Source: Vulcanimicrobiota bacterium
Lineage (GTDB): Bacteria; Vulcanimicrobiota; Xenobia; Xenobiales; JADMJV01
Reading direction: 5' to 3'
Assembly: GCA_050250895.1 (NCBI GenBank)
Contig: JBFWNU010000010.1
Span: forward strand, 64,001-128,000
Length of the DNA stretch: 64,000 nucleotides
The notes under the pieces are model-generated. The model was given only the letters and a program-made list of their open reading frames with translations, did not search any database and was not told the DNA's origin. Each line of letters begins with the position of its first letter. Within the stretch, counting starts at the first letter, position 1. The position numbers were made by a program, and so were the translations under genes. Below are positions 1 to 64,000 of the stretch, in pieces.

Positions 1-465
1 GGGCGATCGGTCAATTTTCCGGCCGGCTTCGACGAGTGCCTGGCTATCGCGGCCACCGACCAAGACAATAACCTGGCCAGCTATAGCGCTCGGGGTCCAG
101 AGGTCGACCTGGCCGGACCCGGCGGCGACCAGCGGCGTCACGGGACGAGCGGGGGGATTCTTCAGAACACCTTGCCACGCGACGGCCAGAACTATCTCTT
201 CTATTCGGGCACCTCGATGGCTACCGCCCATGCCGGCGGGGTGGCCGCGCTGGTGGTCGCCTGTGGCGTAACCGAGCCTGCCCAGGTCGAAAAAGTGCTG
301 CGCGGCAGTACCCGGCCGATCGATGACCCGGATGGCGGGGCCGGACTTCTCGACGCTGGTCGGGCCGTCGCCGCGGCTCGGCAGCAGGTTCGATTGCCCC
401 TCTGGATGGGCTGGTGGATCTGTCTGGGTGTGTATGTCTATCAGCGTCGTCGCTCTAGAGGGTAG
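1..465 (+). CDS. S8 subtilisin-like serine peptidase, C-terminal part (5' end outside window)
   Basis: Frame open from base 1: FPAGFDECLAIAATD...YSARGPEVDLAGPG...SGTSMATAHAGGVAAL (catalytic Ser motif); ends in hydrophobic stretch plus RRRSRG. Confidence 0.88.
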   Translation, partial: GRSVNFPAGFDECLAIAATDQDNNLASYSARGPEVDLAGPGGDQRRHGTSGGILQNTLPRDGQNYLFYSGTSMATAHAGGVAALVVACGVTEPAQVEKVLRGSTRPIDDPDGGAGLLDAGRAVAAARQQVRLPLWMGWWICLGVYVYQRRRSRG

Positions 466-493
466 GCGGTTAGGGGCACGAAGGGCATTGACC

Positions 494-1309
494 ATGCGCT
501 GGGGACTCCTGTTTTGTTTACTGGTTTGTTGGGCCCTTCCGGCTGCGGCCGAATTGGCCGGGCGCAAGGTCGTGCTGGTGGTGACCAGGCACCGGCAAGA
601 CCCCGACATGGTCAAGCTCGAGGAGTATCTTACCAATCTGCGGTCGGACCTCGGGCTGGGCCGGGCTCAGATGCCCCTGGTGTTCATGGGGTTCGAAGAT
701 TCGTCAGCCGAAGCCGGCTATTTTCAGCGTCTGGGCTTTAAGAGTCAGGACGCTCCGGTAATGTGTGTGGCCGAATGGGGTGACCCCGAACGGTTCGGGC
801 CTAAGCGGGTGGTTGACGAAGCCATCATGCGCCGGGTCGAGGCCGACGCAACCGGCGACATCGTGGGGGTGGTTCGCCAATGGCTCGAGATGGAGGGCTA
901 TGCCGACAAGGTCTCGATGTTGCCGGTCACCGGTCCCACTCTCGAGCCCCAGGGCCGCCTGCAGGTCTCTGACCTGCGCTTCGAGGCCAATGGCAAGCCG
1001 TTGTTCTTGCTCAACGCTCGAGTCCGGCTCAAGAATGTCGGCGAACACGCCGTTACCGGGGTGAAGGTCGAGTTTCTATGCCGCACTCGAGGGACCGCCG
1101 GTTGGCGCTCGCTCGGGGTGCAAGAGATCGACCGCATCCCGGGTGGTTATGCTGTGGCCCGTGATCTGGTGGGGGATACCCGCCAGTTGGGTTTGCTGGA
1201 CGCGAATCAGGCTATCCAGCCCTGTGATTATAGAGTACGAGTGGTCTACGGTGATGAGAGCCTCATTGAGGAAGGCAGCTTTCAGCCGCGCGAACTACAG
1301 GACCAGTAA
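494..1309 (+). CDS. Secreted hypothetical protein with possible C-terminal Ig/CARDB-like domain
   Basis: Start reassigned to ATG 494: MRWGLLFCLLVCWALPAAA signal peptide; C-terminal LNARVRLKNVG beta-rich segment. Confidence 0.7.
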   Translation: MRWGLLFCLLVCWALPAAAELAGRKVVLVVTRHRQDPDMVKLEEYLTNLRSDLGLGRAQMPLVFMGFEDSSAEAGYFQRLGFKSQDAPVMCVAEWGDPERFGPKRVVDEAIMRRVEADATGDIVGVVRQWLEMEGYADKVSMLPVTGPTLEPQGRLQVSDLRFEANGKPLFLLNARVRLKNVGEHAVTGVKVEFLCRTRGTAGWRSLGVQEIDRIPGGYAVARDLVGDTRQLGLLDANQAIQPCDYRVRVVYGDESLIEEGSFQPRELQDQ

Positions 1310-1318
1310 GGAAGGCCG

Positions 1319-4300
1319 TTGATGATGGTAGTTGAACCAAGTGGATTTAGCGAGAGACTATTGCTGGTGCTGACCAGTCGGGGTTTGCTCGATAGTGGCC
1401 AAGCCGAAGAGCTGTTAGAGGATTCTCGCAAGCGTCGCATCCTGGTGGAGCAGATTTTGATCGAGCGTCAACTGCTCAACCGCGTGCAACTCACCGACGC
1501 CCTGGCCGAGAGCTATGACCTGCCCCCCTTCCACCTGGGTCGCGCCCCCATCAACCCGCAAGCGGTCGCTCTGGTCCCGGCCGACAAGGCTATCGAGCAC
1601 CAGATCGTGCCGGTCGGTTTCGCTGGCGAGTCGCTGGTGCTGGCATCGTGCCAACCCGGCACGGATTTTGTTCGCTCCTTTCTAGAGGAGTTGACCGGTC
1701 GCAAGATCCGCTACGTGATTTCTGACCGGATTTCGCTGGGCCGAGCTCTGGCTCAATATCCCGGGCGCAAGCCGGCCACCACTCCCGTGGGCCGCGAGAC
1801 CAAGGATATGGTCGGCGACATGCCGATCCCCGAGGACTCTGGAGAGGAAGAAGCCGTCTCCATCTCTCAACCCGAGTGGCAGTCGGCCGAGGAGCCCGAG
1901 CCCGAGGTCGTCCCCGAGCCGGAGTTTGCAGCTGAACCCGAACCCGAGCCCGAACTCGAACTCGAACTCGAACCGATTGCGATGCCCGAGGAAGACTCCG
2001 AAGAGGTCATCGACTGGCCTGTTCGGCCCGTATTGCAAGAGCCTGAAGAGTCCCTTTCGTGGGAGCCGGAACCGTCGGCTGAACCCGAGCCCGACTTGAG
2101 TCTCGGCTCGTGGGAGGTGGATTCGGGCGAAGACCTTGGCGAACACGAGCTCGACCTCTCGTCGCTGGATAGGGATTTCTCGGACATCGACGCGATGCTG
2201 GCCGACGCTCCCGAGCTCGAGACTCCCGCCACCGAGCCCGAGCCTGCCCCCGAGCCGCCTTTCGAGCCCGAACCCGAGGCGGTCGAAGTCGCCAGCGACG
2301 AGCCCGCGTTTGCCGCCCCCAGCCGCCTGCGTCGCGAGAGCGCCTCGGGTCGACCGTTGTCGACACCGGCGGTGACGCTCGACGATTTCGCCCCCGAGCC
2401 GGTGCAGGCGCTGCCTGCCCTCGAGGAGGCGTCGCCCTTGCTGGCCGGTCGCTATGAACTCGGCGGTTCGCTGATGGAGTGTCGTTTCTCGACGCTATTC
2501 CAGGCTACCGACCGCGTGCTCAACCAACCGGTGGTGCTGCGTAAGCTCGAAGGCAGCTTTCCGTTTTTATCGGCTCAGGATGGGCAACAGCCGGTGCATC
2601 GCCAGGCTCGGCTGCAGATTCTACGGGAGGGCCGCACCCTCAATCGGCTACGCCACCGTAATCTGCCCCGAGTGATGGGCACCTTCGAAGCCGGCAACGA
2701 TGTTTATCTGGTGCTCGACGAAATCCGCGGCAAGAGCCTCAGCGAGATGATGGAGGCCAACCCGGGCCCCCTCCCCGTCGAGTTGCTGCGCCGCTACACC
2801 AAGCAACTTCTCGGCGTGCTGCGCTATCTGCACGAGGGAGACCCGCCCATCATTCATCGTGATCTGCGTCCCGACACGGTGCTGGTGACGCCGCACGGTC
2901 TGCTCAAAGTGGGCGAATTCGGGTTGGCCAAGATGCTCGAAGAAGGGGCCAAATCGACCGGCACCGCCTTCCGCTCCCACGGCGACCCCAGTTTCGCTGC
3001 CCCCGAGCAATTGATGGGAGATGCCAGCAACACTCGCAACGACCTCTATTCGGCCGGAACCATCCTTTACTACCTGGCCACCGGGGTCCGGCCTCCCGAT
3101 TCCAAGCAGCGACTTTACAACCAGGCCGCCATGCCGCCCCTGGCCGAGCTTCGGCCCGATTGTCCGCCAGAATTGTCTCAAGTGATCGAGGCTCTGGCCT
3201 GTCCCGATTCCGAAGGCCGCCCCGCCTCGGCTCGCCAGGCTCTCGAGATGCTCGACGATAAACCGCGCGTGACCAGTATGCCCAGCATCCTCATCGAGAT
3301 GGAGGAAGAAGCCGGCGCCATCGCTCCCACCGGCCGGGACGACGAGTTCGTCAACGAGAGCCCGAGTGAGCCCGAAGATGGCGAGGGTGATGATGCTCCC
3401 GAGCGCCGCTCCACCATCAAGAAGTTCTCGATGTGGCGCCTGCTATTCGGCAAGAAGGACGACGAGCATCTTCCCGAAGCGCAAAGCGCCCCGGCGGAGG
3501 CGCACATCGCCACCTTTCCCTTCGTCGACCTCAAGGAGATGCCCATCAGCCGCGAAGTGGGTACCACCCTTTCCGAGGGCCTGTGTCGCACTATCCAGGG
3601 AGTCTGCATCGGAAAGGTCAGCGACCGGGACATTACGGTGGCCTGCAAGGACCCCTCCGACGTCCACATCTATGACAACATCGCCATGTCCACCGGCAAT
3701 GCCTTTCAGACGACCCTGGTGCGGGCCGACAAGGGCATGATCGATCATGCGATCGAGTTCATCTTCCGCAGCGAACACCTCGGAGCCGACTCCAGTTGGG
3801 GTAAGTTCCTCGAGCAAAAGTCGCTCGATAGCGAAGTGCTCGAGACCATGAGTCAGAGCGCTGCCGTCAACTTCGGTGACGAAGCTCTTGAAGGGCCCAT
3901 CGTCGAGGCCGTCGACCGGCTCATCAAAGAGGCGATCTCGGCCGGGGCCAGCGACATTCATCTCGAGCCCTTCGAGACTGGAATGGACGTGCGTTATCGC
4001 ATTGACGGCGTGTTGCGCCAGGTGAATCGATTCTCGCCCAGCGACATGGGCGGGGTGGTCAAGCGTATCAAGGTGCTCGGCAACATGGACATCGCCCAGG
4101 AGCGGATCACTCAGGGCGGCCGCATCTCGCTGCGGGTCGGCACTCGTGAGTTCGACCTGCGCGTGAGTATCGTGCCGGTGCCGGTGGGCGAGAGCGTGGT
4201 CATGCGTGTGCTCAAGAAGGGCGCTTTCACCATGACCCTGAACGATCTCGGTTTTGAGCCGGCTCGCGAGAACAAGTTTCGCGAGATTCTCTCGCAGCCG

Positions 4301-5062
4301 TACGGCATGATCCTGGTCTGCGGTCCCACCGGTTCTGGTAAGAGTACTACGCTCTATGCCAGCCTCAAAGAGATCGCCCGGCCCGACCGCAAGCTGCTTA
4401 CCGTCGAGGACCCCATCGAGTACCAGATGCCAGGTATCATCCAGGTGCAGGTCAACAACGCGCCCAGGGAAGACGAGAAGAAGGTGACCTTCTCGAGGGC
4501 CCTGCGCGAGTTCTTGCGGCAGGACCCGGATGTCATCCTGGTGGGTGAGATTCGTGACCAGGAGACGGCCGAGATCGGTATCCAGGCTGCCCTCACCGGC
4601 CACTTGCTGCTCTCGACCATTCACACCAACGACTCGGTGGGTATCGTGGCCCGCCTGCGCGACATGCAGTGCGAACCGTTCTTGATCGGCTCGGTGCTCT
4701 TGGGCGGTTTGGCCCAACGTCTGGCCCGTCGCATCTGCCCGCACTGCCGCGAAGAGGTGGCCGTGCCGATCGAGTTCGTCGAACTCTTCCACAAGGAAGG
4801 CTACAGCCATCCCAAGATGTTCCGCGGTCGCGGCTGCCGCGATTGCCACCAGACCGGCTCGCGAGGCCGGGTGGGTCTCTATGAGTTGCTTGAGGTGACC
4901 CCCGAGATCCGAGCTTTGATCAACCGCTCGGCCCTCGAGGAAGAGATCCGTCAGGTCGCCCTGGCCCAGGGCTTCAAGCCGCTCTTGAGCGACGGTATCG
5001 AGAAGGTCCAGCGCGGAGAGGTGTCTCTAGAAGAGGTCCTGCGCGTGTGTAAGACGGTCTAG
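1319..5062 (+). CDS. PilB/GspE-family secretion ATPase fused with MshEN/T2SSE_N domain, acidic linker and Ser/Thr pseudokinase domain
   Basis: ASDIHLEP, Walker A GPTGSGKST, TVEDPIEY, LRQDPDVILVGEIRD, TGHLLLSTIHTND, CPHC...CRDC; internal kinase fold HRDLRPD...EFG...APE. Confidence 0.92.
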   Translation: MMMVVEPSGFSERLLLVLTSRGLLDSGQAEELLEDSRKRRILVEQILIERQLLNRVQLTDALAESYDLPPFHLGRAPINPQAVALVPADKAIEHQIVPVGFAGESLVLASCQPGTDFVRSFLEELTGRKIRYVISDRISLGRALAQYPGRKPATTPVGRETKDMVGDMPIPEDSGEEEAVSISQPEWQSAEEPEPEVVPEPEFAAEPEPEPELELELEPIAMPEEDSEEVIDWPVRPVLQEPEESLSWEPEPSAEPEPDLSLGSWEVDSGEDLGEHELDLSSLDRDFSDIDAMLADAPELETPATEPEPAPEPPFEPEPEAVEVASDEPAFAAPSRLRRESASGRPLSTPAVTLDDFAPEPVQALPALEEASPLLAGRYELGGSLMECRFSTLFQATDRVLNQPVVLRKLEGSFPFLSAQDGQQPVHRQARLQILREGRTLNRLRHRNLPRVMGTFEAGNDVYLVLDEIRGKSLSEMMEANPGPLPVELLRRYTKQLLGVLRYLHEGDPPIIHRDLRPDTVLVTPHGLLKVGEFGLAKMLEEGAKSTGTAFRSHGDPSFAAPEQLMGDASNTRNDLYSAGTILYYLATGVRPPDSKQRLYNQAAMPPLAELRPDCPPELSQVIEALACPDSEGRPASARQALEMLDDKPRVTSMPSILIEMEEEAGAIAPTGRDDEFVNESPSEPEDGEGDDAPERRSTIKKFSMWRLLFGKKDDEHLPEAQSAPAEAHIATFPFVDLKEMPISREVGTTLSEGLCRTIQGVCIGKVSDRDITVACKDPSDVHIYDNIAMSTGNAFQTTLVRADKGMIDHAIEFIFRSEHLGADSSWGKFLEQKSLDSEVLETMSQSAAVNFGDEALEGPIVEAVDRLIKEAISAGASDIHLEPFETGMDVRYRIDGVLRQVNRFSPSDMGGVVKRIKVLGNMDIAQERITQGGRISLRVGTREFDLRVSIVPVPVGESVVMRVLKKGAFTMTLNDLGFEPARENKFREILSQPYGMILVCGPTGSGKSTTLYASLKEIARPDRKLLTVEDPIEYQMPGIIQVQVNNAPREDEKKVTFSRALREFLRQDPDVILVGEIRDQETAEIGIQAALTGHLLLSTIHTNDSVGIVARLRDMQCEPFLIGSVLLGGLAQRLARRICPHCREEVAVPIEFVELFHKEGYSHPKMFRGRGCRDCHQTGSRGRVGLYELLEVTPEIRALINRSALEEEIRQVALAQGFKPLLSDGIEKVQRGEVSLEEVLRVCKTV

Positions 5063-6576
5063 CGGCCTTCGAAATAGGCTTGATATTTGGTCCACGAGTA
5101 GCGGGCTACCTGGCGACCCAACTCGAGGCCGGCGCGGTTGTCGGCCTGGATGTGATAGCCTCCCAGGACCCTCGAGATGCCGGCCATTTCGGCCGTTTTC
5201 GAGAAGGTCGGCATGCGCAGGGCCACCTCGCAACTGAGGTCGTCGGCCGCCGCCTGGGCATCGGTCTGCTGGATTTGGGCGCAGGTAAAGCCTTCTTCGG
5301 TCAGGCTGCCAGCGGTGCGTTCGGCTACGAACTGATAGCGGTCGCTACCGGTGAAAAGTTTGAGCATCTCGGCGCAGGCCCCGCTGACGGTACTATGGCC
5401 CGAGGTGTAGCCGGGAAAAGGCGGGGTGACGAAAGTGGCCGGCGAGTAAGGGTGCCACTCCTCGGCCGGGATCTCTTTGACCCCCTGCCCGGGGCCGGCC
5501 CAGCCACGGATCTGCTGGCCTTTGTAGTAGTGACGGATCAGCGTCCAGGGGCGCGAGCTATCATAGTAGCGCTTGGCGTCCCACGAGGCGATGAAAGCAT
5601 CCATGGCGGTGTTGCCCACACAAAAGAACAGCTTCACGTCCTGGTCCAGGTTATGATGGTCGCGGCGCGACACATCCTGAGCAAAGCGTAGCCAATGACC
5701 CGACTGGGCGGTCGACCGCGGCCCGTCGCGCATGAATTCGACCAGAGCCTTCTCTTCGACGGTAAGATTGGCGTTCATGTGGATGCATTCGTCCACCTCG
5801 CGCTTGAGCTCATCAGAGCCCACTCGGGGCGGCGGTCCGGGGCGAAACTGATCGGCCCGTTCGAGGGCCAGCGGGCGGACCCGATACCAGTGGGGCGTGA
5901 GAAAGCCGGGATAGAAATAGCCGCCTTTACCGTCGGAGAAGGGTAGCGGCTGCCAGCAATCGGGGTCGAGGATGCGGTCGGTGGGATTGACCGGCCGGTA
6001 CATGGTGTAGTCTGAATACGGCTTGCCGTTGCTGCCCAGCTCGTCGCCCAGCTGGTTGGCGCCGTCATGGTGGCGGTAATCCAGCACCGCCAGGGCGGCT
6101 CGGTTGCCAATTCCTACCGGTGTCGCCGGGTCGAGGTCGGCGTCGTCGGGGTCGAACCCGCGCTCGACCATCTGGCTACGGATGTAATCAGAGGAAGAGG
6201 GAAACTGATCGAGCAGGGTCCGATAGGTCGCATAGGCGATGGCCCTCTCCTTGTTGGCCTGGGTGCGCTCGAGCGAGGGACGCCGCAGGGTCGGGTCAAG
6301 CCGGGTGGGTCTGGCTCTCTCGTCATAGAGCGCCCAGGCGTCGTAGGCTGCCGTCAGAGGAATGGCCATCTGGCGGGACAGGATGGTGGGACGGGCGCCG
6401 AAACGCTCGACATCCCGGGCCGACACCTCGAGGATGGTGTCGAGCCACAGATAAGCCGCCGACACCCGGGACTTGTCGATCCGGCCCGGAGAGTGCTTTT
6501 GAAAGGGCGAAGCGGGCGCTGCCCCGACCGGAGTCAGCAGACCCAGCAACAAGCCCAGTAGTAAGAAACGGTCCAT
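5059..6576 (-). CDS. Secreted vanadium-dependent haloperoxidase (PAP2 superfamily)
   Basis: Start MDRFLLLGLLLGLL (signal peptide); motifs KRYYDSSRP, PPFPGYTSGHS, SRVLGGYHIQAD. Confidence 0.88.
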   Translation of the reverse strand: MDRFLLLGLLLGLLTPVGAAPASPFQKHSPGRIDKSRVSAAYLWLDTILEVSARDVERFGARPTILSRQMAIPLTAAYDAWALYDERARPTRLDPTLRRPSLERTQANKERAIAYATYRTLLDQFPSSSDYIRSQMVERGFDPDDADLDPATPVGIGNRAALAVLDYRHHDGANQLGDELGSNGKPYSDYTMYRPVNPTDRILDPDCWQPLPFSDGKGGYFYPGFLTPHWYRVRPLALERADQFRPGPPPRVGSDELKREVDECIHMNANLTVEEKALVEFMRDGPRSTAQSGHWLRFAQDVSRRDHHNLDQDVKLFFCVGNTAMDAFIASWDAKRYYDSSRPWTLIRHYYKGQQIRGWAGPGQGVKEIPAEEWHPYSPATFVTPPFPGYTSGHSTVSGACAEMLKLFTGSDRYQFVAERTAGSLTEEGFTCAQIQQTDAQAAADDLSCEVALRMPTFSKTAEMAGISRVLGGYHIQADNRAGLELGRQVARYSWTKYQAYFEGR

Positions 6577-6639
6577 CACACGACCCCCTTGAGCAGGCTC
6601 TTTCTTGATCTTGGGCCAAAATTCTTGTAAGACCGTCTC

Positions 6640-7395
6640 ATGACTCAGTTTTGCGACCACTTCGGGGGGCACGCAGCCGACTATCTTCGCTTTCGGCCGG
6701 GTTACCCGACCGATCTCCTCGACCAGCTGGCCGACCTGGCACCCCACCACCGGCTAGCCTGGGACTGCGGGACAGGCAGCGGTCAGCTAGCGCGGGCCCT
6801 GGCCCGGTCCTTTCGGGCTGTCTGGGCCAGTGATGCTAGCGCCGCCCAGATCGACGCGGCCCCGTCCCACCCGGGGGTTAGCTATCATTGGGGACCGGCC
6901 CATCAGAGCGGCCTCGAAGCCGGCTCGGTGGCCCTGGTGACGGCGGCCGCCGCCGTTCACTGGTTCGACATTCCGGCCTTCTACGCCGAAGTGCGGCGGG
7001 TGCTCTCGCCCGGGGGGGTGTTGGCCGTTTTCACCTACGCCCCCGATTTGCTCGAGCCCGCCGCCAGCGGCCGCGTGATCCATCAGCTGTCCGAGGGCCT
7101 GTTGGCTCAAGATTGGCCGGAAGGGTTCGACTGGGTGCGAGGCGGCTACCGCGAGCTGCCCTTTCCCTTCGACGAAATCGAGCTGGCTCCGATGGACCTG
7201 CATCTCGACTGGACCCTCGACGACCTGCTGGGTTGGATCTCGACCTGGTCGGGCATCCATCGCTATCGAGTTCGGACCGGTCACGAGCCGATGCAGGGCT
7301 TGCGGGACCGGCTGCTCGCGACCTGGCCCCGGGCCGACGGCGCCGTGACGCCCGTCGTGTTGCCCCTCTACTGGCGGGTGGGGCGACAGACCTAG
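6640..7395 (+). CDS. Class I SAM-dependent methyltransferase
   Basis: YLRFRPGYP, AWDCGTGSGQ motif I, AAAVHWFD, RVLSPGG. Confidence 0.9.
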   Translation: MTQFCDHFGGHAADYLRFRPGYPTDLLDQLADLAPHHRLAWDCGTGSGQLARALARSFRAVWASDASAAQIDAAPSHPGVSYHWGPAHQSGLEAGSVALVTAAAAVHWFDIPAFYAEVRRVLSPGGVLAVFTYAPDLLEPAASGRVIHQLSEGLLAQDWPEGFDWVRGGYRELPFPFDEIELAPMDLHLDWTLDDLLGWISTWSGIHRYRVRTGHEPMQGLRDRLLATWPRADGAVTPVVLPLYWRVGRQT

Positions 7396-8801
7396 TAGCC
7401 GCGATTTTTCTTGCTCTTGAGCAAGCTCAAGAGGGCGTCGTCTTCGTTGGGAATGTGCTTTTGGACCAGGGCCTCGAGTTCGCAGATTCGCTGCACGTTG
7501 CTGCGGTGCTGAGTCTCGGCGGCCCGCACCTGCGCCTGAGCCATCTCCAATGAGCGCTTGGCGTCAAAAAGCTGGGACTCGAGGTCTTTGGCGCGCTTTT
7601 CGTGATAGGTGACTTTGCCCTCGACCCCCTCCATCAAGGCGGCCGCCTCGCGGCGCCGGGTCTCTTCGTCGGCCTTCATTCGCTCGGCCGCCGTCAGGGC
7701 CAGTTTGGCGTGCTCCATGCGCTCATCGGCTTTGGCCGCGTGGGACTCGGCCACCCGCACCCGCTCGTCTGCCTCGCGTTTGACCTTGCTCACTTCCTGA
7801 CGGGAGCGGTCCACCATCTTCTCCATCTTGTCGATGAGGCGCTCGGTCACCTGGCGTGACTCTTCCATCTCTTCGGCAGCCAGCTCGAGGGCCGAGACCC
7901 GTGCCCGAACGCTCTTGAGTTCGGTCTCGACCTTGGCCAACTGGGCACGGGAGGCACGTTCGGCTTCGCGAGCCAGCTCGGCGTCCTCTTCGGCCTCAGA
8001 GCAGCGGGCCTCGGCCTCTTCAAGAAACTCTTCGATCTCGCCGGCTCGGGCGCTAGCCTCTTGGGCCCGCTCGAGGGCCTCCTTGAGGCGGCCTTCATAC
8101 CCTTCGATTCTGGCTTCGGACTGCTCGGCCCGGGCGATCGCTTCGAAGATTCTCTCCTCAGCCTTCTCCGAGCGCGTTACGGCTTTCTCGGCCAGGTTTT
8201 CGGCCTGCCGGGTTCGGGCCAGCGCCTGCTCGACCCGGGCTTCCGCCGCTTCCGCCTGGGCCAGGGCGGCCTGCACCAATTCTTGCTGGCTGTCGGCCTC
8301 TTCGAGCCTGGCTTCGGCCTGTTGGGCGCGGGCATCGGCTTTGGCCGCGCGCTGGCGCATCTTTTCCAGCTCGTGCTCGAGTTCGCTCAGTCTCTTTGCC
8401 TGCTCGGGGCTGGCTTCGACGACGGCAGTCACCCCTTCTTCGCGAAACCATAGAGTGGCCGGCTCATCGCGCCAGGTCATGGCTTGGCGGTGAGACTCGA
8501 GCAAGGCCTTGAACTCATCGGGCAAAGGCAGACCCAACAGCTTCTTCTCTTCGCAGTCGAGCAACTTCAGGGCGGGTTCGTTGACAAAGAGCACGCAGCC
8601 ATCAGCGTCGGCCACCAGGGTGGGTCGCATCCAGGCGTTGACCAGCACCGCCATGTCGGCGGCCAGGGGTCGGGCCACCTTCTTGGGTTTGACCCGGGCC
8701 GCCTTACTCTTGGTGGTTTTCTTGGCAGCCGGTTTGGCCGTAGTCGCTTCGGTGGATTTGGTCTTGCGCTTGGCAGTAGTGGTCTTTGCTTTCTTGGCCA
8801 T
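7392..8801 (-). CDS. Lys/Ala-rich N-terminal tail + PAS-like domain + long coiled-coil protein
   Basis: MAKKAKTTTAKRKTK... tail; LVADADGCVLFVNEPALKLL PAS-like start; about 300 aa of E/A/R heptad-like sequence. Confidence 0.7.
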   Translation of the reverse strand: MAKKAKTTTAKRKTKSTEATTAKPAAKKTTKSKAARVKPKKVARPLAADMAVLVNAWMRPTLVADADGCVLFVNEPALKLLDCEEKKLLGLPLPDEFKALLESHRQAMTWRDEPATLWFREEGVTAVVEASPEQAKRLSELEHELEKMRQRAAKADARAQQAEARLEEADSQQELVQAALAQAEAAEARVEQALARTRQAENLAEKAVTRSEKAEERIFEAIARAEQSEARIEGYEGRLKEALERAQEASARAGEIEEFLEEAEARCSEAEEDAELAREAERASRAQLAKVETELKSVRARVSALELAAEEMEESRQVTERLIDKMEKMVDRSRQEVSKVKREADERVRVAESHAAKADERMEHAKLALTAAERMKADEETRRREAAALMEGVEGKVTYHEKRAKDLESQLFDAKRSLEMAQAQVRAAETQHRSNVQRICELEALVQKHIPNEDDALLSLLKSKKNRGY

Positions 8802-8900
8802 GAAACACCCTCTCCCTGGAGAGAAAAAATTCGGTCTTTCAGGGTGGGGCGCCTGCCTCGGCGCCAGGCCAAATCGCCTTCGAACGTCGGTTCGGGGTCG

Positions 8901-11168
8901 CTAAGCGCCAGGGTTGCCGGTGATTACGACATTGTCGATATAGACGCCGTCGCGGTGGCGCGAGTCGTCGGATAGAAACCGGAATCTCAGCTTGATCTCC
9001 TGGCCGTCATAGTCCGACAGGTCGATCTTCTGGTGAGCCCAATCTTTTTCGCCGTCGAGGGTGGCCACGGCGCGCCAGGCGGTCCGCCACCACTTCTTGC
9101 CATAGACCTCGACCTTGCACTTGTCATAGCCGTCTTCGGTATCGACCTTCGAGTCGAAGTGCAACTCGGCGCCTTTCCAGTGAGTCAGATCGACCGGCTT
9201 GGAAGTGAGCGACTGATCGCGTCCCGGGCCGTAGTCGCCGCCGGGACTGTCAGTATAGACCTGGCCACGTCCGGGTGAATCGACCCTGGCCCACTCGCCC
9301 TGGGCACCCCACTGGCCGGTATCGGCGTCCATCGAGTCTTCGAAGGCCACGGGGCGACCCGGAACCGAGGTCGAGGTTGTGGCCGCCACCGAACGGTTGC
9401 CCACATTGTCGAGGCTCTGCAAAGCGAAATGCAGCTCGCGATCGGCGCCCGAGGGCGGAAAAGAGATGGCCACACTCTCGCTGTGACCGGATGGCCCGGG
9501 CCGCCCGATGCCCACCGGGGTGGCCTGGGAAAACGGGATCTGCCCCTGGCCCTCGCCGATGGGGCCAGGAGCGTAGCGCAGGTCGTAAGAGGTCGACTGA
9601 CCTTCGGTGCCGTCATCGCCGGTGGCTTTCCAGGCGAGGGTGACCTTCTCGCCATCGGTCTGCTCGACCCGAAACGACAGGGGCGAATCGGGGGCGATCT
9701 GGTCGTCTTCGAGGGCTCCGAAGGCGTTCAGGCGGCCCCCGCTGGCCAGTTGATCGCCGTAACGGGGGATCGGGTCGACCCCGGTCAGAATGCGATTCTT
9801 GATGGCCTGATTGTCGACGCCCGGATAGCGCGCCGCGATCAGGGCGGCCACGCCGGCCACATGGGGGGCGGCCATGGCCGTTCCCTCTTTGCTGCCGAAC
9901 TGGCCGCCTGGCAGGGTCGAGTAGATGTCGGTGCCGGGGGCGCACAGGTCGACGCTCTCGGCCCCGCGGTTGGTGAAGCCGGGCAAACGGTCGTTGCGGT
10001 CCGAGGCGGCCACCGCCAAAACGTTGTCAAGGTTGAAGCTGGCCGGATAGACCGACTTGCGGTCGTTGTCGTAGCCGTCATCGCCGGCGGCACACACGTG
10101 GAGTGCGCTCGACGAGCGCATCACGTCGGCCAGGGCCTGGTTGTACTTGTAACCGCCCCACGAATTGTTGGTGATGCGAGCCCCGTTCTGCTCAGCGTAG
10201 AGAAGGGCTTTCATGGCGTCGACGGTGGTGCCGCCGCGACCCGAGCCGAGGAACTTCAGGCCCATGATGCGGCCCTCCCAGTTGACTCCCGTCACACCCT
10301 GGCGGTTGTTGCCCTCGGCCGCGATGATGCCAGCGGCGTGGGTGCCGTAGCCGTTGTCGTCGTTGGGATCCCCGCTGTTGGAGACGAAGTTGGCGCCGTG
10401 CAGATCGTCGTCGTAGCCATTGCCGTCGTCGTCCCACTGGTTGTCGGCCACTTCGCGCGGGTTGGTCCACAGGTTGTTGACCAGGTCGGGGTGGTGCCAG
10501 TCGATGCCGGTATCGAGCACGGCCACGATGGGGCCGTCTTCGCGCCGTCCGGTCGACAGCGACCAGGCGCGGGTGGCGTCGATATCAGCGCCGCTACGGC
10601 CGCCATCCTGGCCGTCGTTTTTCATGTTCCACTGCGATTCGAGCAGGTCGTCGGGTTCGAGCCCTTCGTTGGGGGCCGGGGCCGGACGTACCGGCGGCAA
10701 GGCTTCACCGGCTTGGTCGCCGGCCGGGTCGTGGCTAAAAGAATGGACGATGTCGTTGGACTCGGCGTAGGCCACGCGGGGATCGCGACCGAGCACGGCC
10801 AGGCCTTCGGCGGTCGACAGGCGCGGGCCCAACTCGAGCACGGCCAGCTTGCCACCCAGACGCTCGGCCATGGCGCCCGGCGCGTCAAAGCAATGCATCA
10901 CCTTGGATTGATAGTCCTCGGCCAGTTGGCCCAGCGACTCGGCGCTCAGGCCGCCTTCGAGCTTGACGATGACCTGGCCGGGCACGAACTCGCCGGGGAT
11001 CAGTTTCTCCGCCAGCGAAGCTGCCTCTTTGCGGGCGCCGTCGACGGCCGCGTCTAAATCAAAGGGAGCCGACCGGCTCAGCCCATCCGTAGGGCTGACC
11101 TCGGGTTGCCTGGCCGCCGCCACGGGCGCGGCGACGGGCATTCTCTGCACAAAACTCTGGATGACCAC
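8901..11168 (-). CDS. S8 subtilase homologue (propeptide + S8 + FN3 + C-terminal beta-sandwich), predicted catalytically inactive
   Basis: VAVLDTG intact; NGYGTH instead of NGHGTH; AAGD instead of AAGN; GTAMA instead of GTSMA; LAWKATGDDG FN3; DGVYIDNV C-terminal module. Confidence 0.9.
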   Translation of the reverse strand: MVIQSFVQRMPVAAPVAAARQPEVSPTDGLSRSAPFDLDAAVDGARKEAASLAEKLIPGEFVPGQVIVKLEGGLSAESLGQLAEDYQSKVMHCFDAPGAMAERLGGKLAVLELGPRLSTAEGLAVLGRDPRVAYAESNDIVHSFSHDPAGDQAGEALPPVRPAPAPNEGLEPDDLLESQWNMKNDGQDGGRSGADIDATRAWSLSTGRREDGPIVAVLDTGIDWHHPDLVNNLWTNPREVADNQWDDDGNGYDDDLHGANFVSNSGDPNDDNGYGTHAAGIIAAEGNNRQGVTGVNWEGRIMGLKFLGSGRGGTTVDAMKALLYAEQNGARITNNSWGGYKYNQALADVMRSSSALHVCAAGDDGYDNDRKSVYPASFNLDNVLAVAASDRNDRLPGFTNRGAESVDLCAPGTDIYSTLPGGQFGSKEGTAMAAPHVAGVAALIAARYPGVDNQAIKNRILTGVDPIPRYGDQLASGGRLNAFGALEDDQIAPDSPLSFRVEQTDGEKVTLAWKATGDDGTEGQSTSYDLRYAPGPIGEGQGQIPFSQATPVGIGRPGPSGHSESVAISFPPSGADRELHFALQSLDNVGNRSVAATTSTSVPGRPVAFEDSMDADTGQWGAQGEWARVDSPGRGQVYTDSPGGDYGPGRDQSLTSKPVDLTHWKGAELHFDSKVDTEDGYDKCKVEVYGKKWWRTAWRAVATLDGEKDWAHQKIDLSDYDGQEIKLRFRFLSDDSRHRDGVYIDNVVITGNPGA

Positions 11169-11174
11169 CCAGAG

Positions 11175-11217
11175 AGACTATCCGAGTCCCTGCCCGAAGA
11201 TCTCAACAAATCTTGAA
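11175..11217 (-). promoter_or_regulatory. Shared promoter motif TTCAA-N6-TTGAG-N21-TAGTCT, 6 nt before GTG 11168
   Basis: Read on minus strand; same architecture at 26174-26205, 26213-26244, 34581-34612, 62340-62382. Confidence 0.6.
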
Positions 11218-11872
11218 CATCCGGCCAGGCTTGCGATAGTGATCAAGCTTGGCTCGCCTATTCTTCCGACTCGCGCAGCAGGTCGTCGAACAGGGGTAAG
11301 GTATCGGGCGCATGCTTGGCCAGGTAGCGACGAACCTCGCGGGCCCTGGCGGTCCGCTTCAACAACTCGACGATGTCCAAGAGGTCTTTTCGCCTTCTGG
11401 CTACTAGTTTCATGTAGATGAGTGGGGCGAGAGGGACGACGGTCACTCCCTGACTATGGTGCGCTTCGTCCAAGGCGGCCTCGAGATGGTCCCCAAGCGA
11501 TGCGGCGCTAAGATAGTCGATCCTGATCCCGTCGACCTCGATGGGCACGCCCGGCTTGAAAGTCACCAGTAGACCGACTTTCTCGAACGCCTCCTCTCCG
11601 ACCAGAAAGTCCACGTCGTCGGTGGCCCGAACGTAGCCGTGCGCTCCCACGGCCAGACCTCCGGCCAGGGCAAAGCGAATACCCAGATGGTCAAGCTGCG
11701 CCGCGGTTTGGAGGGCTGCCTCGCGCACCTGGGCCGAGACGAAATGAAGGACTCTTTCTAGGTCCATTGAGTCCCATGGACGACGTGGTATCTGAGCATA
11801 GGAGAGTTCCATTCCTGATGCTTCCACCTTATCACATCGGGGCAAGTCCGACCGCATCTTGAACATCCGGCC
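11210..11872. repeat. 17-bp perfect direct repeat ATCTTGAACATCCGGCC (11210-11226 and 11856-11872) bracketing a nucleotidyltransferase gene
   Basis: Exact match of both copies read from sequence. Confidence 0.85.
11258..11812 (-). CDS. Minimal nucleotidyltransferase-family protein
   Basis: FALAGGLAVGAHGYVRATDDVDFLV (GG...DxD NTase motif), MKLVARRRKDLLD. Confidence 0.8.
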   Translation of the reverse strand: MELSYAQIPRRPWDSMDLERVLHFVSAQVREAALQTAAQLDHLGIRFALAGGLAVGAHGYVRATDDVDFLVGEEAFEKVGLLVTFKPGVPIEVDGIRIDYLSAASLGDHLEAALDEAHHSQGVTVVPLAPLIYMKLVARRRKDLLDIVELLKRTARAREVRRYLAKHAPDTLPLFDDLLRESEE

Positions 11873-11997
11873 TTCTGCGCGGCCGTGGGCACGGCCGATC
11901 CGGTTGCCTGCGATAGCGGGCTCAAATACCTGCGGGGCGACCTCTACCGGGATGACTAGCGGTAGGGGCTAGCGGGCTTGCTCACGAAAACTCCCTG

Positions 11998-12555
11998 GTG
12001 GCAGGCCAGCCCCAGTCGAGCTTTCAAACTCCGGAGGAGTACCTTCGGGCGGAGCGTCTTGCTCAATCCCGCAATGAGTTCCTCGACGGCCAGGTACTCG
12101 CGATGTCAGGAGCAAGTCTTTCTCACAACGCCCTGGTAGCCAACCTCATCATGGAACTCGGGCCCCAACTGCGACCCAAAGGATGCCAAATTTATCCCAG
12201 TGACCTCAAAGTGCAGCAAGGCTCTCGGTTTTTCTATCCTGATGTCTCGGTGATTTGTGGCCAGCCCGAGTTCCACGACGATGAAAAGGATGTGGTGTTG
12301 AACCCGGCCTTGCTGGTGGAAGTGCTCTCGCCGTCAACCGAGAAATACGACAAGGGTGTCAAGTTTCTCACCTATCAGCAGATTCCGTCTCTCCAGGAAT
12401 ATCTGTTGGTTCATCAGGATCTCGTGCTGGTCGAGATCTATCGGCGTCACTCAGCAGGCTCGTGGCTCTACTCGAGGGTCGACGGGCCCGAGGGCGCCCT
12501 TGAGGTGTTGGGAGTGCAACTCTCGCTAACCGCCCTCTACGCCGGTATTCATTGA
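11998..12555 (+). CDS. Uma2 family putative restriction endonuclease
   Basis: EEYLRAE...[16 protein letters not shown]; FFYPDVSV; [31 protein letters not shown]. Confidence 0.9.
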
Positions 12556-13587
12556 AGAAAAGTGGGCTCGGGTCCGGTTGGCCAGGGCGACGAGGCTGAG
12601 CATCACGGGGACCTCCACCAGGACGCCTACCACGGTCGCCAGAGCTGCGCCGGACTGCAGTCCGAATAGGCTAATCGCCACAGCTACAGCCAGTTCGAAG
12701 AAGTTGGAAGTGCCGATCAGCGCCGCCGGGGCCGCTACCTCGTGTGGCAGTTTCCACAGGTACGACCAACCATAGGCAAGTAGAAAGATGCCGTAACTCT
12801 GAAGCACCAGGGGAATGGCGATGAGGGCGATGACGCCGGGCTGATCCAGTATGGTCTGGGCCTGGAAGCCAAAGAGCAAGACAACGGTGGCCAACAGACC
12901 AAGAATGGAGAACGGCTTCATCTTACCGGTGAGGTGGGCTACCGCTTCAGGATTTCCGGTGTCGACGATCCGCCTGGTGAGGTAGCCGGCCGTAAGGGGA
13001 ACGATCACGTAGAGCACGACCGATAGGAAGAGAGTCTTCCAGGGCACGACCACATCGGTCACGCCTAATAGGAAAGCCGCGATGGGAGCGAAGGCGAAGA
13101 CCATGATGATATCGTTGATGGAAACCTGAACCAGAGTGTAATTGGCGTCACCTCTGACGAGCTGGCTCCACACGAAGACCATCGCAGTGCACGGAGCAAC
13201 GCCGAGAAGAATCATTCCTGCGACGTATTCTCTCCCGTTCTCAGGAGAGACCATGCCTGTGAACAGGTGGTCAAAGAAGAGCACCCCCAGGGCCGCCATC
13301 GTGAAGGGCTTGATTAGCCAGTTGACTACCAGAGTTACACAGAGCCCCTTCGGCTTGCTGGCAGCGTCCTTAAGCGAAGCGAAGTCGACATTCACCATCA
13401 TCGGGTAGATCATGACCCATATGAAGGCCGCCACTACCAGGTTCACGTTGGCATATTCGAGGCCAGCGACGAATTGGAACAGTTTGGGGGCAAGCGATCC
13501 CAGTCCGAGCCCCGAGAGGATGCTCAAGGCTACCCAGATGGAGAGGTATTTTTCGAAAAGACCAAGAGGTGCGCGTTGCTGGGTCAT
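12526..13587 (-). CDS. acr3: Arsenite efflux transporter, ACR3 family
   Basis: [56 protein letters not shown]. Confidence 0.95.
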
Positions 13588-14072
13588 CACGACGCTCCCC
13601 CGGGATTGGAGCGGGAGGCCTTGACATCCGCTGAGGCGTGTTCCTCCGTTCCACCCTCGAGGCACTCGGGCAGCGTTTGCACGAACGCCCGGATCTCGTC
13701 ACGCACTCGTCGATAGTGGTCCAGAGCCTCGTCTTCGTCGGCGGCGGTTTCGGCCAGGCGGGGCGGATCGTCGAAGCCGTGATGGATTAATCTCCCTTGT
13801 CCCAAGAAGAGAGGGCAAGTTTCGCGAGCGTTCCCGCAGACGGTGACGACATAATCGAATTCCTGCTCTTCGAACTCCTCCACCGTCTTGGACCATTGAC
13901 TGCTGATGTCAACGCCCACTTCCTTCATGACCTGAACTGCTCTCGGGTTCAAGCCTTGGGCCAGGATGCCGGCCGAGTAGGCATCGAATTGGTCGGACCG
14001 AAGGGCTCGTGCCCAGCCCTCGGCCATCTGGCTGCGACAAGAGTTTCCAGTGCAGAGAAAGAGGATTCGCAT
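13587..14072 (-). CDS. arsC: Arsenate reductase, LMW-PTP/thioredoxin type
   Basis: [21 protein letters not shown]....ETCP, FDDP. Confidence 0.95.
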
Positions 14073-14081
14073 GGCGCTCGC

Positions 14082-15008
14082 TTACTTGATGGCAAAGACC
14101 TTGACCGAGGCCGCGTAGGCGTTGACATCGTACCGCCGCAGCAGCTCGCCGAGGTCTTGATGCATCGGCTTGCGGCTGGGGTTCGGCGAGCAACAGGCCT
14201 CCGAGTCCTGCGGGGCCGGTGAGCAACAGCTTGATTCCTCAGGTGCGGGCGAGCAACAGGCACCCGAACTCGCGGGGGCCGGCGAGCAACAGGCGGCCGC
14301 GCCTTCGGCCTGAGCGTAGGCCATCAGGTCGGCGCCGCTGTCGATGATAGCGACTTCTGAGAAGCCCGCTTCCCTCAGGCCCTGTTCATACTCCTGGATG
14401 GTCACGGCCCCGGCGATACAGCCGACCAGCGCGGCCGCGTTCTGGGCTAACTCGTCGGGCAATTCCTGTTTAAGAGCAATGTCCGAGATGGCCACCCGGC
14501 CGCCGGGCTTGAGCACCCGATGCATCTCCTGAAAGACCTTCCGTTTGTCCGGGGCGAGGTTGATCACGCAATTGCTGATGACTACATCGGCGCTGGCGTC
14601 GGAGAGGGGCAGGTCGTCGATCTGGCCTTCGAGGAATTCCACATTCTGATAGCCCCCTTTGACGGCGTTGGCCCGGGCCAGTTCGAGCATTTGGGGGGTC
14701 ATGTCGATGCCGATGGCCTTGCCCGTCGGGCCCACCTGAGCGGCGGCCAGAAAGACGTCGAGGCCGCCGCCAGAGCCGAGGTCGACCACGACCTCGCCGG
14801 GTTTAAGATGGGCCGTGGCCAGGGGATTTCCGCAGGAGAGTCCCATGTTGGCCTCGGCAGGGATCGATTCCAGTTCCTCGGCGCTGTAACCGAAGGCCTG
14901 AGCCACGGCCTGGATGCCGGCGTTCTGGCCAGACAAGCCGCTTTCGGCGGTTTCTCCGTATTTCTGCTGGATCAGCTCGGTGATGCTCTTCATCGGATGG
15001 GTCTCCAT
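14082..15008 (-). CDS. arsM: Arsenite S-adenosylmethionine methyltransferase
   Basis: [34 protein letters not shown]; Cys-Cys repeat insert near C-terminus. Confidence 0.93.
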
Positions 15009-15009
15009 T

Positions 15010-15024
15010 TCGTTGAATTACGAT
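15010..15024. promoter_or_regulatory. Second putative ArsR operator TCGT-N6-ACGAT between arsR stop and arsM start
   Basis: TCGT TGAATT ACGAT matches the palindrome at the arsR start. Confidence 0.5.
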
Positions 15025-15357
15025 TTAAAGGGCGGATACGAGCGCCCTCAGTCGGCGTAAGGTCCTCGGGTTAAGGCAGTAACAAACCCGCGGTCCGTCG
15101 ATGGTTCCCTGCACCAGGCCGGCGTCTTTCAACACTTTGAGATGCTGGGATACAGTGGATTGGGCCAGGGGCAGTTCCTCGACGATGTCTCCGCAGATGC
15201 AGCTCGTGCGTCGGCAAAGCAGGCGCAGGATCTGGATTCGGGCTGGATGTCCGAGCGCTTTGGCCAGGCCCGCGAGTTCTTCGTCGGCGTCCGGACCTTC
15301 GATGGGGCGAAGGTCCGGAGAAGAATCATCGGGGATAGGGCAGCAGGTCTCTTTCAT
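15025..15357 (-). CDS. arsR: ArsR/SmtB family transcriptional repressor
   Basis: N-terminal [46 protein letters not shown]. Confidence 0.93.
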
Positions 15358-15371
15358 CGTTTTTTTACGAT
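15356..15371. promoter_or_regulatory. Putative ArsR operator ATCGT-N6-ACGAT overlapping arsR start
   Basis: Inverted repeat ATCGT TTTTTT ACGAT. Confidence 0.6.
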
Positions 15372-15442
15372 AAAGGATGGGTGCCGCGCTGTCAAGCTCG
15401 GGCTCGACAGGGTTCCTCCGGTCTCCTCAGGAAAGTCCGGCC

Positions 15443-16303
15443 ATGGCAGCTCCTGACCTCGACCAGATGTGGGTTCGCCTCGATGGCCAGAACCTTCCCA
15501 TGCAACAGGCCACCGTGCCTGTCAGTGACCACGGTTTTCTCTACGGCGATAGCGTCTATGAGACGCTGCGCAGCTTCGGCGGCCGGGTCTTCGAGCTAGA
15601 CGCTCACCTGGCCCGACTGCGCCGTTCGGCCGCCGGTCTCTACCTGACTGTGCCCTGGAGCGATGAGCATCTGAGCGCTGAGCTCGAAGCCCTGCGGTCG
15701 GCCCTGCCCCAGGGCGACCACTATCTGCGCATGCTGGTGACCCGCGGCAGCGGGCGCGTCGGCTACGCCTTCAATCCCGACCAGCAGCCACGCCTGGTCA
15801 TTCTGGGTGGCCCCATCGACAACTTCGTGGTGCGAGGGCTCTCGGCCACCATCGTGCCCATCCGCCGGTTGGCCCGCGAAACCGTCAGTCCGGCGCTCAA
15901 GACCAGCAACCTGCTCAATCTGCGGCTGGCCTTTTTGCAGGCCCAGCAGGCGGGCTTCGACGAGGCCATCCTGCTCAATCCCCAGGGCCAATTGACCGAA
16001 GCCTCGACCAGCAACTTCTTCGCGGTCATCGCCGGTCGGTTGTTCACTCCGGCCCTGGAAGCCGGGATCCTGGAGGGCATCACTCGCCGGGTTATTCTCG
16101 AGTTGGCCGCCGAACTCGGGCTGGCCGTGGACGAAGGCTTCTTGACGCTCGAGCAGCTGCCCACTTTAGATGAAGCGTTCCTCACCAGCACCACCCGCTC
16201 GCTCGCTCCCCTGGCCTGTCTTGACGACCATCGGATGCCGGCCCCGGGGCCGGTCACGGGCCGCCTCATCGAGGCCTTCCGGGCGCGGGCCGGCGGACTC
16301 TAG
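15443..16303 (+). CDS. Class IV PLP aminotransferase (branched-chain/D-amino acid/ADC lyase family)
   Basis: DHGFLYGDSVYETLR, HLARLRRSA, LKTSNLL, EASTSNFF, ILEGITR, EAFLTST. Confidence 0.92.
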   Translation: MAAPDLDQMWVRLDGQNLPMQQATVPVSDHGFLYGDSVYETLRSFGGRVFELDAHLARLRRSAAGLYLTVPWSDEHLSAELEALRSALPQGDHYLRMLVTRGSGRVGYAFNPDQQPRLVILGGPIDNFVVRGLSATIVPIRRLARETVSPALKTSNLLNLRLAFLQAQQAGFDEAILLNPQGQLTEASTSNFFAVIAGRLFTPALEAGILEGITRRVILELAAELGLAVDEGFLTLEQLPTLDEAFLTSTTRSLAPLACLDDHRMPAPGPVTGRLIEAFRARAGGL

Positions 16304-17007
16304 GAGAGCGCTTCGTGGCAGGCTCTGGCTAGTAAGTCGGCCACCCCGAGTTCGTTGGCCCAACCTTCGAGATAATCCCGGTCCAGCGTCTCTCGCGTCA
16401 TCAGGACGGTCAGAATGTCACGCCACTGCCGATCGGAGGTTTCGCCGCCCAGACGGTACCATTCCAGCTTCACCAGAACGATGTCTTCGGCAGAGGCCAC
16501 CTGGAATTGGTGAGCCCCCTGAACGACGGTCTGTTTGCGGGCAAAGCGAGACGTCTCGAAAGCCCTCTCTCGCGACACCATCAGGTCGATCTTGAAGCCC
16601 GTTTCGAGATGAATCAAGTTGGCGCAACTTCTGCGCTCCACCGCTTCGTGAAGCCCCGTCTGCCTGGCGTAGAAGTCACCTTCGAGTTGGCGACAAAGTA
16701 GCGCGACATGCTCTCGCTTGAGTCGGACCACGATGTCTACATCCTGGGTGAAACGGGGTTCACCATGAATCGTGCTGGCGATCGAGCCGCCCAGAAAATA
16801 CTCGATGCCGTGGGCCTCCAACACTCGAGTCACCAGAGATGCGATGGCGAAGGGGTCCATTTGCGCCAATTCCGAGTTCTTGGTAGCGAAGCCTGCCTGG
16901 ATCGAGGAGCGGGTGATCTCCAGTTTGCGGGCAGCCGTCAGCTTTCTCCAGATGCCGATTTGAACCGCCTGGGCTTCCGGGCTGGTGTCTAACGAAAGAG
17001 GCTTCAC
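16300..17007 (-). CDS. Nucleotidyltransferase-fold hypothetical protein with N-terminal DTSPEA segment
   Basis: YFLGGSIASTIHGEPRFTQDVDIVV; EDIVLVKLEWY...SDRQWRD. Confidence 0.75.
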   Translation of the reverse strand: MKPLSLDTSPEAQAVQIGIWRKLTAARKLEITRSSIQAGFATKNSELAQMDPFAIASLVTRVLEAHGIEYFLGGSIASTIHGEPRFTQDVDIVVRLKREHVALLCRQLEGDFYARQTGLHEAVERRSCANLIHLETGFKIDLMVSRERAFETSRFARKQTVVQGAHQFQVASAEDIVLVKLEWYRLGGETSDRQWRDILTVLMTRETLDRDYLEGWANELGVADLLARACHEALS

Positions 17008-17018
17008 CAGGCTAGTGT

Positions 17019-17891
17019 ATGCAATCTTGGCACCCCTGCCAAGCCGTGGCGCAGGACGAAGTGGGCACCGACGCCGAAAGCTCGGCCATCAGCCACGTTC
17101 TCGTCAAGAAGCTTTCTATCCCACCGGGTCGCTATCGCCTCGAGTCCTACCACCTGGGTGCCAGTATCGATCTCAAAAAGCTGGCCCGCGGTCTCGAAGG
17201 CACCCTCGGTCCGGCTCGCACCCACGCCATCTTTGAAAGACCCGGGGTGGTGGTGTGGGTATTTCCCTTTGGCTCGGTGGTCATCTTGTTCCGCGAGGCC
17301 GGCGGCCAGGTCGATCCCATCCTGACCGAGGTGGCTCCCTATGTCGAAGACAAAGACGAAGTGGTCAACGACAACTATGAGGTCGAGATCGGCGGTGACG
17401 ACCGGGTCGAGTTCGGCCGCGTTACCGTGTCTTCGCCTGACAAACTGGGCGTTGCGACCTTGATGCTGGCCCAGTCGACCAGCCTCGAGCATTACGAACA
17501 ACTGGCTGACGAACTGATGGGCAAAGCCGCTCATATCACCGACTCCATGGCCGAGGGCAAACCTCCCTCGGTCAACGCCCGCGAGATGCTTCGCTTTATC
17601 GGTCTGGGTCTGGCGGCCAGACGCGAACTGGTGAGTCACCTCTCCATCCTCGATCCGCCCGAGGCCACCTGGGAAGACCTTCAAATCGAGCGACTGTATG
17701 AATCACTGCGGGTCAATTTCGACCTGCAGAGCCGCTTTCGCTCGCTGGAATACAAGCTGGGGCTGGTCAAGGAGACGGCTCAGGTGGTCATCGATCTGTC
17801 TGAGTCTCGGCGTTTCACCATTCTCGAGATCATCATCATTCTGTTGATTGCGGTGGAGATTCTTCTTTATCTGCCTTCCTTCCTCAAGTAA
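17019..17891 (+). CDS. RMD1/YagE (DUF155) family protein
   Basis: VFPFGSVV, LAQSTSLEHYE, ILDPPEATWE, RFTILEIIIILLIAVEI C-terminal TM; exact start uncertain. Confidence 0.85.
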   Translation: MQSWHPCQAVAQDEVGTDAESSAISHVLVKKLSIPPGRYRLESYHLGASIDLKKLARGLEGTLGPARTHAIFERPGVVVWVFPFGSVVILFREAGGQVDPILTEVAPYVEDKDEVVNDNYEVEIGGDDRVEFGRVTVSSPDKLGVATLMLAQSTSLEHYEQLADELMGKAAHITDSMAEGKPPSVNAREMLRFIGLGLAARRELVSHLSILDPPEATWEDLQIERLYESLRVNFDLQSRFRSLEYKLGLVKETAQVVIDLSESRRFTILEIIIILLIAVEILLYLPSFLK

Positions 17892-17927
17892 TTCTCGGAC
17901 CGTCCGATAAGGGGGCCGGAGGATGAT

Positions 17928-19046
17928 ATGTGGAGTGTCTTGCGCAAACCTGACGAGGCCGAGAGCGACGAGTTCGCGGCTCTAGAGACTGCCCGTCGTG
18001 CCGACTTTCTTCAGAGGGCCGTGCGGGGGCTGATGATCCTGGTCAAGGATTTCACCTTCGACCTGTCCGAACTCCAGGCCGAGCGGGTCCGCGGCCAGAT
18101 CGACGATTTCCTCGAAAAGTTGGGTGGCGAGTATCCACTCCCTCGCCTCGAGGACCGCTACAAGACCTGCGAGTTGTCGATTCACGAGTTCGCTCAGCAC
18201 GAACGCAGCTACCTGGTTGAACGAGAGCAAGAGTTCCGCGAGATCATCGAGACCCTGTGTGACGGGCTGCTCAAAGCCGGCGCCGAGAACCGTACCTTCT
18301 GCGAATCGATGGAGCAGTATGGGCAGGAGCTAGAGCAAGCCGCCAGACTTGACGACCTGCGCAAGATCAAGCAGGTGCTCAGCACCCAGGTCGCCTCGCT
18401 CAAAAAGGACATCAAGGCCAAGCGCCGCCGTGACGCCAAAGAACTCGAGAAACTGCAGACCAAGATGGAGCGACTGCACCTGGAGTTGCGCGACGCCGTC
18501 GACGCTTCGCTGATGGACCCTTTGACCGGTGTCGGCAACCGGCGCGCCTTCGACTCCGAGTTGGCCCGCCGGCTCGAGCGAGGGGTCATCCAGTGGCGCA
18601 ACTTCGCCCTCATCATCGTCGATGTCGACAATTTCAAGAAGATCAACGATAGCTACGGCCATCTGGCCGGTGACCGCGTGCTCTCCATTCTGGGCGAGCG
18701 ATTCAAGAGCAGCGTCCGCAGCGAGGACATGGTGGCTCGCTACGGAGGAGAAGAATTAGTCATCATCCTGGAGGGAGCCAACCTGCGCGCGGCCATGCGA
18801 CGAGCCCGCGAACTGGTTCGCTCCATCGACCGGCTGAGCTTTAGTCTTGACTCGGGCCAGGAGATCACGGTGACCATCAGCGCCGGGGTCGCCGCCGCTC
18901 GGCCCGACGACAGTGCCGGTGCCTTTTTGGACCGAGCCGACCAGGCGCTCTATCTGGCCAAACAGTGGGGCAAGAATCAGGCCGTGGGCGAGCATCGGCT
19001 GCAGGGACGCTCGGCCCTGGGCGCCCTGGCCCATCTGCTGATCTGA
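17928..19046 (+). CDS. Diguanylate cyclase (coiled coil + GGDEF)
   Basis: DPLTGVGNRRAF, DVDNFKKINDSYGHLAGD, I-site RSED, RYGGEE, ADQALYLAK. Confidence 0.95.
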   Translation: MWSVLRKPDEAESDEFAALETARRADFLQRAVRGLMILVKDFTFDLSELQAERVRGQIDDFLEKLGGEYPLPRLEDRYKTCELSIHEFAQHERSYLVEREQEFREIIETLCDGLLKAGAENRTFCESMEQYGQELEQAARLDDLRKIKQVLSTQVASLKKDIKAKRRRDAKELEKLQTKMERLHLELRDAVDASLMDPLTGVGNRRAFDSELARRLERGVIQWRNFALIIVDVDNFKKINDSYGHLAGDRVLSILGERFKSSVRSEDMVARYGGEELVIILEGANLRAAMRRARELVRSIDRLSFSLDSGQEITVTISAGVAAARPDDSAGAFLDRADQALYLAKQWGKNQAVGEHRLQGRSALGALAHLLI

Positions 19047-19090
19047 GCCTGAAGATGAGCCGAGCGTGAGCCCTGCGTGCGCGTTCCCGC

Positions 19091-19588
19091 TTAAAGGCTC
19101 CCGCGGTCCTCGAAGCGCACGAAGTGGCCGGCGACGATGTCGAACTCGGCATACATCACTCGTGAGGCATAAGGGTCACCACGCGGTCCCACCAGGCCGA
19201 TGGTCGTGATGCGGTAAAGTCCATAGCGGACCGGGTTGTCGTCGCCTTGCACGAAGACCTCGCGCTCGAGCTGGTAGTCGACAAAGACGGTGTAGCCGAG
19301 CTGATCGGCCGGAGGAGTGGCGTTGGGGTCGCGCAGATCCTCGGCGTAGCTAAAGATGAACTGGTTCTTGTCCTTATTGCGCTTGGGGGGAAAGCGCACA
19401 TCCTTGGCCAGTTTGACCCGGGCGTCTTCCATTCCGGCCAGCGCCAGGGCTTTGGCCTGGCTGGCCTGCACTACTCGCTGCGAAGATCGGTATTTGGCCG
19501 CCTGGCTGCCGAGCAAGCCGAGCCCCGCCACCAGCACCACGGCCAGGATCAGCAGGCACATGACCAGCATGAAGCCTTTCTTCTTCAA
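19091..19588 (-). CDS. PilX/GspK-like minor pilin
   Basis: TTG start overlapping upstream TGA; KKKG|FMLVMCLLILAVVLV lacking E5; QAKALALAGMEDA. Confidence 0.75.
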   Translation of the reverse strand: MKKKGFMLVMCLLILAVVLVAGLGLLGSQAAKYRSSQRVVQASQAKALALAGMEDARVKLAKDVRFPPKRNKDKNQFIFSYAEDLRDPNATPPADQLGYTVFVDYQLEREVFVQGDDNPVRYGLYRITTIGLVGPRGDPYASRVMYAEFDIVAGHFVRFEDRGSL

Positions 19589-20163
19589 GGGTACACTCCC
19601 ATGCAGGTGACCGTCGAGGTCACGCTGAGGACCGGGCCGTTGGGCGGCGCCACCCCGATGGAAAGGTCGATGATGCCGGGTTGCTCGGCGGCGGCCGGCT
19701 GGCTCGAGGTCAGGCCTACGATGCCCTCTACGACCAGATGTTGCGACCCTCCGTTGATGGAGCGGAAAAGGTTGTTGCCGTTGGACCAGTAGCGAATCTG
19801 CAGTCGCGAGCCGGCCGGATAGGGGTAGCCTCCGGGGATGGTCGGTGTCCACAATGGCGGAGGGTCGGCGGGCGGAACCGGCAGGAGGGCCTCGTCGAAC
19901 GGCTGGGTGGGGTCGATCTTGGTGAAGGTGATGCCGGTTCCCAGGGCGTCGATACTGATGGCCTCGCGTAGCTCACAGCTTACCCGGTCGAGCGCCTGCT
20001 GGGCCGCGATATAAGAGCGCTCGCGCATTTCGCTGTAGCGTAGAACCCGGTTGGCCCCCCCCAGGAGGTTAGCCATAATCCCCAGCACCAATCCCACCAG
20101 AAAGACCGTGATGATGACTTCGGCTAGGGAAAAGCCTAGAACAGAGTGAGGACGGGTGACCAT
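19585..20163 (-). CDS. Prepilin-type minor pilin (PilW/GspJ-like)
   Basis: G|FSLAEVIITVFLVGLVL with E5; AQQALDRVSCELREA. Confidence 0.82.
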   Translation of the reverse strand: MVTRPHSVLGFSLAEVIITVFLVGLVLGIMANLLGGANRVLRYSEMRERSYIAAQQALDRVSCELREAISIDALGTGITFTKIDPTQPFDEALLPVPPADPPPLWTPTIPGGYPYPAGSRLQIRYWSNGNNLFRSINGGSQHLVVEGIVGLTSSQPAAAEQPGIIDLSIGVAPPNGPVLSVTSTVTCMGVYP

Positions 20164-21002
20164 TTCACCACCTCCTCTCCACCGATGCGGGCGCGTACAC
20201 CGACCCTGACTTTGCCGGGGGCGGTGGTCACCGAGGCCGGGTTGGTCGGGTCGTACTGGACCTCATTCTTGAAAGTGGCGGTGTTCGAGGCGGCGGGGTC
20301 GTAGTCGAGGGTCCCGTTGGCCGTTCCGTCGGCTTCGATGTACCAGGTGAAACTGGCGTCCTCGACTGGCTGACCGGTGGTGTCGCTCAGGGTCACCTGG
20401 AAGTCGCGGGTCGAGCCCGGAGCCAGATCGGTAAGGGCCGGCAGCATGACGAGGTTCATGGAGGAAGGATCGGGTAGGATCCGGCGGACGGGGTCGCCCA
20501 CCAGGCTCACCAGCGCCATGCGCTGGGTCACGGACGGACCCCAGGTGACCGTGACTTCGATTCGGCGGGTCGAGCCGTCAAAGCTCTTGATAGGGTCGGC
20601 GGCGGTCGGAGGGTCGACCAGGGTCTCGTCGTCCTGAGCCGAGAAGCGGACCGACTCGAACTGCGACGACGGTGCGAAAAGCTGGTGGCGGGTGGCCGCC
20701 ACCGTGACGCTGTAGTTGGGATAGTCGGCGTCGGTGGTGGTGACACCATCGTACGTGGCCCAGGAGGCGTCGTCGGCGAATCGAGCGGTGCCGCCGGTGC
20801 CGTGGGTGCGGCGCGACCATGAGCGGATCTCTTCGAGCTTGCGCTCGGCCACCAGGACGGCGATGTGCTTTTCTTCGACCACGCGGGAGTGGCGCAGGGC
20901 GGTATGATATAGCGCTGCGATGACGATGAAGCCCGCCGTCAGCAAGAAAATCGCGATGATCGTCTCGAGTAGCGCCAGGGCTCGGTGGGGGCGCACGATC
21001 AT
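20136..21002 (-). CDS. Prepilin-type minor pilin (PilV/GspI-like) with C-terminal Ig-like extension
   Basis: RA|LALLETIIAIFLL with E5; AVLVAERKLEEIR; RRIEVTVTW. Confidence 0.78.
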   Translation of the reverse strand: MIVRPHRALALLETIIAIFLLTAGFIVIAALYHTALRHSRVVEEKHIAVLVAERKLEEIRSWSRRTHGTGGTARFADDASWATYDGVTTTDADYPNYSVTVAATRHQLFAPSSQFESVRFSAQDDETLVDPPTAADPIKSFDGSTRRIEVTVTWGPSVTQRMALVSLVGDPVRRILPDPSSMNLVMLPALTDLAPGSTRDFQVTLSDTTGQPVEDASFTWYIEADGTANGTLDYDPAASNTATFKNEVQYDPTNPASVTTAPGKVRVGVRARIGGEEVVKWSPVLTLF

Positions 21003-23077
21003 GGTAGCGGCGTTCTCTGACGAATCCAGTTCGGGTTTCGATTGTTACCGGTGGTGGTGAGTTGAATCATGCCGGTGCGCGGGTTCCAGTTGGTGGCGTC
21101 GCAGATGAAAAGCTGCCACGTGCCGGACTGGTCGGTGCAATACAGCACCTTGTCGCCGCGGGGCGAGACCGAGACCAGGGCGTCGTTAATACCAGTCGAG
21201 GTCGATTTGTCGGCGGGACCAGACACCTGGGGTCCCGTGGCCGGGTCAACGCCCGAGAGCGGCAATCGCGCCAGATACGGGTTGGTGATGTTGCCGACCA
21301 CGAAGTAGATGTAGTTGCCCTGCAAGGACATGGTCGCGGCTTTCACCTTTTCGTCTGGCGGGGTCGGAATGGGGTCGATGATTTCCAGGGGCATCTTGAC
21401 CGGCGTAATCGCGCTGGTGGCGGGGTTGAAGTCGATGCGGTAGCAGTAGATTTTGAGCGTGTTAAAGTCGTCGAAAAAGACGAACTTGCCGTTGTGGCTC
21501 CAGCCTACCCGACCCATATTACAGGGCGCGGCGTCGGCGACCTTGGTAGGGTTCGAGCCATCGGTGCTGCAGACGAAGACCTCGGCGCCTCGTCGATAGG
21601 CGATCATCTGGCCGGTGGGGTTGATCTGGGCCTCGTCCACGGCGCCGATGGGCAACAACGTCTCTTGACTGGTGTCGGTTTGCATGATGAACAAGGCGCC
21701 GCTGCGGATAAAGCAAACCTGGCGTCCGTCGGCCGAGGCCGAGGGGAAGACTTCGTCTTGCGGAGAATTGACCAACTCTTCTTCGTGGGTGCCGTCGGCC
21801 CACATGGAGAAGATATCCCAGTTGCCGTTGCGGTCGGACTGGAAGATGATCTCGCCGGGGGGGCTGACGATGACTCGGGGGGGCGGGCCGCTGATGGCGG
21901 CGTGTACGGTGGCGGCGGCGTCGGTCACATCGAGGGCCAGGGAATACTCGTCACCCGGGTTGGCCGTGGTCGGGGGCGTCCAGGTCCAAACCGAGCGCCA
22001 CAGGTCTTCTTCTCCGGCGTCGACCACGCCATCGCTGTCGCGGTCATACCAAGGGTAGAAAGTCATGCGCTCGCGGGCCACCGCTCCGGGGGCCGGCGGC
22101 GGAACCGAGAACCGGCCTTTGAAGGCCGCGCCGGGTTGAGTCAGGGGGTTGTCGTCCCAGCCCGTATAGAGTTGGATACCGTCGGGGGCTCGGGCGAAGA
22201 CCTCGAAGGTCAAATACTCGCCATAGCTGAGGGTGTAGACATCGGGGGGATTGTCAGGGTCGGGGTCAGGAGTGATTCGGGTGTCGACGATCTGGGGCAC
22301 CAGGGGCAGCGCGCCAGGCGCCAGCACCGGCGGATTGGTAAGCCCGCCGATGAAGCGCGACGAACCGATGGCCACGCCAGCGCCCGAATAACCCACCAGT
22401 CCGGGCGAGACCGTCACCGACCCGCTGGCGTCTAGAGTTACCGTGTAGCATTCGCCGGCGGCGCTCAGAGCGCGATAGGCCGGGGGAGTGCTCATGAAGC
22501 TGGTTCCGCCGCCGGGAGCGGCGGCTGGGTTCGAGACGGTGCCGGCCGCCACCAGGATGTGATAGGCCTGATCGAAGGCCGGCAGGTCATTAGAGACGAC
22601 CTGCCCGTTGGGAGTGAACACGAAATGATAGTCGCTGCTATAGGCTGCTGGCAGCCAGTCGTCGAGGTACTGGGCCCAGGCCGTCGCTTTCGAGCCGGGC
22701 AGGGAGGCATTCTTGATGGTGGCGCTGGTAGTGGGCCAGGTGCCCACGAAGATTTGGGTGCCCGGGTATTCGGTGTCGTAGCGAACCGACCGGGAGACAT
22801 GGGGGGCGGCCTCTCCGTCGAGGGAATAGAACGAGGCAGCGGCGGGGCTGGGAATCGAGACCGAGATGGCCCGCTGTTGGGCGATGGCTTGCTGGCGAAC
22901 CTGTCGCAGTTCGGCCGCCAGCACCGTGGCCAGGGCGCGGGCGTTGCCTCTTCCGAGAGTAGGTCGCATGGCCAACAAGCCCAGGCCGGCGATGACGGAT
23001 AACAGGGCGATACCAATGAGTATTTCTATGAGGGTAAACCCCGCGCCCCGTCGGTGAGTCTTGAGCATGCTTCCCAT
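20999..23077 (-). CDS. Large prepilin (FimT/GspH-like N-terminus) fused to TolB/PD40-type beta-propeller
   Basis: RRGAG|FTLIEILIGIALL; LAAELRQVRQQAI; IIFQSDRNGNWDIFSMWADG, PSASADG, WSHNG, VSPRG repeats. Confidence 0.88.
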   Translation of the reverse strand: MGSMLKTHRRGAGFTLIEILIGIALLSVIAGLGLLAMRPTLGRGNARALATVLAAELRQVRQQAIAQQRAISVSIPSPAAASFYSLDGEAAPHVSRSVRYDTEYPGTQIFVGTWPTTSATIKNASLPGSKATAWAQYLDDWLPAAYSSDYHFVFTPNGQVVSNDLPAFDQAYHILVAAGTVSNPAAAPGGGTSFMSTPPAYRALSAAGECYTVTLDASGSVTVSPGLVGYSGAGVAIGSSRFIGGLTNPPVLAPGALPLVPQIVDTRITPDPDPDNPPDVYTLSYGEYLTFEVFARAPDGIQLYTGWDDNPLTQPGAAFKGRFSVPPPAPGAVARERMTFYPWYDRDSDGVVDAGEEDLWRSVWTWTPPTTANPGDEYSLALDVTDAAATVHAAISGPPPRVIVSPPGEIIFQSDRNGNWDIFSMWADGTHEEELVNSPQDEVFPSASADGRQVCFIRSGALFIMQTDTSQETLLPIGAVDEAQINPTGQMIAYRRGAEVFVCSTDGSNPTKVADAAPCNMGRVGWSHNGKFVFFDDFNTLKIYCYRIDFNPATSAITPVKMPLEIIDPIPTPPDEKVKAATMSLQGNYIYFVVGNITNPYLARLPLSGVDPATGPQVSGPADKSTSTGINDALVSVSPRGDKVLYCTDQSGTWQLFICDATNWNPRTGMIQLTTTGNNRNPNWIRQRTPLP

Positions 23078-23084
23078 CCCGCTT

Positions 23085-23106
23085 TTACAAATCTGTTACA
23101 ATAGTA
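23085..23106 (-). promoter_or_regulatory. -10 box TACTAT followed by 11-bp-phased direct repeat TTGTAA-N5-TTGTAA upstream of the pilin operon
   Basis: Plus strand TTACAA at 23085 and 23096; ATAGTA at 23101. Confidence 0.5.
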
Positions 23107-23220
23107 GCAGGCCTCTGGCCGGGCTACAAGTTCTGGGCACCTTATCAAGCGAAAATTGCTCAAAACTTGGAATGGACCGCCCCAAGTTTCAGCGCTGTAT
23201 CCGGAATGTGATCAGTTTGG

Positions 23221-24177
23221 TTGCGGGAATCCGGTAACACCCCGGCAAAATTGGCGCCCGTGTCGAAGTCTTCGGGAAAAGGTCCCTGGTTGTCGCTCAT
23301 CGTGGGCGTGGCCGCCGTTTCTTCAGCGGCTGTGCTGATCAAGCTGTGTCGGGTGCCCGCCCTGACCATCGCCGCCTATCGCCTGGGCCTTTCCGCTCCG
23401 GTCTTCTGGTTGCTGTGCTGGCCTAAAGGGGCTCCCTGGAAGGGCCTCAGTCTTGCCGAGTTGCGCCTGGTCGTGGTGAGCGGCTTCTGTTTGGGGATGC
23501 ACTTCGCCACCTGGATCGCCTCCCTGGATTACACCTCGGTGGCCAGTTCGGTGGTGCTGGTCACTCTCAACCCGGTGTTCGTGGGCCTGGGAACCGTGCT
23601 CTTCTTGCGTGAGCCGGTTTCGCCGCGACTGTGGGTCGGCACGGCGCTCGCCGCTGGCGGCAGCCTGGTCATCGCCCTGTCGGATCGCAGCGGAGGGGGC
23701 GCCAATCCCCTCCTGGGTGATGCCCTGGCCCTGGTCGGAGCCGTCTGCATGTCGGCCTACATGCTGTTGGGTCGAAGCCTCCGCGACCGCCTCGACACGC
23801 TGGCCTACGTGGCTCTGGTATACGGGGTGGCGGCGGTGGTGCTGATGGCAGGCTGCCTGCTCACCGCCAGCCCGATGGCTGGCTTTCGCCCGTTTGACTG
23901 GTTGCTCTTGCTGGCGCTGGCAGCCATTCCTCAGGCCGTGGGCCACACCCTGATCAACTGGTCGCTGCGGGCGCTTGGGGCCACCGTGGTGGCGGTCGCC
24001 ATTTTGGGCGAACCCATCGGAGCCGGCCTGTTGGCCTATCAGTTTCTGGGCGAACCGGTTGGGCCGCTCCAGCTGGTGGGCTGCGCCTTCATTTTGGTCG
24101 GGGTGGCGATCGCTGCCAAAACAAGCCTTCCTCGTCAGAAGGGAGGCGAGCGAGAGGCTGGGAACTTTTCGGCATGA
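23221..24177 (+). CDS. DMT/EamA family transporter
   Basis: About ten hydrophobic segments; HFATWIASLDYTSVASS, GHTLINWSL, LGEPIGA; start uncertain. Confidence 0.9.
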   Translation: MRESGNTPAKLAPVSKSSGKGPWLSLIVGVAAVSSAAVLIKLCRVPALTIAAYRLGLSAPVFWLLCWPKGAPWKGLSLAELRLVVVSGFCLGMHFATWIASLDYTSVASSVVLVTLNPVFVGLGTVLFLREPVSPRLWVGTALAAGGSLVIALSDRSGGGANPLLGDALALVGAVCMSAYMLLGRSLRDRLDTLAYVALVYGVAAVVLMAGCLLTASPMAGFRPFDWLLLLALAAIPQAVGHTLINWSLRALGATVVAVAILGEPIGAGLLAYQFLGEPVGPLQLVGCAFILVGVAIAAKTSLPRQKGGEREAGNFSA

Positions 24178-24728
24178 AAGCGTATGTGGCCGGCCTTCTA
24201 GGGCTGGCGCTCTGTTGGACGAGCGGTTGCGCGCGACACCTCGAGCGGGCCGACACCCCTCCGCTGGTGGCCAAAGCCTCACCCCGAGCGGAATCGGGTC
24301 CCACCTGCGTCGGAGACCTCTGCCTCGAGGACCCCGCCGAAGAGGTCTTGCGGGCTCTGGGCCAACCGGCCTCCAAGACCGAGCCGGTGCTCGAGGCAGC
24401 TACCGGAGAGACCATTGAGGATTGGCTCTATCCCCCACGAGGCTTGTCCCTGACCATGGCCAACTCCGAGGACCGCCCCGGCCAGCGTCTTTATCGACTG
24501 AGCTTGAGTGCTCCCTGTGATTGGTCGGCCTACGGTGGGATCCGTATCGGTGAAGGTCGTCAGAAAGTGGCTTCGATGCTGGCCAGCCTGAAAGGACGCG
24601 AGGGGGTCTCGGTGGACGAGTCCGAGCAAGCCGTCGGCGTGCTCTGGGAGGACAGCTATACTCAACTGACCGTCATTTTCGAGTCTGACAAGGTTCACCA
24701 GATCTATCTCGGCCCGGGCCCCGAGTGA
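24174..24728 (+). CDS. Hypothetical lipoprotein
   Basis: MKAYVAGLLGLALCWTSGC lipobox-like signal; ATGA overlap with upstream gene. Confidence 0.7.
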   Translation: MKAYVAGLLGLALCWTSGCARHLERADTPPLVAKASPRAESGPTCVGDLCLEDPAEEVLRALGQPASKTEPVLEAATGETIEDWLYPPRGLSLTMANSEDRPGQRLYRLSLSAPCDWSAYGGIRIGEGRQKVASMLASLKGREGVSVDESEQAVGVLWEDSYTQLTVIFESDKVHQIYLGPGPE

Positions 24729-24766
24729 AGGATTGACTCCGACGGCGACGGGGAAGAACTCCACTT

Positions 24767-25315
24767 ATGAAGAAGATCATACTCGGTATCCTGCTCCTGG
24801 TGGGACTGGTGGTGGGCTCGGTGGTGGTGGCGGCCTTGATGCAGCCGCCCGAATATCACGTCGAACGGTCGATAAAGATCGCCGCGCCTCCAGCCGAGGT
24901 CTATGCCGTGATCGCTGACCTGGACCGTTACGGAGAGTGGTCCCCCTGGGAGAGCCTCGACCCTAAAATGAAAAAGACCATCCAGGGCGAGCCCGGTCAG
25001 GTCGGAACCAGCTATGCCTGGTCGGGCAATAGCAAGGTGGGCGAAGGCAAGATGACCATTCGCCAGGCGATCGAAGGCGAGCGTATCGATCTCGACCTGG
25101 AGTTTCTCAAGCCCTTTGCCTCGAGCTGCCAGGTAGCCTGGGTGCTGGCCCCCGACGGAGAGGGCACCCGCATGACCTGGAGCATGGACGGACGCAACGA
25201 CGGCCTTGTTCCCCGGGTTTTCGGGCTACTCATGGATATGGACGGGATGATTGGCAAGGACTTTCAATCCGGCCTCGAGCGCCTCAAGACGATCTGCGAG
25301 CAGCCTAGAGCTTGA
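24767..25315 (+). CDS. SRPBCC (polyketide cyclase/dehydrase-like) family protein
   Basis: N-terminal TM; VERSIKIAAPPAEVY, WSPW, YAWSGNSKVGEG, IGKDFQSGLERLK. Confidence 0.9.
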   Translation: MKKIILGILLLVGLVVGSVVVAALMQPPEYHVERSIKIAAPPAEVYAVIADLDRYGEWSPWESLDPKMKKTIQGEPGQVGTSYAWSGNSKVGEGKMTIRQAIEGERIDLDLEFLKPFASSCQVAWVLAPDGEGTRMTWSMDGRNDGLVPRVFGLLMDMDGMIGKDFQSGLERLKTICEQPRA

Positions 25316-25802
25316 GCGAGTCGAGGAAGTGCGTGGTATCGGCGGCGCTGGCCATCGCATCGAGGACCACCAGCTGGTGCTCTACCATCACCAGCAGAGC
25401 TTTCCCCTGGCGGGCTTGCTTCTTGTAGGCCAGGCGGCGGGCTTTGTGCCCCTGATACTCCACGTCGGCGCGCGAGGTCTGGACGCCCCCCGACTCGCGT
25501 AGAAAGGCTTCCGTGGCCTGGTCGAGGATGGCCCCGGTCCCGCCGGCGAAGAGGATGGCAGTGCCAGGGAGTTCGGTGGAACTAAGGGTGAAGCTGCCCC
25601 GCTTGTTGTCGACCTGATACCGTTTTTCGATGACCGAACCGGCCGGAGTGTCGGTTTTGTGCTGACTGAGCACCGGATGGCCAGGCATGCTGGCTTGAAA
25701 GCGAGCTTCTTTGACGACTTGCCAGACAGACTGTGCACTGACGGCTGACACGACGAGAGCGAACAGGCTTAGCCCGAGTAGGCCACGACAGAGACGGTTC
25801 AT
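25305..25802 (-). CDS. Secreted hypothetical protein
   Basis: MNRLCRGLLGLSLFALVVSAVSA signal; FQASMPG; ends HFLDSLKL; TATGGT 6 nt upstream of ATG. Confidence 0.7.
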   Translation of the reverse strand: MNRLCRGLLGLSLFALVVSAVSAQSVWQVVKEARFQASMPGHPVLSQHKTDTPAGSVIEKRYQVDNKRGSFTLSSTELPGTAILFAGGTGAILDQATEAFLRESGGVQTSRADVEYQGHKARRLAYKKQARQGKALLVMVEHQLVVLDAMASAADTTHFLDSLKL

Positions 25803-25909
25803 GGTCCAACCATAGCAGAGCGCGGCGGCTGGACACGTCATCCCCGTCGCCCCCACGGGGGCATCCCACGGGATAGAGAATCTCACTCAAGCCGGGGCGG
25901 CGGCCAGGA

Positions 25910-26167
25910 TTAGTCGCGTCGCATGGCTTTGGCCAGGGCTGCTAGCGGCAGTCCGATCAGAAGCCCCAGGGCCAGGCTGCTGGCCGCCTGCTTGGAGGTG
26001 CGGACCAGTTCCGCTCCGGGGCGAGGTGCCGGCGCCTTTATTGGTGGCTCGGGGTCAACCGACCGGGTGTAGCCGTCTGCGGGCACGGGGGTGGGGTCGG
26101 CGCCGATAGCCGGGCGCAGGCCCTGGGCTCTGGCGGTGGGGGGAAAGAAGTTGGGTCTCACGAGCAT
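25910..26167 (-). CDS. Small hypothetical protein: disordered leader + single C-terminal TM helix
   Basis: 85 aa; PADGYTRS motif; LALGLLIGLPLAALA; promoter motif 6 nt upstream. Confidence 0.65.
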   Translation of the reverse strand: MLVRPNFFPPTARAQGLRPAIGADPTPVPADGYTRSVDPEPPIKAPAPRPGAELVRTSKQAASSLALGLLIGLPLAALAKAMRRD

Positions 26168-26173
26168 AAGGTT

Positions 26174-26244
26174 AGCCTAGCTCAGGGACCTGAAAACTAT
26201 CTGAACATCGCTTTCCAGGAAATTTCAGAGCCTGCAGATAGACT
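26174..26244. promoter_or_regulatory. Back-to-back copies of the shared promoter: minus TTCAG-N6-TTCAG-N10-TAGGCT (26174-26205); plus TTCCA-N6-TTCAG-N10-TAGACT (26213-26244)
   Basis: Spacings counted directly; each copy points to a leader-bearing gene. Confidence 0.65.
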
Positions 26245-26269
26245 GAAAAAAACGCATTCGGAGAATGAA

Positions 26270-26713
26270 ATGATCCACGCCACCAATGTTTCTTCGCTGT
26301 CCTACACTCGCGCCCTGAGCGCCTATCGTGCCGCCAGCCCCGAGGCTGACTCGACTCCCCAGCTTCCCCTCGACGGGGTGACCATCTCCGCTCAGGCCCA
26401 GGCCCGCCCCCATCGCAGCGGTCTGGCCGGCGTTTCGAAATTTGTAGCCCTGGCACTGTGCGCCGGCGCCATGCTGGGGGCCGCCGGGTGCGCCAGCACC
26501 GGCCCCATGGCCGGGCAGCACCAGCCCGCCAACCCCTATCGTCAAGCCGGGCGCGACCTTCACGAGGTCGGCCAGCAGGGCAAAGAGGTCGGCCAGGCCA
26601 TCGGGCGCAAAGGCGCCGAGGTCGGCCGCGAAGTGGGCGAGCAAGGCAAGAAGTTTGGCCTGGGCGTGCGCGATGCCGCCGTCGAGTTCTGGAAGGGCCT
26701 CAAGGGCGAGTAG
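26270..26713 (+). CDS. Hypothetical protein: disordered leader + internal lipoprotein signal (AAGC, Cys74) + amphipathic G/K/E helical repeats
   Basis: PLDGVTIS; RSGLAGVSKFVALALCAGAMLGAAGC; EVGQQGKEVGQAIGRKGAEVGREVG. Confidence 0.75.
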   Translation: MIHATNVSSLSYTRALSAYRAASPEADSTPQLPLDGVTISAQAQARPHRSGLAGVSKFVALALCAGAMLGAAGCASTGPMAGQHQPANPYRQAGRDLHEVGQQGKEVGQAIGRKGAEVGREVGEQGKKFGLGVRDAAVEFWKGLKGE

Positions 26714-27287
26714 TCACTCGCCGGCCATCATAGCTCAAGTTTTCCGTGGCCCCGGGAGGCGAGGTGGCGATCTGCTCGTCGGCCGGATAGAGCGCCACTC
26801 GCGTTACCGAGCGGTCGGTCCCCGGTCCACTCGTGCCCACCGCGAAAGAGACCGGGCCCTCGGCCGTTTCAAGGCGCACAATCGAGCCGGTATTACCTTG
26901 TGGCCGTGGCATGCCATCCATGAGCATTTGCCCATTCTTGACCTCCAGCCGGTGGGGGCGTCCGTCTGTTCCGCAATAGTTGATGCGGGCCGTGCCGTCG
27001 GGCGCCCACTCCACCTGGCCTCCTGGAAACTCACTAATTTGTCCGCGCTGCAACTCGCGGGGATAGTTCTTTGGCTGGCCGCCGTCGAGCCCGAAGTTGG
27101 CCGCCAGGGCCGCTCCTCGCTCGACGGCTACGAAGGCGACAAAGCGGTCTTCGAGGTCCAGGGCAGTGTGCACCCTCCGGCGTCCCTGGCAGCCTGACCC
27201 AACCGGAGACCGGGCCGACTGCGAGCAGGCTTGGCGTGACGGGGGATGGCCGAGGGGAATGGCGCAGAAGCGAAAGTTGATGAGCAT
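26700..27287 (-). CDS. Hypothetical protein
   Basis: Strong RBS AAGGAGG before ATG 27287; MLINFRF... low-complexity leader, then beta-rich domain. Confidence 0.6.
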   Translation of the reverse strand: MLINFRFCAIPLGHPPSRQACSQSARSPVGSGCQGRRRVHTALDLEDRFVAFVAVERGAALAANFGLDGGQPKNYPRELQRGQISEFPGGQVEWAPDGTARINYCGTDGRPHRLEVKNGQMLMDGMPRPQGNTGSIVRLETAEGPVSFAVGTSGPGTDRSVTRVALYPADEQIATSPPGATENLSYDGRRVTTRP

Positions 27288-27472
27288 GGGGTGGTCCTCC
27301 TTCTGGTTGCGGGCGCCTTTTGGCGTCGCCGATGGGTCAAGCATAGGGCAGACGTTCGGACGGGCCTTTTGCCGTCTGGTTAAATGGATGTGTCGAAAGT
27401 GTTGAAAAATTATGAACATGCACTCGAGAGGCCCTCGGGCTCGGCCGGTAGAACCTCGCACATCGATGGGAA

Positions 27473-30400
27473 TTGGCTTTGGATAGGCTTGCGCCCGAGG
27501 AACTGCGCGAAAAAGTTGCGCAGGCGGTGCTGGTCAAGATATTGCGGGGACTTCGTCCGCAATGTGCTGCCGTGCTTTTCCCTGAGGCGGAGGGTCTTCG
27601 CGTTTGGGCCGCGCGGGGGGTTAAGTCGCCTTCAGCCCTGGCTCAGGATCTGACCGTTCTGGAAGTGCTGAAGACCAAGCACTCCATTACCCGCGAGCGG
27701 GGCTACTGCTCCATCATGTGCGTGCCCCTGCTCGACTGGGGCCAGGGGGTCGAGGCGCTCTTCTATGCCCAATCCGCCTCGGGGCGCTTCTTTCAGCAGC
27801 GCGAGATGGATTGGCTCGATGCCCTGGCTTCCAAAGCGCGCGAGAAGCTTTGGGGTCCCGAGCCGCCCGAACCGGCCGAGGGTGATACCCCGGGTCGTTC
27901 GCTGACCGACGCCGCCCAGGAGGTTCTCGACACGGTCGTCGAGGTGCTCTCGCCTGAGCGGGCCGCAATCTTCTTTCAGGAGCCGCCCAACGAGGAACTG
28001 GCCGTGCTGGCCAGCCACCAACTACCCCGGGAGAATTTTCTGACCGAGGCTCCGGTAAGTTTCGCTTTGCTCGAGTCTCTGTGGGAGAAGGGTGAGCCCG
28101 TCAATATCGTCGACGCTCAGCAACACGAGTTGGCGGATCTCGAGGGAATCAAGGAGCATGGTATCCGCTCGGTGGCAGCCTGCCCGCTGTTTGATCAGGA
28201 AAACAAGGTTCGCGGTCTGCTCTATCTAGACAGTTGCCAGGAGGCGGGGCTCTTTCGTAGCCGAGAACTCAACCTGTTGCGCCAGCTAGGAGAGAAGCTG
28301 GCTAACGAGTGGCCAGCGGCCCTGGCGGTGCATAAGCCCAGTGAAGAAGACTGGAGCGCCGTGCTCGACTCGCTCTCGAAGACCAAGTCCAACCGCCAGA
28401 TTTCGGGCTGGGAGGTGCTGTTGGAGTCGTTGGCTCGCAACGACGGCGAAGCGCACGACGTCTCACGCCCCACCGAAGAACTGGCTCGGCCCATCGAGCT
28501 CGAGGCGTTCATTCCCCGCTTTTCAGAGCCCGACGACGACAATCTCATCTTCGAGTTCGACGAGGCCGAAAGCGACGAAGAACTGGTGGACCTGCCCGAA
28601 GTGGTGCCCGTGCCGCGAGTGGAGAAGATCAAGGCTCGTCCCGAACCAGAGTGGATCGAAGAAACCCCCGCGGCTCCGGGCGCCGACCCGCCACCGGCCC
28701 TGGAACTCGTCACCATCAACAAGCTCTTCCGGGGCAAGGCGCTCTTCCAGCGGTCGCTGCGAGGACGCAAGGGCCCAGGCCCGAGATCCGAAGCCGGCGA
28801 CGAGGAAGTAGCCGCCTCTGAGGAGCTGCCGACCTCGGAGCCCGACGCCTACGCCCCTGCCAGTGAACCCGAGCAGCCGGCCGAGACGCCTCTGGGGGCC
28901 CCGACGGTCGTCTTCGGAAGCGAGACCATGAGGCTCGGCATGGCCCCTGCCGAGGGCTGGCAGCCGGCTCAGACCTCGTGGGAGGCGCCGAGCCCTGCAG
29001 AGCAGGCTGAGGAGTGGGGGCCGTGGGTCAATATGGCCATGGCCGCCGAGCCCACCTTCACCTCGACCGAGGAACAGCCCGACGAGGAGTCCTTCGATGA
29101 GGCTCTGTTGGACGACTATCCGGAGGAGTTTGATCTGCAGGCCCCCGCCGGGGAGCCCGACAGGCCCGAGGCAGAATCACCGAGCGAGTCGGCTTCCGCC
29201 GCCTGGGTTGACGAACCCCAGCCAGCCTGGCCCGTCGCCGAGCCGGTCTGGCCCGCCTCGGACTGGCCGGCAGAGGGGGAAGCGGCGGCGGCCGGGCCCG
29301 GGCTCGAGCCGCGGATCGAGCTGGAGCCTCCACCCGAGTTCGTCGAGAGAGCGGCCCCCGACCTCAAGGCCGAGCCTGAGGAGTGGGCGGCCGAGCCCGA
29401 GGTTGAAGAGGCCGAACCTGAGGAGTGGGCGGCCGAGCCCGAGGTCGAGCAGGTCGAGGCCGCGCCTGAGGAGTGGGCGGCCGAGCCCGAGGTCGGGCAG
29501 GTCGAGGCCGAGCCTGAGGAGTGGTCGGCCGAACCCGAGGTCGAAGAGGTGGAGCCTGAGGAATGGTCGGCCGAGCCCGACGTTGATGAGATCGATTCTG
29601 AGGCCGAGGAGGGGGCGGCCCAGCCTGAGGCGGAGCGAGTCGAGGCTGAACCGGAAGAGTTGACGGCTGAGCCCGAGGACGACGAGGCCGAGCCCGAGGT
29701 TGAGCAGGTGGAGGCTGAGCCGCAAGAGTGGGCGGCCGAGGCCGAGGCTGAACCGGAAGAGCTGACGACTGAGCCCGAGGCCGAGGCTGAACCGGAAGAG
29801 CTGGCGACTGAGCCCGAGTCCGAGGCTGAACCGGAAGAGCTGACCACTGAGCCCAAGTCCGAGGCTGAACCGGAAGAGCTGACCACTGAGCCGGAGTCCG
29901 AGGCTGAACCGGAAGAGCTGACCACTGAGCCGGAGGCCGAAGCTGAACCGGAAGAGCTGACCACTGAGCCGGAGGCCGAGTCTGAACCGGAAGAGCTGAC
30001 CATCGAACCCCAGGCCGAGCCTGAGGCCGAGGAGTTCGCGCCCGTGTTCCAAGAGGAGTTCGGTTTCGTCCCGGACTCCGACGAGATGGCCGTCGAAGCT
30101 GACCCCGAGCCCCCAGCCGAGCCGAACGACGAGTCCTTCGAGGCCGAACCCGAGCCGTTTTCCGGGCCCGTGCGAACCTCGGGTCAGAACGATGACGGCT
30201 GGGAGTCGCAAGAGCCGGCCGTCGAGATGCTGGTCGAAGAGACGCGGGCCATGGCCTTCGACTCGATGGAGTTGGCCGTCGAGCCCACGATGGAAGAGGG
30301 CATCCGCCTGGTCGTTCCTGTTCCGGTCGCTCCACCCCCGACTCCCTCGCTGTTCGAGCGCATCTTGCGTTGGATCGGCCTCAAGTCGACCCCTGAGGGC

Positions 30401-30709
30401 CCGGTGCCGGTACCCGTGCGCATCAACGGCCGAGTATTGGTCGAGAGACCGCTAGCCGGCCGCGTGGGGCCCACGGAGATCGTCTTGCACTTTCCTCAGG
30501 CCCGACTTCGCATGGTGCTCGAACTCGAGCATGGCCAGACCGAGTATGATTTCTCGGCCAATTTCAGTCCTGACCGAGTGCCTGCCACGGCCTCACTGAC
30601 TCTTCGCAAGGCAGGCTATCACCCCGTCAAATTGACGGGCATTCGCCTGGTCGACGGCCAGGCCCAGGTACCCGAAGTGACGCTCCTTCCCGAGGAGCAG
30701 GAGCGGTAG
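27473..30709 (+). CDS. Two GAF-like domains + very long acidic Glu/Pro repeat linker + small C-terminal beta domain
   Basis: SIMCVPLL...LFYAQS; GIRSVAACPLFD...GLLYLDS...FRSRELNLL; several hundred E/P/A-rich residues. Confidence 0.8.
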   Translation: MALDRLAPEELREKVAQAVLVKILRGLRPQCAAVLFPEAEGLRVWAARGVKSPSALAQDLTVLEVLKTKHSITRERGYCSIMCVPLLDWGQGVEALFYAQSASGRFFQQREMDWLDALASKAREKLWGPEPPEPAEGDTPGRSLTDAAQEVLDTVVEVLSPERAAIFFQEPPNEELAVLASHQLPRENFLTEAPVSFALLESLWEKGEPVNIVDAQQHELADLEGIKEHGIRSVAACPLFDQENKVRGLLYLDSCQEAGLFRSRELNLLRQLGEKLANEWPAALAVHKPSEEDWSAVLDSLSKTKSNRQISGWEVLLESLARNDGEAHDVSRPTEELARPIELEAFIPRFSEPDDDNLIFEFDEAESDEELVDLPEVVPVPRVEKIKARPEPEWIEETPAAPGADPPPALELVTINKLFRGKALFQRSLRGRKGPGPRSEAGDEEVAASEELPTSEPDAYAPASEPEQPAETPLGAPTVVFGSETMRLGMAPAEGWQPAQTSWEAPSPAEQAEEWGPWVNMAMAAEPTFTSTEEQPDEESFDEALLDDYPEEFDLQAPAGEPDRPEAESPSESASAAWVDEPQPAWPVAEPVWPASDWPAEGEAAAAGPGLEPRIELEPPPEFVERAAPDLKAEPEEWAAEPEVEEAEPEEWAAEPEVEQVEAAPEEWAAEPEVGQVEAEPEEWSAEPEVEEVEPEEWSAEPDVDEIDSEAEEGAAQPEAERVEAEPEELTAEPEDDEAEPEVEQVEAEPQEWAAEAEAEPEELTTEPEAEAEPEELATEPESEAEPEELTTEPKSEAEPEELTTEPESEAEPEELTTEPEAEAEPEELTTEPEAESEPEELTIEPQAEPEAEEFAPVFQEEFGFVPDSDEMAVEADPEPPAEPNDESFEAEPEPFSGPVRTSGQNDDGWESQEPAVEMLVEETRAMAFDSMELAVEPTMEEGIRLVVPVPVAPPPTPSLFERILRWIGLKSTPEGPVPVPVRINGRVLVERPLAGRVGPTEIVLHFPQARLRMVLELEHGQTEYDFSANFSPDRVPATASLTLRKAGYHPVKLTGIRLVDGQAQVPEVTLLPEEQER
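29370..30010 (+). repeat. Intragenic tandem repeats: EPEEW(A/S)AEPEV units, then 7 x 39-bp units encoding AEPEELTTEPEAE
   Basis: Repeated GCTGAACCGGAAGAGCTGACCACTGAGCC at about 29745-30005. Confidence 0.9.
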
Positions 30710-30829
30710 ACTCCCCACCATGGAAAGGGCCTTGCGTTCGTGAAGTCCGCTCGTGCTCACCGGCCTGGCGACTTGCAACTGGAAGACCCTTCAGGAGGAA
30801 CCGGGATAGGGCTTGCCAAACGGCTGGGC

Positions 30830-32695
30830 ATGCATCGAAAAATCCTGCTTTTGCTAGCTTTGATTACTGTGACTGGACCGGCTCTGGCCCAGGGCATTCG
30901 CGTCGAACTCGATGGGCGGATGCTCAGCTTCGACCAGCCTCCGGCCATGATTGACGGGCGTTTGATGGTGCCCCTGCGTGGCATCTTCGAGGCTCTTGCG
31001 GCCGAGGTGCTCTATGACGGACCGACGCGAACCATCAAAGCCACCAAGGGCAGTACCGTGGTCGAACTCACCCTCGGCAGCCAGGCCGCTAAGGTCAACG
31101 GCAACAACGTCTATCTCGACGTGCCGGCCGGCACCCTGGGCGGTCGCACGATGGTTCCTTTGCGCTTCGTCTCCGAAGCTCTTGGCGCCGAGGTCAAATG
31201 GGACGGACTGACCAAGACCGTGCGCATCGCCGGCAGCGGCGGGGTGGTGGATAGCCCGGCTCCGCCTCCCACCAGCGGCGGGGAGCGTCCTGCGATTCAG
31301 TCGGTCATCCACACCGCCACCTCGACTCTGGCGCCCGGCCAGAGCTTTGACGTGGTCATTCTGGGCGACCCGGGTTGCCGGGCTCGCTTCGAGATCGTGG
31401 GCGCCATCCGCAGCGTGACCGTGCCCGAAGTGCGCAGTGGTCGCTACGAGACCCGCTACACGATCCCCAACGGCTTGCAAGTCGAGGGCGGGGTGCTGAT
31501 CGGCTATCTCACCAAGAATGGCCTCGAGACCGCCTCTGAAGCCAACCGCACCGTGACCATCCGGGGAGCGGCCGCGCCCCAACCGGCGGCCGACTGGGAG
31601 GTCTCCCCCGCTCCCAACTCCACCGTCAGCGAGACCCGCCCCACGATTACCGTAAACCCCCCGGGACGGGGCCGGCCGGACAACGTTCGCCTCTATGTCG
31701 ACGGTATCGATTTCTCTAACCAGGTGGACCGCCGTCGCCGCATCACCTGGACCCCGACCTACGATCTCAATCCCGGGACCCATCAGGTCGAAGTGGTGGT
31801 GGGCGACAACAATAGTCCTGAGCCTCAGACCTACACCTGGAGCTTCACTATCGGGGCCCCCACCACCGGCACGACCAATTTCTTCCCCACCAACGGTTCC
31901 ACCGTCACCGAGTCGCGGCCCCAGATCGGAGCCTCCTTCTCCACCGCCGTCAACAACCCGCGCCTGATCATCGACGGCGGTGATTTCACCGGCTCCTCGG
32001 TCGTCAGCGGCAACCAGATCTTCTGGAACCCCCCTTACGACCTGAGTCCGGGCCTTCACCGCGTGCAGGTCACGGGCTATGACCTCAACGGCCGTGCTCT
32101 CAACTACAACTGGACCTTCACCCTGAGCGCCCAGAACAATTCCATCACCGACGTGAGCTTTGCTCCCACGACCTTGCAGTCGGGGCAGACCACCACCATC
32201 ACCGTGCGTGGCCCGGGCGGAGCCTACGGGACTTACTCCCTTTCGAACGGTCGCAGTGGGGTCTTGCGCGAGATCCAAACGGGCGTCTACCAGGGCACCT
32301 ACACGGCCACCGGCGTCGACCAGGGCAGCGTCAGCCTGACCGCCCAGTTGCGCCTGACCAACGGCCAGACCATCAGCGCCAATGCACCCAGCAATTTGAG
32401 CTTCAACACCAGTTCGCTGACCGTCGACAACCTGCGCGACGGCATGACCGTGCCGGTGAGCTTCAACGTTCAGGGCAGCGGCGTTCCCGGTTCGCAGGTG
32501 GTGGTTCGGGTCACTTATCCCAAAGGCGATGTTTTCGGCACCAACTTGACCTTCCAGGCGGTCGGCCTGGTCGGAGCCAACCGTCGCTACGACATTAGCG
32601 TCGACGCCTCGCAGGTGCCCAGCGGCCGCCAGATGACGGTGCAGGTTAGCGATAGCGCCGGGAGCGCTCCCATCGTGATCACCCTTCGGCGTTGA
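30830..32695 (+). CDS. Secreted protein with copper amine oxidase N-terminal (stalk) domain and tandem Ig-like domains
   Basis: MHRKILLLLALITVTGPALA signal; GRLMVPLRGIFEAL, GRTMVPLRFVSEALGAEVKWD; duplicated ETRP..LxVDGxDF..YDLxPGxH modules. Confidence 0.88.
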   Translation: MHRKILLLLALITVTGPALAQGIRVELDGRMLSFDQPPAMIDGRLMVPLRGIFEALAAEVLYDGPTRTIKATKGSTVVELTLGSQAAKVNGNNVYLDVPAGTLGGRTMVPLRFVSEALGAEVKWDGLTKTVRIAGSGGVVDSPAPPPTSGGERPAIQSVIHTATSTLAPGQSFDVVILGDPGCRARFEIVGAIRSVTVPEVRSGRYETRYTIPNGLQVEGGVLIGYLTKNGLETASEANRTVTIRGAAAPQPAADWEVSPAPNSTVSETRPTITVNPPGRGRPDNVRLYVDGIDFSNQVDRRRRITWTPTYDLNPGTHQVEVVVGDNNSPEPQTYTWSFTIGAPTTGTTNFFPTNGSTVTESRPQIGASFSTAVNNPRLIIDGGDFTGSSVVSGNQIFWNPPYDLSPGLHRVQVTGYDLNGRALNYNWTFTLSAQNNSITDVSFAPTTLQSGQTTTITVRGPGGAYGTYSLSNGRSGVLREIQTGVYQGTYTATGVDQGSVSLTAQLRLTNGQTISANAPSNLSFNTSSLTVDNLRDGMTVPVSFNVQGSGVPGSQVVVRVTYPKGDVFGTNLTFQAVGLVGANRRYDISVDASQVPSGRQMTVQVSDSAGSAPIVITLRR

Positions 32696-34541
32696 GGTCC
32701 AGGCCGCGAACCTTACCAAACATCGACAAGCCCTCGATCAGCATCCAAATCTGAAGACAGAGCACTCCGCCGCCGAAGCCTAGCAACAGATAGTTCTGCT
32801 GGGTCAGCCATCCGGTGGTGGAGTTGAACATCTGCCACAGCATGGCCCAGGCCGGCAGCAGGATCATCAGGGCCATCGGCCCCAGCAAGAACCAGACCGG
32901 CCGGTTACGGCGCAACAGATAGAACGACACCACCATAAAGGCTAAGCCGGCCAGCAGCTGGTTGATGGCCCCGAACAAGGGCCACAGGATCAGGCCGCCG
33001 CTGCCCGGACCTCGGGTGCCGGGATAGAAAGCTACCAGCAGGCCCAATCCGACGGCCAGAGCGGTGGCTGCATACTTGTTGGTGAAGAGCCCAAAGTGGA
33101 GCGATTCGGCCAACTCTTGCACCACATAGCGCTGCAAGCGGGTGGCCGTGTCGAGAGTGGTGGCCGCAAAGCTTGCCACCAGCACGGCGATGATGGCGAT
33201 ACACAGTTTGATGGGCAGGCCCAGGGTCGAGAGAAAGTTGGCTCCGCCCTCGATGAAACCGGCCAGCTGATCGGCCAGGGCCAGGCTCGCCCAACCCCCT
33301 TTTTGTTCGACTTCGCCGTTCTCTTTGATGACGGCTCGCACCGGGGTGTAGTGATGCAGCCAGGCGTCTCGCCCCTTGAGCGCCTGGCCGGTCTCGGCGG
33401 CGATGGCGGGCAGATAATCGTATTGAGCCCCTTTGCCGTCGCGATCCCACTCGCCCATCCCCAGACCGCTGCAGCAACAGAGGATGACCAGCACGGCCAG
33501 AGCGCCTTCCAGCAGCATGGCACCGTAGCCGATGCTCTGGGCATCGGTCTCGCACTCGACCTGTTTGCTGGTGGTGCCGGAGCTGACCAGGCAATGAAAG
33601 CCGCTGATAGCGCCGCAGGCGATGGTGATAAACAGAAAGGGCAAGATGGGAGGGGCGTCGGGTGGGATTTCGGTGGCCACGGCCGGGGCGGTGGCGAACA
33701 GGCTGACCTGACCGGTGAGGCTGGCCACGGCCAAGCCCGTCACCAGCATTCCCAGGGCTACCAGCAATTGATGGCTGTTGATGTAGTCGCGCGGCTGTAA
33801 CAGCACCCACACCGGCAAGACCGAGGCGATGAAGCAGTAGACGAACAGTAGCACCGTCCAGAAGACCACCGTGTTCTTGAGGGTGGGGTGGAACAGCGGC
33901 AGCGGAATCTCCACCGGCAGCCAGTAGCAACCCACCACGATGAACCCGTACATCAGGATCAAAGCCACGATGGAAGGGATGAGCAAACCGCCCTTGCGCT
34001 TGTAGGCCCACCAGCCGACCGCGATGGCGATGGGGATCTCCATCCAGACCGACAGCACCGTCTCGGGATAGACGCTGAAGATGATGGCGATGACCAGCCC
34101 GAACACGCCCAGCACGATGGTGAGGGCAAAGAACAAGATGAGCAAGAAGACCAGGCGGGCGCGCGGGTTGATCAGGCGTCCGGCCAGATCGCCCACCGTC
34201 TTGCCTTCGCTCCGCATTGAGACCACCAGGGCCCCGAAATCGTGGACCGCCCCGATGAAGATCGAGCCGAAGATCACCCACAGCAGGGCCGGCAGCCAAC
34301 CCCAGAAGACGGCCACCGCCGGGCCCACGATAGGACCGGTGCCGGCGATGCTGGTGAAGTGATGCCCAAAGACGATCTCGGCCTTGGTGGGCACATAGTC
34401 CACCCCGTCATTGACGGTATGAGCCGGAACCGGGTTCTCGGGGTGAAGGCCGAAGATCTTGTCGGCCAACCATTTGCCGTAGGTTCGGTAGGCGACAATG
34501 AATCCGACAAAACTAAGAAAGGCGACCAGCAGGGTATCCAC
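32679..34541 (-). CDS. cstA: Carbon starvation protein A (peptide/pyruvate transporter)
   Basis: DGVDYVPT, GHHFTSIAGTGPIVGP, LPVWVLLQPRDY, TIACGAISGFH, TTLDTATRL, WPLFGAINQLL. Confidence 0.95.
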   Translation of the reverse strand: MDTLLVAFLSFVGFIVAYRTYGKWLADKIFGLHPENPVPAHTVNDGVDYVPTKAEIVFGHHFTSIAGTGPIVGPAVAVFWGWLPALLWVIFGSIFIGAVHDFGALVVSMRSEGKTVGDLAGRLINPRARLVFLLILFFALTIVLGVFGLVIAIIFSVYPETVLSVWMEIPIAIAVGWWAYKRKGGLLIPSIVALILMYGFIVVGCYWLPVEIPLPLFHPTLKNTVVFWTVLLFVYCFIASVLPVWVLLQPRDYINSHQLLVALGMLVTGLAVASLTGQVSLFATAPAVATEIPPDAPPILPFLFITIACGAISGFHCLVSSGTTSKQVECETDAQSIGYGAMLLEGALAVLVILCCCSGLGMGEWDRDGKGAQYDYLPAIAAETGQALKGRDAWLHHYTPVRAVIKENGEVEQKGGWASLALADQLAGFIEGGANFLSTLGLPIKLCIAIIAVLVASFAATTLDTATRLQRYVVQELAESLHFGLFTNKYAATALAVGLGLLVAFYPGTRGPGSGGLILWPLFGAINQLLAGLAFMVVSFYLLRRNRPVWFLLGPMALMILLPAWAMLWQMFNSTTGWLTQQNYLLLGFGGGVLCLQIWMLIEGLSMFGKVRGLDLNAEG

Positions 34542-34580
34542 GCCACGGGTTTCGCGATGGGTCCGGGCAGGGCCTATCCG

Positions 34581-34612
34581 TTCAGTGTGTTTTGAGGTCG
34601 CCAGGTTAGATT
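34581..34612 (+). promoter_or_regulatory. Shared promoter TTCAG-N6-TTGAG-N10-TAGATT, 6 nt before ATG 34619
   Basis: Spacings counted directly. Confidence 0.65.
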
Positions 34613-34618
34613 GCGCCC

Positions 34619-35101
34619 ATGCAGATCCGTTGTCATCAGCCTATCGCGCATGCCGCCAACTTGCGCCACATCGCTCCTCCTACCACTGCGGGCGCCTCGA
34701 ACGTGCCCACGGAAGAGGTCGAACTGAGCGTGCCCTCCTCGGCCGCCGCCGAAGCCGGTCGCTCTTCGGGCCTGGCGGGCCTGGCCAAGACCGCCGCCAT
34801 GGTAGGCCTGGCCCTGACCGGAGTCAGCTTGCTGGCCGGTTGCGACGGAGCCCCGCCCAGTCAGGGCGCCGGCACCAGCCAGAGCCAGCCCACCAGTCAG
34901 CGCTACAACTGGACCACCGGCGAGTTCGAGCACGCCAAAGAAGGCGACAAGCTGCGCTACAACGTCTGGGAAGGCGAGTTCGAGTACGCTGGCAAGAACG
35001 ACAAAATGCGTTACAACTGGGCCGAGGGCAAGATGGAGCGGGCGCCCGCCGACGCCAAGCTGCAATACAACTGGCTCTCGGGCAAGTTCGAGTACCGCTA
35101 G
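34619..35101 (+). CDS. Hypothetical protein: disordered leader + internal lipoprotein signal (LAGC, Cys75) + four 19-aa YN(W/V)xxG(E/K)(F/M)E repeats
   Basis: PTEEVELS; RSSGLAGLAKTAAMVGLALTGVSLLAGC; RYNWTTGEFE, RYNVWEGEFE, RYNWAEGKME, QYNWLSGKFE. Confidence 0.8.
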   Translation: MQIRCHQPIAHAANLRHIAPPTTAGASNVPTEEVELSVPSSAAAEAGRSSGLAGLAKTAAMVGLALTGVSLLAGCDGAPPSQGAGTSQSQPTSQRYNWTTGEFEHAKEGDKLRYNVWEGEFEYAGKNDKMRYNWAEGKMERAPADAKLQYNWLSGKFEYR

Positions 35102-35517
35102 AGTTTCTTCAAAGCGGCTCGCAGGCGCTCTTCTGAGGCGGCCGGTTCGGCCCGAATCAACCACTGGCCTGAGGGGTCGAGGATGAAGAGATAAGTCTGT
35201 CCCGCCTCCAGGTCCGGCTCGATGCCCGACCCTTCACGGATAGGCGAAACCCTCACCCCGCCTCGCTCGAGTTCGGTCGAGAACTGGTGCACGAACTGAT
35301 GGGGTGCCTCGATACTCAGCTGCACTCCCTCGAGCTGCTCGACCTCGACCACCACGCGCAGCACGTTCGGCTCGATCTCTACCCGCGAGCTGACCACCCG
35401 GGCCTTGATGATCTGCTGGTCGCGGCTGAGCACTTGTTCGAGAGTTTTGTGATAGATGCGGGTCGCGGCGGCCTCCCCGGCCAGACAGCAAATGAGTAGC
35501 AGTATCCAGCCTCGCAT
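35098..35517 (-). CDS. Secreted hypothetical protein
   Basis: MRGWILLLICCLAGEAAA signal; IIKARVVS...LEAGQTYLFIL pattern. Confidence 0.65.
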   Translation of the reverse strand: MRGWILLLICCLAGEAAATRIYHKTLEQVLSRDQQIIKARVVSSRVEIEPNVLRVVVEVEQLEGVQLSIEAPHQFVHQFSTELERGGVRVSPIREGSGIEPDLEAGQTYLFILDPSGQWLIRAEPAASEERLRAALKKL

Positions 35518-35573
35518 AGGCGTCACTTCGCCACGTCGGCAGGAGTCCATTCTCGCCGGCCAAAGTCTCTGGC

Positions 35574-35999
35574 ATGAAACTCGAGCTCGAAGTCAACGGT
35601 CAGACCATTCACGCCCTCTCGGCTGAGCACCTCAAGTCGATCGAGGACAAGGCCTATCCTCAGGTGATCGACCTGCGGCGCAATCACGAACTCGATTCCA
35701 AGCTCGCCGAGAGGCTACGCGAAGAAGGCGTCCACTACACCCACATCCCGGTCTCGCCCGAGACCTTGTCCGAGCAGGATGTGGACCACGTCCGTTGGGA
35801 GTTCGCCCGCCGCAAAGGCCCCTACGCGGTGCTCTCCAGCAAAGGCGTGCAGGCCGCGGCCGTGGTGTTGATGCATGCGGCCCGGGTCGAGGAGTGGGGT
35901 CTGGACGAAACGCTCAAGAAGTGCCCTGAACTCAAGAAAGAGAAACTGCTCAAGGCCTTTCTAGCCGGCTATCTCGAGCGTCACCGCGCCAAAGCGTGA
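35574..35999 (+). CDS. DUF442/PTP-like (sulfurtransferase-like) fold protein lacking the active-loop Cys
   Basis: QVIDLRRNHE...GVHYTHIPV...KGPYAVLSSKGVQA (expected HCxxGxR). Confidence 0.65.
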   Translation: MKLELEVNGQTIHALSAEHLKSIEDKAYPQVIDLRRNHELDSKLAERLREEGVHYTHIPVSPETLSEQDVDHVRWEFARRKGPYAVLSSKGVQAAAVVLMHAARVEEWGLDETLKKCPELKKEKLLKAFLAGYLERHRAKA

Positions 36000-36020
36000 C
36001 ATCCCCCGGCTTCGGTCGCT

Positions 36021-36920
36021 TCACACCCTGAAATCGCTGGCCACCTTCGGCCGGGCGGCGGCTGGGCTGGGCAGGCTTGGGCTGGGCTGGCCTGGGCTGG
36101 CCGGCGGGCGGCGGGGGATCACCCCGAGAAATCGCTGGCCACCTTCGGTCGAGCTGGCCGGGCGGCGGCTGGGCTGGGCTGGCTTGGGCTGGCTGGCGGG
36201 CGGCGGGGGATCACCCCGAGAAATCGCTGGCCACCTTCGGCCGAGCTGCCCGGGCGGCGGCTGGCTTGGGCTGGCTGGCGGGCGGCCGGGTTTCACCCGA
36301 GAGTCGCGGTGTGAAGGTCGGTTTTGGGGGTTCACCCCGAGAAATCGCGGGGTGAAGGCCGGTTTTGGGGGTTCACCCCGAGAATCGCGGTGTGAAGGTC
36401 GGTTTTGGGGGTTCACCCCGAGAAATCGCGGGGTGAAGGTCGATTTTGGGGGTTCACCCCGAGAAATCGCGGGGTGAAGGCCGGTTTTGGGGGTCACCCC
36501 GAGAATCGCGGTGTGAAGGTCGATTTTGGGGGTTCACCCCGAGAAATCGCGGGGTGAAGGCCGGTTTTGGGGGTCACCCCGAGAATCGCGGTGTGAAGGT
36601 CGGTTTTGGGGGTTCACCCCGTGAATCGCGGTGTGAAGGTCGGTTTTGGGGGTTCACCCCGAGAATCGCGGTGTGAAGGTCGATTTTGGGGGGTCACCCC
36701 GAGAATCGCGGTGTGAAGGTCGATTTTGGGGGTTCACCCCGAGAAATCGCTGGCGCCACCTTCGGCCGAGTTGGCCGGGCGGCGGCTGGCTTGGGCTGGC
36801 TGGCGGGCGGCGGGGGTTTCACCCCGAGAAATCGCTGGCGCCACCTCCGGCCGAGTTTGCCGGGGCGGCGGCTGGCTTGGGCTGGCTGGCGGGCGGCGGG
36901 GGATCACCCCGAGAAGATCG
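36021..36920. repeat. Composite intergenic tandem array: 17 copies of core TCACCCCGAGAA(A)TCGC arranged as 3 long units, 11 x 39-41 bp hairpin units, 2 long units and a terminal core
   Basis: Short unit GGGGGTTCACCCCGAGAAATCGCGGGGTGAAGGCCGGTTTT with TTCACCCCG/CGGGGTGAA stem; long unit continues TGGCCACCTTCGGCCGAG..(GGCTG)n..GGCGGCGGGGGA. Confidence 0.95.
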
Positions 36921-36947
36921 CGTGGGGTCTCCCCAAGGGGCTTGTAT

Positions 36948-36970
36948 CCATACCATACTGTATGGTATGG
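36948..36970. promoter_or_regulatory. Putative TetR operator, perfect palindrome CCATACCATAC-T-GTATGGTATGG
   Basis: 11-bp arms, 1-nt spacer; overlaps -10-like TATGGT 6 nt upstream of TetR ATG. Confidence 0.85.
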
Positions 36971-36977
36971 TGGCGAT

Positions 36978-37484
36978 ATGGAAACCTGGCTGGAAGCGGG
37001 GATGGATGTGCTGGTCGAGGCTGGCCATGCCGGTCTTACCATCGAGCGCTTGTGCAAAGCCACAGGCAAGACCAAGGGCTCGTTCTACCATCACTTCGCC
37101 AACATCGAGGCTTTCCGCCATCGTTTGCTCGAACACTGGCAGGCCACCCACACCCAGGAGTTGATCGCGGCCACGTCCGGCGATGACCCCACCGCAGCCT
37201 TGCGCTCGCTCGCGCGTCTGACGGGCCAATTGCCCTACGCTCGCGAGGCCGCCTTTCGGATCTGGGCTAACCGTGACCGTCAGGCCGCGGCGCTGGTGGC
37301 CATGGTCGACCAGGCTAGAGTCGGGCATGTAGCCTGGTTGCTACAACGGCTGGGGCATTCCGAGGCCGAAGCCCACGAACTGGCCTGGTTCGAGTACGCC
37401 CTCTTTGTCGGGATGGCCCAATTGGGCTTGCCGACCGACCAGCGACGACGACTGCGCGACCTGCTAGAAAGGAAGCTCTTATGA
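36978..37484 (+). CDS. TetR/AcrR family transcriptional regulator
   Basis: METWLEAGMDVLVEAGHAGLTIERLCKATGKTKGSFYHHF HTH. Confidence 0.92.
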   Translation: METWLEAGMDVLVEAGHAGLTIERLCKATGKTKGSFYHHFANIEAFRHRLLEHWQATHTQELIAATSGDDPTAALRSLARLTGQLPYAREAAFRIWANRDRQAAALVAMVDQARVGHVAWLLQRLGHSEAEAHELAWFEYALFVGMAQLGLPTDQRRRLRDLLERKLL

Positions 37485-37957
37485 TCGACTGGAGAACCGT
37501 GCGCCGCTTCGTTCACCGGCGCACCTATTTTTGCGCGGTGGGGGTGCTCGAACAGGGCGCCGTCAGGCTCTTCCCCATCGGATCGTTGCGCCTCGACAAC
37601 GAGGGCAATGCAACCTATTTCGAAGTCTTCGCCCGGCCGGTCGAAGAAGGTCAGGCCGTGACCTTTCTGGCGGTGGACATGAATCCTTGGTTCTGGTTGG
37701 TGTCGTTGCTGCGAGGAAGGTTCGCCCGCCCGCCAGCGATTCGAATGCAGGGCACCCTCGGCCCTCGACGGCTGGCCACCGATGACGAGAAGGCTCGCTT
37801 TCATCGAGCCGTTGGCTGGCTTCGCTATACTCCCGGAGGTCGTTTGCTCTGGTTTGATGCCAAGCATGCTCGTGAGGTCCGACTGCACCGGGCCGGGGCC
37901 GTGCGAGCCGGTCGCATGACTCGCGGGCTCGAGGAGTGGGTCGTCGAAAAAGTGTAA
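37481..37957 (+). CDS. Hypothetical protein, possibly pyridoxamine 5'-phosphate oxidase-like split barrel
   Basis: FPIGSLRL, FWLVSLLRGRFARPPAIR; ATGA-coupled to TetR. Confidence 0.6.
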   Translation: MIDWRTVRRFVHRRTYFCAVGVLEQGAVRLFPIGSLRLDNEGNATYFEVFARPVEEGQAVTFLAVDMNPWFWLVSLLRGRFARPPAIRMQGTLGPRRLATDDEKARFHRAVGWLRYTPGGRLLWFDAKHAREVRLHRAGAVRAGRMTRGLEEWVVEKV

Positions 37958-38032
37958 CGTTTTGTTCACATCGAGCGAATCGCTTCAACCTTGATTCTAC
38001 CTGGTGCCCCTATGATGGTGGTGGAGGTAGGG

Positions 38033-38332
38033 ATGAAACAACTGCAAGACCGCCGCCGCGTTGCGCGCCACAGCAACGCTATCCCGGCTGTGCTCGACGG
38101 AGCCAGCCGAGCCGAGATTCTCGATTTGAGCGCCACTGGAGCCCGCGTGATGCTCCGGGCCGAGGAGTTCTTTCCGAACTTCGAGTTGAGGTTCCAGTTC
38201 AAGGGGTGCCTGGTTCACGCCGTGTGCGAGGCCGGCTGGTGTGAGTGCACAGGCGAGCATCTGGTTTGCGGAGTCAAGTTTCGCCAGGTCTCTCCGGGCC
38301 TGGAACGGAGCCTGCGTCGCCCGGCCGCCTAG
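38033..38332 (+). CDS. PilZ domain protein
   Basis: DRRRVAR (RxxxR) and DLSATG (DxSxxG); GVKF; GGAGG RBS. Confidence 0.85.
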   Translation: MKQLQDRRRVARHSNAIPAVLDGASRAEILDLSATGARVMLRAEEFFPNFELRFQFKGCLVHAVCEAGWCECTGEHLVCGVKFRQVSPGLERSLRRPAA

Positions 38333-38363
38333 GCAAGCCGGCTGGACCGTGTCAGGCTTGGGC

Positions 38364-39572
38364 TCATTCGATCTTGACCGACTCGACCTCGTGGACATAG
38401 GCAGCGTCGACGAGTCGCTTGGCTTGACCTTCGAGCACCAGGCGAACGGGAAGTCCAGACCGGGGTGAGGCAAGACCAAACACCTGGAGAAGCGCCTGGT
38501 CAGGCATGTCGATCAGACAGGTGTCGCCGTCGGCCGACAGCAGGACATCCGTCTTGTTGTGCACCAGGTGAAAGGCGGGGCGCCCCTGTAGGCCGGCCTC
38601 GGTCCAGGCGTCGTGAAGAGAGTCATTGCTGGGCAGCGGGTATCTGATCCATTTCTGATGCCTGGACGCCAGTCGAGCTCTCTCGATTTCGGCCAACACT
38701 TCGTTCCAATCCAGGCCTTCTGAGGCGGTGAAGGTGAAAGTGGCGTATTTGACGGCCACGGGCCCAACCTGAAAGAGGCTCACCGCCCACTCCTGTTCCT
38801 GAATCGGGTCGAAGGCCACTACCTCGTAGTAGGAGTCGGCGAGTTGCGTGTAGCCCGGCCACGACTGGTGGGACTCTTCGAGCCATTGGCGCCCCCAGTC
38901 CACGCCGAGCCGGTAGGCTTGTTCGTCATAGAAGCTTTCGTTCCATTCGCTCCAATCGTCGAGGGCGCCCGAGTTTCGGCCGTAAATCGGGCAGAAGACT
39001 CTCCCGAGTTGGCTAAGCTTGGGACATCGCGTCTCCCACTGCATGTTATCGGCCTCGACCTGCCATACCGGAAACAGTCGCGGGGCGGAACTGGCATTGG
39101 TCCTGGCTGATAACCGAAGGTTGGGTTCACCGCCAAGCTCGAGCACAACCTCATATTGAAAATCTGAGCTAGGACGGCTGTCGGCCCTATCTCGGGCGGC
39201 GGCTGCCAGGTCGATTGTCGGCGGCTCACCGCCAAGCCATGGGAATCGCTCCCGCGCCTTTGTCAGTAGCAGTTGCTCATCGGCCACAAAGCCCACCTCT
39301 GCCAGAAGATCGCATGGTTGACGACTAGCCATAGCGGCCTGGCGCAAGGCGTTCATCTCTTCGACCGGGATTATCGAGAGGGGCGAACGATAGTAGGCGC
39401 CTTCGCGTTGCCAGATGAGTGACTTGGCTTGAGCCGGGCCCTGGATGATCACCTCGATGCGGTCACCCGGCGAGAGGTCTCGCAGCGGTCGGGGATAGGC
39501 CCACAAAGCAGCCGCGGCCACGACCAGCAGCAACGCAGCTGGAGCCAGCCGGCTGGATCGTCTCGGGCTCAC
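38364..39572 (-). CDS. Membrane-anchored hypothetical protein, tandem paralog 2
   Basis: GTGA overlap with upstream paralog; TM LLLVVAAAALWAYPRPLRDLSPG; ends YVHEVESVKIE. Confidence 0.75.
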   Translation of the reverse strand: MSPRRSSRLAPAALLLVVAAAALWAYPRPLRDLSPGDRIEVIIQGPAQAKSLIWQREGAYYRSPLSIIPVEEMNALRQAAMASRQPCDLLAEVGFVADEQLLLTKARERFPWLGGEPPTIDLAAAARDRADSRPSSDFQYEVVLELGGEPNLRLSARTNASSAPRLFPVWQVEADNMQWETRCPKLSQLGRVFCPIYGRNSGALDDWSEWNESFYDEQAYRLGVDWGRQWLEESHQSWPGYTQLADSYYEVVAFDPIQEQEWAVSLFQVGPVAVKYATFTFTASEGLDWNEVLAEIERARLASRHQKWIRYPLPSNDSLHDAWTEAGLQGRPAFHLVHNKTDVLLSADGDTCLIDMPDQALLQVFGLASPRSGLPVRLVLEGQAKRLVDAAYVHEVESVKIE

Positions 39573-40774
39573 TCGATCTTGACCGACTCGATCTCGTGGA
39601 CGTAGGGGTCGCGCGGTGCCAGCCGCGCCTTGCCGTGGTCGATGATCACTTTGTACCAAGCGTTGCTCGGCTCGATGGACAGGCCAAAGGTTTGAATAGC
39701 CTCGGCAGCCGAACAGTCGGCCAGACAGACCTGACCGTCTCGCGAGAGCAGAAAGTCCTGACCGTTGCCCTCGAAACCGAAGGCAGGCTCGCCCTCGAGT
39801 TTGGCCGCTGCCCAGCTCTGGCGACCAAAATCCTCACACGGGGTGAGTCGTACGGGTAGCTTGACCCACGGTTGCTGAGCCAGCGCCTCGGTGGCGTCCT
39901 TCAGTTCGATCTTCACCTGGCCCCAGTCGAGGCCTTGGTTCGGGTCGAAAGCGATGACCGCTTGATGGATGACCCGGTCGTCGCGTTCGAGGCTGACGGC
40001 CCAGTTCGAATCGAATCGGCTTACAAACTCGGTGATGGTCGCGTTGAGTTCCTCGTAGCCAGGCCAGAACTTCGAGGCGGCATACAGCGACTCTCGCCCC
40101 CACGTTTCCGCGAGTCGATCTATCTGCTGATCGTAGAAGCGTTGATTCCAGTCTGAGGTATCGAGCGGATGCTGCTCACCGTCGCGCGTCGCGGGGCACA
40201 GCTCGCGAAGGAAGTAGCTCATCATTGGATGGCGAGTCTGCCAGTGGACATTTCCGGCCTCCACCGTCCAAGTCGGAAAACAGCTCGATAGCGGATCTAC
40301 ACTTGTCGCACCCGTGAGTCGAATTTCGGGTTTTCCTCCCAGGTTAATCTCGAATCGGATCTGCGAAGGAACAGTTGGGGTTTGTTTGGCTGCTTGGCGA
40401 GCGGCGGCGTCAAGGTCCACGTGCGGGGGATCCCCGGTCAGCCACGGGTGCCGCTGGCGGACCCCTTTCACCAAATAATCTTCTTTGGCGAGAAAGCCGA
40501 CCTCGTTCAGGGGATCACATGGCTCCTGGCTGGCCAAAATCAACCTCCGGAGATAGACGATATCGCTCATGGTAATACGCCGATCCCCACTTTGATAGAC
40601 ATCTCCCTCGCGTTGCCAAAGAAATGAATCGGCTTGGGCCGGTCCCTTGACGAGCACTTCGATGCGCTCGCCGGGCGACAGGTCGCGCAGCGGTCGGGGA
40701 TAGGCCCAAACAGCGGCGGCCGCCACCACGATGAGCAGCGACCAGCCGACGCCGAAGCGGGCTCTGCGGGTCAT
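39569..40774 (-). CDS. Membrane-anchored hypothetical protein, tandem paralog 1
   Basis: LLIVVAAAAVWAYPRPLRDLSPG...YVHEIESVKIE; colinear with 38364-39572. Confidence 0.78.
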   Translation of the reverse strand: MTRRARFGVGWSLLIVVAAAAVWAYPRPLRDLSPGERIEVLVKGPAQADSFLWQREGDVYQSGDRRITMSDIVYLRRLILASQEPCDPLNEVGFLAKEDYLVKGVRQRHPWLTGDPPHVDLDAAARQAAKQTPTVPSQIRFEINLGGKPEIRLTGATSVDPLSSCFPTWTVEAGNVHWQTRHPMMSYFLRELCPATRDGEQHPLDTSDWNQRFYDQQIDRLAETWGRESLYAASKFWPGYEELNATITEFVSRFDSNWAVSLERDDRVIHQAVIAFDPNQGLDWGQVKIELKDATEALAQQPWVKLPVRLTPCEDFGRQSWAAAKLEGEPAFGFEGNGQDFLLSRDGQVCLADCSAAEAIQTFGLSIEPSNAWYKVIIDHGKARLAPRDPYVHEIESVKIE

Positions 40775-41235
40775 TCCGTGGCGGCGGGAACGGCCTCGAG
40801 GTCGACCTCGGCCGGCGCGGCCGCTTCGGGAGCACCGTCAGGGAAGAGGTCGAACGTCTTTCCGTCTGACATCGTCAGCGTCCCCTCGAGCACCCGCTCT
40901 TCTTCGGGGCTGACCGTTTCGGTCTTGCACTCTAGCACTCCATTGCCTTTGCTACCCGTGATGTTCAGCGAATAGACATCGTCGGGCAACTCGCCCGAGG
41001 CGACCCAGTTGATATCACAGCTCTGGATCTCACCGATGTGTTCTTGGATAACGGGGTTGGTGCGCAGAGCTGCCCCGATCTGGGTCTCGAGCAAGCCTAC
41101 GCCCCACCAGATAAAGGCGGCTATGGCGGCTACCACGATACCGGCCACGACCGAGCCGGCCACCGCGCAGCCGCACCCCCACTTCAGGCCGTTACCAAAA
41201 GAGTCGTTCTGCGGCTGTTGGGCATAATTTTCCAT
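40771..41235 (-). CDS. Coa1-like single-TM protein
   Basis: KWGCGC + TM; ALRTNPVIQEHIGEI; ITGSKGNGVL. Confidence 0.6.
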   Translation of the reverse strand: MENYAQQPQNDSFGNGLKWGCGCAVAGSVVAGIVVAAIAAFIWWGVGLLETQIGAALRTNPVIQEHIGEIQSCDINWVASGELPDDVYSLNITGSKGNGVLECKTETVSPEEERVLEGTLTMSDGKTFDLFPDGAPEAAAPAEVDLEAVPAATE

Positions 41236-41337
41236 CTTCCATGATTTGGCGTCTACGGGCCGGGCACCTTCCACCTCGGTCTGTAAGTGGCAGTCTCTGC
41301 GAAGGTAAGTTGTCCTCTCGGGTCAAACTACAAATCT

Positions 41338-42084
41338 GTGAAAAAGACTTTCCTTTTGTTGACCTCTCTCCTCTTTCTCTCGATGCTGGCCTGGGCCGAT
41401 CCCGAGGACGCCTTCGAGGCCGGCAATCGAGCCCTCGAGGCCAAGAATTATCAGGAAGCTCTCGAGTTCTACCGCCAGTCGCTGGCCGAGGGCGAGACCG
41501 AGAGTACGCTCTGGAATGCCGGACTGGCCGCCTATCTGAGCGGCCAGGCCGAGGCGGCGCTGGAGTATTGGTCCAAGCTCAAGCAGTTTGCCCCTGACGA
41601 CCTGCGCCTGCGGGGCAAGCTGATCCAGGCCTATGAACTCAAGGGCGACAAGGTCAACCGCGACCGGGAGCGAGCCGAGTTAGTCGAACTCTGGCGTTCG
41701 TCTCGGGCCGACGATGACGAGCCTTTCTTCTGTCGCGATCAGTTCCAGGCTGGCGGTAACCGTGTCATGGTCTTCGAGAACTATGAACTCGAGGGCCCCC
41801 GCGCGGTCAAATACACGTTCATCGTGCTCCAGCCTGAGGTCGACGAAGAGGATTATCGCATCTCGCTGGGCTCCTACGATGTCACCAACCAGCTCGCCCA
41901 CGAACTGGGCGAGGTCGCCGAGGGTGAGCGGGCTTATCATCTCGACGGGTACTACGACGAGGGGGCCCGCCACGCAACCTTCGAGATGTTCAAGAAAGAG
42001 CCCGACTACGACACCGTCAAAGCCATGGTGGTCGAGATCCTCGAAGGCAAGCGCGAGGCCGTTTCAAGCTCCGAGCGGGGCTAA
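41338..42084 (+). CDS. Secreted TPR-repeat protein
   Basis: (M)KKTFLLLTSLLFLSMLAWA signal; AFEAGNRALEAKNYQEALEFY; LWNAGLAAY. Confidence 0.8.
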   Translation: MKKTFLLLTSLLFLSMLAWADPEDAFEAGNRALEAKNYQEALEFYRQSLAEGETESTLWNAGLAAYLSGQAEAALEYWSKLKQFAPDDLRLRGKLIQAYELKGDKVNRDRERAELVELWRSSRADDDEPFFCRDQFQAGGNRVMVFENYELEGPRAVKYTFIVLQPEVDEEDYRISLGSYDVTNQLAHELGEVAEGERAYHLDGYYDEGARHATFEMFKKEPDYDTVKAMVVEILEGKREAVSSSERG

Positions 42085-43055
42085 CCGCCTTCGATGGCCT
42101 CGAGCAGGCGGCGATAGTCGGGGCTGCGGGCCTTCATCTCGTCGATGAGCGGGCGCACCCGCTCGGCGAAGAGCGATTTGTCGACCTGGTGAAACTCGAC
42201 TCCCAGGGCGGCTGCCTGGGCCCGGTGGTCGGCCATGGCCTCGTCCCACAGCCGCCGCTGCACCAGCTTTGACTGCTCGGCCGCGTGAGACACCAGTTCG
42301 CGCTGGACGGGCGAAAGGCGTGACCACACGGCCGTGCTTACCACCAGTACGTCCGGGGCACAGATGTGCTCGTCTTCAGAGTAGTGCTTGGCGATCTCGC
42401 CGTGGCGGCTCAGGGTGAGGGCGGTCAGGTTGTTTTCGGCTCCGTCGATGACGTGCTGCTGCATGGCCGTGTAGATCTCGCCGTAGGCCATAGGGGCGGG
42501 CGAGCCTCCCAAAAGCTCGGTCATGCGAATGGCCGTCTGGCTGCCCATCACCCGCAGCTTGAGGCCGGCCAGGTCTTCGGGGCGCAGGATAGGACGGTCT
42601 GCGTAGAAGCTGCGGGTGCCGCTATTGTAATAGGTGAGCCCGCGGATGCGTTGCTCGACCGCCGCCTCGAGAAGTTCTTTGCCGACGGGCCCGTCGAGCA
42701 CCCGGTAGGCGTGGGTCTGGTCGCGAAAGACATAGGGAGCGTTGAGCACCCCGAAGAGGGGAGCAAACGACTCGAGCGATAGACTCGAGACCTTGGTGAA
42801 GGCCACCGCTCCCAGCTGCAACTGCTCGAGCACCTCGCGCTCGCTGCCCAGCTGGCCGTTGGGATAGACCTCGACCCGAAGCTGGCCGCCGCTCTCCTGG
42901 GTGACGCGCTGAGCGAAGTCGACCAGACCCAGGTGAACGGGGTGGGTGACATCCAGGTTGTGGGCCAGGATCAGGGTCTGGCGCTGTTGCAGCGGGCCGA
43001 GCCCCGAGAGCACGGCTACCAGCACGGCCAGGGTTACCAACCAGAAGGCTCTCAT
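42081..43055 (-). CDS. dctP: TRAP transporter substrate-binding protein
   Basis: VYPNGQLGSERE, DLAGLKLRV, MAYGEIYTAMQQHVIDGAENN. Confidence 0.93.
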   Translation of the reverse strand: MRAFWLVTLAVLVAVLSGLGPLQQRQTLILAHNLDVTHPVHLGLVDFAQRVTQESGGQLRVEVYPNGQLGSEREVLEQLQLGAVAFTKVSSLSLESFAPLFGVLNAPYVFRDQTHAYRVLDGPVGKELLEAAVEQRIRGLTYYNSGTRSFYADRPILRPEDLAGLKLRVMGSQTAIRMTELLGGSPAPMAYGEIYTAMQQHVIDGAENNLTALTLSRHGEIAKHYSEDEHICAPDVLVVSTAVWSRLSPVQRELVSHAAEQSKLVQRRLWDEAMADHRAQAAALGVEFHQVDKSLFAERVRPLIDEMKARSPDYRRLLEAIEGG

Positions 43056-45241
43056 ACCACCACCAGCTCGTAGTCGGGCTGATACGACCCCTCGAGACGC
43101 ACCTGGCCGGTCGAATTAAAGTGGATACGCAAGAACTGACCCTGGCGATAGTTGTAAGTCACGCCGTCGTCGTCATAGAAGGTGGTCTCGAAGGGGCCGC
43201 CTTCGAAGGCGTGCAACTCGCGCCGGCCGGGGGCCGCCAGAAATAGGGCCGAGCCGCCGCGCACCAGCAGGGGGATGCTGTCGAGGGGGGCCTCGAGGGT
43301 GACGGATTGACCGCCTGCGTAGTGGGTGCGGGTCCAGAAGTCCCACCAGCCCTGGGGGCAACTGGGTAAGAGGACGTGGCGCCGGGTGGCTCCCGGTTCC
43401 CAGACGGGGGCTATCAGCAGGTTCTCACCCCACAGAAACTCGCTGTCTTGACCGTCTTCATAGTGATAGAAGGTCGGGCGTAATACGGGAGTGTGAAAGC
43501 GGTGGGCTTCGACCATCAGGCTGTAGAGGTGGGGGAGAAAGCGCTGACGCAAAGCCAGGGCCTTTTCGATGGTGGGCCACATTTCGGGGTGCATCCAGGG
43601 CTCGGTGATGGCGGCCTCGGGCTTCCACGAGTTGACCCCAAAGCGCGGATAGAAGGCTCCCACGAAGAACCAGCGGGCCAACAGCTCGGGTTCGGGGGCC
43701 GGACCCGAGAAGCCGCCCACGTCGTGGCCCAGGTTGTAGACTCCCGACATGGACAGGCCCAGGGCCATTTTGTGGTTGTATTCGAGGGTCTCCCAGTGGG
43801 TGCGGTTGTCGCCCGACCAGGTCTGGGCATAGCGCTGCATGCCCGGGCAGCCGCAGCGCGAGATCGACCACACCCGCTGGTCGGGGTGCTGGGCCTGGGT
43901 GACCTCGTGCGAGGCCCGGGTCATCCACTGTGACATCAGAGGCCGCACCAGGCCGATGGGAATGGGCTGGCCAAAGCCGTGGCAGCGGGCCTCGTCGTCC
44001 CAGACCACGTACTCGTTGTTGTCGTTCCAGAGGGCGTCAAAGCCATAGTCGAGCAGCTGGGCTTTGGCCTGGCGCTGCCACCAGGCCACCGTGGCCGGAT
44101 TGCTAAAGTCGAGATGCGAGCCGCGGTTGTCCCAGAATTGCGACACCTCGGGCCCGTCGAGCTCGGAGTCTTGCACGAACAGGTGGCGCACCTCGTCATA
44201 GGCGGGATGGTCGGTCAAGAGCACCGGCTTGACGTTGGCGGCCAGGCGGGTGCCGTGCTCGTGAAAACGGGCGTTGAGGGCTTTGGGGTCGGGGAACTTG
44301 TCGCGGTTCCAGGTGAAGACGTAGCGCTTGCCGTCGCGGCTGGTATAACCCGAGCCGTACTTGAAGGTGGCCACCTCGAGCTGGTGCGCTCGAGCCTGGT
44401 CGAGAAACTGCTCGATGCGTTGTTGGGCCTGGGGGTGGTCGGTGTAGTGCATCGAGGTGGTAGAGTAGCCCAGCGACCATTTCGGGGGCAGGTAGGTGCG
44501 GCCCGTCAGCCAGCAGAACGAGCGGGTGACCTCGAGCAGATTATCGCCGGCGATGAAATACAGGTCGAAATCGCCGTCGGCCGCCCGGTAGGAGGTGAAG
44601 GGGCCATGGTAATTGTCGATCTCCTGGCCCAGGTCGAAAAAGCAATCGGCGAAGTTGTCATAGAACAGGCCGAAGCAGCCCTGGTCGTTTTGCTCGAGAT
44701 AGAAGGGAAAGTGCTTGTAGAGCGGGTCGGTGGTGCGAGCGTCATAGCCCATGGGATCGACGTTGCGCATCTCGAAGCGACGGCCCCGGCGGTCAAGCTC
44801 GCCGCTGCGCTCACCCAGGCCATAGAATCGACTCTCGGGGCGCAGCTGGTGGAAATGCCAGAGACGGTGGTCGCGACGGCCGAAGGCCAGGCCGCCGGTG
44901 GAACGCTCTGTGAGCACCGATTTGCCCAGATAGAACCACTCGAGTCGATAGGGGTCGGGATGGATGCGCAAGCGAACCGGTCCGGTCAGAAAGTCGTTGT
45001 CTTCTCGGTCGAACGAAACGGTGGGCAGCTCAAGGCGGGAAAGGCCCTCCCAGGGCACGCTCTCTTGCCCGCGGGCGATGGACCAGGTGCGAGCCAGGCG
45101 CAGCCGGCCGTGCTTTTGCACCACCACTCTGACGATGGTCGGAGTGAGAGCTTCAACCCTGAGTTGGTGGGCGCCGTCCAGTTGGCCAGTGAGGCCGCCG
45201 GGGCCGGTTTCGAGGCTAGTGAGACGCTCGACGAACTTCAT
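43052..45241 (-). CDS. Glycoside hydrolase family 31 (alpha-glucosidase-like)
   Basis: FYGLGE, DPLYKHFPF, PPKWSLGY, KFPDP, WNDNNE nucleophile, WSGDN acid/base, GHDVGGF. Confidence 0.93.
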   Translation of the reverse strand: MKFVERLTSLETGPGGLTGQLDGAHQLRVEALTPTIVRVVVQKHGRLRLARTWSIARGQESVPWEGLSRLELPTVSFDREDNDFLTGPVRLRIHPDPYRLEWFYLGKSVLTERSTGGLAFGRRDHRLWHFHQLRPESRFYGLGERSGELDRRGRRFEMRNVDPMGYDARTTDPLYKHFPFYLEQNDQGCFGLFYDNFADCFFDLGQEIDNYHGPFTSYRAADGDFDLYFIAGDNLLEVTRSFCWLTGRTYLPPKWSLGYSTTSMHYTDHPQAQQRIEQFLDQARAHQLEVATFKYGSGYTSRDGKRYVFTWNRDKFPDPKALNARFHEHGTRLAANVKPVLLTDHPAYDEVRHLFVQDSELDGPEVSQFWDNRGSHLDFSNPATVAWWQRQAKAQLLDYGFDALWNDNNEYVVWDDEARCHGFGQPIPIGLVRPLMSQWMTRASHEVTQAQHPDQRVWSISRCGCPGMQRYAQTWSGDNRTHWETLEYNHKMALGLSMSGVYNLGHDVGGFSGPAPEPELLARWFFVGAFYPRFGVNSWKPEAAITEPWMHPEMWPTIEKALALRQRFLPHLYSLMVEAHRFHTPVLRPTFYHYEDGQDSEFLWGENLLIAPVWEPGATRRHVLLPSCPQGWWDFWTRTHYAGGQSVTLEAPLDSIPLLVRGGSALFLAAPGRRELHAFEGGPFETTFYDDDGVTYNYRQGQFLRIHFNSTGQVRLEGSYQPDYELVVV

Positions 45242-46527
45242 AGCAAACCCCACATTCTAGGTAAGAATAGGCTCAATTCGGGAAAAAACGTGACCAGCCC
45301 CAACACGATGATGAGGACGGCGTAGATGGGCAGCAGGTGGCGCACGATGGCCGGGATCTCGACGCCGGATACGCTGCTGCCCACGAACAACAGCGAGCCC
45401 ACCGGCGGCGTGCAGATGCCGATGCACAGATTGAGGGTCATCACGATGCCGAAGTGGACGGGGTGAACGCCGAACGACTGCACGATGGGTAGAAAGAGCG
45501 GGGTAAAGATCAGCAGAGCCGGAGTCAGATCGAGGAAGGTCCCGCACACCAACAACAGAAGGTTGATCAAGAGCAGCATCACCCTGGGATTGTCACTCAC
45601 GCCGGCCAGGGCCCCGACCACCGTCTCGGGGATATTGGCCACTGCGAACACCCACGACATGGTCACGCTGGCTCCCACCAGAAAGAGGACGATGGCCGTG
45701 GTCACGGTGCTGTCGAGAAACAAGGCCGGCAAGTCGGCCCACTTGACCTCCTTGTAGGTCATGGCCAGCACCAGGGCATAGAGCACGGCGATGGCCGAGG
45801 CTTCAGAGGCGGTGAAGTAGCCTTTTAGGATGCCTCCAATGACCACCACCACCATGAAAAGGCTGGGCAGAGCCGCCAGGGTGGCTTGACCCAGCTCGGC
45901 CAGTTTGGGCCGCGGATAGGTGGGATAGTTCTCGCGCCGGGCCTTCCAGGCGGCCAGCCCCATGAGACCCAGCCCCATCAAGACGCCGGGAGCGTAACCG
46001 GCCACGAAAAGGGCCGCCACCGAAGTGCCTCCGCTCACCAGCGAAAACAGGATGAGCGCTCCCGAAGGCGGGATGATGAGGCCGGTGGGAGCGCTGGCCA
46101 CGTTGATAGCGGTGGCAAAGGCGGGGTCGTAACCCTCTTCGGTCTGCAACGGCAGCATGATCTTGCCCACCGCAGCGGCTGAAGAGACAGCCGAGCCGCT
46201 GATGGCTCCGAACATCATGTTGGCCAGGATGTTGCAGTGGGCCAGCGCCCCGGGAAAGGGGCCCATCAGCAGCTTGGCCAGGTTGACCAGGCGGCGGGCG
46301 ATGCCGCCCTGGTTCATGATGTTGCCGGCCAGGATGAAGAGCGGAATAGCCAGCAGGCCAAAGCTATCGAGCGCCGTGATCATTTTCTGGGCCAGGATCT
46401 GGGCGGCCAGATCAGTGGGAAAGCTGACCACCAGGGCGGCCAGGGAAGACAGCCCGATGGCAAACGAGACCGGCACACCCACGAACAGCAGGCCAAAGAA
46501 CGAAATGGCCAGCACCGCGATGGTCAC
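45238..46527 (-). CDS. dctM: TRAP transporter large permease
   Basis: GVPVSFAIG, LLAIPLFILAGNIM, FGAISGSA, IIPPS, HFGIV, TPPVG. Confidence 0.95.
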   Translation of the reverse strand: MTIAVLAISFFGLLFVGVPVSFAIGLSSLAALVVSFPTDLAAQILAQKMITALDSFGLLAIPLFILAGNIMNQGGIARRLVNLAKLLMGPFPGALAHCNILANMMFGAISGSAVSSAAAVGKIMLPLQTEEGYDPAFATAINVASAPTGLIIPPSGALILFSLVSGGTSVAALFVAGYAPGVLMGLGLMGLAAWKARRENYPTYPRPKLAELGQATLAALPSLFMVVVVIGGILKGYFTASEASAIAVLYALVLAMTYKEVKWADLPALFLDSTVTTAIVLFLVGASVTMSWVFAVANIPETVVGALAGVSDNPRVMLLLINLLLLVCGTFLDLTPALLIFTPLFLPIVQSFGVHPVHFGIVMTLNLCIGICTPPVGSLLFVGSSVSGVEIPAIVRHLLPIYAVLIIVLGLVTFFPELSLFLPRMWGLL

Positions 46528-46964
46528 GACTTCTCCTGATAGTGGAAGTAGTTGCCCACCGCCAGACCCAACCCCGACAGGGGCAATACCAGATAGACCA
46601 GCCCCATCGGCAACCCCAGCACCGGCGTGGTCTGGTGCAGTTCGAAAGTCAGCATGCAAAGGCGTGCACCGCCCACCAGCAAGAAGAGCGAGAAGACCTG
46701 GCAGAGCAAGATGATCAGGCGATCGCGCTGGGATGGGTGCAGGTCGGGCCAGAGACGAATGGCGATGTGCTGGTTGTCGAGATGAGTGTAGCAGGCACCC
46801 ACCAGCCCCAGCCACATCAGCAGAATGCGGGCGATCTCTTCGCTGGCGCTGCTGGGATGGGCCAGCAGATAGCGCGAGATCACCTGCCACAGTACGACCA
46901 GGGTCAAGCCCGCGAACAGGGCTACGCAGACAAACCCCAGGCCCCGGCGCAACCGATCCTTCAC
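46524..46964 (-). CDS. dctQ: TRAP transporter small permease
   Basis: WQVISRY....SEEIARILLMWLGL.GA...HIAI; about four TMs. Confidence 0.9.
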   Translation of the reverse strand: MKDRLRRGLGFVCVALFAGLTLVVLWQVISRYLLAHPSSASEEIARILLMWLGLVGACYTHLDNQHIAIRLWPDLHPSQRDRLIILLCQVFSLFLLVGGARLCMLTFELHQTTPVLGLPMGLVYLVLPLSGLGLAVGNYFHYQEKS

Positions 46965-46998
46965 GCCCAAGGATGCAACTCGCGGGGGAGAATCCCTT

Positions 46999-47027
46999 TT
47001 GACATCACGCATCATTCTTGTTATCAT
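46999..47027 (+). promoter_or_regulatory. Sigma70-type promoter TTGACA-N17-TATCAT for vapBC
   Basis: Near-consensus -35/-10 with 17-nt spacer directly before the antitoxin start. Confidence 0.8.
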
Positions 47028-47030
47028 CAG

Positions 47031-47264
47031 ATGGTGCCACGCACCACCGTCAACATCGACCAGCCAATTCTTGACGAGTTGAAGCTGCTTCAGAAGAAGA
47101 CAGGCAAGTCATTGGGACAGTTGATGAGCCAGCTTCTAGCCCAGGCTCTCGCCCAACAAGAACAGCCCGAGTCGCCAGCCTTTGAGTGGGAGGCTCAGGC
47201 GATGGGGCAGCCCCTTGTGCCTCTCGAAGACAAGGAACGCCTTTATCGAGTGTTGGACAGTTGA
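47031..47264 (+). CDS. vapB: VapB-like antitoxin
   Basis: RTTVNIDQPILDELK...SLGQLMSQLL RHH-like; overlaps PIN toxin start; start ATG 47031 or GTG 47034. Confidence 0.82.
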   Translation: MVPRTTVNIDQPILDELKLLQKKTGKSLGQLMSQLLAQALAQQEQPESPAFEWEAQAMGQPLVPLEDKERLYRVLDS

Positions 47265-47692
47265 GCTACTCGCTTGACGTCAACCTGCTGCTGTACGCTT
47301 CGAATTCGGCCGACCTGAACTACGCCGCGGCCTCAAGCTTCCTGCGAGACTGCCTCGACAATCCAGAACTGCTGGTGCTGGGATACCCGACCGTGATGGC
47401 CTATCTCCGCATCGCCACTCATTCTGGCATCTTTCCCAGGCCGCTCGAGCCGGCTCAAGCCCTGGCCAACATCGAGAGTCTGGCTGCCCGTCGACAGGTT
47501 CGTCTGGTCTCGGAGCGAGAGGGTTTTCTCGATACCTATCGCCACCTGACCGGCGAGTTTCCGGTGCGAGGCAACCTCGTGCCCGACGCCCACCTGGCGG
47601 CCCTGCTCTATCAACACGGAGTCAAGCTGCTGTACACGAAAGATGCCGACTTCCGCAAATTCGACTTTCTTACCGTGAAGAGCCCCTTCTAA
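47261..47692 (+). CDS. vapC: VapC PIN-domain toxin
   Basis: LDVNLLLYA, YLRIATH, GNLVPDAHLAAL, TKDADFRKF. Confidence 0.9.
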   Translation: MSYSLDVNLLLYASNSADLNYAAASSFLRDCLDNPELLVLGYPTVMAYLRIATHSGIFPRPLEPAQALANIESLAARRQVRLVSEREGFLDTYRHLTGEFPVRGNLVPDAHLAALLYQHGVKLLYTKDADFRKFDFLTVKSPF

Positions 47693-47745
47693 CCGCTGGC
47701 TAACCCGGCCAGATTACTATTCGCTCCATTCAGGCCAGCAGTGTT

Positions 47746-47785
47746 TTAACGGACCATGTGACGATCCCGTGACGGCGGTTTGACG
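47746..47785 (+). promoter_or_regulatory. Phased direct repeats (G/T)TGACG at 47758, 47769, 47780 (11-bp period; TTAACG at 47746)
   Basis: GTGACG ATCCC GTGACG GCGGT TTGACG upstream of RBS AGGAGG. Confidence 0.6.
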
Positions 47786-47819
47786 AGGCCGTGCTCTACT
47801 GGCCGCTGCAGGAGGTTCT

Positions 47820-48497
47820 ATGTGCTCTTTTCGAAGGGCCCGGTCGGCACGCCAGCTGATGACCGGGCTAGCGACGCTATGCGTCTTGCTGGTTCTGACC
47901 GTTCCGGTCGAAAGTCGCCAGATTATCCTCGAATTCCAAAGTGAACACGGCGACTCTTATAGTTACGACTCCAACCGACCCGTTCCCATCGCCCTTCCGG
48001 GCGGAAAGCTCCAGTTTCAGGCCTCGGTGGCCGACGACGGACTCCTTTCGATTCAGTGGGATGTCAGCGGCTCGCAGCAGCTGCGACCGCTGAGTCCCCG
48101 ATTGCTCGAGCTTCGGCCGGGGGCGCCCCCGCAGCAGGTCGACTTCTGGCTCGGCCCCCAGCGGCACACGCTCCACCTGGTGAAAGCCTATGTGGAGCGC
48201 GTGGCTCAAGTCGCGCCCGAGACTCCGACCGACCCCGATACTCTCTGTCGCCACTGCCATGGCTCCAAAGTGTGCCAGGGCTGTCAGGGCAGCGGGGTGG
48301 TGGTTTGCAGCAGTTGCCGGGGAACCAAGACCTGTTCGGCCTGTGCCGGGGCGGGCTGCGGTTTCTGCACGCCCTTTAACCCGGCCAGCAAATCGGGCAA
48401 GTGCTCTGTCTGTCAATGGCAGGGCTATACCGCCGTGTGCTCGATTTGCACCGGCTCGAAGAAGTGCTTCTACTGTGGAGGTACGGGTCTGCGCTAG
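47820..48497 (+). CDS. Exported or membrane-anchored protein with C-terminal DnaJ-like CxxCxGxG zinc-finger repeats
   Basis: Hydrophobic LATLCVLLVLTVPV; CRHCHG, CQGCQG, CSSCRG, CSACAG, CGFC, CSVC, CSICTG, CFYCGG. Confidence 0.75.
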   Translation: MCSFRRARSARQLMTGLATLCVLLVLTVPVESRQIILEFQSEHGDSYSYDSNRPVPIALPGGKLQFQASVADDGLLSIQWDVSGSQQLRPLSPRLLELRPGAPPQQVDFWLGPQRHTLHLVKAYVERVAQVAPETPTDPDTLCRHCHGSKVCQGCQGSGVVVCSSCRGTKTCSACAGAGCGFCTPFNPASKSGKCSVCQWQGYTAVCSICTGSKKCFYCGGTGLR

Positions 48498-48535
48498 AAA
48501 GGCCAAAGCCACGGTTTGCAAGAAACCCGGTAGCG

Positions 48536-51500
48536 TTGAGTGACGCGTCGAAGCTGGATTTTTTGCGCGGAGGCGGCCAGATGGCCGAACTCATCGCTGG
48601 CATGGACTGGTCCCAGCACCCTCTGGGGCCCCCCGAGAAGTGGCCTCAGAGTCTGCAGACGGCCCTGAGTATCTGTTTGCATTCGCGTCAGTCATTGATT
48701 ATCTGGTGGGGTCCCGAGCTGCGCATCCTTTACAACGACGCCTTTCGGATTATCTGTGGTGACAAGCATCCCGAATCGATGGGCAGCCCGGGTCGTCTGG
48801 TCTGGCCGGAGATCTGGCATATTATTGGGCCCATGCTCCAAAGTGTGCTGGCCGGCGGACCGGCCACCTGGGAGCATGACCAGTTGCTGGTGCTCAATCG
48901 CCATGACTTTCTCGAAGAGGCTTACTTCACCTATTCGTATAGCGCCATCCGAGACGAGACTGGCAGGGTCGGAGGCGTGTTCACCGCCACGACCGAGACG
49001 ACCGAGCGGGTGCTGCGAGCCCGCCGGTTGTCGACCCTAAAAGAACTGGGGCGTTTGCCGGCCCGCGCCTCCACCTTTGAGGCCTGCCAGGCAGCCATGG
49101 GCATTCTGGCCTCGAATCCCCTCGATCTTCCCTTTGCTCAGATCTACGTTCCGCTCGGGGCAGATTTCCAGATGTTGGCCTGGACCGGCTATGCTGGCGG
49201 TCCCTGGCCGCTCGGTGAAGCCATGGAGCTGACCGGCCCCCTGAAGATGGCCTTTCGGCCGCCCTGTCCTATCGGGCCCTGGCCCGAGCCGCCCAACGAA
49301 GTCGTGGTCTTGCCCATCCTGCGCTCCAGCGACGCCGAGGCCCTGGGGCTGCTGGTGGCGGGCGTTAGCCCCTGCCTGACTCTGACCGAGGACTATGAGG
49401 ATTTCCTCAATCTGGTGGCCGGTCACCTGGGCGTGGCCATCGTGAACGCTCGGGCCTACGAAGAGGAGCGGGCCAGAGCCGAAGCTCTAGCCGAGCTGGA
49501 TCGGGCCAAGACGGTGTTTTTCAGCAACATCAGTCACGAACTGCGCACCCCACTGGCCTTGATGCTCGGCCCACTGCAAGAGGTCCTGGGCCAACCGAAC
49601 CTGGCCCCAGAGCTGCAACAACAATTGACCGTCAGTGAGCGCAACGGACTGCGACTGCTCAAGTTGGTGAATTCTCTGCTCGACTTCTCGAGGCTCGAGG
49701 CGGGGCGTCTCAACGCAGCCTTCCAACCCACCGATCTGTCGGCCCTCACCATCGATTTGGCCAGCAACTTCCGTTCCGCCATGGACCGGGCCGGCCTCGA
49801 GTTCACGGTCGACTGCCCCCCGCTGGCCGAATTGGTCTTCGTCGACCACGACATGTGGGAGAAGATCGTCTTGAACCTGCTCTCGAACGCCCTGAAGTTC
49901 ACCTTCCAGGGAGCTGTCTGGTTGCGACTCGTCGCGCAGACCGACGGCGTCCGGCTGACCGTCAGTGACACCGGCACCGGGATACCCGAGCACGAACTGC
50001 CTCATGTGTTCGAGCGATTTCATCGGGCTCCGGTCGGTCGTGGTCGCAGTATCGAGGGCAGCGGCATCGGCCTGGCGCTGGTGGCCGAACTGGTCCGCCT
50101 CCACGGTGGAACCATCGAGATCGACAGTGAGTTCGAGGTGGGCACTACCCTGAGTGTGCGCATTCCTTTCGGCCTCGACCATTTGCCGCCAGAGCAAGTC
50201 CATCGCGAGCCAATTCCCACCGCCTCGGCGGCTCGGCAGTTTGTGGAAGAGGCCATGCGTTGGCTGCCAGCCGACGATAAGCCCAGCCAGGGCTCGCGCG
50301 GTCGGATCCTATTGGCCGACGATAACGCCGATATGCGCGACTATGTCAAGCGGTTGCTCGGCCGACAAGATTACGCGGTCGAGACGGTCATCGACGGACA
50401 GGTGGCGTTGGAGCGGGCCCGTCGCGATCCGCCCGACCTGATTTTGTCAGACGTGATGATGCCTCGTTTGGACGGCTTCGACCTGCTGGCCGCCCTCAAG
50501 GGCGACGCCCGCACCCGCCATATCCCGGTCATTTTGCTCTCGGCCCGGGCCGGTGACGAGGCGCGCCTTCAGGGCCTCTCGGCCGGGGCTGACGACTATC
50601 TGGTCAAGCCGTTCACGGCCAAAGAGTTGCCGGCCCGGGTGGCCGCCGTGCTCGAGACCGCTCGGCTCAACCGGCAAGTGCAGGAGCGTCTGGAGCTTGA
50701 GTTGGCGGCCCGCACCTCGGCCCTGGTTGCCTCCCAAGAGCGCTATCGCTCCCTGGTCGAGAGTTCGCCGGCGGTCATCTTTAGTTGTCAGGCCGGGCCG
50801 CCGTTTCAGGTTCTGTTCGTCAGCCCCCCGGTACTGGACCTGACGGGTTACCCCCCCGACGAGTTCCTGGAGCGGGGCCGCACCTGGGATCAGGTGATTC
50901 ACCCCGAGGACCGGTCGATCGTCTTTGCCGAGGTCGAGGCAGCCGCCCGCGATCGGCTTCCGTTCGAGTTCGAGACTCGCGTACTGCACCGGTGTCACGA
51001 GCCGCGCCAGGTGTTGGTGCGCGGGCGTATGACCGCCCATAGCGAGGGTGAACTGCGGTTGGAAGGCATCGCCCTCGACATCACCGCGGCCCGCCGGACC
51101 GAAGAGGCCGAGCAGGCCCGCCGCCAGGCCGAAGCCGCCAATCAGGCCAAGAGCGCGTTCCTGGCCAACCTCAGCCACGAGCTACGGACTCCCCTCAACG
51201 GCATTGTCGGAATGGCGGGCCTGCTGGCCGATAGCCAGTTGAGCGCCGACCAGTCAGAGTATGTAGAGACCATCCGAGCCTGCAGCCGGGTGCTGCTCGA
51301 CACCATTTCGGATGTGCTCGATGTCTCGAAGATTGAAGCCGGCAAGTTCGAACTCGAATCGCGAGTGTTCATCATCAGCAGCCTCTTCCAGGACGCCCTC
51401 GACGCCGTCAAAGCCATCGCCGCGACCAAAGGCTTGAGCCTCGATTTGCACTGGGACGCCGCTTTGCCTGAGGCCGGTCTCGGCGACCCGGTTCGGCTTC

Positions 51501-52249
51501 GGCAGGTCGTGCTGAATCTGCTCAGCAACGCCGTGAAGTTCACCGATCAAGGCGGGGTGGAGATGAGCGTGACCCTCGACGGCCGCGGACCCGACGGGTT
51601 CCGCCTGCGGGTCGAGGTGAGAGATACCGGGATCGGCATCGATCCCGCCGACCAGTCCAAGCTGTTTCAGCCCTTCAGCCAGCTTCACCAGGAGCTGGCG
51701 CATCCACTCACCGGCACCGGGTTAGGCCTGTCCATCTGCCGGCGCATCGTCGAGATGTGTCGTGGCGATATCGGAATCGAGAGCCAGGCCGGCGAGGGCG
51801 CTACTTTCTGGTTTACGGCCTGGCTGGGGACGGCCCAGCGACCGGAGGCTTCGCTGCGTGAGCCGCTCGAGCTAGACCTCACCGAGCCGGCCCGGATTCT
51901 GGTGGCCGAAGACAACCCGATCAACCGCCGGGTCGTCAGTCTGCAACTCGAGAAGATGGGCTATCATGTGGAGGCGGTTTGCAACGGCCGCGAGGCGGTC
52001 GAGAAGGTGGCTGCCGCCGACTTCGACCTGGTGCTGATGGATTGCCAGATGCCCGAGATGGACGGCTGGGAAGCGGCCCGCCGCATCCGCGCCCAGGGAC
52101 CCCGGCCCATCCTGGTCGCCCTCACCGCTTTTGCCCAGCCCGCTGAGAAGGCGCGCAGTTTCGAGGCGGGAATGGATGACTTTCTGGTCAAGCCGGTCGA
52201 CGCCTCGCGACTCGAAGAAGCGATCGTTCGTTGGGTGGGTCCGGCTTGA
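48536..52249 (+). CDS. Double hybrid sensor histidine kinase (PAS-GAF-HisKA-HATPase-REC-PAS-HisKA-HATPase-REC)
   Basis: DWSQHPLGPPEKWPQSL; two SHELRTPL; two NLLSNA(L/V)KFT; DVMMP and DCQMP receivers; start approximate. Confidence 0.93.
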   Translation: MSDASKLDFLRGGGQMAELIAGMDWSQHPLGPPEKWPQSLQTALSICLHSRQSLIIWWGPELRILYNDAFRIICGDKHPESMGSPGRLVWPEIWHIIGPMLQSVLAGGPATWEHDQLLVLNRHDFLEEAYFTYSYSAIRDETGRVGGVFTATTETTERVLRARRLSTLKELGRLPARASTFEACQAAMGILASNPLDLPFAQIYVPLGADFQMLAWTGYAGGPWPLGEAMELTGPLKMAFRPPCPIGPWPEPPNEVVVLPILRSSDAEALGLLVAGVSPCLTLTEDYEDFLNLVAGHLGVAIVNARAYEEERARAEALAELDRAKTVFFSNISHELRTPLALMLGPLQEVLGQPNLAPELQQQLTVSERNGLRLLKLVNSLLDFSRLEAGRLNAAFQPTDLSALTIDLASNFRSAMDRAGLEFTVDCPPLAELVFVDHDMWEKIVLNLLSNALKFTFQGAVWLRLVAQTDGVRLTVSDTGTGIPEHELPHVFERFHRAPVGRGRSIEGSGIGLALVAELVRLHGGTIEIDSEFEVGTTLSVRIPFGLDHLPPEQVHREPIPTASAARQFVEEAMRWLPADDKPSQGSRGRILLADDNADMRDYVKRLLGRQDYAVETVIDGQVALERARRDPPDLILSDVMMPRLDGFDLLAALKGDARTRHIPVILLSARAGDEARLQGLSAGADDYLVKPFTAKELPARVAAVLETARLNRQVQERLELELAARTSALVASQERYRSLVESSPAVIFSCQAGPPFQVLFVSPPVLDLTGYPPDEFLERGRTWDQVIHPEDRSIVFAEVEAAARDRLPFEFETRVLHRCHEPRQVLVRGRMTAHSEGELRLEGIALDITAARRTEEAEQARRQAEAANQAKSAFLANLSHELRTPLNGIVGMAGLLADSQLSADQSEYVETIRACSRVLLDTISDVLDVSKIEAGKFELESRVFIISSLFQDALDAVKAIAATKGLSLDLHWDAALPEAGLGDPVRLRQVVLNLLSNAVKFTDQGGVEMSVTLDGRGPDGFRLRVEVRDTGIGIDPADQSKLFQPFSQLHQELAHPLTGTGLGLSICRRIVEMCRGDIGIESQAGEGATFWFTAWLGTAQRPEASLREPLELDLTEPARILVAEDNPINRRVVSLQLEKMGYHVEAVCNGREAVEKVAAADFDLVLMDCQMPEMDGWEAARRIRAQGPRPILVALTAFAQPAEKARSFEAGMDDFLVKPVDASRLEEAIVRWVGPA

Positions 52250-52270
52250 CCGAGGAGGAGAGGCACCAGA

Positions 52271-52462
52271 ATGAGCGGTAAGGTTCGCAGTGAGATCAAG
52301 ATCGGCCAGAAGGTCAGGATCGTGCTCAAGGCCGATCAGGCCACCGGTCGATTGACCGAGGGAGTGGTGGAGCGCATCCTCACCAACTCGGCCACCCATC
52401 CTCACGGAATCAAGGTCAGGCTGCGCTCGGGGCAGGTCGGTCGGGTCAAAGAGATCGTCTAG
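52271..52462 (+). CDS. YwbE (DUF2196) family small protein
   Basis: IVLKADQATGRLTEGVVERILTNSATHPHGIKVRLRSGQVGRV. Confidence 0.88.
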   Translation: MSGKVRSEIKIGQKVRIVLKADQATGRLTEGVVERILTNSATHPHGIKVRLRSGQVGRVKEIV

Positions 52463-53379
52463 ACTTTCTCCAGGCTTGCCCAGGCCGTTTCGGCCTGAGC
52501 CCGGCTCGAGAAGGCGATGGAACGATACTCGCGCAGGCTGGCCTGACGCACGCGCTGGCAGGCAGCCTCATCGAGCAACCCCTCATGGAGGAGCACGACG
52601 GCGGCTTCGAGGTAGGACTCGAAGTAGTGAATCCCCTCTTGCTGCGGCTGAGGGCCCAGGTGATGGATCAGCGCCCCGTAGAGCCGGTCGGCGAAGTTGG
52701 CGTGCAGGGCCTGGGCCAACAGGACGTCGCCCTGTCCGCTGTCGCCCACGAAGAGGAAGTCGAACTCGGGGTACAACGCCTGGTACTGGTTGAAGTTCTG
52801 CAACTTCTTGGCGGCCATGCTCTGGTGCGAGCGCAGCGCGGCCAGGCTGCCTCCCAGCACGATGGGCTCAGGCAGGCCGTGGCGGGCCAACTGTCGCTTG
52901 GTCCACCGCTCGACCAGCCCCAGCCTGTCGCTGGGCCGGGCCGTCAACAGGACCAATCCGGTGAGATTCGAGTCGGGACCCAGGCTAGCCCGTTGCACCT
53001 CTTCGTAGAAGGCCAGCACCCCCGGGTAGCGCGTGCCGCGCGGGTAGCGTCGGTCGTGGATGCTGGCATAGATGGTGTCGTCGATGTCGCTCACCAGGCG
53101 CAGCGGCGGCTGCTCGAATTCGTCGGGACGAGGAGAGTGCAAGCGGATGTGCTCGAGCAGCTCTTGACGGGACTTTCTTCCCAGGTCACGGTAGAGCAGT
53201 TGCTGCAGGTCGCGGTGGTCGCCGCCCCGGTCAAGGGCCGTCTTCAAGGTGGTCAGTTCACGCCCGCGTACACTGGTGAACAGTTGCACGATCAGCCGCT
53301 CGTCGACCCGCGAGGTGTAGCCGGCCTGCAGGCGGGTGATCTCGCTGGCCAAAGCTTCGACGCTCGGCATGCTGCCCAT
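52459..53379 (-). CDS. App1-like phosphatidate phosphatase / HAD-family protein
   Basis: VSDIDDT, YPGV, LLTARP, FVGDSGQGD. Confidence 0.8.
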   Translation of the reverse strand: MGSMPSVEALASEITRLQAGYTSRVDERLIVQLFTSVRGRELTTLKTALDRGGDHRDLQQLLYRDLGRKSRQELLEHIRLHSPRPDEFEQPPLRLVSDIDDTIYASIHDRRYPRGTRYPGVLAFYEEVQRASLGPDSNLTGLVLLTARPSDRLGLVERWTKRQLARHGLPEPIVLGGSLAALRSHQSMAAKKLQNFNQYQALYPEFDFLFVGDSGQGDVLLAQALHANFADRLYGALIHHLGPQPQQEGIHYFESYLEAAVVLLHEGLLDEAACQRVRQASLREYRSIAFSSRAQAETAWASLEKV

Positions 53380-53493
53380 GCAGCTAGCCTAGCGCCGGAA
53401 GGGAGCACCGGTCCCGACCCGATGGAGTATCTCGGGGGTATCCTGGGGAAGGCGAGGTGAAAAATTCGTCGCTATCGGCTGAAGCGGTAGGGG

Positions 53494-54729
53494 TTAATCC
53501 TGGCCTTCGGCCTTACACTCGGGCTCGAGGCGGCTCATGGCCATGGGTTCGAGGCTGGGATCGAGCGCGAGCGCGCGGCTCCACGGTTCGCGAGCGGCCG
53601 ACTCCATGCCGCGCTCCCACAGTAGATCGCCCAGCAGCAACTGAGCCAGGGCCATCTCCGGGTCGAGACGCACAGCCTTGCGGGCGTGGACCAGAGCCCG
53701 AGAAATCTTTTTCATGCCTTTGAGGGCCTGGGCCAGCAGGTAGTGATAGTGAGCGTTCTCGGGAGCCAGCGCCAACGCTTTCTCGAGATGCGAGCGAGAT
53801 TCTTCATACTCGCCCGACAGCAACAGGGCCTGACCCAGGCCGCCTTCGGCCTCGGCGTCTTCGCCGTCGAGTTCGAGCACGCGTTTGAAACGCCGGATGG
53901 CATGCTCATAGTGGCCCTGCTTGATCTCGAGGCCACCGAGTAACAGCAATCCTTCGAGCATATTCGGCTCGAATTCGAGAGCCCGCTGCAAGTGGGCTCG
54001 AGCCTCTTCGTGCTCGCCGCGGTGGGCCAGGGCGTGACCCAGGTTGTACTGCACATCGGGGTTGGTGGGCGACAAGCGAGCTGCCCGCCGAAATTCGAGA
54101 ATGGCCATGTCCAAGAAGCCCTGGTGCATATACACCACGCCCAGGTTCATGCGCGAACGGGGAAACGACGGGTCGAGCTCGACACAGGCCCGCAGCTCTT
54201 GCTTGGCCCGGTCCAAATCGCCGGTGTGGAGATAGATCACTCCGCGCAGGTTCAGCGCGTCTAGATGGTAAGGCTGGACTTTAAGGATCTTGTCGATCTG
54301 GCGTAAAGCCTTGCGATAGATGCCCAGCTCGATGTAGGCCTCGGCCAGGGATAAGCGCAACTCCCAGTCTTCGGGGTCGAGGCGCAAGGCCCCCGACCAG
54401 ACCCGGGCGGCCTTGTCCATCTCTTCTTGCTGGAAGTAGGCCAGACCCAGATAATAGTGGGCCTCGGTGCAGGCGGGGTCGAGTTCGATGGCGTTCTTGA
54501 AACACAAAATCGCCTGCTCGAGGTGGCCTTTCTCGGCCAGCACCACGCCCAGGTCGAGACGGACCTCGACGTGAGTACGATCCAGGGCAGCGGCACGCTG
54601 CCACTCGCGAATCGCCTCGTCGAGACGACCCTGCTCGCGGTACATCCGCCCTAGCTCATAATGGCTGTCGAAATTCTGCGCCCGGCGGAAGGGATGCAGC
54701 TGCACCACCTTGCCCTTATCCCTGCTCAT
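53494..54729 (-). CDS. Tetratricopeptide repeat protein
   Basis: About 11 consecutive TPRs, e.g. AHYYLGLAYFQQEEMDKA, VQYNLGHAL. Confidence 0.9.
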   Translation of the reverse strand: MSRDKGKVVQLHPFRRAQNFDSHYELGRMYREQGRLDEAIREWQRAAALDRTHVEVRLDLGVVLAEKGHLEQAILCFKNAIELDPACTEAHYYLGLAYFQQEEMDKAARVWSGALRLDPEDWELRLSLAEAYIELGIYRKALRQIDKILKVQPYHLDALNLRGVIYLHTGDLDRAKQELRACVELDPSFPRSRMNLGVVYMHQGFLDMAILEFRRAARLSPTNPDVQYNLGHALAHRGEHEEARAHLQRALEFEPNMLEGLLLLGGLEIKQGHYEHAIRRFKRVLELDGEDAEAEGGLGQALLLSGEYEESRSHLEKALALAPENAHYHYLLAQALKGMKKISRALVHARKAVRLDPEMALAQLLLGDLLWERGMESAAREPWSRALALDPSLEPMAMSRLEPECKAEGQD

Positions 54730-54760
54730 AACGCCTCAAGGCTTCGGCGTCGACAGGCCG

Positions 54761-55774
54761 TCACCTGCCCTGGGAAGGCGTCAAGTCGAACAGTTGCAGG
54801 CCCTCAGGCCCCAGATAGGCCAGCTTGGAACCGTCGGGCGCCAGCTGCAACTGCCCCAGCGGAAGCTTCTCGAGCGGGGTCAGCCGATAGTCGTCACCTT
54901 TTCTGCCGACCAGCACCTGCATGCTCGATTCGACCACGTCCAACTGGCAGACCACCGCCACCGTGCCGTCGTCGGACAACTGGGGATAGCCATAGGCCAG
55001 ATCCCCGCTGGCCAACGGGCGAGAGGTCTTGCCCTCGACCAGCACCACCTGGCTCTGGCCCGGATGGTCGACCAGCGTCACCAGCGCGCGCTCTTGACGG
55101 GCTATCAGACCGGTTACACTCTGGGCTTTCAAGACCAGGCTCTGGTTCGTCCCGCGGCGATAGGTCAGGTTCTGGTGCTGGCCGTCGGGTTCGACGGTGA
55201 AGCCGCCCTCGGCCGAAGACCATTCGGCCAGGACCCGCTGGTCATCGCCCAGCAGGGGCCCAGGTGTAAAGGCCTCGGAGCCGTGTCCTTCGGGGTCGAG
55301 CAGGGCCAGACGGGCGGGTTGCAACTGGCCTCCGGCCTGGTAGAACGAGCCTGCCACCAGCACTTTCTGATCAATTCTTCTCAGCGTGCCAGCCTCACCG
55401 ACGAAACCCGGCCCGTCAAGGCTAGGAGCCATCAGCACCCGAGGTCGGGCAGTGGAGAAGTCGACTTCTAGAAAGGTCGTGCCCGCCTGGGTCATCACCA
55501 CCGCTCCATCGCGAGTTGCACAGACATCGTCCACGCTAGGCACGATCAGAGGCACCTCTTGCCCTGGCGAGCCGAGTTGCAACACCCACAGACGAAAGCC
55601 CACTCCCTGTTGGCGCTCGGTGGTGCGGGTGCGCTCGAGCCCTAACAGCTTGCCATCGGGGGTGAAACCCACCAGCTGGAAGCCGCGCTCATAGACCCCG
55701 AGCCGGGCCAGATCGATGGGCTCGGCCCAGCCCAGGGCCGTCAAAACCAGCAACAGCAACCAAACCCGCTTCAC
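54761..55774 (-). CDS. Secreted beta-propeller-like hypothetical protein
   Basis: GTG start (M)KRVWLLLLVLTALGWA; FTPDGK, LSDDG, LAPDGSKLAY. Confidence 0.7.
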   Translation of the reverse strand: MKRVWLLLLVLTALGWAEPIDLARLGVYERGFQLVGFTPDGKLLGLERTRTTERQQGVGFRLWVLQLGSPGQEVPLIVPSVDDVCATRDGAVVMTQAGTTFLEVDFSTARPRVLMAPSLDGPGFVGEAGTLRRIDQKVLVAGSFYQAGGQLQPARLALLDPEGHGSEAFTPGPLLGDDQRVLAEWSSAEGGFTVEPDGQHQNLTYRRGTNQSLVLKAQSVTGLIARQERALVTLVDHPGQSQVVLVEGKTSRPLASGDLAYGYPQLSDDGTVAVVCQLDVVESSMQVLVGRKGDDYRLTPLEKLPLGQLQLAPDGSKLAYLGPEGLQLFDLTPSQGR

Positions 55775-55864
55775 GTCCAACCTATTCTGGGAGGGTTGCA
55801 ACCGACCTGCAACGCCCCCGGGTGATAGTGTGGGCGACCAAAGAACACCACCGGGGAGGAAACA

Positions 55865-57340
55865 ATGTATCTCAATCGATGGCTCAAGACCCACGCTCAA
55901 CTCCGCCCGAATCAGATCGCTCTGATCGATGAACACGGCCACCGGACCAGCTATGCCCAGATGTACGAGGCCAGCAAGACGGCCGCCGCTCGCCTGCAAC
56001 AGCTGGGCGTGACCGCTGGCGACCGGGTGGCCACCCTGACCGCCAACCGCCCCGAGTTCTTGCACCTGCTGTTCGGCTGCGCCCGCATCGGCGCTATCCT
56101 GGTGCCCCTCAACTGGCGCCTGACCAAAGCCGAACTGGCCGGCATCGTAGCCGACTGCGACCCCAAAGTGATGTTCGTAGACGCCCAGAACACGATGCAG
56201 GCCCCCGAGCACCCCAACGCTCTTTCCATCCACAACTTCGCTGATGGCGTCCAGGCCAGCGACTATCTGGCCGAGGTCGACGAAGACACGGCCGTGGCCA
56301 TCTTCTACACGGGCGGAACCACCGGCGTTCCCAAAGGTGCCGTGCTAACCCATCGCTCCATCCACTGGAACGCCGTCAACACCATCACCGGCTGGGGTCT
56401 TGCTCCCACCGATGTGGCCCCGGTTTTCACCCCGATGTTCCATACCGGCGGCCTCAACGTGCTGGCCACCCCCCTCTTCCTGCTGGGCGGCACGGTCGTG
56501 CTGGCCGGCCCCTTCAAAGCCGAGGACGCCCTTGACCTGCTGGTCAAAGAGCGTTGCACCGTGCTCTTTATGGTTCCCACCATGTTCGATATGCTGCGCA
56601 GCGTGCCCGAGTTCGACACCACCGACCTCTCCCGAGTGCGCCTCTGGATCTCTGGTGGTGCTCCCTGCCCCCGTTCGCTGTTCGAAGCCTACTGGCAGCG
56701 CGGTTTGCCGTTGCGCCAGGGCTACGGCCTGACCGAGGCTGGCCCCAACAACTTCGGCGTCAACATCGAAGATGCCAAAGCTCACCTGGGGACCGTCGGC
56801 CATCCCCTGCCTTTTGTCGACATCCGCCTGGTGCGCGAAGACGGCAGCGAGTCTGCCATCGGCGAGGTGGGCGAACTGCAGGTTCGCGGCCCCCACGTGA
56901 TGAGCGGCTACTGGGCCCGCCCTGAGGCCACCGCTCAGGCCATCGCCTACGGCTGGCTCCACACCGGTGACCTGGCCTATCGCAACAAAGACGGCTTCTT
57001 CTTTATCTGCGGGCGTAACAAAGAGATGTTCATCTCGGGCGGCGAGAACGTCTTCCCGGCCGAAATCGAAGAGGTCCTGCTCGACCACCCGGCCGTGGCC
57101 GAAGCCGCCGTCATCGGCGTGCCCGACGCCAAGTGGGGCGAGGTCGGCCGCGCCTACATCGTGGCCAAAGACGCCGCCAACCCGCCCACCGACGCCGAGC
57201 TCACTGCCTTCTGCCGCGGCCGCCTGGCCGGCTACAAGGTGCCCAAGCAGGTTCGCATCATCGACTCGCTGCCCAAGTCGGCGGCCGGCAAGATCCTCAA
57301 GAAACTTCTGGCCGAACCGGCCCTGGCGGAGGCTCGCTAA
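55865..57340 (+). CDS. AMP-dependent acyl-CoA ligase (long-chain fatty acid/MenE-like)
   Basis: YTGGTTGVPKG, QGYGLTE, WLHTGD, GRNKEMFISGGENV, LPKSAAGK. Confidence 0.95.
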   Translation: MYLNRWLKTHAQLRPNQIALIDEHGHRTSYAQMYEASKTAAARLQQLGVTAGDRVATLTANRPEFLHLLFGCARIGAILVPLNWRLTKAELAGIVADCDPKVMFVDAQNTMQAPEHPNALSIHNFADGVQASDYLAEVDEDTAVAIFYTGGTTGVPKGAVLTHRSIHWNAVNTITGWGLAPTDVAPVFTPMFHTGGLNVLATPLFLLGGTVVLAGPFKAEDALDLLVKERCTVLFMVPTMFDMLRSVPEFDTTDLSRVRLWISGGAPCPRSLFEAYWQRGLPLRQGYGLTEAGPNNFGVNIEDAKAHLGTVGHPLPFVDIRLVREDGSESAIGEVGELQVRGPHVMSGYWARPEATAQAIAYGWLHTGDLAYRNKDGFFFICGRNKEMFISGGENVFPAEIEEVLLDHPAVAEAAVIGVPDAKWGEVGRAYIVAKDAANPPTDAELTAFCRGRLAGYKVPKQVRIIDSLPKSAAGKILKKLLAEPALAEAR

Positions 57341-57341
57341 C

Positions 57342-58526
57342 ATGAAAGACTCTCGCACCGCATACGTCGTCGAAGGCCTGCTCTTCCTCATCTATCTCGC
57401 CTTCGGCATCTCCTGGATCGCTTACTCGCCCATCATGGGCGAACTCGAAGGCCACTTTCACGTGACTCACGCCGAGGCCGGCAGCCTGATCTCGCTGGTC
57501 TCGCTGGCCAAAGCCTTCGTGCCGCTGTTTGCCGGCCTGCTGGCGGCCCGCCTGGGCCTCAAGCGGGCCCTGGCCCTGGGCGCCGGTCTGGCCGGAATCG
57601 CCGCCGTCTTGCCGTTTGCCCCGACCTTCAAGCTGCTGCTGGTGGGCCGTTTTCTCTTCGGAGTGGGCGGCGCCATCGTGGTCACCCTGATGGGACCCAC
57701 CGTGATGGCCTGGTTCTCGGGCTCGAAGCTGCCGATGATCAACGGCATCAACAATGTAGCTGTCAACGCCGGCATCACGGTGGCCTACTTCACCACCGTG
57801 CCTCTGGTCAACCGCCTGGGCTGGCGCGCCACTCTGGTCGGCTTCGGCGTCATCTCGATCGTTCTGGCCGTCGCCTGGCTCTTGTTCGGCGCCGAAGCTG
57901 ACACCGACTCCAAGGCGGTCGCCCAAGACAACCCGCGCCTCATCGAGATGCTGCGCCGCCCCGAGACCTGGTGGCTGGGCCTGGCCTTCACCGGCCCGCT
58001 GTCCCTCTACCTGGCTCTCAACACCTGGCTGCCCAGCCACTACCAAGAGGCCTTCAACCTGTCCCGCTCGGCGGCCTCGCAAATGACCGGCCTGTTCAAC
58101 CTGGTGGGCATCCCGGCGGCTATCTTCGGTGGCCTGCTGACCGCTCGCCTGGGCCTGCGCAAACCGCTCATCCTGCTCTCTGGCTGCATTATGCCGGTAG
58201 CCGCTCTGGGCCTGTTCGCCTCACCTGAACTCTCGGTGCGCACCATCTCGGCGGTGATGCTGGGAGCCTCGTTCTTCCTCTACGTGGCCCCGCTGTTCAC
58301 CATCCCGATGGAGCTGCCAGGCATGACCCCTCGCCGGGTCGCCCTGATGATGGGCTGTATCTTCAGCATGGCCTACATTGTCAGCTTCCTGTCCCCGATG
58401 CTCGTGGGTGCCCTACGTGACTGGACCGGCTCGTTCGGCCCCGGCCTGGGCCTGTTCGCCCTGACCTCGTCGGTGCTGGCTATCGCCGCCTCGCGCCTGC
58501 CCGAAACCGGCCCCAAGGCTCGCTAA
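57342..58526 (+). CDS. MFS transporter (CynX/NimT-like)
   Basis: About 12 TMs; GLLAARLGLKR; LNTWLPSHY; GALRDWTGSF. Confidence 0.88.
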   Translation: MKDSRTAYVVEGLLFLIYLAFGISWIAYSPIMGELEGHFHVTHAEAGSLISLVSLAKAFVPLFAGLLAARLGLKRALALGAGLAGIAAVLPFAPTFKLLLVGRFLFGVGGAIVVTLMGPTVMAWFSGSKLPMINGINNVAVNAGITVAYFTTVPLVNRLGWRATLVGFGVISIVLAVAWLLFGAEADTDSKAVAQDNPRLIEMLRRPETWWLGLAFTGPLSLYLALNTWLPSHYQEAFNLSRSAASQMTGLFNLVGIPAAIFGGLLTARLGLRKPLILLSGCIMPVAALGLFASPELSVRTISAVMLGASFFLYVAPLFTIPMELPGMTPRRVALMMGCIFSMAYIVSFLSPMLVGALRDWTGSFGPGLGLFALTSSVLAIAASRLPETGPKAR

Positions 58527-58557
58527 CTTTAGAACCCCTGTGGTTCTTTGGTCCACC

Positions 58558-58590
58558 CCCCCGGTCTCACGACCGGGGGTCTTTCATTTT
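58558..58590 (+). terminator. Rho-independent terminator after MFS gene
   Basis: CCCCCGGTC-TCAC-GACCGGGGG followed by TCTTTCATTTT. Confidence 0.8.
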
Positions 58591-58810
58591 TGGCCAGCTG
58601 AGGCCGTTGATGGCGTTGTAGCTTGGCGAGTTCTTGGGCACCTCGGGGTGGTGGTGGCCGGCACAGAAGATGGTGAAATCGTCCGGCTCGGCGGTGGCCC
58701 GGTAGTAGTAGGTGCCGTAGCCGGGGCCCACCGGGATGGCCCTGAGATAGTCGGGCGTGAGAAGCTCTAGATTGGCCGGATAGCGGCCCGACCAATCGGT
58801 GGAAGTAGGC
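58567..58810 (-). pseudogene. 5'-truncated pilin/GspG-like gene fragment
   Basis: STDWSGRYPANLELLTPDYLRAIP...FTIFCAGHHH...PSYNAINGL; begins right after the stop of the upstream paralog, no start or TM. Confidence 0.65.
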
Positions 58811-59248
58811 CTAGCGCCATTGTTCACTCGCGTAGTGGGGAGTCCGGTTGCCGTGATGGTTGCCGCCGCAACCCACACTAAAGTCAGAGCCGGACGCGAG
58901 CCAGGTTGCGGAGTAGGTACCGTAGCCGGGGCCCACCGGCACCTGGCGCAGGCTGGGCGGTTGCCACCAATCCGGTGGACAACAGCCACGGATGATCACT
59001 GGGCGCAAAGCGGTGGGCGCGGTGGCCGGGCAGGTCGGAATTGCCTTGAGATACCGTGGGACTAGCAGCGAAATTCTGGTCGGATAGTGCCCAAAGTCTG
59101 TGGCGTAGGCTTCGGCGGCGGCGGAAATCTGGTAAATGTTGTTTTGGCAGCGCCAGGTGCCCGACGTCATGCCCGAGTAGCGGGGCAGAAGCGCATAGCA
59201 AGCGAGCTGTAGCAAGAGAAGGCCGGCCAGGGCCCAGAAGAATTTCAT
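58811..59248 (-). CDS. Small TM-anchored pilin/GspG-like protein
   Basis: MKFFWALAGLLLLQLACYALLP TM; CQNNIYQISAAAEAYATDFGHYP...LVPRYLKAIPTCP. Confidence 0.72.
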   Translation of the reverse strand: MKFFWALAGLLLLQLACYALLPRYSGMTSGTWRCQNNIYQISAAAEAYATDFGHYPTRISLLVPRYLKAIPTCPATAPTALRPVIIRGCCPPDWWQPPSLRQVPVGPGYGTYSATWLASGSDFSVGCGGNHHGNRTPHYASEQWR

Positions 59249-59313
59249 CGACTCGGTTACGGCCGGGCCGAGAAGTCGGTTCATCGCGGCGGCGGGGCTC
59301 CTCTCGACCAGGC

Positions 59314-59638
59314 CTAGCGCCATCCCGCGTCCAGTCCCTCAGTGGCGGTGTAGCGCGGAAAGTTCTGTAACGACCCACGTTGCCGAGTAGGAATCGTAGC
59401 CCGGCCCCACCGGTAGTTGCCGCAGGCTGGGCGGTTGCCACCAATCGGGCGGGCAACAACCACGAACGATGACCGGGCGCACAGCCGTGGGCGCGGTGGC
59501 TGGGCAGGTCGGAATGGCCTTAAGGTATTTCGGGACCGGCAGCGAGATCCTGGCCGGATAGTGGCCAACCTCTGTCGCGTAAGCTTCGGCGGCGGCGGAA
59601 ATCTGGTAAATGTTGTTTTGGCAGCGCCAGGTGCTCAT
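59314..59638 (-). pseudogene. Paralog of 58811-59248 lacking the TM segment, with an internal deletion/frameshift
   Basis: MSTWRCQNNIYQISAAAEAY...; C-terminal NFPRYTATEGLDAGWR* lies in another frame. Confidence 0.68.
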
Positions 59639-59941
59639 CGACTTCCAGCTGGAAGTGGGCGGGCTAAATGTTGTGAAATCCTAACATTCGCAAGGTGAGA
59701 AGTTGCCCAAAAGGTAGACCCACTCTAGACGAGGCGCACAAAGTCCTCAGAGCGCGTTGTCAGGCATCCGGGGGCGGGAAATGGCTGGCGAAAACGTTTT
59801 GCTCTGGCAACGCCTTGTCATGAATGCCTGTCGCGTCGTCAGGAAATCCTATAACCAAGCCATTTGTTTGCGTTGAATCGGGTGGCTATCTTGAGTAAAA
59901 TAGGATCATTCCTTGATTCTTCTTCTACTCGGAGGTCGGTA

Positions 59942-61126
59942 ATGTCGTCATCGCTCTCGGGACTTTCCCATTCACTGCAACAACTCTCTCACCAGGAACT
60001 CCATCAGAGAAACCGCCAGGCCAGCCAGCGCTCCTTTGGCTGTGAATGGGAACTGGCCGCCCACCTTTTGGCCACCGAGCGCAGCGGTCTTTATCGCCAA
60101 ATGGGCAGCGGCAGTACCGTCGGCTACGCCATTACCCACCTGAATCTGCATCCTCAGAAGGCCGGCGAACTCCTCAGCCTGGCCAGGGTCTTCGAGCAAT
60201 TGCCACTGATCTCGGAGGCCTTTCGCGAGGGGAGACTCTGCTGGAGCAAAGCCCGCGCTCTCAAGCGGATCACCACTCCTGAGAACGAGGCCGAGATGCT
60301 CGAGTTTGCCTTAAGGAACAAAGCCCAGGCAGTCGAGCGTGCGGTGGCTCTGACGCCCACCCAGCATAAGCGTGGTCAGGCCCTGAAAGCCTCGCTCGAA
60401 GCTCGCCAAAGTCAGCCCGAGTTGACCTTGGCCGAGCAACCGAAGCCAGTGCAAGAGCCAGCGCCGCGCCCGGTTCCGGAGGCTCCGAAGTTGAGACAGG
60501 TCACTCTGCTGATGACCCCCGAGCAGTATGCCGTCTACGAGCAGGCCAAGAGAATGGTCGAGGCTCGCCGGGGCAAACGAGTCAGCAAAGAGACGGCCGT
60601 GGCCGAAATGAGCCGGGCTCTGCTCGCCTCGGCCGACAACCGAAGCAAGGTGCGCCATCAGGTCATCGTGCATGTGAATGGTGTCACGGGCGAAGGCTTC
60701 TATGACACCGGCCGAGGTTTGTTGCCGGCCGAGCCTGCCGCCGTCGACGAGGCGATGAAGCAAACCGGCATCGTGGTGGCCGCCGCCCCGACCGATCTTC
60801 CAGCTGGAAGTACTCAGGCCGAACCGTTGCCGCTCCTGCCGAGCCAGTCTAAGGGCCGGCCGGGCCTACCGGTGGGTTTGGTGCGAGCGGTATACGCCCG
60901 CGCCTTCGGCCGCTGCGAGCGGTGCTCGTGCGCTGGCGGCAATCTGGTGGTGCACCACGTACGGGCCTGGTCAGACACTCGGCAACATCGGCTGGAAGAC
61001 TTGGAGCTGTTGTGCCCAGGTTGCCACGCTGTCGAGCATGAAAAGGACTTCGCGAACCGGCCCGAGTGGAGAGGCGCGCGGGATGCATCCGTGCGTCGTC
61101 GGCGCAAGAGATCCGGCTCGGGCTGA
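59942..61126 (+). CDS. HNH endonuclease with DUF222-like N-terminal region
   Basis: GGAGG RBS; LPLISEAFREGRLCWSKARAL; RCERC...VHHVRAWS...HRLEDLELLCPGCHAVEH. Confidence 0.85.
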   Translation: MSSSLSGLSHSLQQLSHQELHQRNRQASQRSFGCEWELAAHLLATERSGLYRQMGSGSTVGYAITHLNLHPQKAGELLSLARVFEQLPLISEAFREGRLCWSKARALKRITTPENEAEMLEFALRNKAQAVERAVALTPTQHKRGQALKASLEARQSQPELTLAEQPKPVQEPAPRPVPEAPKLRQVTLLMTPEQYAVYEQAKRMVEARRGKRVSKETAVAEMSRALLASADNRSKVRHQVIVHVNGVTGEGFYDTGRGLLPAEPAAVDEAMKQTGIVVAAAPTDLPAGSTQAEPLPLLPSQSKGRPGLPVGLVRAVYARAFGRCERCSCAGGNLVVHHVRAWSDTRQHRLEDLELLCPGCHAVEHEKDFANRPEWRGARDASVRRRRKRSGSG

Positions 61127-61130
61127 CCCA

Positions 61131-61163
61131 GAAAATCTCATCGGCCCGGGTGGGGCCGATGAG
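61131..61163 (-). terminator. Hairpin CTCATCGGCCC/GGGCCGATGAG with T-run on minus strand
   Basis: 11-bp stem 61137-61147/61153-61163; minus strand continues ATTTTCT; lies between convergent HNH gene and micro-ORF. Confidence 0.65.
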
Positions 61164-61170
61164 TCGCACT

Positions 61171-61242
61171 TTAGATGAAGAGATCGGCGGGGTCGAGCTC
61201 TTCGGTGTCATCGGGCTCAGGCCCGGGATAGCGGTCGTTCAT
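61171..61242 (-). CDS. Putative 23-aa acidic micro-protein MNDRYPGPEPDDTEELDPADLFI
   Basis: GGAGG 8 nt upstream of ATG; terminator hairpin just after the stop; below the ORF-track cutoff. Confidence 0.45.
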   Translation of the reverse strand: MNDRYPGPEPDDTEELDPADLFI

Positions 61243-61358
61243 TGGTTAGTCCTCCACACCGCCCATGATAAAGCCCGTCAGCACTGGTTTCCATGACCCG
61301 GACGGGTGAGATTGTGATCCAGATCATCGAATTTGCGCCAGAAGTGGGCTACAGTCTA

Positions 61359-61481
61359 GGAGTGACCAGAGAGGCTTCGGAGCCACCAGCCGCCCGCTGA
61401 CCGTTAGGCAGCCACGAGCAGGTCGAGCCCCACCGAAGCGAGCCGGAGATACAGCCCGCAAACCCGGCAGCTGGTCACTCC
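61359..61481. ncRNA. Candidate 123-nt structured RNA or MITE-like element
   Basis: Terminal stem GGAGTGACCAG/CTGGTCACTCC; nested GCTTCGG/CCGAAGC, GCCGG/CCGGC, GCTG..CAGC. Confidence 0.45.
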
Positions 61482-61485
61482 CACT

Positions 61486-62298
61486 TTAACCCGCGTAAAG
61501 ACTGAAGCTCAGCTGTTGCTGTTCGTTGGTCAGTCGGCCACTGACCACTCCCTTGGCGAAATCGAGGTGATAGCTGCGATCGTCTGACTGGGCAGACTTG
61601 CCAGAGGCCACCTCGAACGAGCGCTGGGTGCGCTGGCCGTCGAAGGCCTCGGTTTCATTGGCCGCTTCGCGTTGTTTCATCTCGATGCGGCTGCCGCCTT
61701 CGCGCAGGTTGGTCGAGACGGTCCAGGTGGTGGTGGTCCAATTCTGCTCACGCAACAGGTGATGGCCGGCGCAGTCGGCCTCGATGGTCGTGCGGTCGGT
61801 GGTCTGTAGCGGCCGGCTGGCGGTGGGAGCGTCGCCGGGCAGGCCGTTCACGCGGGCCGGAGCCCCACCGAACGTGGGGGTCACCGACAGCGCGAAGGGC
61901 ATGACGTAGACGGTCTTGCCCGCCTCGGCCAGCTCGGGAGTCATCTCGATGTCGACTTCCTGGCGATAGGTGGTGACCTGGGCGGCCACCGGGTAGGAGC
62001 CGATGTGGCCCTGGAGCCTGGCCATGGAGCGCTCGGAGGCGGTTCCGGCCTGGCCGAAGATCAGGTTGTCTTTCTCGCGCAAGGGCGGGCGAACGACCTT
62101 GTCGATGGAGATGTCGACAGCCTCGCCGGCATAGCTTCCATTGACCTTGACCCGGCCGTCTTCGGCCCGCTCGAACTTGAGCGAGACGCTGTCGGGAGTG
62201 GCCGGGTTGCCGTCGTCAAGCGAGCCCTCCAGGCGCAGCGACTCGGGCTTGCCCTGGTTCTTCTGGTATTGCAGATAGGCTCCGACGGTGCGTCCCAC
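61486..62298 (-). CDS. Hypothetical beta-rich protein; true start may be GTG 62333 with a frameshift near 62318
   Basis: 270-aa ORF with GC3-rich codons; promoter motif points to the out-of-frame GTG 62333. Confidence 0.6.
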   Translation of the reverse strand: MGRTVGAYLQYQKNQGKPESLRLEGSLDDGNPATPDSVSLKFERAEDGRVKVNGSYAGEAVDISIDKVVRPPLREKDNLIFGQAGTASERSMARLQGHIGSYPVAAQVTTYRQEVDIEMTPELAEAGKTVYVMPFALSVTPTFGGAPARVNGLPGDAPTASRPLQTTDRTTIEADCAGHHLLREQNWTTTTWTVSTNLREGGSRIEMKQREAANETEAFDGQRTQRSFEVASGKSAQSDDRSYHLDFAKGVVSGRLTNEQQQLSFSLYAG

Positions 62299-62339
62299 GG
62301 TCGGGTCAAAAGCGGAAAGAGCTGAGCGTTCACGCTCAC

Positions 62340-62382
62340 ACCCTAGCTGGCTCAGCCCGAGAGGATGTTAATACAGGGTGAA
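62340..62382 (-). promoter_or_regulatory. Shared promoter TTCAC-N6-TTAAC-N21-TAGGGT, 6 nt before GTG 62333
   Basis: Same spacing as the 11175-11217 copy. Confidence 0.55.
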
Positions 62383-62428
62383 CGTGTAGCACAGCGGGAA
62401 CCCTTCGGTCGGTCCAGAACTCCCCTGG

Positions 62429-64000: not shown

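Follow-up and report, generated by a model that had tools for sequence, protein, structure and literature searches.

Within the window, the 64,000-nt stretch of DNA analysed here, four genes (P1–P4) had been proposed in an earlier note to encode otherwise unrelated proteins with a shared N-terminal leader, and two further open reading frames (ORFs) had been listed as weaker candidates. The host is an uncultured soil/sludge bacterium, its phylum given as Eremiobacterota, with a genome of 9.5 Mb and 63% G+C. The features are as follows (the genes P2–P4 from translation, P1 from Pfam and NCBIfam matches):

8901..11168, − strand: P1 gene, 755 aa
9876–9878, −: P1 catalytic Ser replaced by an Ala codon (GTAMAAP against GTSMA in the paralogs L080 and L092)
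11019..11168, −: P1 leader region, aa 1–50, starting M/V-VIQSF
11070–11093, −: P1 PTDGLSRS motif, aa 26–33
11175..11180, −: P1 −10-like hexamer TAGTCT, 6 nt before the GTG start, leaderless layout
25910..26167, −: P2 gene, 85 aa, with a Pro/Ala-rich N-terminus
25922–25981, −: P2 C-terminal transmembrane (TM) segment
26060–26083, −: P2 PADGYTRS motif, aa 29–36
26174..26207, −: P2 promoter TGTTCAG..TTTTCAGG..TAGGCT (PWM 33.3 bits)
26211..26244, +: P3 promoter ..TTTCAG..TAGACT, same tandem-box class (PWM 24.1 bits)
26270..26713, +: P3 gene, 147 aa, leader followed by a lipoprotein signal peptide
26270..26431, +: P3 leader, aa 1–54
26366–26389, +: P3 PLDGVTIS motif, aa 33–40
26432..26491, +: P3 hydrophobic core, ending in lipobox GAAGC
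26489–26491, +: P3 lipobox Cys, aa 74
26700..27461, −: weaker candidate ORF (LEDRFVAF; start at 27287 in the earlier note), not a member
34579..34612, +: P4 promoter GTTCAG..TTTTGAGG..TAGATT (PWM 32.7 bits)
34619..35101, +: P4 gene, 160 aa, with leader, lipoprotein signal peptide and a small repeat-bearing mature part
34619..34783, +: P4 leader, aa 1–55, starting MQIRCHQP, with an IAPP box
34706–34729, +: P4 PTEEVELS motif, aa 30–37
34784..34843, +: P4 Gly/Ala-rich hydrophobic core, ending in lipobox LLAGC
34841–34843, +: P4 lipobox Cys, aa 75
61486..62298, −: weaker candidate ORF (TPDSVSLK), not a member

All four motifs lie where they had been reported, and membership differs between the genes. 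P3 and P4 are clear family members (leader-profile scores of 37.5 and 49.5 bits), and a close ortholog of P4 (P0009) keeps the motif despite leader substitutions and a one-codon in-frame indel. P1 combines a degenerate leader (only 6.6–8.2 bits) with a Fervidolysin-type prodomain, an S8 subtilase domain and a MAM/choice-of-anchor-J domain, and its PTDGLSRS aligns with PSESVSLS and PQDRVQLG of L080 and L092. Both paralogs are active, share the architecture of P1 and have canonical leaders in the corresponding position; they show P1 to be a degenerate family member that has lost its catalysis, and its earlier description as a dead subtilase is correct. The score of P2 is not significant (2.7–4.4 bits), and it is probably a divergent member because its architecture is like that of small leader-plus-TM members and its promoter is the second-best site of its class genome-wide. 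Neither weaker candidate gave a leader-profile score, and both are dropped as leader proteins; the ORF at 26700..27461 did not score even with filters off and matched no Pfam family, and that at 61486..62298 has early acidic residues and lacks box 1 of the leader. The statement that none of the proteins has a hydrophobic signal peptide holds for P1, which has no hydrophobic signal, but not for P3 and P4, in which a core with lipobox directly follows the leader.

The leader is ~45–55 aa long and comprises a first box M-x-[IV] with acidic residues absent from the first ~12 positions, often a second box R-x-APP, and a third box P-x-[DE]-x-V-E-L-[SG] starting at residues 23–36. A profile seeded with 23 curated leaders, P1 and P2 left out, was iterated against the six-frame ORFs of the whole genome, and 47 ORFs scored above the best and 75 above the fifth reversed-sequence decoy, with real matches of up to 53 bits against decoy maxima of 16–18 bits. 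The core motif is present in 42/68 family leaders, compared with 0.45/68 expected from composition-shuffled leaders (~90-fold) and 34/1894 background N-termini, and chance likeness thus fails as an explanation. The window genes are part of a lineage-specific family of at least 50–75 genes in this genome, probably more, which is far larger than the group first claimed.

Sixty-nine members have a start codon at the projected leader position, and in 58 of these a Shine-Dalgarno sequence (28) or a leaderless layout, with a −10-like hexamer, then ~6 nt, then the start (30), is located exactly at the first Met. This leaderless signature was found for 14/25 curated leader starts and for 195/5013 first ATGs of long ORFs. 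Orthologs in other genomes retain the motif within diverged flanks, including a P0004 ortholog with a one-codon in-frame indel. The reservation that the real starts might lie downstream was thus answered in favour of the leader Met, and these data support the leader as a shared, translated, intrinsically disordered N-terminal module on otherwise unrelated proteins.

Many leader genes carry a promoter of one class, often in the layout of a leaderless mRNA, in which two TTTCAG-type boxes spaced 11 bp precede a TAGGCT-type −10 and end ~10 bp short of it; a PWM scan of the genome gave 438 sites at ≥14 bits against 112 in the reversed control. In P4, 6 nt separate the end of the −10-like hexamer from the ATG, a leaderless layout, and the hexamer of P2, whose promoter is divergent from the P3 promoter, likewise lies 6 nt ahead of its ATG. 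Between the P3 promoter and its start codon is a 25-nt 5′ leader that includes a Shine-Dalgarno sequence (GGAGAA, 26260–26265), and the box-like repeats further upstream of P1 (about 11201–11218) have a spacing unlike the class consensus. Pho boxes are ~11-bp direct repeats ~10 bp upstream of the −10 that replace the −35, and the class resembles such PhoB/OmpR-type activator sites in its two direct repeats, its ~11-bp periodicity, its distance of ~10 bp from the −10 and its use of tandem boxes in place of a −35 element. Unlike those, it has hundreds of sites and may therefore be sigma-factor-specific or a general promoter type of the lineage; PhoU and PstS, looked for to test the Pho reading, were not detectable.

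In about two thirds of the members, P3 and P4 included, the leader is followed by a Sec-type hydrophobic core, often with a lipobox, which represents a signal peptidase I or II type signal or a TM anchor. About ten have unmistakable lipoprotein signals at this place, and others have cleavable A-x-A signals. These cores start at aa ~41–57, contain more glycine than ordinary N-terminal cores of the same genome (3.38 vs 1.27 Gly per 17 aa, p=4e-18), and have a lower hydropathy (1.9 vs 2.2). For about one third the leader is the only N-terminal signal, and these include subtilases, a metalloprotease, a clostripain-like protease, glycosidases and nucleases. The proposal that the cargo is extracytoplasmic in type holds for most of the family (M48, S8, M4/M36 and C11 proteases, GH76, GH32/43 and GHL10 glycosidases, Exo_endo_phos, PQQ propellers and lipoproteins), the exceptions being enzymes typical of the cytoplasm (adenylate kinase, ADP-dependent sugar kinase, DJ-1, PI3/4-kinase-like).

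In GHL10 and prodomain-S8 proteins, the leader occupies the position of the classical Sec or lipoprotein signal peptide of other lineages, and paralogs in the same order also carry such signal peptides there. Among the 40 closest GHL10 homologs, our classifier called 19 leaders, 2 signal peptides and 19 as none, the latter mostly sub-threshold leaders by eye, while the next 80 comprised 56 with a signal peptide or TM segment, 24 with none and 0 leaders. In the order itself, the leader is found on class A copies and cleavable signal peptides on class B copies; genomes of group g2 hold both, and G005 and G007, both without SecA2 (see below), have GHL10 only in the signal-peptide form. For the prodomain-S8 subtilases, a hydrophobic signal was found in 1/120 closest homologs, the single one from Bacteroidota, where it directly precedes the prodomain. 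As the leader sits where homologs of two enzyme families carry signal peptides, it probably acts in export or sorting, and in this form the earlier idea of a dedicated export route is retained.

Only one class of the phylum has the leader. Among 151 genomes of the phylum, leader matches were found in 19/22 with at least two SecA_DEAD matches and 10/129 with at most one; 46–150 candidates, part of all, were scored per genome with a profile trained mainly on G000, and the leader counts in other genomes are therefore underestimates. The genome has one SecY and two SecA, one a paralog (SecA2) of 1194 aa with an N-terminal extension of ~160 aa and with TPR and ExbD genes as neighbours or, in G002, an FlhA-type TM protein. 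Four 7–8-Mb genomes of family f12 have one SecA and no convincing leader, and G066, from another family (7.4 Mb), has both SecA2 and leader. Plausible leader proteins were also seen in genomes with one SecA found (G017, G025, G005), extra SecA matches without leader matches in G039, G050 and G055, and the number of SecA paralogs does not scale with leader count (6 SecA and 4 leader matches in G009). No clustering of leader genes around SecA2 is seen in G000, the one exception being a borderline Endonuclease I gene 2 kb away, with a leader-like N-terminus (12–14 bits) and a promoter site of 30.4 bits. The long SecA paralogs of three genomes have a box-3-like motif in their own N-terminal extensions, which gave no score with the leader profile. 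The association of SecA2 with the leader is a correlation, and phylogeny confounds it because a single class contributes most of the signal.

We propose that the leader is recognised in the cytoplasm as an export or sorting tag, which would direct some of the envelope and secreted proteins away from default SRP/Sec targeting and into another route. The tag would precede the weak Gly/Ala-rich core in about two thirds of the members and be the only N-terminal signal in the rest. The likeliest recogniser would be an accessory SecA-type motor, the 1194-aa paralog paired with the TPR protein, as suggested by co-occurrence. To our knowledge, no Sec-family route exports via a conserved non-hydrophobic N-terminal tag, which counts against the proposal, as do the cytoplasmic enzymes among the cargo; as a whole we consider it to be on balance the probable one. 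The presence of the same tag ahead of, or in place of, a secretion signal points to an undescribed protein-sorting route.

Alternatively, though this seems unlikely to us, the leader may be a cytoplasmic disordered tail with short linear motifs for a purpose other than export, for instance in regulated proteolysis, in binding to a scaffold in the cytoplasm or at the pole, or in keeping a regulator sequestered until insertion or cleavage. Three conserved boxes over ~45 disordered residues do resemble partner-binding motifs, and by the positive-inside rule the leader of TM and signal-peptide members would be cytoplasmic, staying on that face until cleavage. The cytoplasmic enzymes among the cargo fit such a tail, co-regulation alone could explain part of the grouping given the many genes with one promoter class, and the box-3-like motif on the long SecA paralogs of three genomes would be explained by a common docking site no less well than by a substrate tag, although it does not score with the profile. 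Left unexplained are the replacement of signal peptides in GHL10 and prodomain-S8 proteins and the loss of export signals by enzymes with an extracellular function (M4/M36, C11, MAM-domain prodomain subtilases and Endonuclease I).

The earlier suggestion of type III (flagellar-type) substrates we judge improbable: the first ~15–20 residues would be the signal proper, the D-x-V-E-L-S strand a chaperone- or gate-binding motif, and exit would be via one of the flagellar gates, perhaps with help from the numerous stand-alone FlhA-C paralogs. Apart from type III export, no bacterial route is known to use a non-hydrophobic, disordered N-terminal signal, and TM-bearing type III substrates have low-hydropathy segments, as do the post-leader cores. 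Two full sets of FlhA/FlhB/FliR are encoded in flagellar loci of the genome, and eight ORFs have the FlhA C-terminal docking domain alone. In S8 proteins nothing persists as well as the extreme N-terminus (M-I-x...), which is kept even where the rest is lost. Leaders are enriched over background in an aliphatic residue or Pro at position 3 or 4 (85% vs 55%), in lacking acidic residues in the first 12 (88% vs 44%), in Ser >10% (28/68 vs 243/1894) and in all three Pseudomonas syringae rules combined (22/68 vs 94/1894), but this is a generic property, such rules being neither necessary nor specific in the P. syringae study concerned (PMC3338616). The flagellar gates that a search for an export apparatus did recover track no leader: FHIPEP is present in 41/41 related genomes, leaderless clades included, the second FlhA does not follow leader abundance (leader-rich f2 genomes show one full-length copy), the two FlhA loci appear to be flagellar and showed no injectisome markers, and the nearest leader gene in G000 is >26 kb from any FlhA or FlhA-C gene. 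Type III signals are normally not conserved in sequence, whereas the leader is, and the genome's own FlgM, flagellin and FlgL-like protein lack box 1. The cores and lipoboxes in about two thirds of members are a feature that a type III substrate would not need, lipoprotein and cleavable A-x-A signals making sense only for Sec export.

A link to FlgM had also been drawn, and as homology it is unsupported: no Pfam family, FlgM included, matched any of 44 leaders at E≤10, the genome's own FlgM did not score with the leader profile, and a profile search of all PDB sequences returned no FlgM chains.

That the true starts are further downstream, with the leaders being 5′ untranslated sequence or a likeness driven by composition, is largely refuted and highly improbable. 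In its favour are the long open frames that a high G+C content produces, the in-frame GTG codons of P3 and P4 (residues 37–38) and the lack of a significant score for P2. Against it stand the start signals precisely at the first Met, the excess over shuffled sequence, the gap between decoys and real matches, a likeness at protein level with in-frame indels and divergent flanks, and the many GHL10 and S8 homologs, their starts called independently by many annotation pipelines, in which the catalytic domain follows directly on the leader and an alternative start is absent.

Compared with known systems, the leader is like type III signals and FlgM in being disordered and Ser/Thr/Pro-rich, with an aliphatic position 3 and no early acidic residues (PMC3338616, for the signals it describes). 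Its strand-like motif at residues ~25–40 recalls a type III chaperone-binding region, and the genome's own FlgM reads M-T-V..., ~35 disordered residues, then S-V-E-V-S. Unlike type III signals, it forms a scorable sequence family followed in most members by Sec or lipoprotein signals, and its distribution does not follow flagellar genes. The ESPR of autotransporters and two-partner secretion is likewise a conserved addition before the Sec signal peptide of a subset of exported proteins, but is ~25 aa long, proteobacterial and restricted to type V cargo, and in every case has a hydrophobic core behind it; no Pfam family, PF13018 included, was matched among the 44 leaders. SecA2-only export in mycobacteria, Listeria and relatives shares with our genome one SecY, two SecA and mixed cargo; we know of no conserved N-terminal tag on those substrates, and the SecA paralog here is much longer and has different neighbours, beside TPR and ExbD genes. 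The accessory-Sec (SecA2/SecY2) substrate GspB differs in its KxYKxGKxW-type motif (no such NCBIfam match for P1–P4), in having a second SecY and serine-rich glycoprotein cargo, in the core that about one third of leader proteins lack, and in a host without the outer membrane that our organism, with 2 secretins found, probably has. It is like the leader proteins in the long N-terminal extension that places the core ~50–80 residues in, in the presence of a second SecA and in a glycine-rich core (3.4 vs 1.3 Gly here), and in Streptococcus gordonii those glycines are described as routing GspB export to SecA2 (PMC5578698).

The four genes for which the earlier note had proposed a common N-terminal leader were all found, with their motifs, at these positions of the window:

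8901-11168, minus strand: P1, subtilase with a Fervidolysin prodomain, an S8 domain and a MAM/choice-of-anchor-J domain, and no hydrophobic signal
25910-26167, minus strand: P2, 85 aa, with a Pro/Ala-rich N-terminus and a single C-terminal transmembrane (TM) segment
26270-26713, plus strand: P3, with a predicted lipoprotein signal (Cys 74) directly after the leader
34619-35101, plus strand: P4, with a predicted lipoprotein signal (Cys 75) directly after the leader

The window is C10:64001-128000 of the source genome (G000; 9.5 Mb, 63% G+C, 17 contigs, 99.6% complete), for which named homologs ('Candidatus Xenobia bacterium', 'Candidatus Eremiobacterota', 'Vulcanimicrobiota') indicate membership of Eremiobacterota. 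In their first ~80 residues, P3 and P4 resemble the N-termini of longer, different proteins of this genome and its relatives, with identities of up to 52%. The shared module of about 50 aa consists of box 1 (M-x-[IV]), often box 2 (R-x-APP), and box 3, the core motif P-x-[DE]-x-V-E-L-[SG]. A profile of 23 curated leaders, from which P1 and P2 were excluded, was iterated against 106,610 six-frame ORFs with reversed ORFs as decoys, and in the last round 47 ORFs exceeded the 16.0 bits of the best decoy and 75 exceeded the 12.2 bits of the fifth. Of these 75, 69 have a start codon where the leader is projected to begin. Gene calls and starts derive from heuristics (a GC3 filter and start-context rules), and the leader profiles are short (50–55 positions) and biased towards this genome. 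A looser earlier iteration was discarded, as the profile had moved off onto repetitive sequence (C3, ~497-498 kb); the tandemly repeated ORF fragments on the minus-oriented strand of this region (...PDPRRRPLARSAASPSAAAWPSQRR.HFQLEVPASA...) were caught by that iteration.

Members of the family differ in composition from 1894 background N-termini with supported starts. Residue 3 is I or V in 49/69 members (71% of 68 members, compared with 18% of the background), the first 50 residues contain 31% S+T+P versus 18%, and the first 25 residues contain 4.6% Leu versus 11.9%. The core motif, starting at residues 23–36, is present in 42/68 members, compared with 34/1894 background proteins and an expected 0.45/68 in composition-shuffled leaders, and thus the possibility that it merely reflects Pro/Ala-rich sequence, which the earlier note had raised against its own proposal, clearly fails. 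Since even the background proteins have the core motif three times as often in the N-terminal window as in an internal window of the same size (34 vs 11 of 1894), the true family is probably larger than the profile recovers. As it stands, the leader is carried by about 1% of the proteome of a lineage that is rich in biosynthetic gene clusters and has hardly been studied.

On their profile scores, P4 (49.5 bits) and P3 (37.5 bits) are members of this family. The statement that none of the four proteins has a hydrophobic signal peptide was wrong for these two, as both fit the sequence criteria for lipoproteins processed by signal peptidase II, with a positive n-region, a hydrophobic core, a lipobox of the form [LVI][ASTVI][GAS]C (P3 ...MLGAAGC(74)ASTGP; P4 ...SLLAGC(75)DGAPPSQ) and a flexible linker, and differ from ordinary lipoproteins in that this predicted signal begins about 50 residues from the N-terminus. 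P1 scored only 6.6–8.2 bits. Its description as a dead subtilase was correct, the catalytic Ser being replaced by Ala (GTAMAAP, compared with GTSMA in its paralogs; codon 9876-9878). The Asp and His motifs are retained in P1, and the paralogs L080 and L092, which share its domain architecture, have an intact catalytic Ser and canonical leaders (...PSESVSLS... and ...PQDRVQLG...) where P1 has PTDGLSRS. Because its paralogs carry canonical leaders at the same place, and because nearly all of 120 homologs begin with M-I-x, P1 is a degenerate member of the family; a dead subtilase kept with its prodomain and MAM domain may serve as a binding or decoy protein. A search of related loci with P0001 yielded nothing but a Bacteroidota subtilase of 31% identity. 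The score of P2 (2.7–4.4 bits) is not significant, and we consider it only a probable member, since it resembles the small members composed of a leader and a TM segment and its promoter site ranks second in the genome within the shared class. The two weaker candidates, ORFs 26700-27461 and 61486-62298 on the minus strand, received no score from the leader profile and were rejected as members. The genes around P1–P4 are an unrelated mix (an ars-type operon, GGDEF, EamA, GAF, CstA) with no export machinery. At 59864-61126 (plus strand), the window also contains a 420-aa ORF with a C-terminal Cys/His-rich, HNH-like segment (...CERCSC...HHV...CPGCHAVEH...).

The leaders are very probably translated. 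Among the 69 leader starts, 30 have the sequence layout of a leaderless mRNA, in which a −10 hexamer ~6–7 nt before the start codon would make the transcript begin with the A of ATG; the −10-like hexamers here (TAGGCT, TAGATT and similar) lie about 6 nt before the start. Another 28 starts have a Shine-Dalgarno sequence and 11 have neither. A strict version of the leaderless-mRNA signature was present at 14/25 curated starts, whereas in long ORFs it accompanies 195/5013 (3.9%) of the first ATGs, and over all ATGs the share is 0.5%. An almost identical P4 ortholog in a public protein library shows substitutions and a one-codon in-frame indel within the leader and leaves PTEEVELS unchanged, and in more than 20 other genomes the leaders are N-terminal with the same start contexts, the motif being kept and the flanks having diverged.

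The members with predicted leaderless mRNAs share an upstream consensus TTCAG(−38)...TTTTnAGG(−29)...TAGaCT(−12). The strict tandem-box pattern was found at 7/25 leaderless and 0/28 Shine-Dalgarno family genes, and at 17/306 other leaderless and 6/1588 Shine-Dalgarno background genes. A genome-wide search with a position weight matrix (PWM) for the class TTTCAG-N5-TTTCAGG-N9-TAGGCT gave 438 sites of at least 14 bits, compared with 112 in the reversed control, so the promoter class is large and not private to the leader family; it serves genes with leaderless and with leadered mRNAs. Where a site lies in the leaderless position, the product very often begins with M-x-[IV] and a Pro-rich leader, and many such products were missed by the protein profile. 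Sites of the class in the window are:

26174-26207, minus strand: promoter site of P2, 33.3 bits
34579-34612, plus strand: promoter site of P4, 32.7 bits
26211-26244, plus strand: promoter site of P3, 24.1 bits, followed by a 25-nt 5′ leader with GGAGAA
12189-12222, minus strand: weak PWM match to the class

P1 has the layout of a −10 hexamer, 6 nt and a GTG start codon, but its box spacing differs from that of the class. The promoter geometry, with two repeats 11 bp apart ending about 10 bp before the −10 hexamer, is that of OmpR/PhoB-type activator sites. Neither PhoU (PF01895) nor PstS-type (PF12849) genes were detected in the source genome, which thus offers no Pho-box reference site. In a related genome (G006), a PHO4-family phosphate transporter adjoins a leader gene (L158:3479-4954).

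The proteins behind the leader are diverse, and 45 of the 68 full-length members matched no Pfam family at E≤1e-4. The Pfam assignments of the remainder include:

Peptidases: M48 (two), S8 with prodomain and MAM domain (two), C11, M4/M36
Glycosidases and related: GH76, GH32/43/68, GHL10
Other extracytoplasmic types: Exo_endo_phos, PQQ propellers (two), a 1466-aa MAM protein, a lipid desaturase, a DAO oxidase
Unexpected: adenylate kinase, ADP-dependent sugar kinase (L091), DJ-1/PfpI (L071), PI3/PI4-kinase-like (L069)

At C14:19260-20015 (L096) and C14:23062-23628 (L032) lie an adenylate kinase with a leader-type extension of about 70 residues and, 3 kb away, the best-scoring leader protein. A hydrophobic segment is located within the first 140 residues of 44/69 members, mostly starting at residues ~40–57, and a lipobox is present in 10/69; many small members consist of the leader and Gly-rich TM segments. 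The hydrophobic cores behind the leader are distinct from this genome's ordinary N-terminal cores, with 3.38 versus 1.27 Gly per 17 residues (42 vs 371 cores, p=4e-18), more Ala (29% vs 16%), less Leu (18% vs 28%) and a lower mean hydropathy (1.9 vs 2.2).

We take as our main argument for the function of the leader that it stands where homologous enzymes carry a Sec signal, which suggests an export or sorting signal for a route or destination other than default Sec. For the GHL10 glycosidase (L041), 120 homologs were classified by conservative rules according to what precedes the conserved beginning of the catalytic domain (...V-x-H-x-RELRGAWV). The 40 closest homologs (about 58–100% identity) comprised 19 with a leader, 2 with a signal peptide and 19 assigned to neither, the last being by eye mostly leaders under the 12-bit cut, and the other 80 (Myxococcota and others) comprised 56 with a signal peptide or TM segment, 24 with neither and none with a leader. 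One homolog with 66% identity (P0025) has, by eye, a lipoprotein-type hydrophobic N-terminus that was not flagged by the lipobox expression, at the place that the leader takes in its neighbours. GHL10 forms two paralog classes in the order, class A with the leader (clades g1, g2 and g4) and class B with cleavable signal peptides. Three genomes (G005, G007 and G015) have copies of class B only, and in g2 class B provides a second copy. For the prodomain-S8-MAM subtilases, a hydrophobic signal was found in only 1 of the 120 closest homologs, the single Bacteroidota protein, where it directly precedes the prodomain; conservative rules gave 55 leaders and 64 others for the remainder, nearly all of which begin by eye with M-I-x. 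The leader thus occupies the position of the Sec signal in homologous enzymes, and both forms can coexist in one genome.

The best candidate for a machine reading the leader is a second SecA. The source genome has two SecA proteins and one SecY, and its second SecA (SecA2, 1194 aa) has all SecA domains (DEAD, PPXD, P-loop, wing/scaffold) and an N-terminal extension of ~160 aa. A broader profile of 43 leaders from 21 genomes, run over 151 genomes of the phylum, which are non-independent samples and for which per-genome scoring covered part of the candidates, detected the leader in 29, essentially confined to the class of the window with the addition of G066, a 7.4-Mb genome of another family. 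By clade it was found in 12/12 genomes of f1, 3/3 of f2, 2/2 of f4, 1/1 of f5, 6/17 of f3 and 1/82 of f14. Two or more SecA_DEAD matches (E≤1e-40) were present in 22 genomes, 19 of which have the leader, compared with 10, mostly weak, of the 129 genomes with at most one match; such matches do not equal copy numbers, fragmented assemblies blur both counts, and the tallies include one unpublished genome (G122) as a single-SecA row. When the genomes were divided slightly differently (20/23 vs 9/128, with the long-type SecA of G097 counted), a Fisher test gave p~3e-15 without correction for phylogeny. The association cannot be put down to genome size alone, since four genomes of 7–8 Mb in clade f12 have a single SecA and no more than one weak leader match, and G066 has both. 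There are exceptions in both directions, with plausible leader proteins in three genomes with one SecA (G017, G025 and G005) and extra SecA matches in three genomes without the leader (G039, G050 and G055), and because of these and the blurred counts we hold SecA2 only as the leading candidate. Long SecA paralogs (ORFs of 800–1500 aa) have multiplied in this lineage, with up to six SecA_DEAD matches in G009 and 4–5 in G001.

Features of possible relevance to such a machinery are:

C12:63314-66898 of the source genome (L132:9315-12899): SecA2, with a divergent TPR gene on one side and two ExbD/TolR genes on the other
L159 (G002:C1:308000-326000), 6773-11987, minus strand: SecA paralog of 1188 aa and, ~90 bp downstream on the same strand, a 519-aa protein with only the TM half of the FlhA-type family FHIPEP (positions 4-399)
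C6:529401-530381, C1:2013982-2014740, C1:2475431-2476438, C7:121919-122905, C1:1126976-1127566, C7:117253-118194, C1:2008860-2009774 and C8:31716-32150 of the source genome: eight ORFs of 379–1024 aa with only the C-terminal cytoplasmic docking domain of FlhA/SctV (FlhA-C; FHIPEP ~260-656)

The divergent TPR gene is paired with a long SecA in both G006 and the source genome. An Endonuclease I gene 2 kb from SecA2 has a borderline leader-like N-terminus (12–14 bits) and a promoter site of 30.4 bits; leader-like N-termini on SecA2 itself or its TPR neighbour were rejected, as neither receives a profile score. The N-terminal extensions of three long SecA proteins each contain a motif resembling box 3, although they do not score with the profile. 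The L159 locus is a possible hybrid operon of a SecA motor and an FlhA channel. FlhA-C-only paralogs were found in 41/41 genomes and are expanded in the large ones, from 2 FHIPEP matches in small genomes to 19 in G002; one such paralog of G006 carries a classical signal peptide, and among the eight of the source genome one has an XRE-type HTH-like N-terminus and one, of 1024 aa, has hydrophobic N-terminal stretches. An unlikely model would make the leader the address tag of an unrecognised export route in one Eremiobacterota class (Xenobia-like). A long SecA-like motor with the same short motif in its N-extension, a conserved TPR partner and FlhA-derived membrane and cytoplasmic domains, such as the TM-only FHIPEP gene behind the SecA of G002 and the FlhA-C-only paralogs present throughout the order, would then export even proteins without a hydrophobic signal. 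The route would serve to bring out hydrolases and small Gly-rich membrane proteins as one regulon, and its use might be predation.

The earlier note had likened the leader to FlgM and to substrates of type III secretion, and parts of the composition do agree with the latter. An aliphatic residue or Pro at position 3 or 4, as in the P. syringae-type rules, is present in 85% of 68 members compared with 55% of 1894 background N-termini, and 88% versus 44% lack an acidic residue in the first 12. The third rule, >10% Ser in the first 50 residues, is satisfied by a minority of the family (28/68, vs 243/1894), with P1 (4 Ser) and P2 (1 Ser) failing, and the three rules jointly hold for 22/68 members and 94/1894 background proteins. 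These rules are described as neither required nor specific for type III substrates (PMC3338616). The source genome has one FliS, a true FlgM and two full FlhA/FlhB/FliR sets, both in flagellar loci (C1:585691-587613 and C1:1458965-1460971; L029 and L030), the first with MotAB, FliE, FlgB/C, FliF, FliG and FliH, and the second with FliOPQ, FliMN, an FlgE-like protein, FliK and an SLT lytic transglycosylase; the two sets could be a split or duplicated export gate.

The type III reading is not supported in other respects. Its apparatus does not track the leader, as FHIPEP is present in 41/41 related genomes, including a small-genome clade mostly without the leader, and the expectation that type III substrates are free of Sec signals is contradicted by the hydrophobic cores and lipoboxes of the family. 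Homology to FlgM was likewise not supported: none of 44 leaders matched any Pfam family at E≤10, a genome-wide search with PF04316 recovered one true FlgM, which has no score with the leader profile, and not a single leader protein, and a PDB-wide profile search (E≤10) returned no FlgM chain. Box 1 is not shared by the genome's own FlgM, flagellin or FlgL-like protein, and no leader gene of this genome lies within 26 kb of an FlhA or FlhA-C gene. In four g2 genomes, P3 homologs had been considered syntenic with an FlhA-C paralog, and this was dropped because the neighbours at the G010 locus are unrelated (DUF1800/DUF1501). A search for class I type III chaperones (CesT) gave no match and was equally silent in control genomes, so it is uninformative, and a search for WXG100/T7SS gave no match.

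A Tat signal was rejected by eye, since P3 has ..RPHRSGLAG.. and P4, with a single Arg, ..EAGRSSGLAG.. in place of S/T-R-R-x-F-L-K before a weakly hydrophobic core; most members have [RK]-S-x-x-[LW], and RR is occasional (L055 and L036). Curated N-terminal extensions such as ESPR (PF13018) and YSIRK gave no Pfam match for 44 leaders (E≤10) and no relevant NCBIfam match for P1–P4. Among 1.84 billion representative proteins, only close orthologs of the leader proteins of the source genome and one chance match to a Calx-beta-type repeat scored above the whole-library threshold, and a search of the literature, taken apart from the secretion-system supplement of PMC9259500, found no description of the leader. 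The same paper suspects related marine Eremiobacterota with large genomes of a predatory lifestyle, and reports in them signs of predation along with secretion systems and degradative enzymes (PMC9259500).

We rate the leader as an N-terminal targeting pre-sequence, and so as a known kind of signal in a new form; that it marks a categorically new export route is improbable in our judgement. To our knowledge and within our searches, what is new is the pairing, in that the leader both precedes normal Sec and lipoprotein signals and, in homologous enzymes, replaces them without a hydrophobic segment. Because the usual prediction tools would class hydrolases with only a leader as cytoplasmic and overlook the signal peptides of other members, the secretome, lipoproteome and start-site annotation of this lineage would be systematically off. 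Sorting tags that can be scored in sequence, such as Tat, the lipobox, LPXTG, the T9SS CTD and PEP-CTERM, each led to a dedicated machine and to predictable secretomes, and the leader profile, SecA paralog, TPR partner and FlhA-derived paralogs together form a concrete candidate set for a new export route.

Among known systems the comparison is with accessory Sec (SecA2/SecY2), the substrates of which are described as having extended, Gly-rich signal peptides (PMC5578698). The leader proteins differ from these in that no motif of the KxYKxGKxW type was found in P1–P4 (NCBIfam, E≤1) and in that the source genome has only one SecY. They are alike in having an extended N-region and a Gly-rich core, the cores mostly starting at residues ~41–57, and the second SecA with a full domain set alongside a single SecY would be compatible with SecA2-only accessory export, in which the substrates depend on the second SecA. 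The extended signal peptide of accessory Sec, combined with SecA2-only export of mixed cargo, is the closest working analogy for the leader.

Follow-up and report, generated by a model that had tools for sequence, protein, structure and literature searches.

Few classes of extended signal peptide have a conserved n-region, and those that are known (ESPR, accessory-Sec, YSIRK, and Tat) each brought to light a distinct level of control over export. In the YSIRK-G/S signal peptides of Gram-positive surface proteins, for example, a motif in the n-region sets the place of export while the Sec machinery stays the same, and KxYKxGKxW is the motif of a signal-peptide class of the accessory-Sec type. 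Lipoproteins follow a positional rule, with the cysteine lying within roughly the first 15-35 residues. Signal peptides of the ESPR type are longer than 50 residues and include a conserved 25-residue extension, which is described in PMC8151025 as altering targeting and slowing export rather than being a signal in its own right. For GspB of Streptococcus gordonii, PMC5578698 reports that the substitutions G75L/G79A/G80C in the hydrophobic core shift the protein from accessory Sec to general Sec.

The DNA analysed here (the window) is a stretch of 64,000 nucleotides from a Vulcanimicrobiota bacterium, in which two open reading frames, A and B, encode candidate lipoproteins that begin with a long leader. 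This leader probably represents a type of extended signal peptide not described before, carried by about fifty envelope proteins in this genome and in close relatives; 54 ORFs of this genome were curated as a family.

Like the ESPR (PF13018), the leader joins a conserved N-terminal extension to a normal-looking Sec signal at its C-terminal end, with a total of more than 50 residues, and occurs on only some exported proteins and in only some lineages. It differs in being 40-75 residues long, proline-rich, and apparently disordered, where the ESPR extension has 25 residues, and in its presence in another phylum, on lipoproteins, putative SPase-I substrates, and anchors whose cargo domains are numerous and unrelated. 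PF13018 matched neither A nor B at E<=10, and none of the 54 members at E<=0.001; the Pfam matches of these members include no autotransporter or TPS domain (type V cargo). The accessory-Sec (SecA2/SecY2) system resembles the present one in its very long signal peptide, the core of GspB lying at approximately residues 70-85, and in the presence here of extra SecA-like genes. However, the genome has only one SecY match, and so no SecA2 plus SecY2 pair, despite a second SecA-like ORF of 1196 aa; the cargo is not composed of serine-rich glycoproteins, and KxYKxGKxW is not visible in the aligned leaders. A conserved n-region motif on a subset of signal peptides is also found in the YSIRK-G/S class, but the motif, length, and organisms are different, and the 54 members gave no Pfam match to it. 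Before the core, A has H-R-S-G and B has G-R-S-S, and no twin arginine of the Tat type is conserved in the leader alignment. Ordinary lipoprotein signal peptides share the basic residue, the hydrophobic core, and the lipobox, and the genome encodes one Lsp (118.7 bits) and two Lgt (221 and 138 bits), but the cysteine lies at residue 74 or 75 (54-95 in the family), rather than at roughly 15-35.

A family of homologous leaders

The features of both ORFs are listed in Table 1. The first-pass annotation, made from the sequence alone, had described two unrelated proteins with a lipoprotein signal peptide buried some 50 residues inside, and its reading of both ORFs was accurate (GLAG at 51-54, K57, hydrophobic core, and lipobox Cys74 in A or Cys75 in B). 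Under the lipobox rule [LVI][ASTVI][GAS]C with K/R in the n-region, B has L-A-G-C75 and K57, and A-A-G-C74 with K57 was counted as a lipobox in A, its alanine at -3 being less canonical. The mature parts were rightly called unrelated, with no match between those of A and B; the former matched no family in a Pfam search, and the sole Pfam match of the latter was a weak, sub-threshold one to CBM_5_12_2 (E 0.004). The "identical register" that had been noted is real in its positions, but is partly a coincidence, as it corresponds to the modal length of the leader family.

Table 1. Features of ORFs A and B, with positions numbered from the first nucleotide of the window.
Feature	Position	Strand	Details
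ORF A	26270-26713	+	147 aa; ...R49 S50 G51 L52 A53 G54 V55 S56 K57 ... A-A-G-C74
Shine-Dalgarno core GGAG of ORF A	26260-26263	+	6 nt upstream of ATG
ORF A leader, residues 1-54	26270-26431	+	found by leader profile built without A, E 2.9e-4
Variant R-A-A-S-P motif in ORF A leader	26327-26341	+	
P-L-D-G-V-T-I-S in ORF A leader	26366-26389	+	
ORF A signal-peptide core	26432-26491	+	K57, Gly/Ala-rich hydrophobic core, lipobox A-A-G-C74
ORF A putative mature lipoprotein from Cys74, with stop codon	26489-26713	+	small, Lys/Gly-rich
ORF B	34619-35101	+	160 aa; ...S49 S50 G51 L52 A53 G54 L55 A56 K57 ... L-A-G-C75
-10-like hexamer TAGATT of ORF B	34607-34612	+	ends 6 nt upstream of ATG
ORF B leader, residues 1-54	34619-34780	+	M-Q-I start, R-H-I-A-P-P, P-T-E-E-V-E-L-S
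APP within R-H-I-A-P-P of ORF B leader	34673-34681	+	
P-T-E-E-V-E-L-S in ORF B leader	34706-34729	+	
ORF B signal-peptide core	34781-34843	+	K57, Gly/Ala-rich hydrophobic core, canonical lipobox L-A-G-C75
ORF B putative mature lipoprotein from Cys75, with stop codon	34841-35101	+	four ~16-residue R-Y-N-W-x-x-G-E-F-E-Y-like repeats

The likeness of A and B exceeds chance, in that the two N-termini belong to one family of homologous leaders. A seed profile of 14 paralogous leaders, which included B and excluded A, was run against 106,610 six-frame ORFs and recovered A (E 2.9e-4). The same profile found at least 14 non-seed members, A among them, and B as a lone query matched further paralogous leaders in the genome, such as that of C3:52199 (E 4e-7). 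In the second round, 36 ORFs scored E<1e-3, with 40 passing the looser cut-off of E<0.01; the family of 54 is a curated set, in which 14 members have low profile scores (E 0.01-0.5) and were accepted on these together with an architecture read by eye.

The extension of approximately 40-75 residues is rich in Pro, Ala, Ser, and Thr, and its motifs in the leader alignment are M-x-I at the start, basic-x-A-P-P (R-x-APP), and P-x-D/E-x-V/F-x-L-S, with S-G-W-K/R frequent at the membrane edge, ahead of the Gly/Ala-rich hydrophobic core. It is predicted to be intrinsically disordered, AlphaFold2 having modelled the leader of ORF B as coil throughout, with a mean pLDDT of 72.5. The core is present in 53 of the 54 members, with a start residue of 37-77 (median 52), and is unclear only in a DJ-1/PfpI-like member. 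It ends in a lipobox in 14 members, in an AxA site in 24 (38/54 with one or the other), and in neither in 16. The lipobox cysteines lie at residues 54, 58, 60, 61, 62, 63, 73, 74, 74, 75, 75, 80, 81, and 95. The D-x-V-x-L-S motif is also found outside the leader position: a subtilisin-like ORF has it downstream of its lipobox, and it recurs in a small number of ORFs that lack a hydrophobic core.

The cargo domains recognized by Pfam include M48 (two members), alpha-amylase, GH76, InhA-like, Exo_endo_phos, and an FtsH-like protease, and the mature parts appear, from these matches, to be unrelated enzymes and domains of the envelope type. No Pfam family is common to more than two of the 54 members, nor is any NCBIfam family among the matches listed (the first 25 of 95 families), and the leader module itself is covered by no Pfam model and by no NCBIfam model among the matches listed. 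A census of the neighbourhoods within +/-4 kb of the 54 genes recovered no dedicated recurrent neighbour, and the only recurrent ones were generic signalling proteins, beside eight of the genes.

Translation, topology, and distribution of the leader

Were the leader an artefact of annotation, translation would begin internally to give ordinary lipoproteins, the upstream 50 codons being a frame left open fortuitously by the high GC content. At 63% GC, long ORFs do often arise by chance, and B has an in-frame Met61, but a start there would lose the basic n-region, and A has no in-frame ATG, GTG, or TTG between codon 1 and Met68, which sits within the hydrophobic core. The start signals are located at codon 1. 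In ORF B, a stop codon lies three codons upstream of the ATG, and the TAGATT hexamer has the appearance of a leaderless-mRNA signature. Of 53 family members, 27 have a Shine-Dalgarno-like core at a distance of 5-10 nt upstream, as do 9% of ATG trinucleotides genome-wide, and TAnnnT ends exactly 6 nt upstream in 14/53, against 0.5% of all genome ATGs (binomial P 1e-20); nine of the 53 have neither. The upstream region is also conserved as protein over 40-54 paralogues and in other genera, while its codons vary synonymously. All four proline codons are used at the two invariant leader prolines (CCC 31, CCG 29, CCT 20, CCA 10), the GC3 of the leader (0.71) is above the genome mean of approximately 0.63, and the conservation appears to act at the protein level.

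The first-pass annotation had held that internal translation starts, or homologues without the first 50 residues, would undo its reading, and the opposite was found in both cases, with no usable internal start and with the extension kept in all four database homologues of A and B, as well as in the g2 orthologues. The leader of A is retained in P0013 (50/54 identical) and P0014 (41/56), and that of B in P0003 (46/54) and P0004 (49/54), while homologues of the mature part of A in five g2 genomes are likewise preceded by an extension of approximately 58 residues and a lipobox. The artefact is thus already largely refuted, and is scarcely credible.

The cores of the family are unusual in composition. 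In comparison with a set of 137 candidate ordinary lipoproteins from this genome, chosen with Cys at residue 15-31 and having Leu-rich, Gly-poor cores, glycine reaches 20% against 5% (Mann-Whitney P 1e-8) and alanine 29% against 11% (P 1e-5), at an equal mean hydrophobicity. A Gly-rich core is a further likeness to accessory-Sec signal peptides, which the shared descent of the module could equally explain, and the Gly/Ala-rich composition may reflect simple inheritance with the module instead of selection for routing. In the FtsH-like member, the leader is followed by TM1 (residues 55-76), TM2 (approximately 148-171), and an AAA domain from residue 240, a topology that places the leader in the cytoplasm of the producer.

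The leader module is present in sister families and nearly absent from the remainder of the phylum. Among the closest M48 orthologues examined (g2), all five have the leader and the Gly/Ala-rich core, which ends in a lipobox in four (G002 having none), while the 14 more distant M48 copies examined, from seven other genera, all have short Leu-rich signal peptides. On these proteases, the leader module replaces ordinary signal peptides, a case of modular exchange. Its link to the extra SecA copies is loose, given that some genera (g8, G004, and G014) have an extra SecA yet no leader match, and that both traits follow genome size and phylogeny.

Possible roles of the leader

It is reasonably probable that A and B belong to a lineage-specific class of long, two-part Sec signal peptides of approximately 55-95 residues, with docking motifs in a disordered cytoplasmic extension. 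The extension, with its conserved short motifs, is followed by an otherwise ordinary Sec-type signal, formed by a basic n-region and a short, unusually Gly/Ala-rich hydrophobic core, which ends in a lipobox (A and B), in an SPase-I-like AxA site, or, as a signal anchor, in no cleavage motif. The core would enter SecYEG N-in, so that the extension would remain in the cytoplasm. In A and B, Lgt would lipidate Cys74/75 and Lsp would cut before the cysteine, the extension leaving with the signal peptide. The conserved motifs may dock a cytoplasmic or membrane-peripheral factor which would single out these envelope proteins for special handling (a choice of route, holding or delay, or a place of export), by analogy with the ESPR extension or the long, Gly-dependent accessory-Sec signal peptides. 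The extra long SecA-like ATPases of the clade are candidate partners.

The first-pass annotation had proposed bipartite targeting, in which the leader takes the protein through one route, for example into another cell, and the internal signal then recruits the Sec, Lgt, and Lsp of the recipient. Export by a separate machine, for instance a type III system, was considered here as such a route. One half of the proposal stands, as the first 50 or so residues are translated and conserved and form an element separate from the lipoprotein signal behind them, which gives the N-terminus two parts. Membrane-targeted type III substrates have a disordered N-terminus with a hydrophobic segment, which the arrangement here resembles, with its hydrophobic segment 50 residues in. 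The genome has two full-length FlhA genes and eight FlhA_C-only paralogues, one of which lies approximately 1 kb from the gene of a leader protein whose match to the NolX family is weak (29.6 bits, against a cut-off of 26.1), and D-x-V-x-L-S is reminiscent of FlgM, although the FlgM profile PF04316 matched neither A, B, nor any of the 54 members. Both full-length FlhA/SctV (FHIPEP) loci are flagellar, however, with FlhB, FliP/Q/R/O, FliF, FliG, FliM, FliK, and rod proteins, rather than injectisome loci, and the FlhA_C gene near the g2 orthologue of A is set apart by unrelated genes. The same type of leader also precedes SPase-I-type signals, anchors, and TM1 of the FtsH paralogue, its cargo is composed of ordinary periplasmic and envelope enzymes, and the cell has its own Lgt and Lsp. 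The leader is, moreover, conserved in sequence, unlike type III signals, to our knowledge. Delivery to another cell is thus very unlikely.

The alternative raised in the same annotation, that a dedicated protease cuts RS|GLAG to expose a normal signal peptide, draws on the RS(S)GLAG common to A and B at residues 49-54, but GLAG stands just before the core in only these two of 53 members, and is replaced by SAMAG, GLGG, or GIAG in their close homologues. The family motif at this point is S-G-W-K/R, a typical membrane-interface n-region, and such a pro-peptide is hardly plausible. A stable cytoplasmic tail deserves more weight, although it is still improbable. Here, the core would be an uncleaved signal anchor in most members, and the leader would serve signalling, regulated proteolysis (as in anti-sigma factors), or scaffold tethering. 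The cytoplasmic leader would suit this role, docking fits the conserved short motifs, 16/54 members have no recognizable cleavage motif, and the FtsH-like member requires its first helix as a membrane span. Against this, 14 canonical or near-canonical lipoboxes directly follow a core of 13-18 residues, far above chance for plain helices, AxA sites are found in another 24 members, Lgt and Lsp are encoded, the module stands in for ordinary cleaved signal peptides on the M48 orthologues, and the leader matched no anti-sigma or FlgM model in Pfam.

The leader is found across three kinds of protein (lipoproteins, secreted enzymes, and membrane anchors), and in a phylum for which we know of almost no experimental cell biology. 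Callers that expect a cysteine or cleavage site within approximately 35 residues miss some 50 proteins per genome or shorten their starts, so that the envelope proteome of the clade is mis-annotated, while the short conserved motifs offer a direct handle for finding the partner. It is a more tentative and rather doubtful possibility that this clade of large-genome bacteria has its own signal-peptide class, in which the disordered tag of approximately 50 residues and the Gly/Ala-rich core route about fifty lipoproteins, secreted enzymes, and anchors per genome via a dedicated Sec branch, served either by the additional SecA-like ATPases or by the enlarged set of stand-alone FlhA_C-like docking proteins. 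Such a branch, if real, would be a sorting system not previously described, comparable in scale to Tat or accessory Sec.

The leader family and its cargo

The sequences quoted for ORFs A and B in the first-pass annotation were confirmed by the ORF listing (see the table), and no similarity was found between the mature parts of the two proteins. The N-termini, in which an extension of about 50 residues (the leader) precedes the hydrophobic core of a signal peptide, had no match in Pfam or NCBIfam, and residues 1-76 of ORF B had no usable match in the ESM Atlas. When searched alone against its own genome (G000), ORF B matched the N-termini of ORFs at C3:52199 (E 4e-7), C5:281438 (1e-3) and C1:937351 (4e-3), which have a common N-terminal plan on reading, while ORF A gave weak matches at two of the same places. 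A profile of 14 leaders, from which ORF A was left out, recovered at least 14 further members among 106,610 six-frame ORFs, as well as ORF A itself (E 2.9e-4). At E<1e-3 the second round yielded 36 ORFs, rising to 40 at E<0.01, counts which include the profile-building sequences, matched by construction. The curated family has 54 members, the last 14 less certain, and combines profile matches with weaker ones (E up to 0.5) of the same architecture. An initial regex search for GLAG and a rough screen for lipoboxes with distant starts were both too noisy, because chance GTG and TTG codons are frequent; the latter contributed two extra leader-like candidates (C1:1731498- and C1:2013793-).

Of the 53 members that have a hydrophobic core, 45 carry an xPP motif within the first 45 residues, 37 carry the motif [DE]-x-[VFLIY]-x-[LIVFPT]-[SGDT], 28 have a Trp adjoining K/R/Q at the membrane edge, and 25 start with M-x-I/V. 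The core begins at residue 37-77 (median 52) and ends in a lipobox in 14 members, in an AxA-type site in 24 and in neither in 16. The lipobox Cys position common to ORFs A and B is modal in the family, with Cys at 73-75 in five of the 14 members that have a lipobox. Short P-x-D-x-V-x-L-S/G sequences also occur outside the leader context, after the lipobox of a subtilisin-like ORF and at the N-termini of ORFs that lack a hydrophobic core, and the motif may be a more general one in the lineage.

The cargo consists of unrelated envelope-type domains, although most of the 54 members have no Pfam match. The domains include M48 peptidase (in two members), alpha-amylase, GH76, an InhA-like MAM domain, Exo_endo_phos, SGL, alpha/beta hydrolases, an FtsH-like AAA+M41 protease and one DJ-1/PfpI. 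No Pfam family, and no NCBIfam family among the matches listed, is common to more than two members, and the leader is therefore without a curated model. A NolX-matching member is convergent with, and about 1 kb from, an ORF that matches only the C-terminal half of FlhA. AlphaFold2 modeled the 45-sequence leader alignment as coil throughout (mean pLDDT 72.5). The repeated DNA found elsewhere in the window is possibly a dispersed repeat element.

Coordinates of the features discussed, in the window or on contigs (C) of G000
Feature	Location	Strand	Remarks
ORF A	window 26270-26713	+	147 aa; G51-L-A-G54, K57, hydrophobic stretch, then lipobox A-A-G-C74
ORF B	window 34619-35101	+	160 aa; G51-L-A-G54, K57, hydrophobic stretch, then lipobox L-A-G-C75
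Acidic-repeat ORF	window 27473-30709	+	1078 aa; highly acidic tandem repeats 'AEPEELTTEPE(A/S)E' make up the central ~450 residues; N-terminus GAF-like by eye
Repeated DNA	window 36021-36676	both	translations give 'GFTPRNRGVKAGFGGSPRESRCEGRFW' several times in tandem; similar stretch on C8
M48 peptidase	C3:52175-53104		leader-family member
NolX-matching member	C8:34222-35757	-	511 aa; weak match (29.6 bits, cut-off 26.1, residues 126-186)
Neighbor of NolX-matching member	C8:31608-33209	+	
SecA-like ORF	C12:63308-66895	+	1196 aa; ~170-residue Pro/Ala/Thr/Glu-rich N-terminal extension; two ExbD/TolR-like ORFs follow
Flagellar set 1	C1:585691-587613	-	FlhA, FlhB, FliQ, rod protein, FliF, FliG
Flagellar set 2	C1:1458965-1460971	-	FlhA, FlhB, FliR, FliQ, FliP, FliO, FliM, hook-like protein, FliK
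FlhA_C-only ORF	C6:529401-530381	-	
FlhA_C-only ORF	C1:2013982-2014740	-	
FlhA_C-only ORF	C1:2475431-2476438	+	
FlhA_C-only ORF	C7:121919-122905	-	
FlhA_C-only ORF	C1:1126976-1127566	-	
FlhA_C-only ORF	C7:117253-118194	-	
FlhA_C-only ORF	C1:2008860-2009774	+	
FlhA_C-only ORF	C8:31716-32150	+	
Non-leader P-x-D motif	C1:2256896-2259256	+	
Non-leader P-x-D motif	C1:2095320-2095538	+	
Non-leader P-x-D motif	C14:23005-23625	+	
Non-leader P-x-D motif	C3:570348-568867	-	

Translation, conservation and distribution of the leader

Downstream of a stop, the first start codon available to ORF A is the ATG at 26270, with GGAG 6 nt ahead, and the next in-frame ATG, GTG or TTG is Met68, within the hydrophobic core, so that an ordinary short signal peptide is impossible. 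The ATG of ORF B has a stop three codons ahead of it, and the hexamer TAGATT ends 6 nt before it, the spacing that would be expected for transcription from the A of the ATG, that is, for a leaderless mRNA. Family starts were picked by profile alignment and the M-x-I pattern, prior to the start signals being noticed. TAnnnT ends exactly 6 nt upstream in 14/53 members and 5-8 nt upstream in 18/53, an SD core lies 5-10 nt upstream in a further 27/53, and neither signal is present in 9/53. The background frequencies at 201,843 genomic ATG trinucleotides are 0.5%, 1.6% and 9.1%, respectively (binomial P of 1e-20, 2e-19 and 7e-15). With start signals at codon 1 of both ORFs, the internal starts envisaged by the first-pass annotation, which would make the extension an artefact, are largely excluded.

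The leader appears to be translated, and selected as protein. All four Pro codons are used at its two near-invariant prolines, and the whole leader is kept in all four database homologues of ORFs A and B (identities of 50/54, 41/56, 46/54 and 49/54), none of which lacks the first 50 residues, as had been considered possible. The motif cores are unchanged in these homologues and GLAG is variable; within the family, GLAG occurs in ORFs A and B only, which argues against the protease site suggested there in the initial reading. In five genomes of a sister genus (g2), an extension of about 58 residues, diverged in sequence, precedes the lipobox in the orthologues of the mature part of ORF A, and their GTG or ATG start follows GGAGG.

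A profile based on G000, with 150 candidates scored per genome, matched at E≤0.01 in 19 of the 41 genomes of the relatives set, with 10/15 in family f1, 5/5 in f2, 2/19 in f3 and 1/1 in f4. A broader profile, with just 33 candidates scored per genome, was run at E≤0.001 on 201 genomes from across the phylum and matched in f1 (11/15), f2 (5/5) and f4 (1/3), with single weak matches in f3 (2/19), f14 (1/6) and f15 (1/114), and no matches in the remaining families of this sample. All these counts are minimum values, since leaders that have diverged, as in g2, are hard for the profiles to detect. Searched against 1.84 billion representative proteins, the leader profile had 13 matches at E≤1e-3; of six inspected, four have the leader and two, P0001 and P0007, are false positives, and the library protein P0013 also has the leader. 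P0001 and P0007 are unrelated giant PKD-like repeat proteins that match via a 'PPTANAGADQTV..VTLEGS' repeat, and their PKD-like repeat start, 'NTPPTANAGADQTVDEGTEEVTLEGS', is a common motif able to fool the leader profile. A neighboring CstA gene, used as a taxon check, matched best to records labeled Poribacteria, Planctomycetota and, in one case, 'Burkholderiales', and gave no taxonomy. Judging by titles and abstracts, no paper describing the leader was found.

A probable extended signal peptide

The cores of the leader lipoproteins contain 20% Gly and 29% Ala, against 5% and 11% in 137 ordinary lipoprotein candidates of the same genome (a regex-based set with some false positives), at a similar mean hydrophobicity, and this excess could also be explained by the shared descent of the module. 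For the M48 peptidase at C3:52175-53104, the nearest orthologues examined, five from g2 with 37-50% identity, all have the leader and a Gly/Ala-rich core, which ends in a lipobox in four of them, the exception being genome G002, whereas short, Leu-rich signal peptides are found in all 14 of the more distant copies examined, which come from seven genera (g1, g3, g5, g6, g7, g8 and g9). The leader and core thus behave as one module able to take the place of an ordinary signal peptide.

The simplest account is that the leader and core are an extended Sec-type signal peptide. Beyond the architecture, start signals, conservation and distribution that were observed, what we say of lipidation, cleavage, motif function and a partner is inferred: the core would insert N-in, the disordered extension would stay in the cytoplasm and display its conserved short motifs, and the whole piece would be cut off by Lsp, in ORFs A and B, or by SPase I, or be retained as a tail in the anchor-type members. 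The first-pass annotation had proposed instead that the leader delivers the protein through another route, for example into another cell, where the internal signal recruits the Sec, Lgt and Lsp of the recipient. This is not supported, given that the FtsH-like member, with membrane helices at 55-76 and ~148-171 and an AAA domain that starts at residue 240, has a topology that places the leader in the cytoplasm, and that the two full-length FlhA genes of G000 both lie within flagellar gene sets, which represent two separate flagellar export gates. In published work, the conserved extension known as the ESPR changes targeting and makes export slower (PMC8151025), and core glycines select the accessory Sec route in GspB (PMC5578698). 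The mode of action of such extended signal peptides is comparable to that proposed here for the leader, but its sequence, cargo and machinery set it outside both the ESPR and the accessory-Sec substrates.

G000 matches Lsp once, Lgt twice, SecY once and SecA_DEAD twice, and the second SecA_DEAD match lies in the SecA-like ORF of the table. The N-terminus of this paralogue ('TPPVAKANG...LPVESFEAS') looks like a leader, yet its score against the leader profile is below zero, and it was rejected. Relatives mostly have two to six SecA_DEAD matches (f1, f2 and f4), with one in the small-genome genus g5, and the correspondence between SecA copy number and leader matches is imperfect, and confounded by phylogeny and genome size. 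No dedicated chaperone-like neighbor was found in the neighborhood census of the leader genes.

Eight ORFs of G000 match the C-terminal cytoplasmic half of FlhA/SctV alone (FHIPEP ~322-656), with variable N-terminal parts, including an HTH and a multi-pass membrane domain. Relatives have from one to ~17 such copies, with one even in 2.4-Mb genomes, and this stand-alone expansion looks unusual. In g2, the orthologue of ORF A lies ~4 kb from one of these genes, with DUF1800-like, DUF1501-like (by sequence) and phasin-like genes between them; given these unrelated intervening genes, and the location of the two on different contigs in G000, the link was dropped, and no solid connection of the FlhA_C-only ORFs with the leader was found.

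Possible leaderless mRNAs

At window positions 34607-34621 and in 17 other family genes, a -10-like TAnnnT hexamer ends 6 nt ahead of the ATG and a stop codon lies a few codons further up. This arrangement suggests that leaderless mRNAs are common in the organism, which bears on gene calling throughout the genome.
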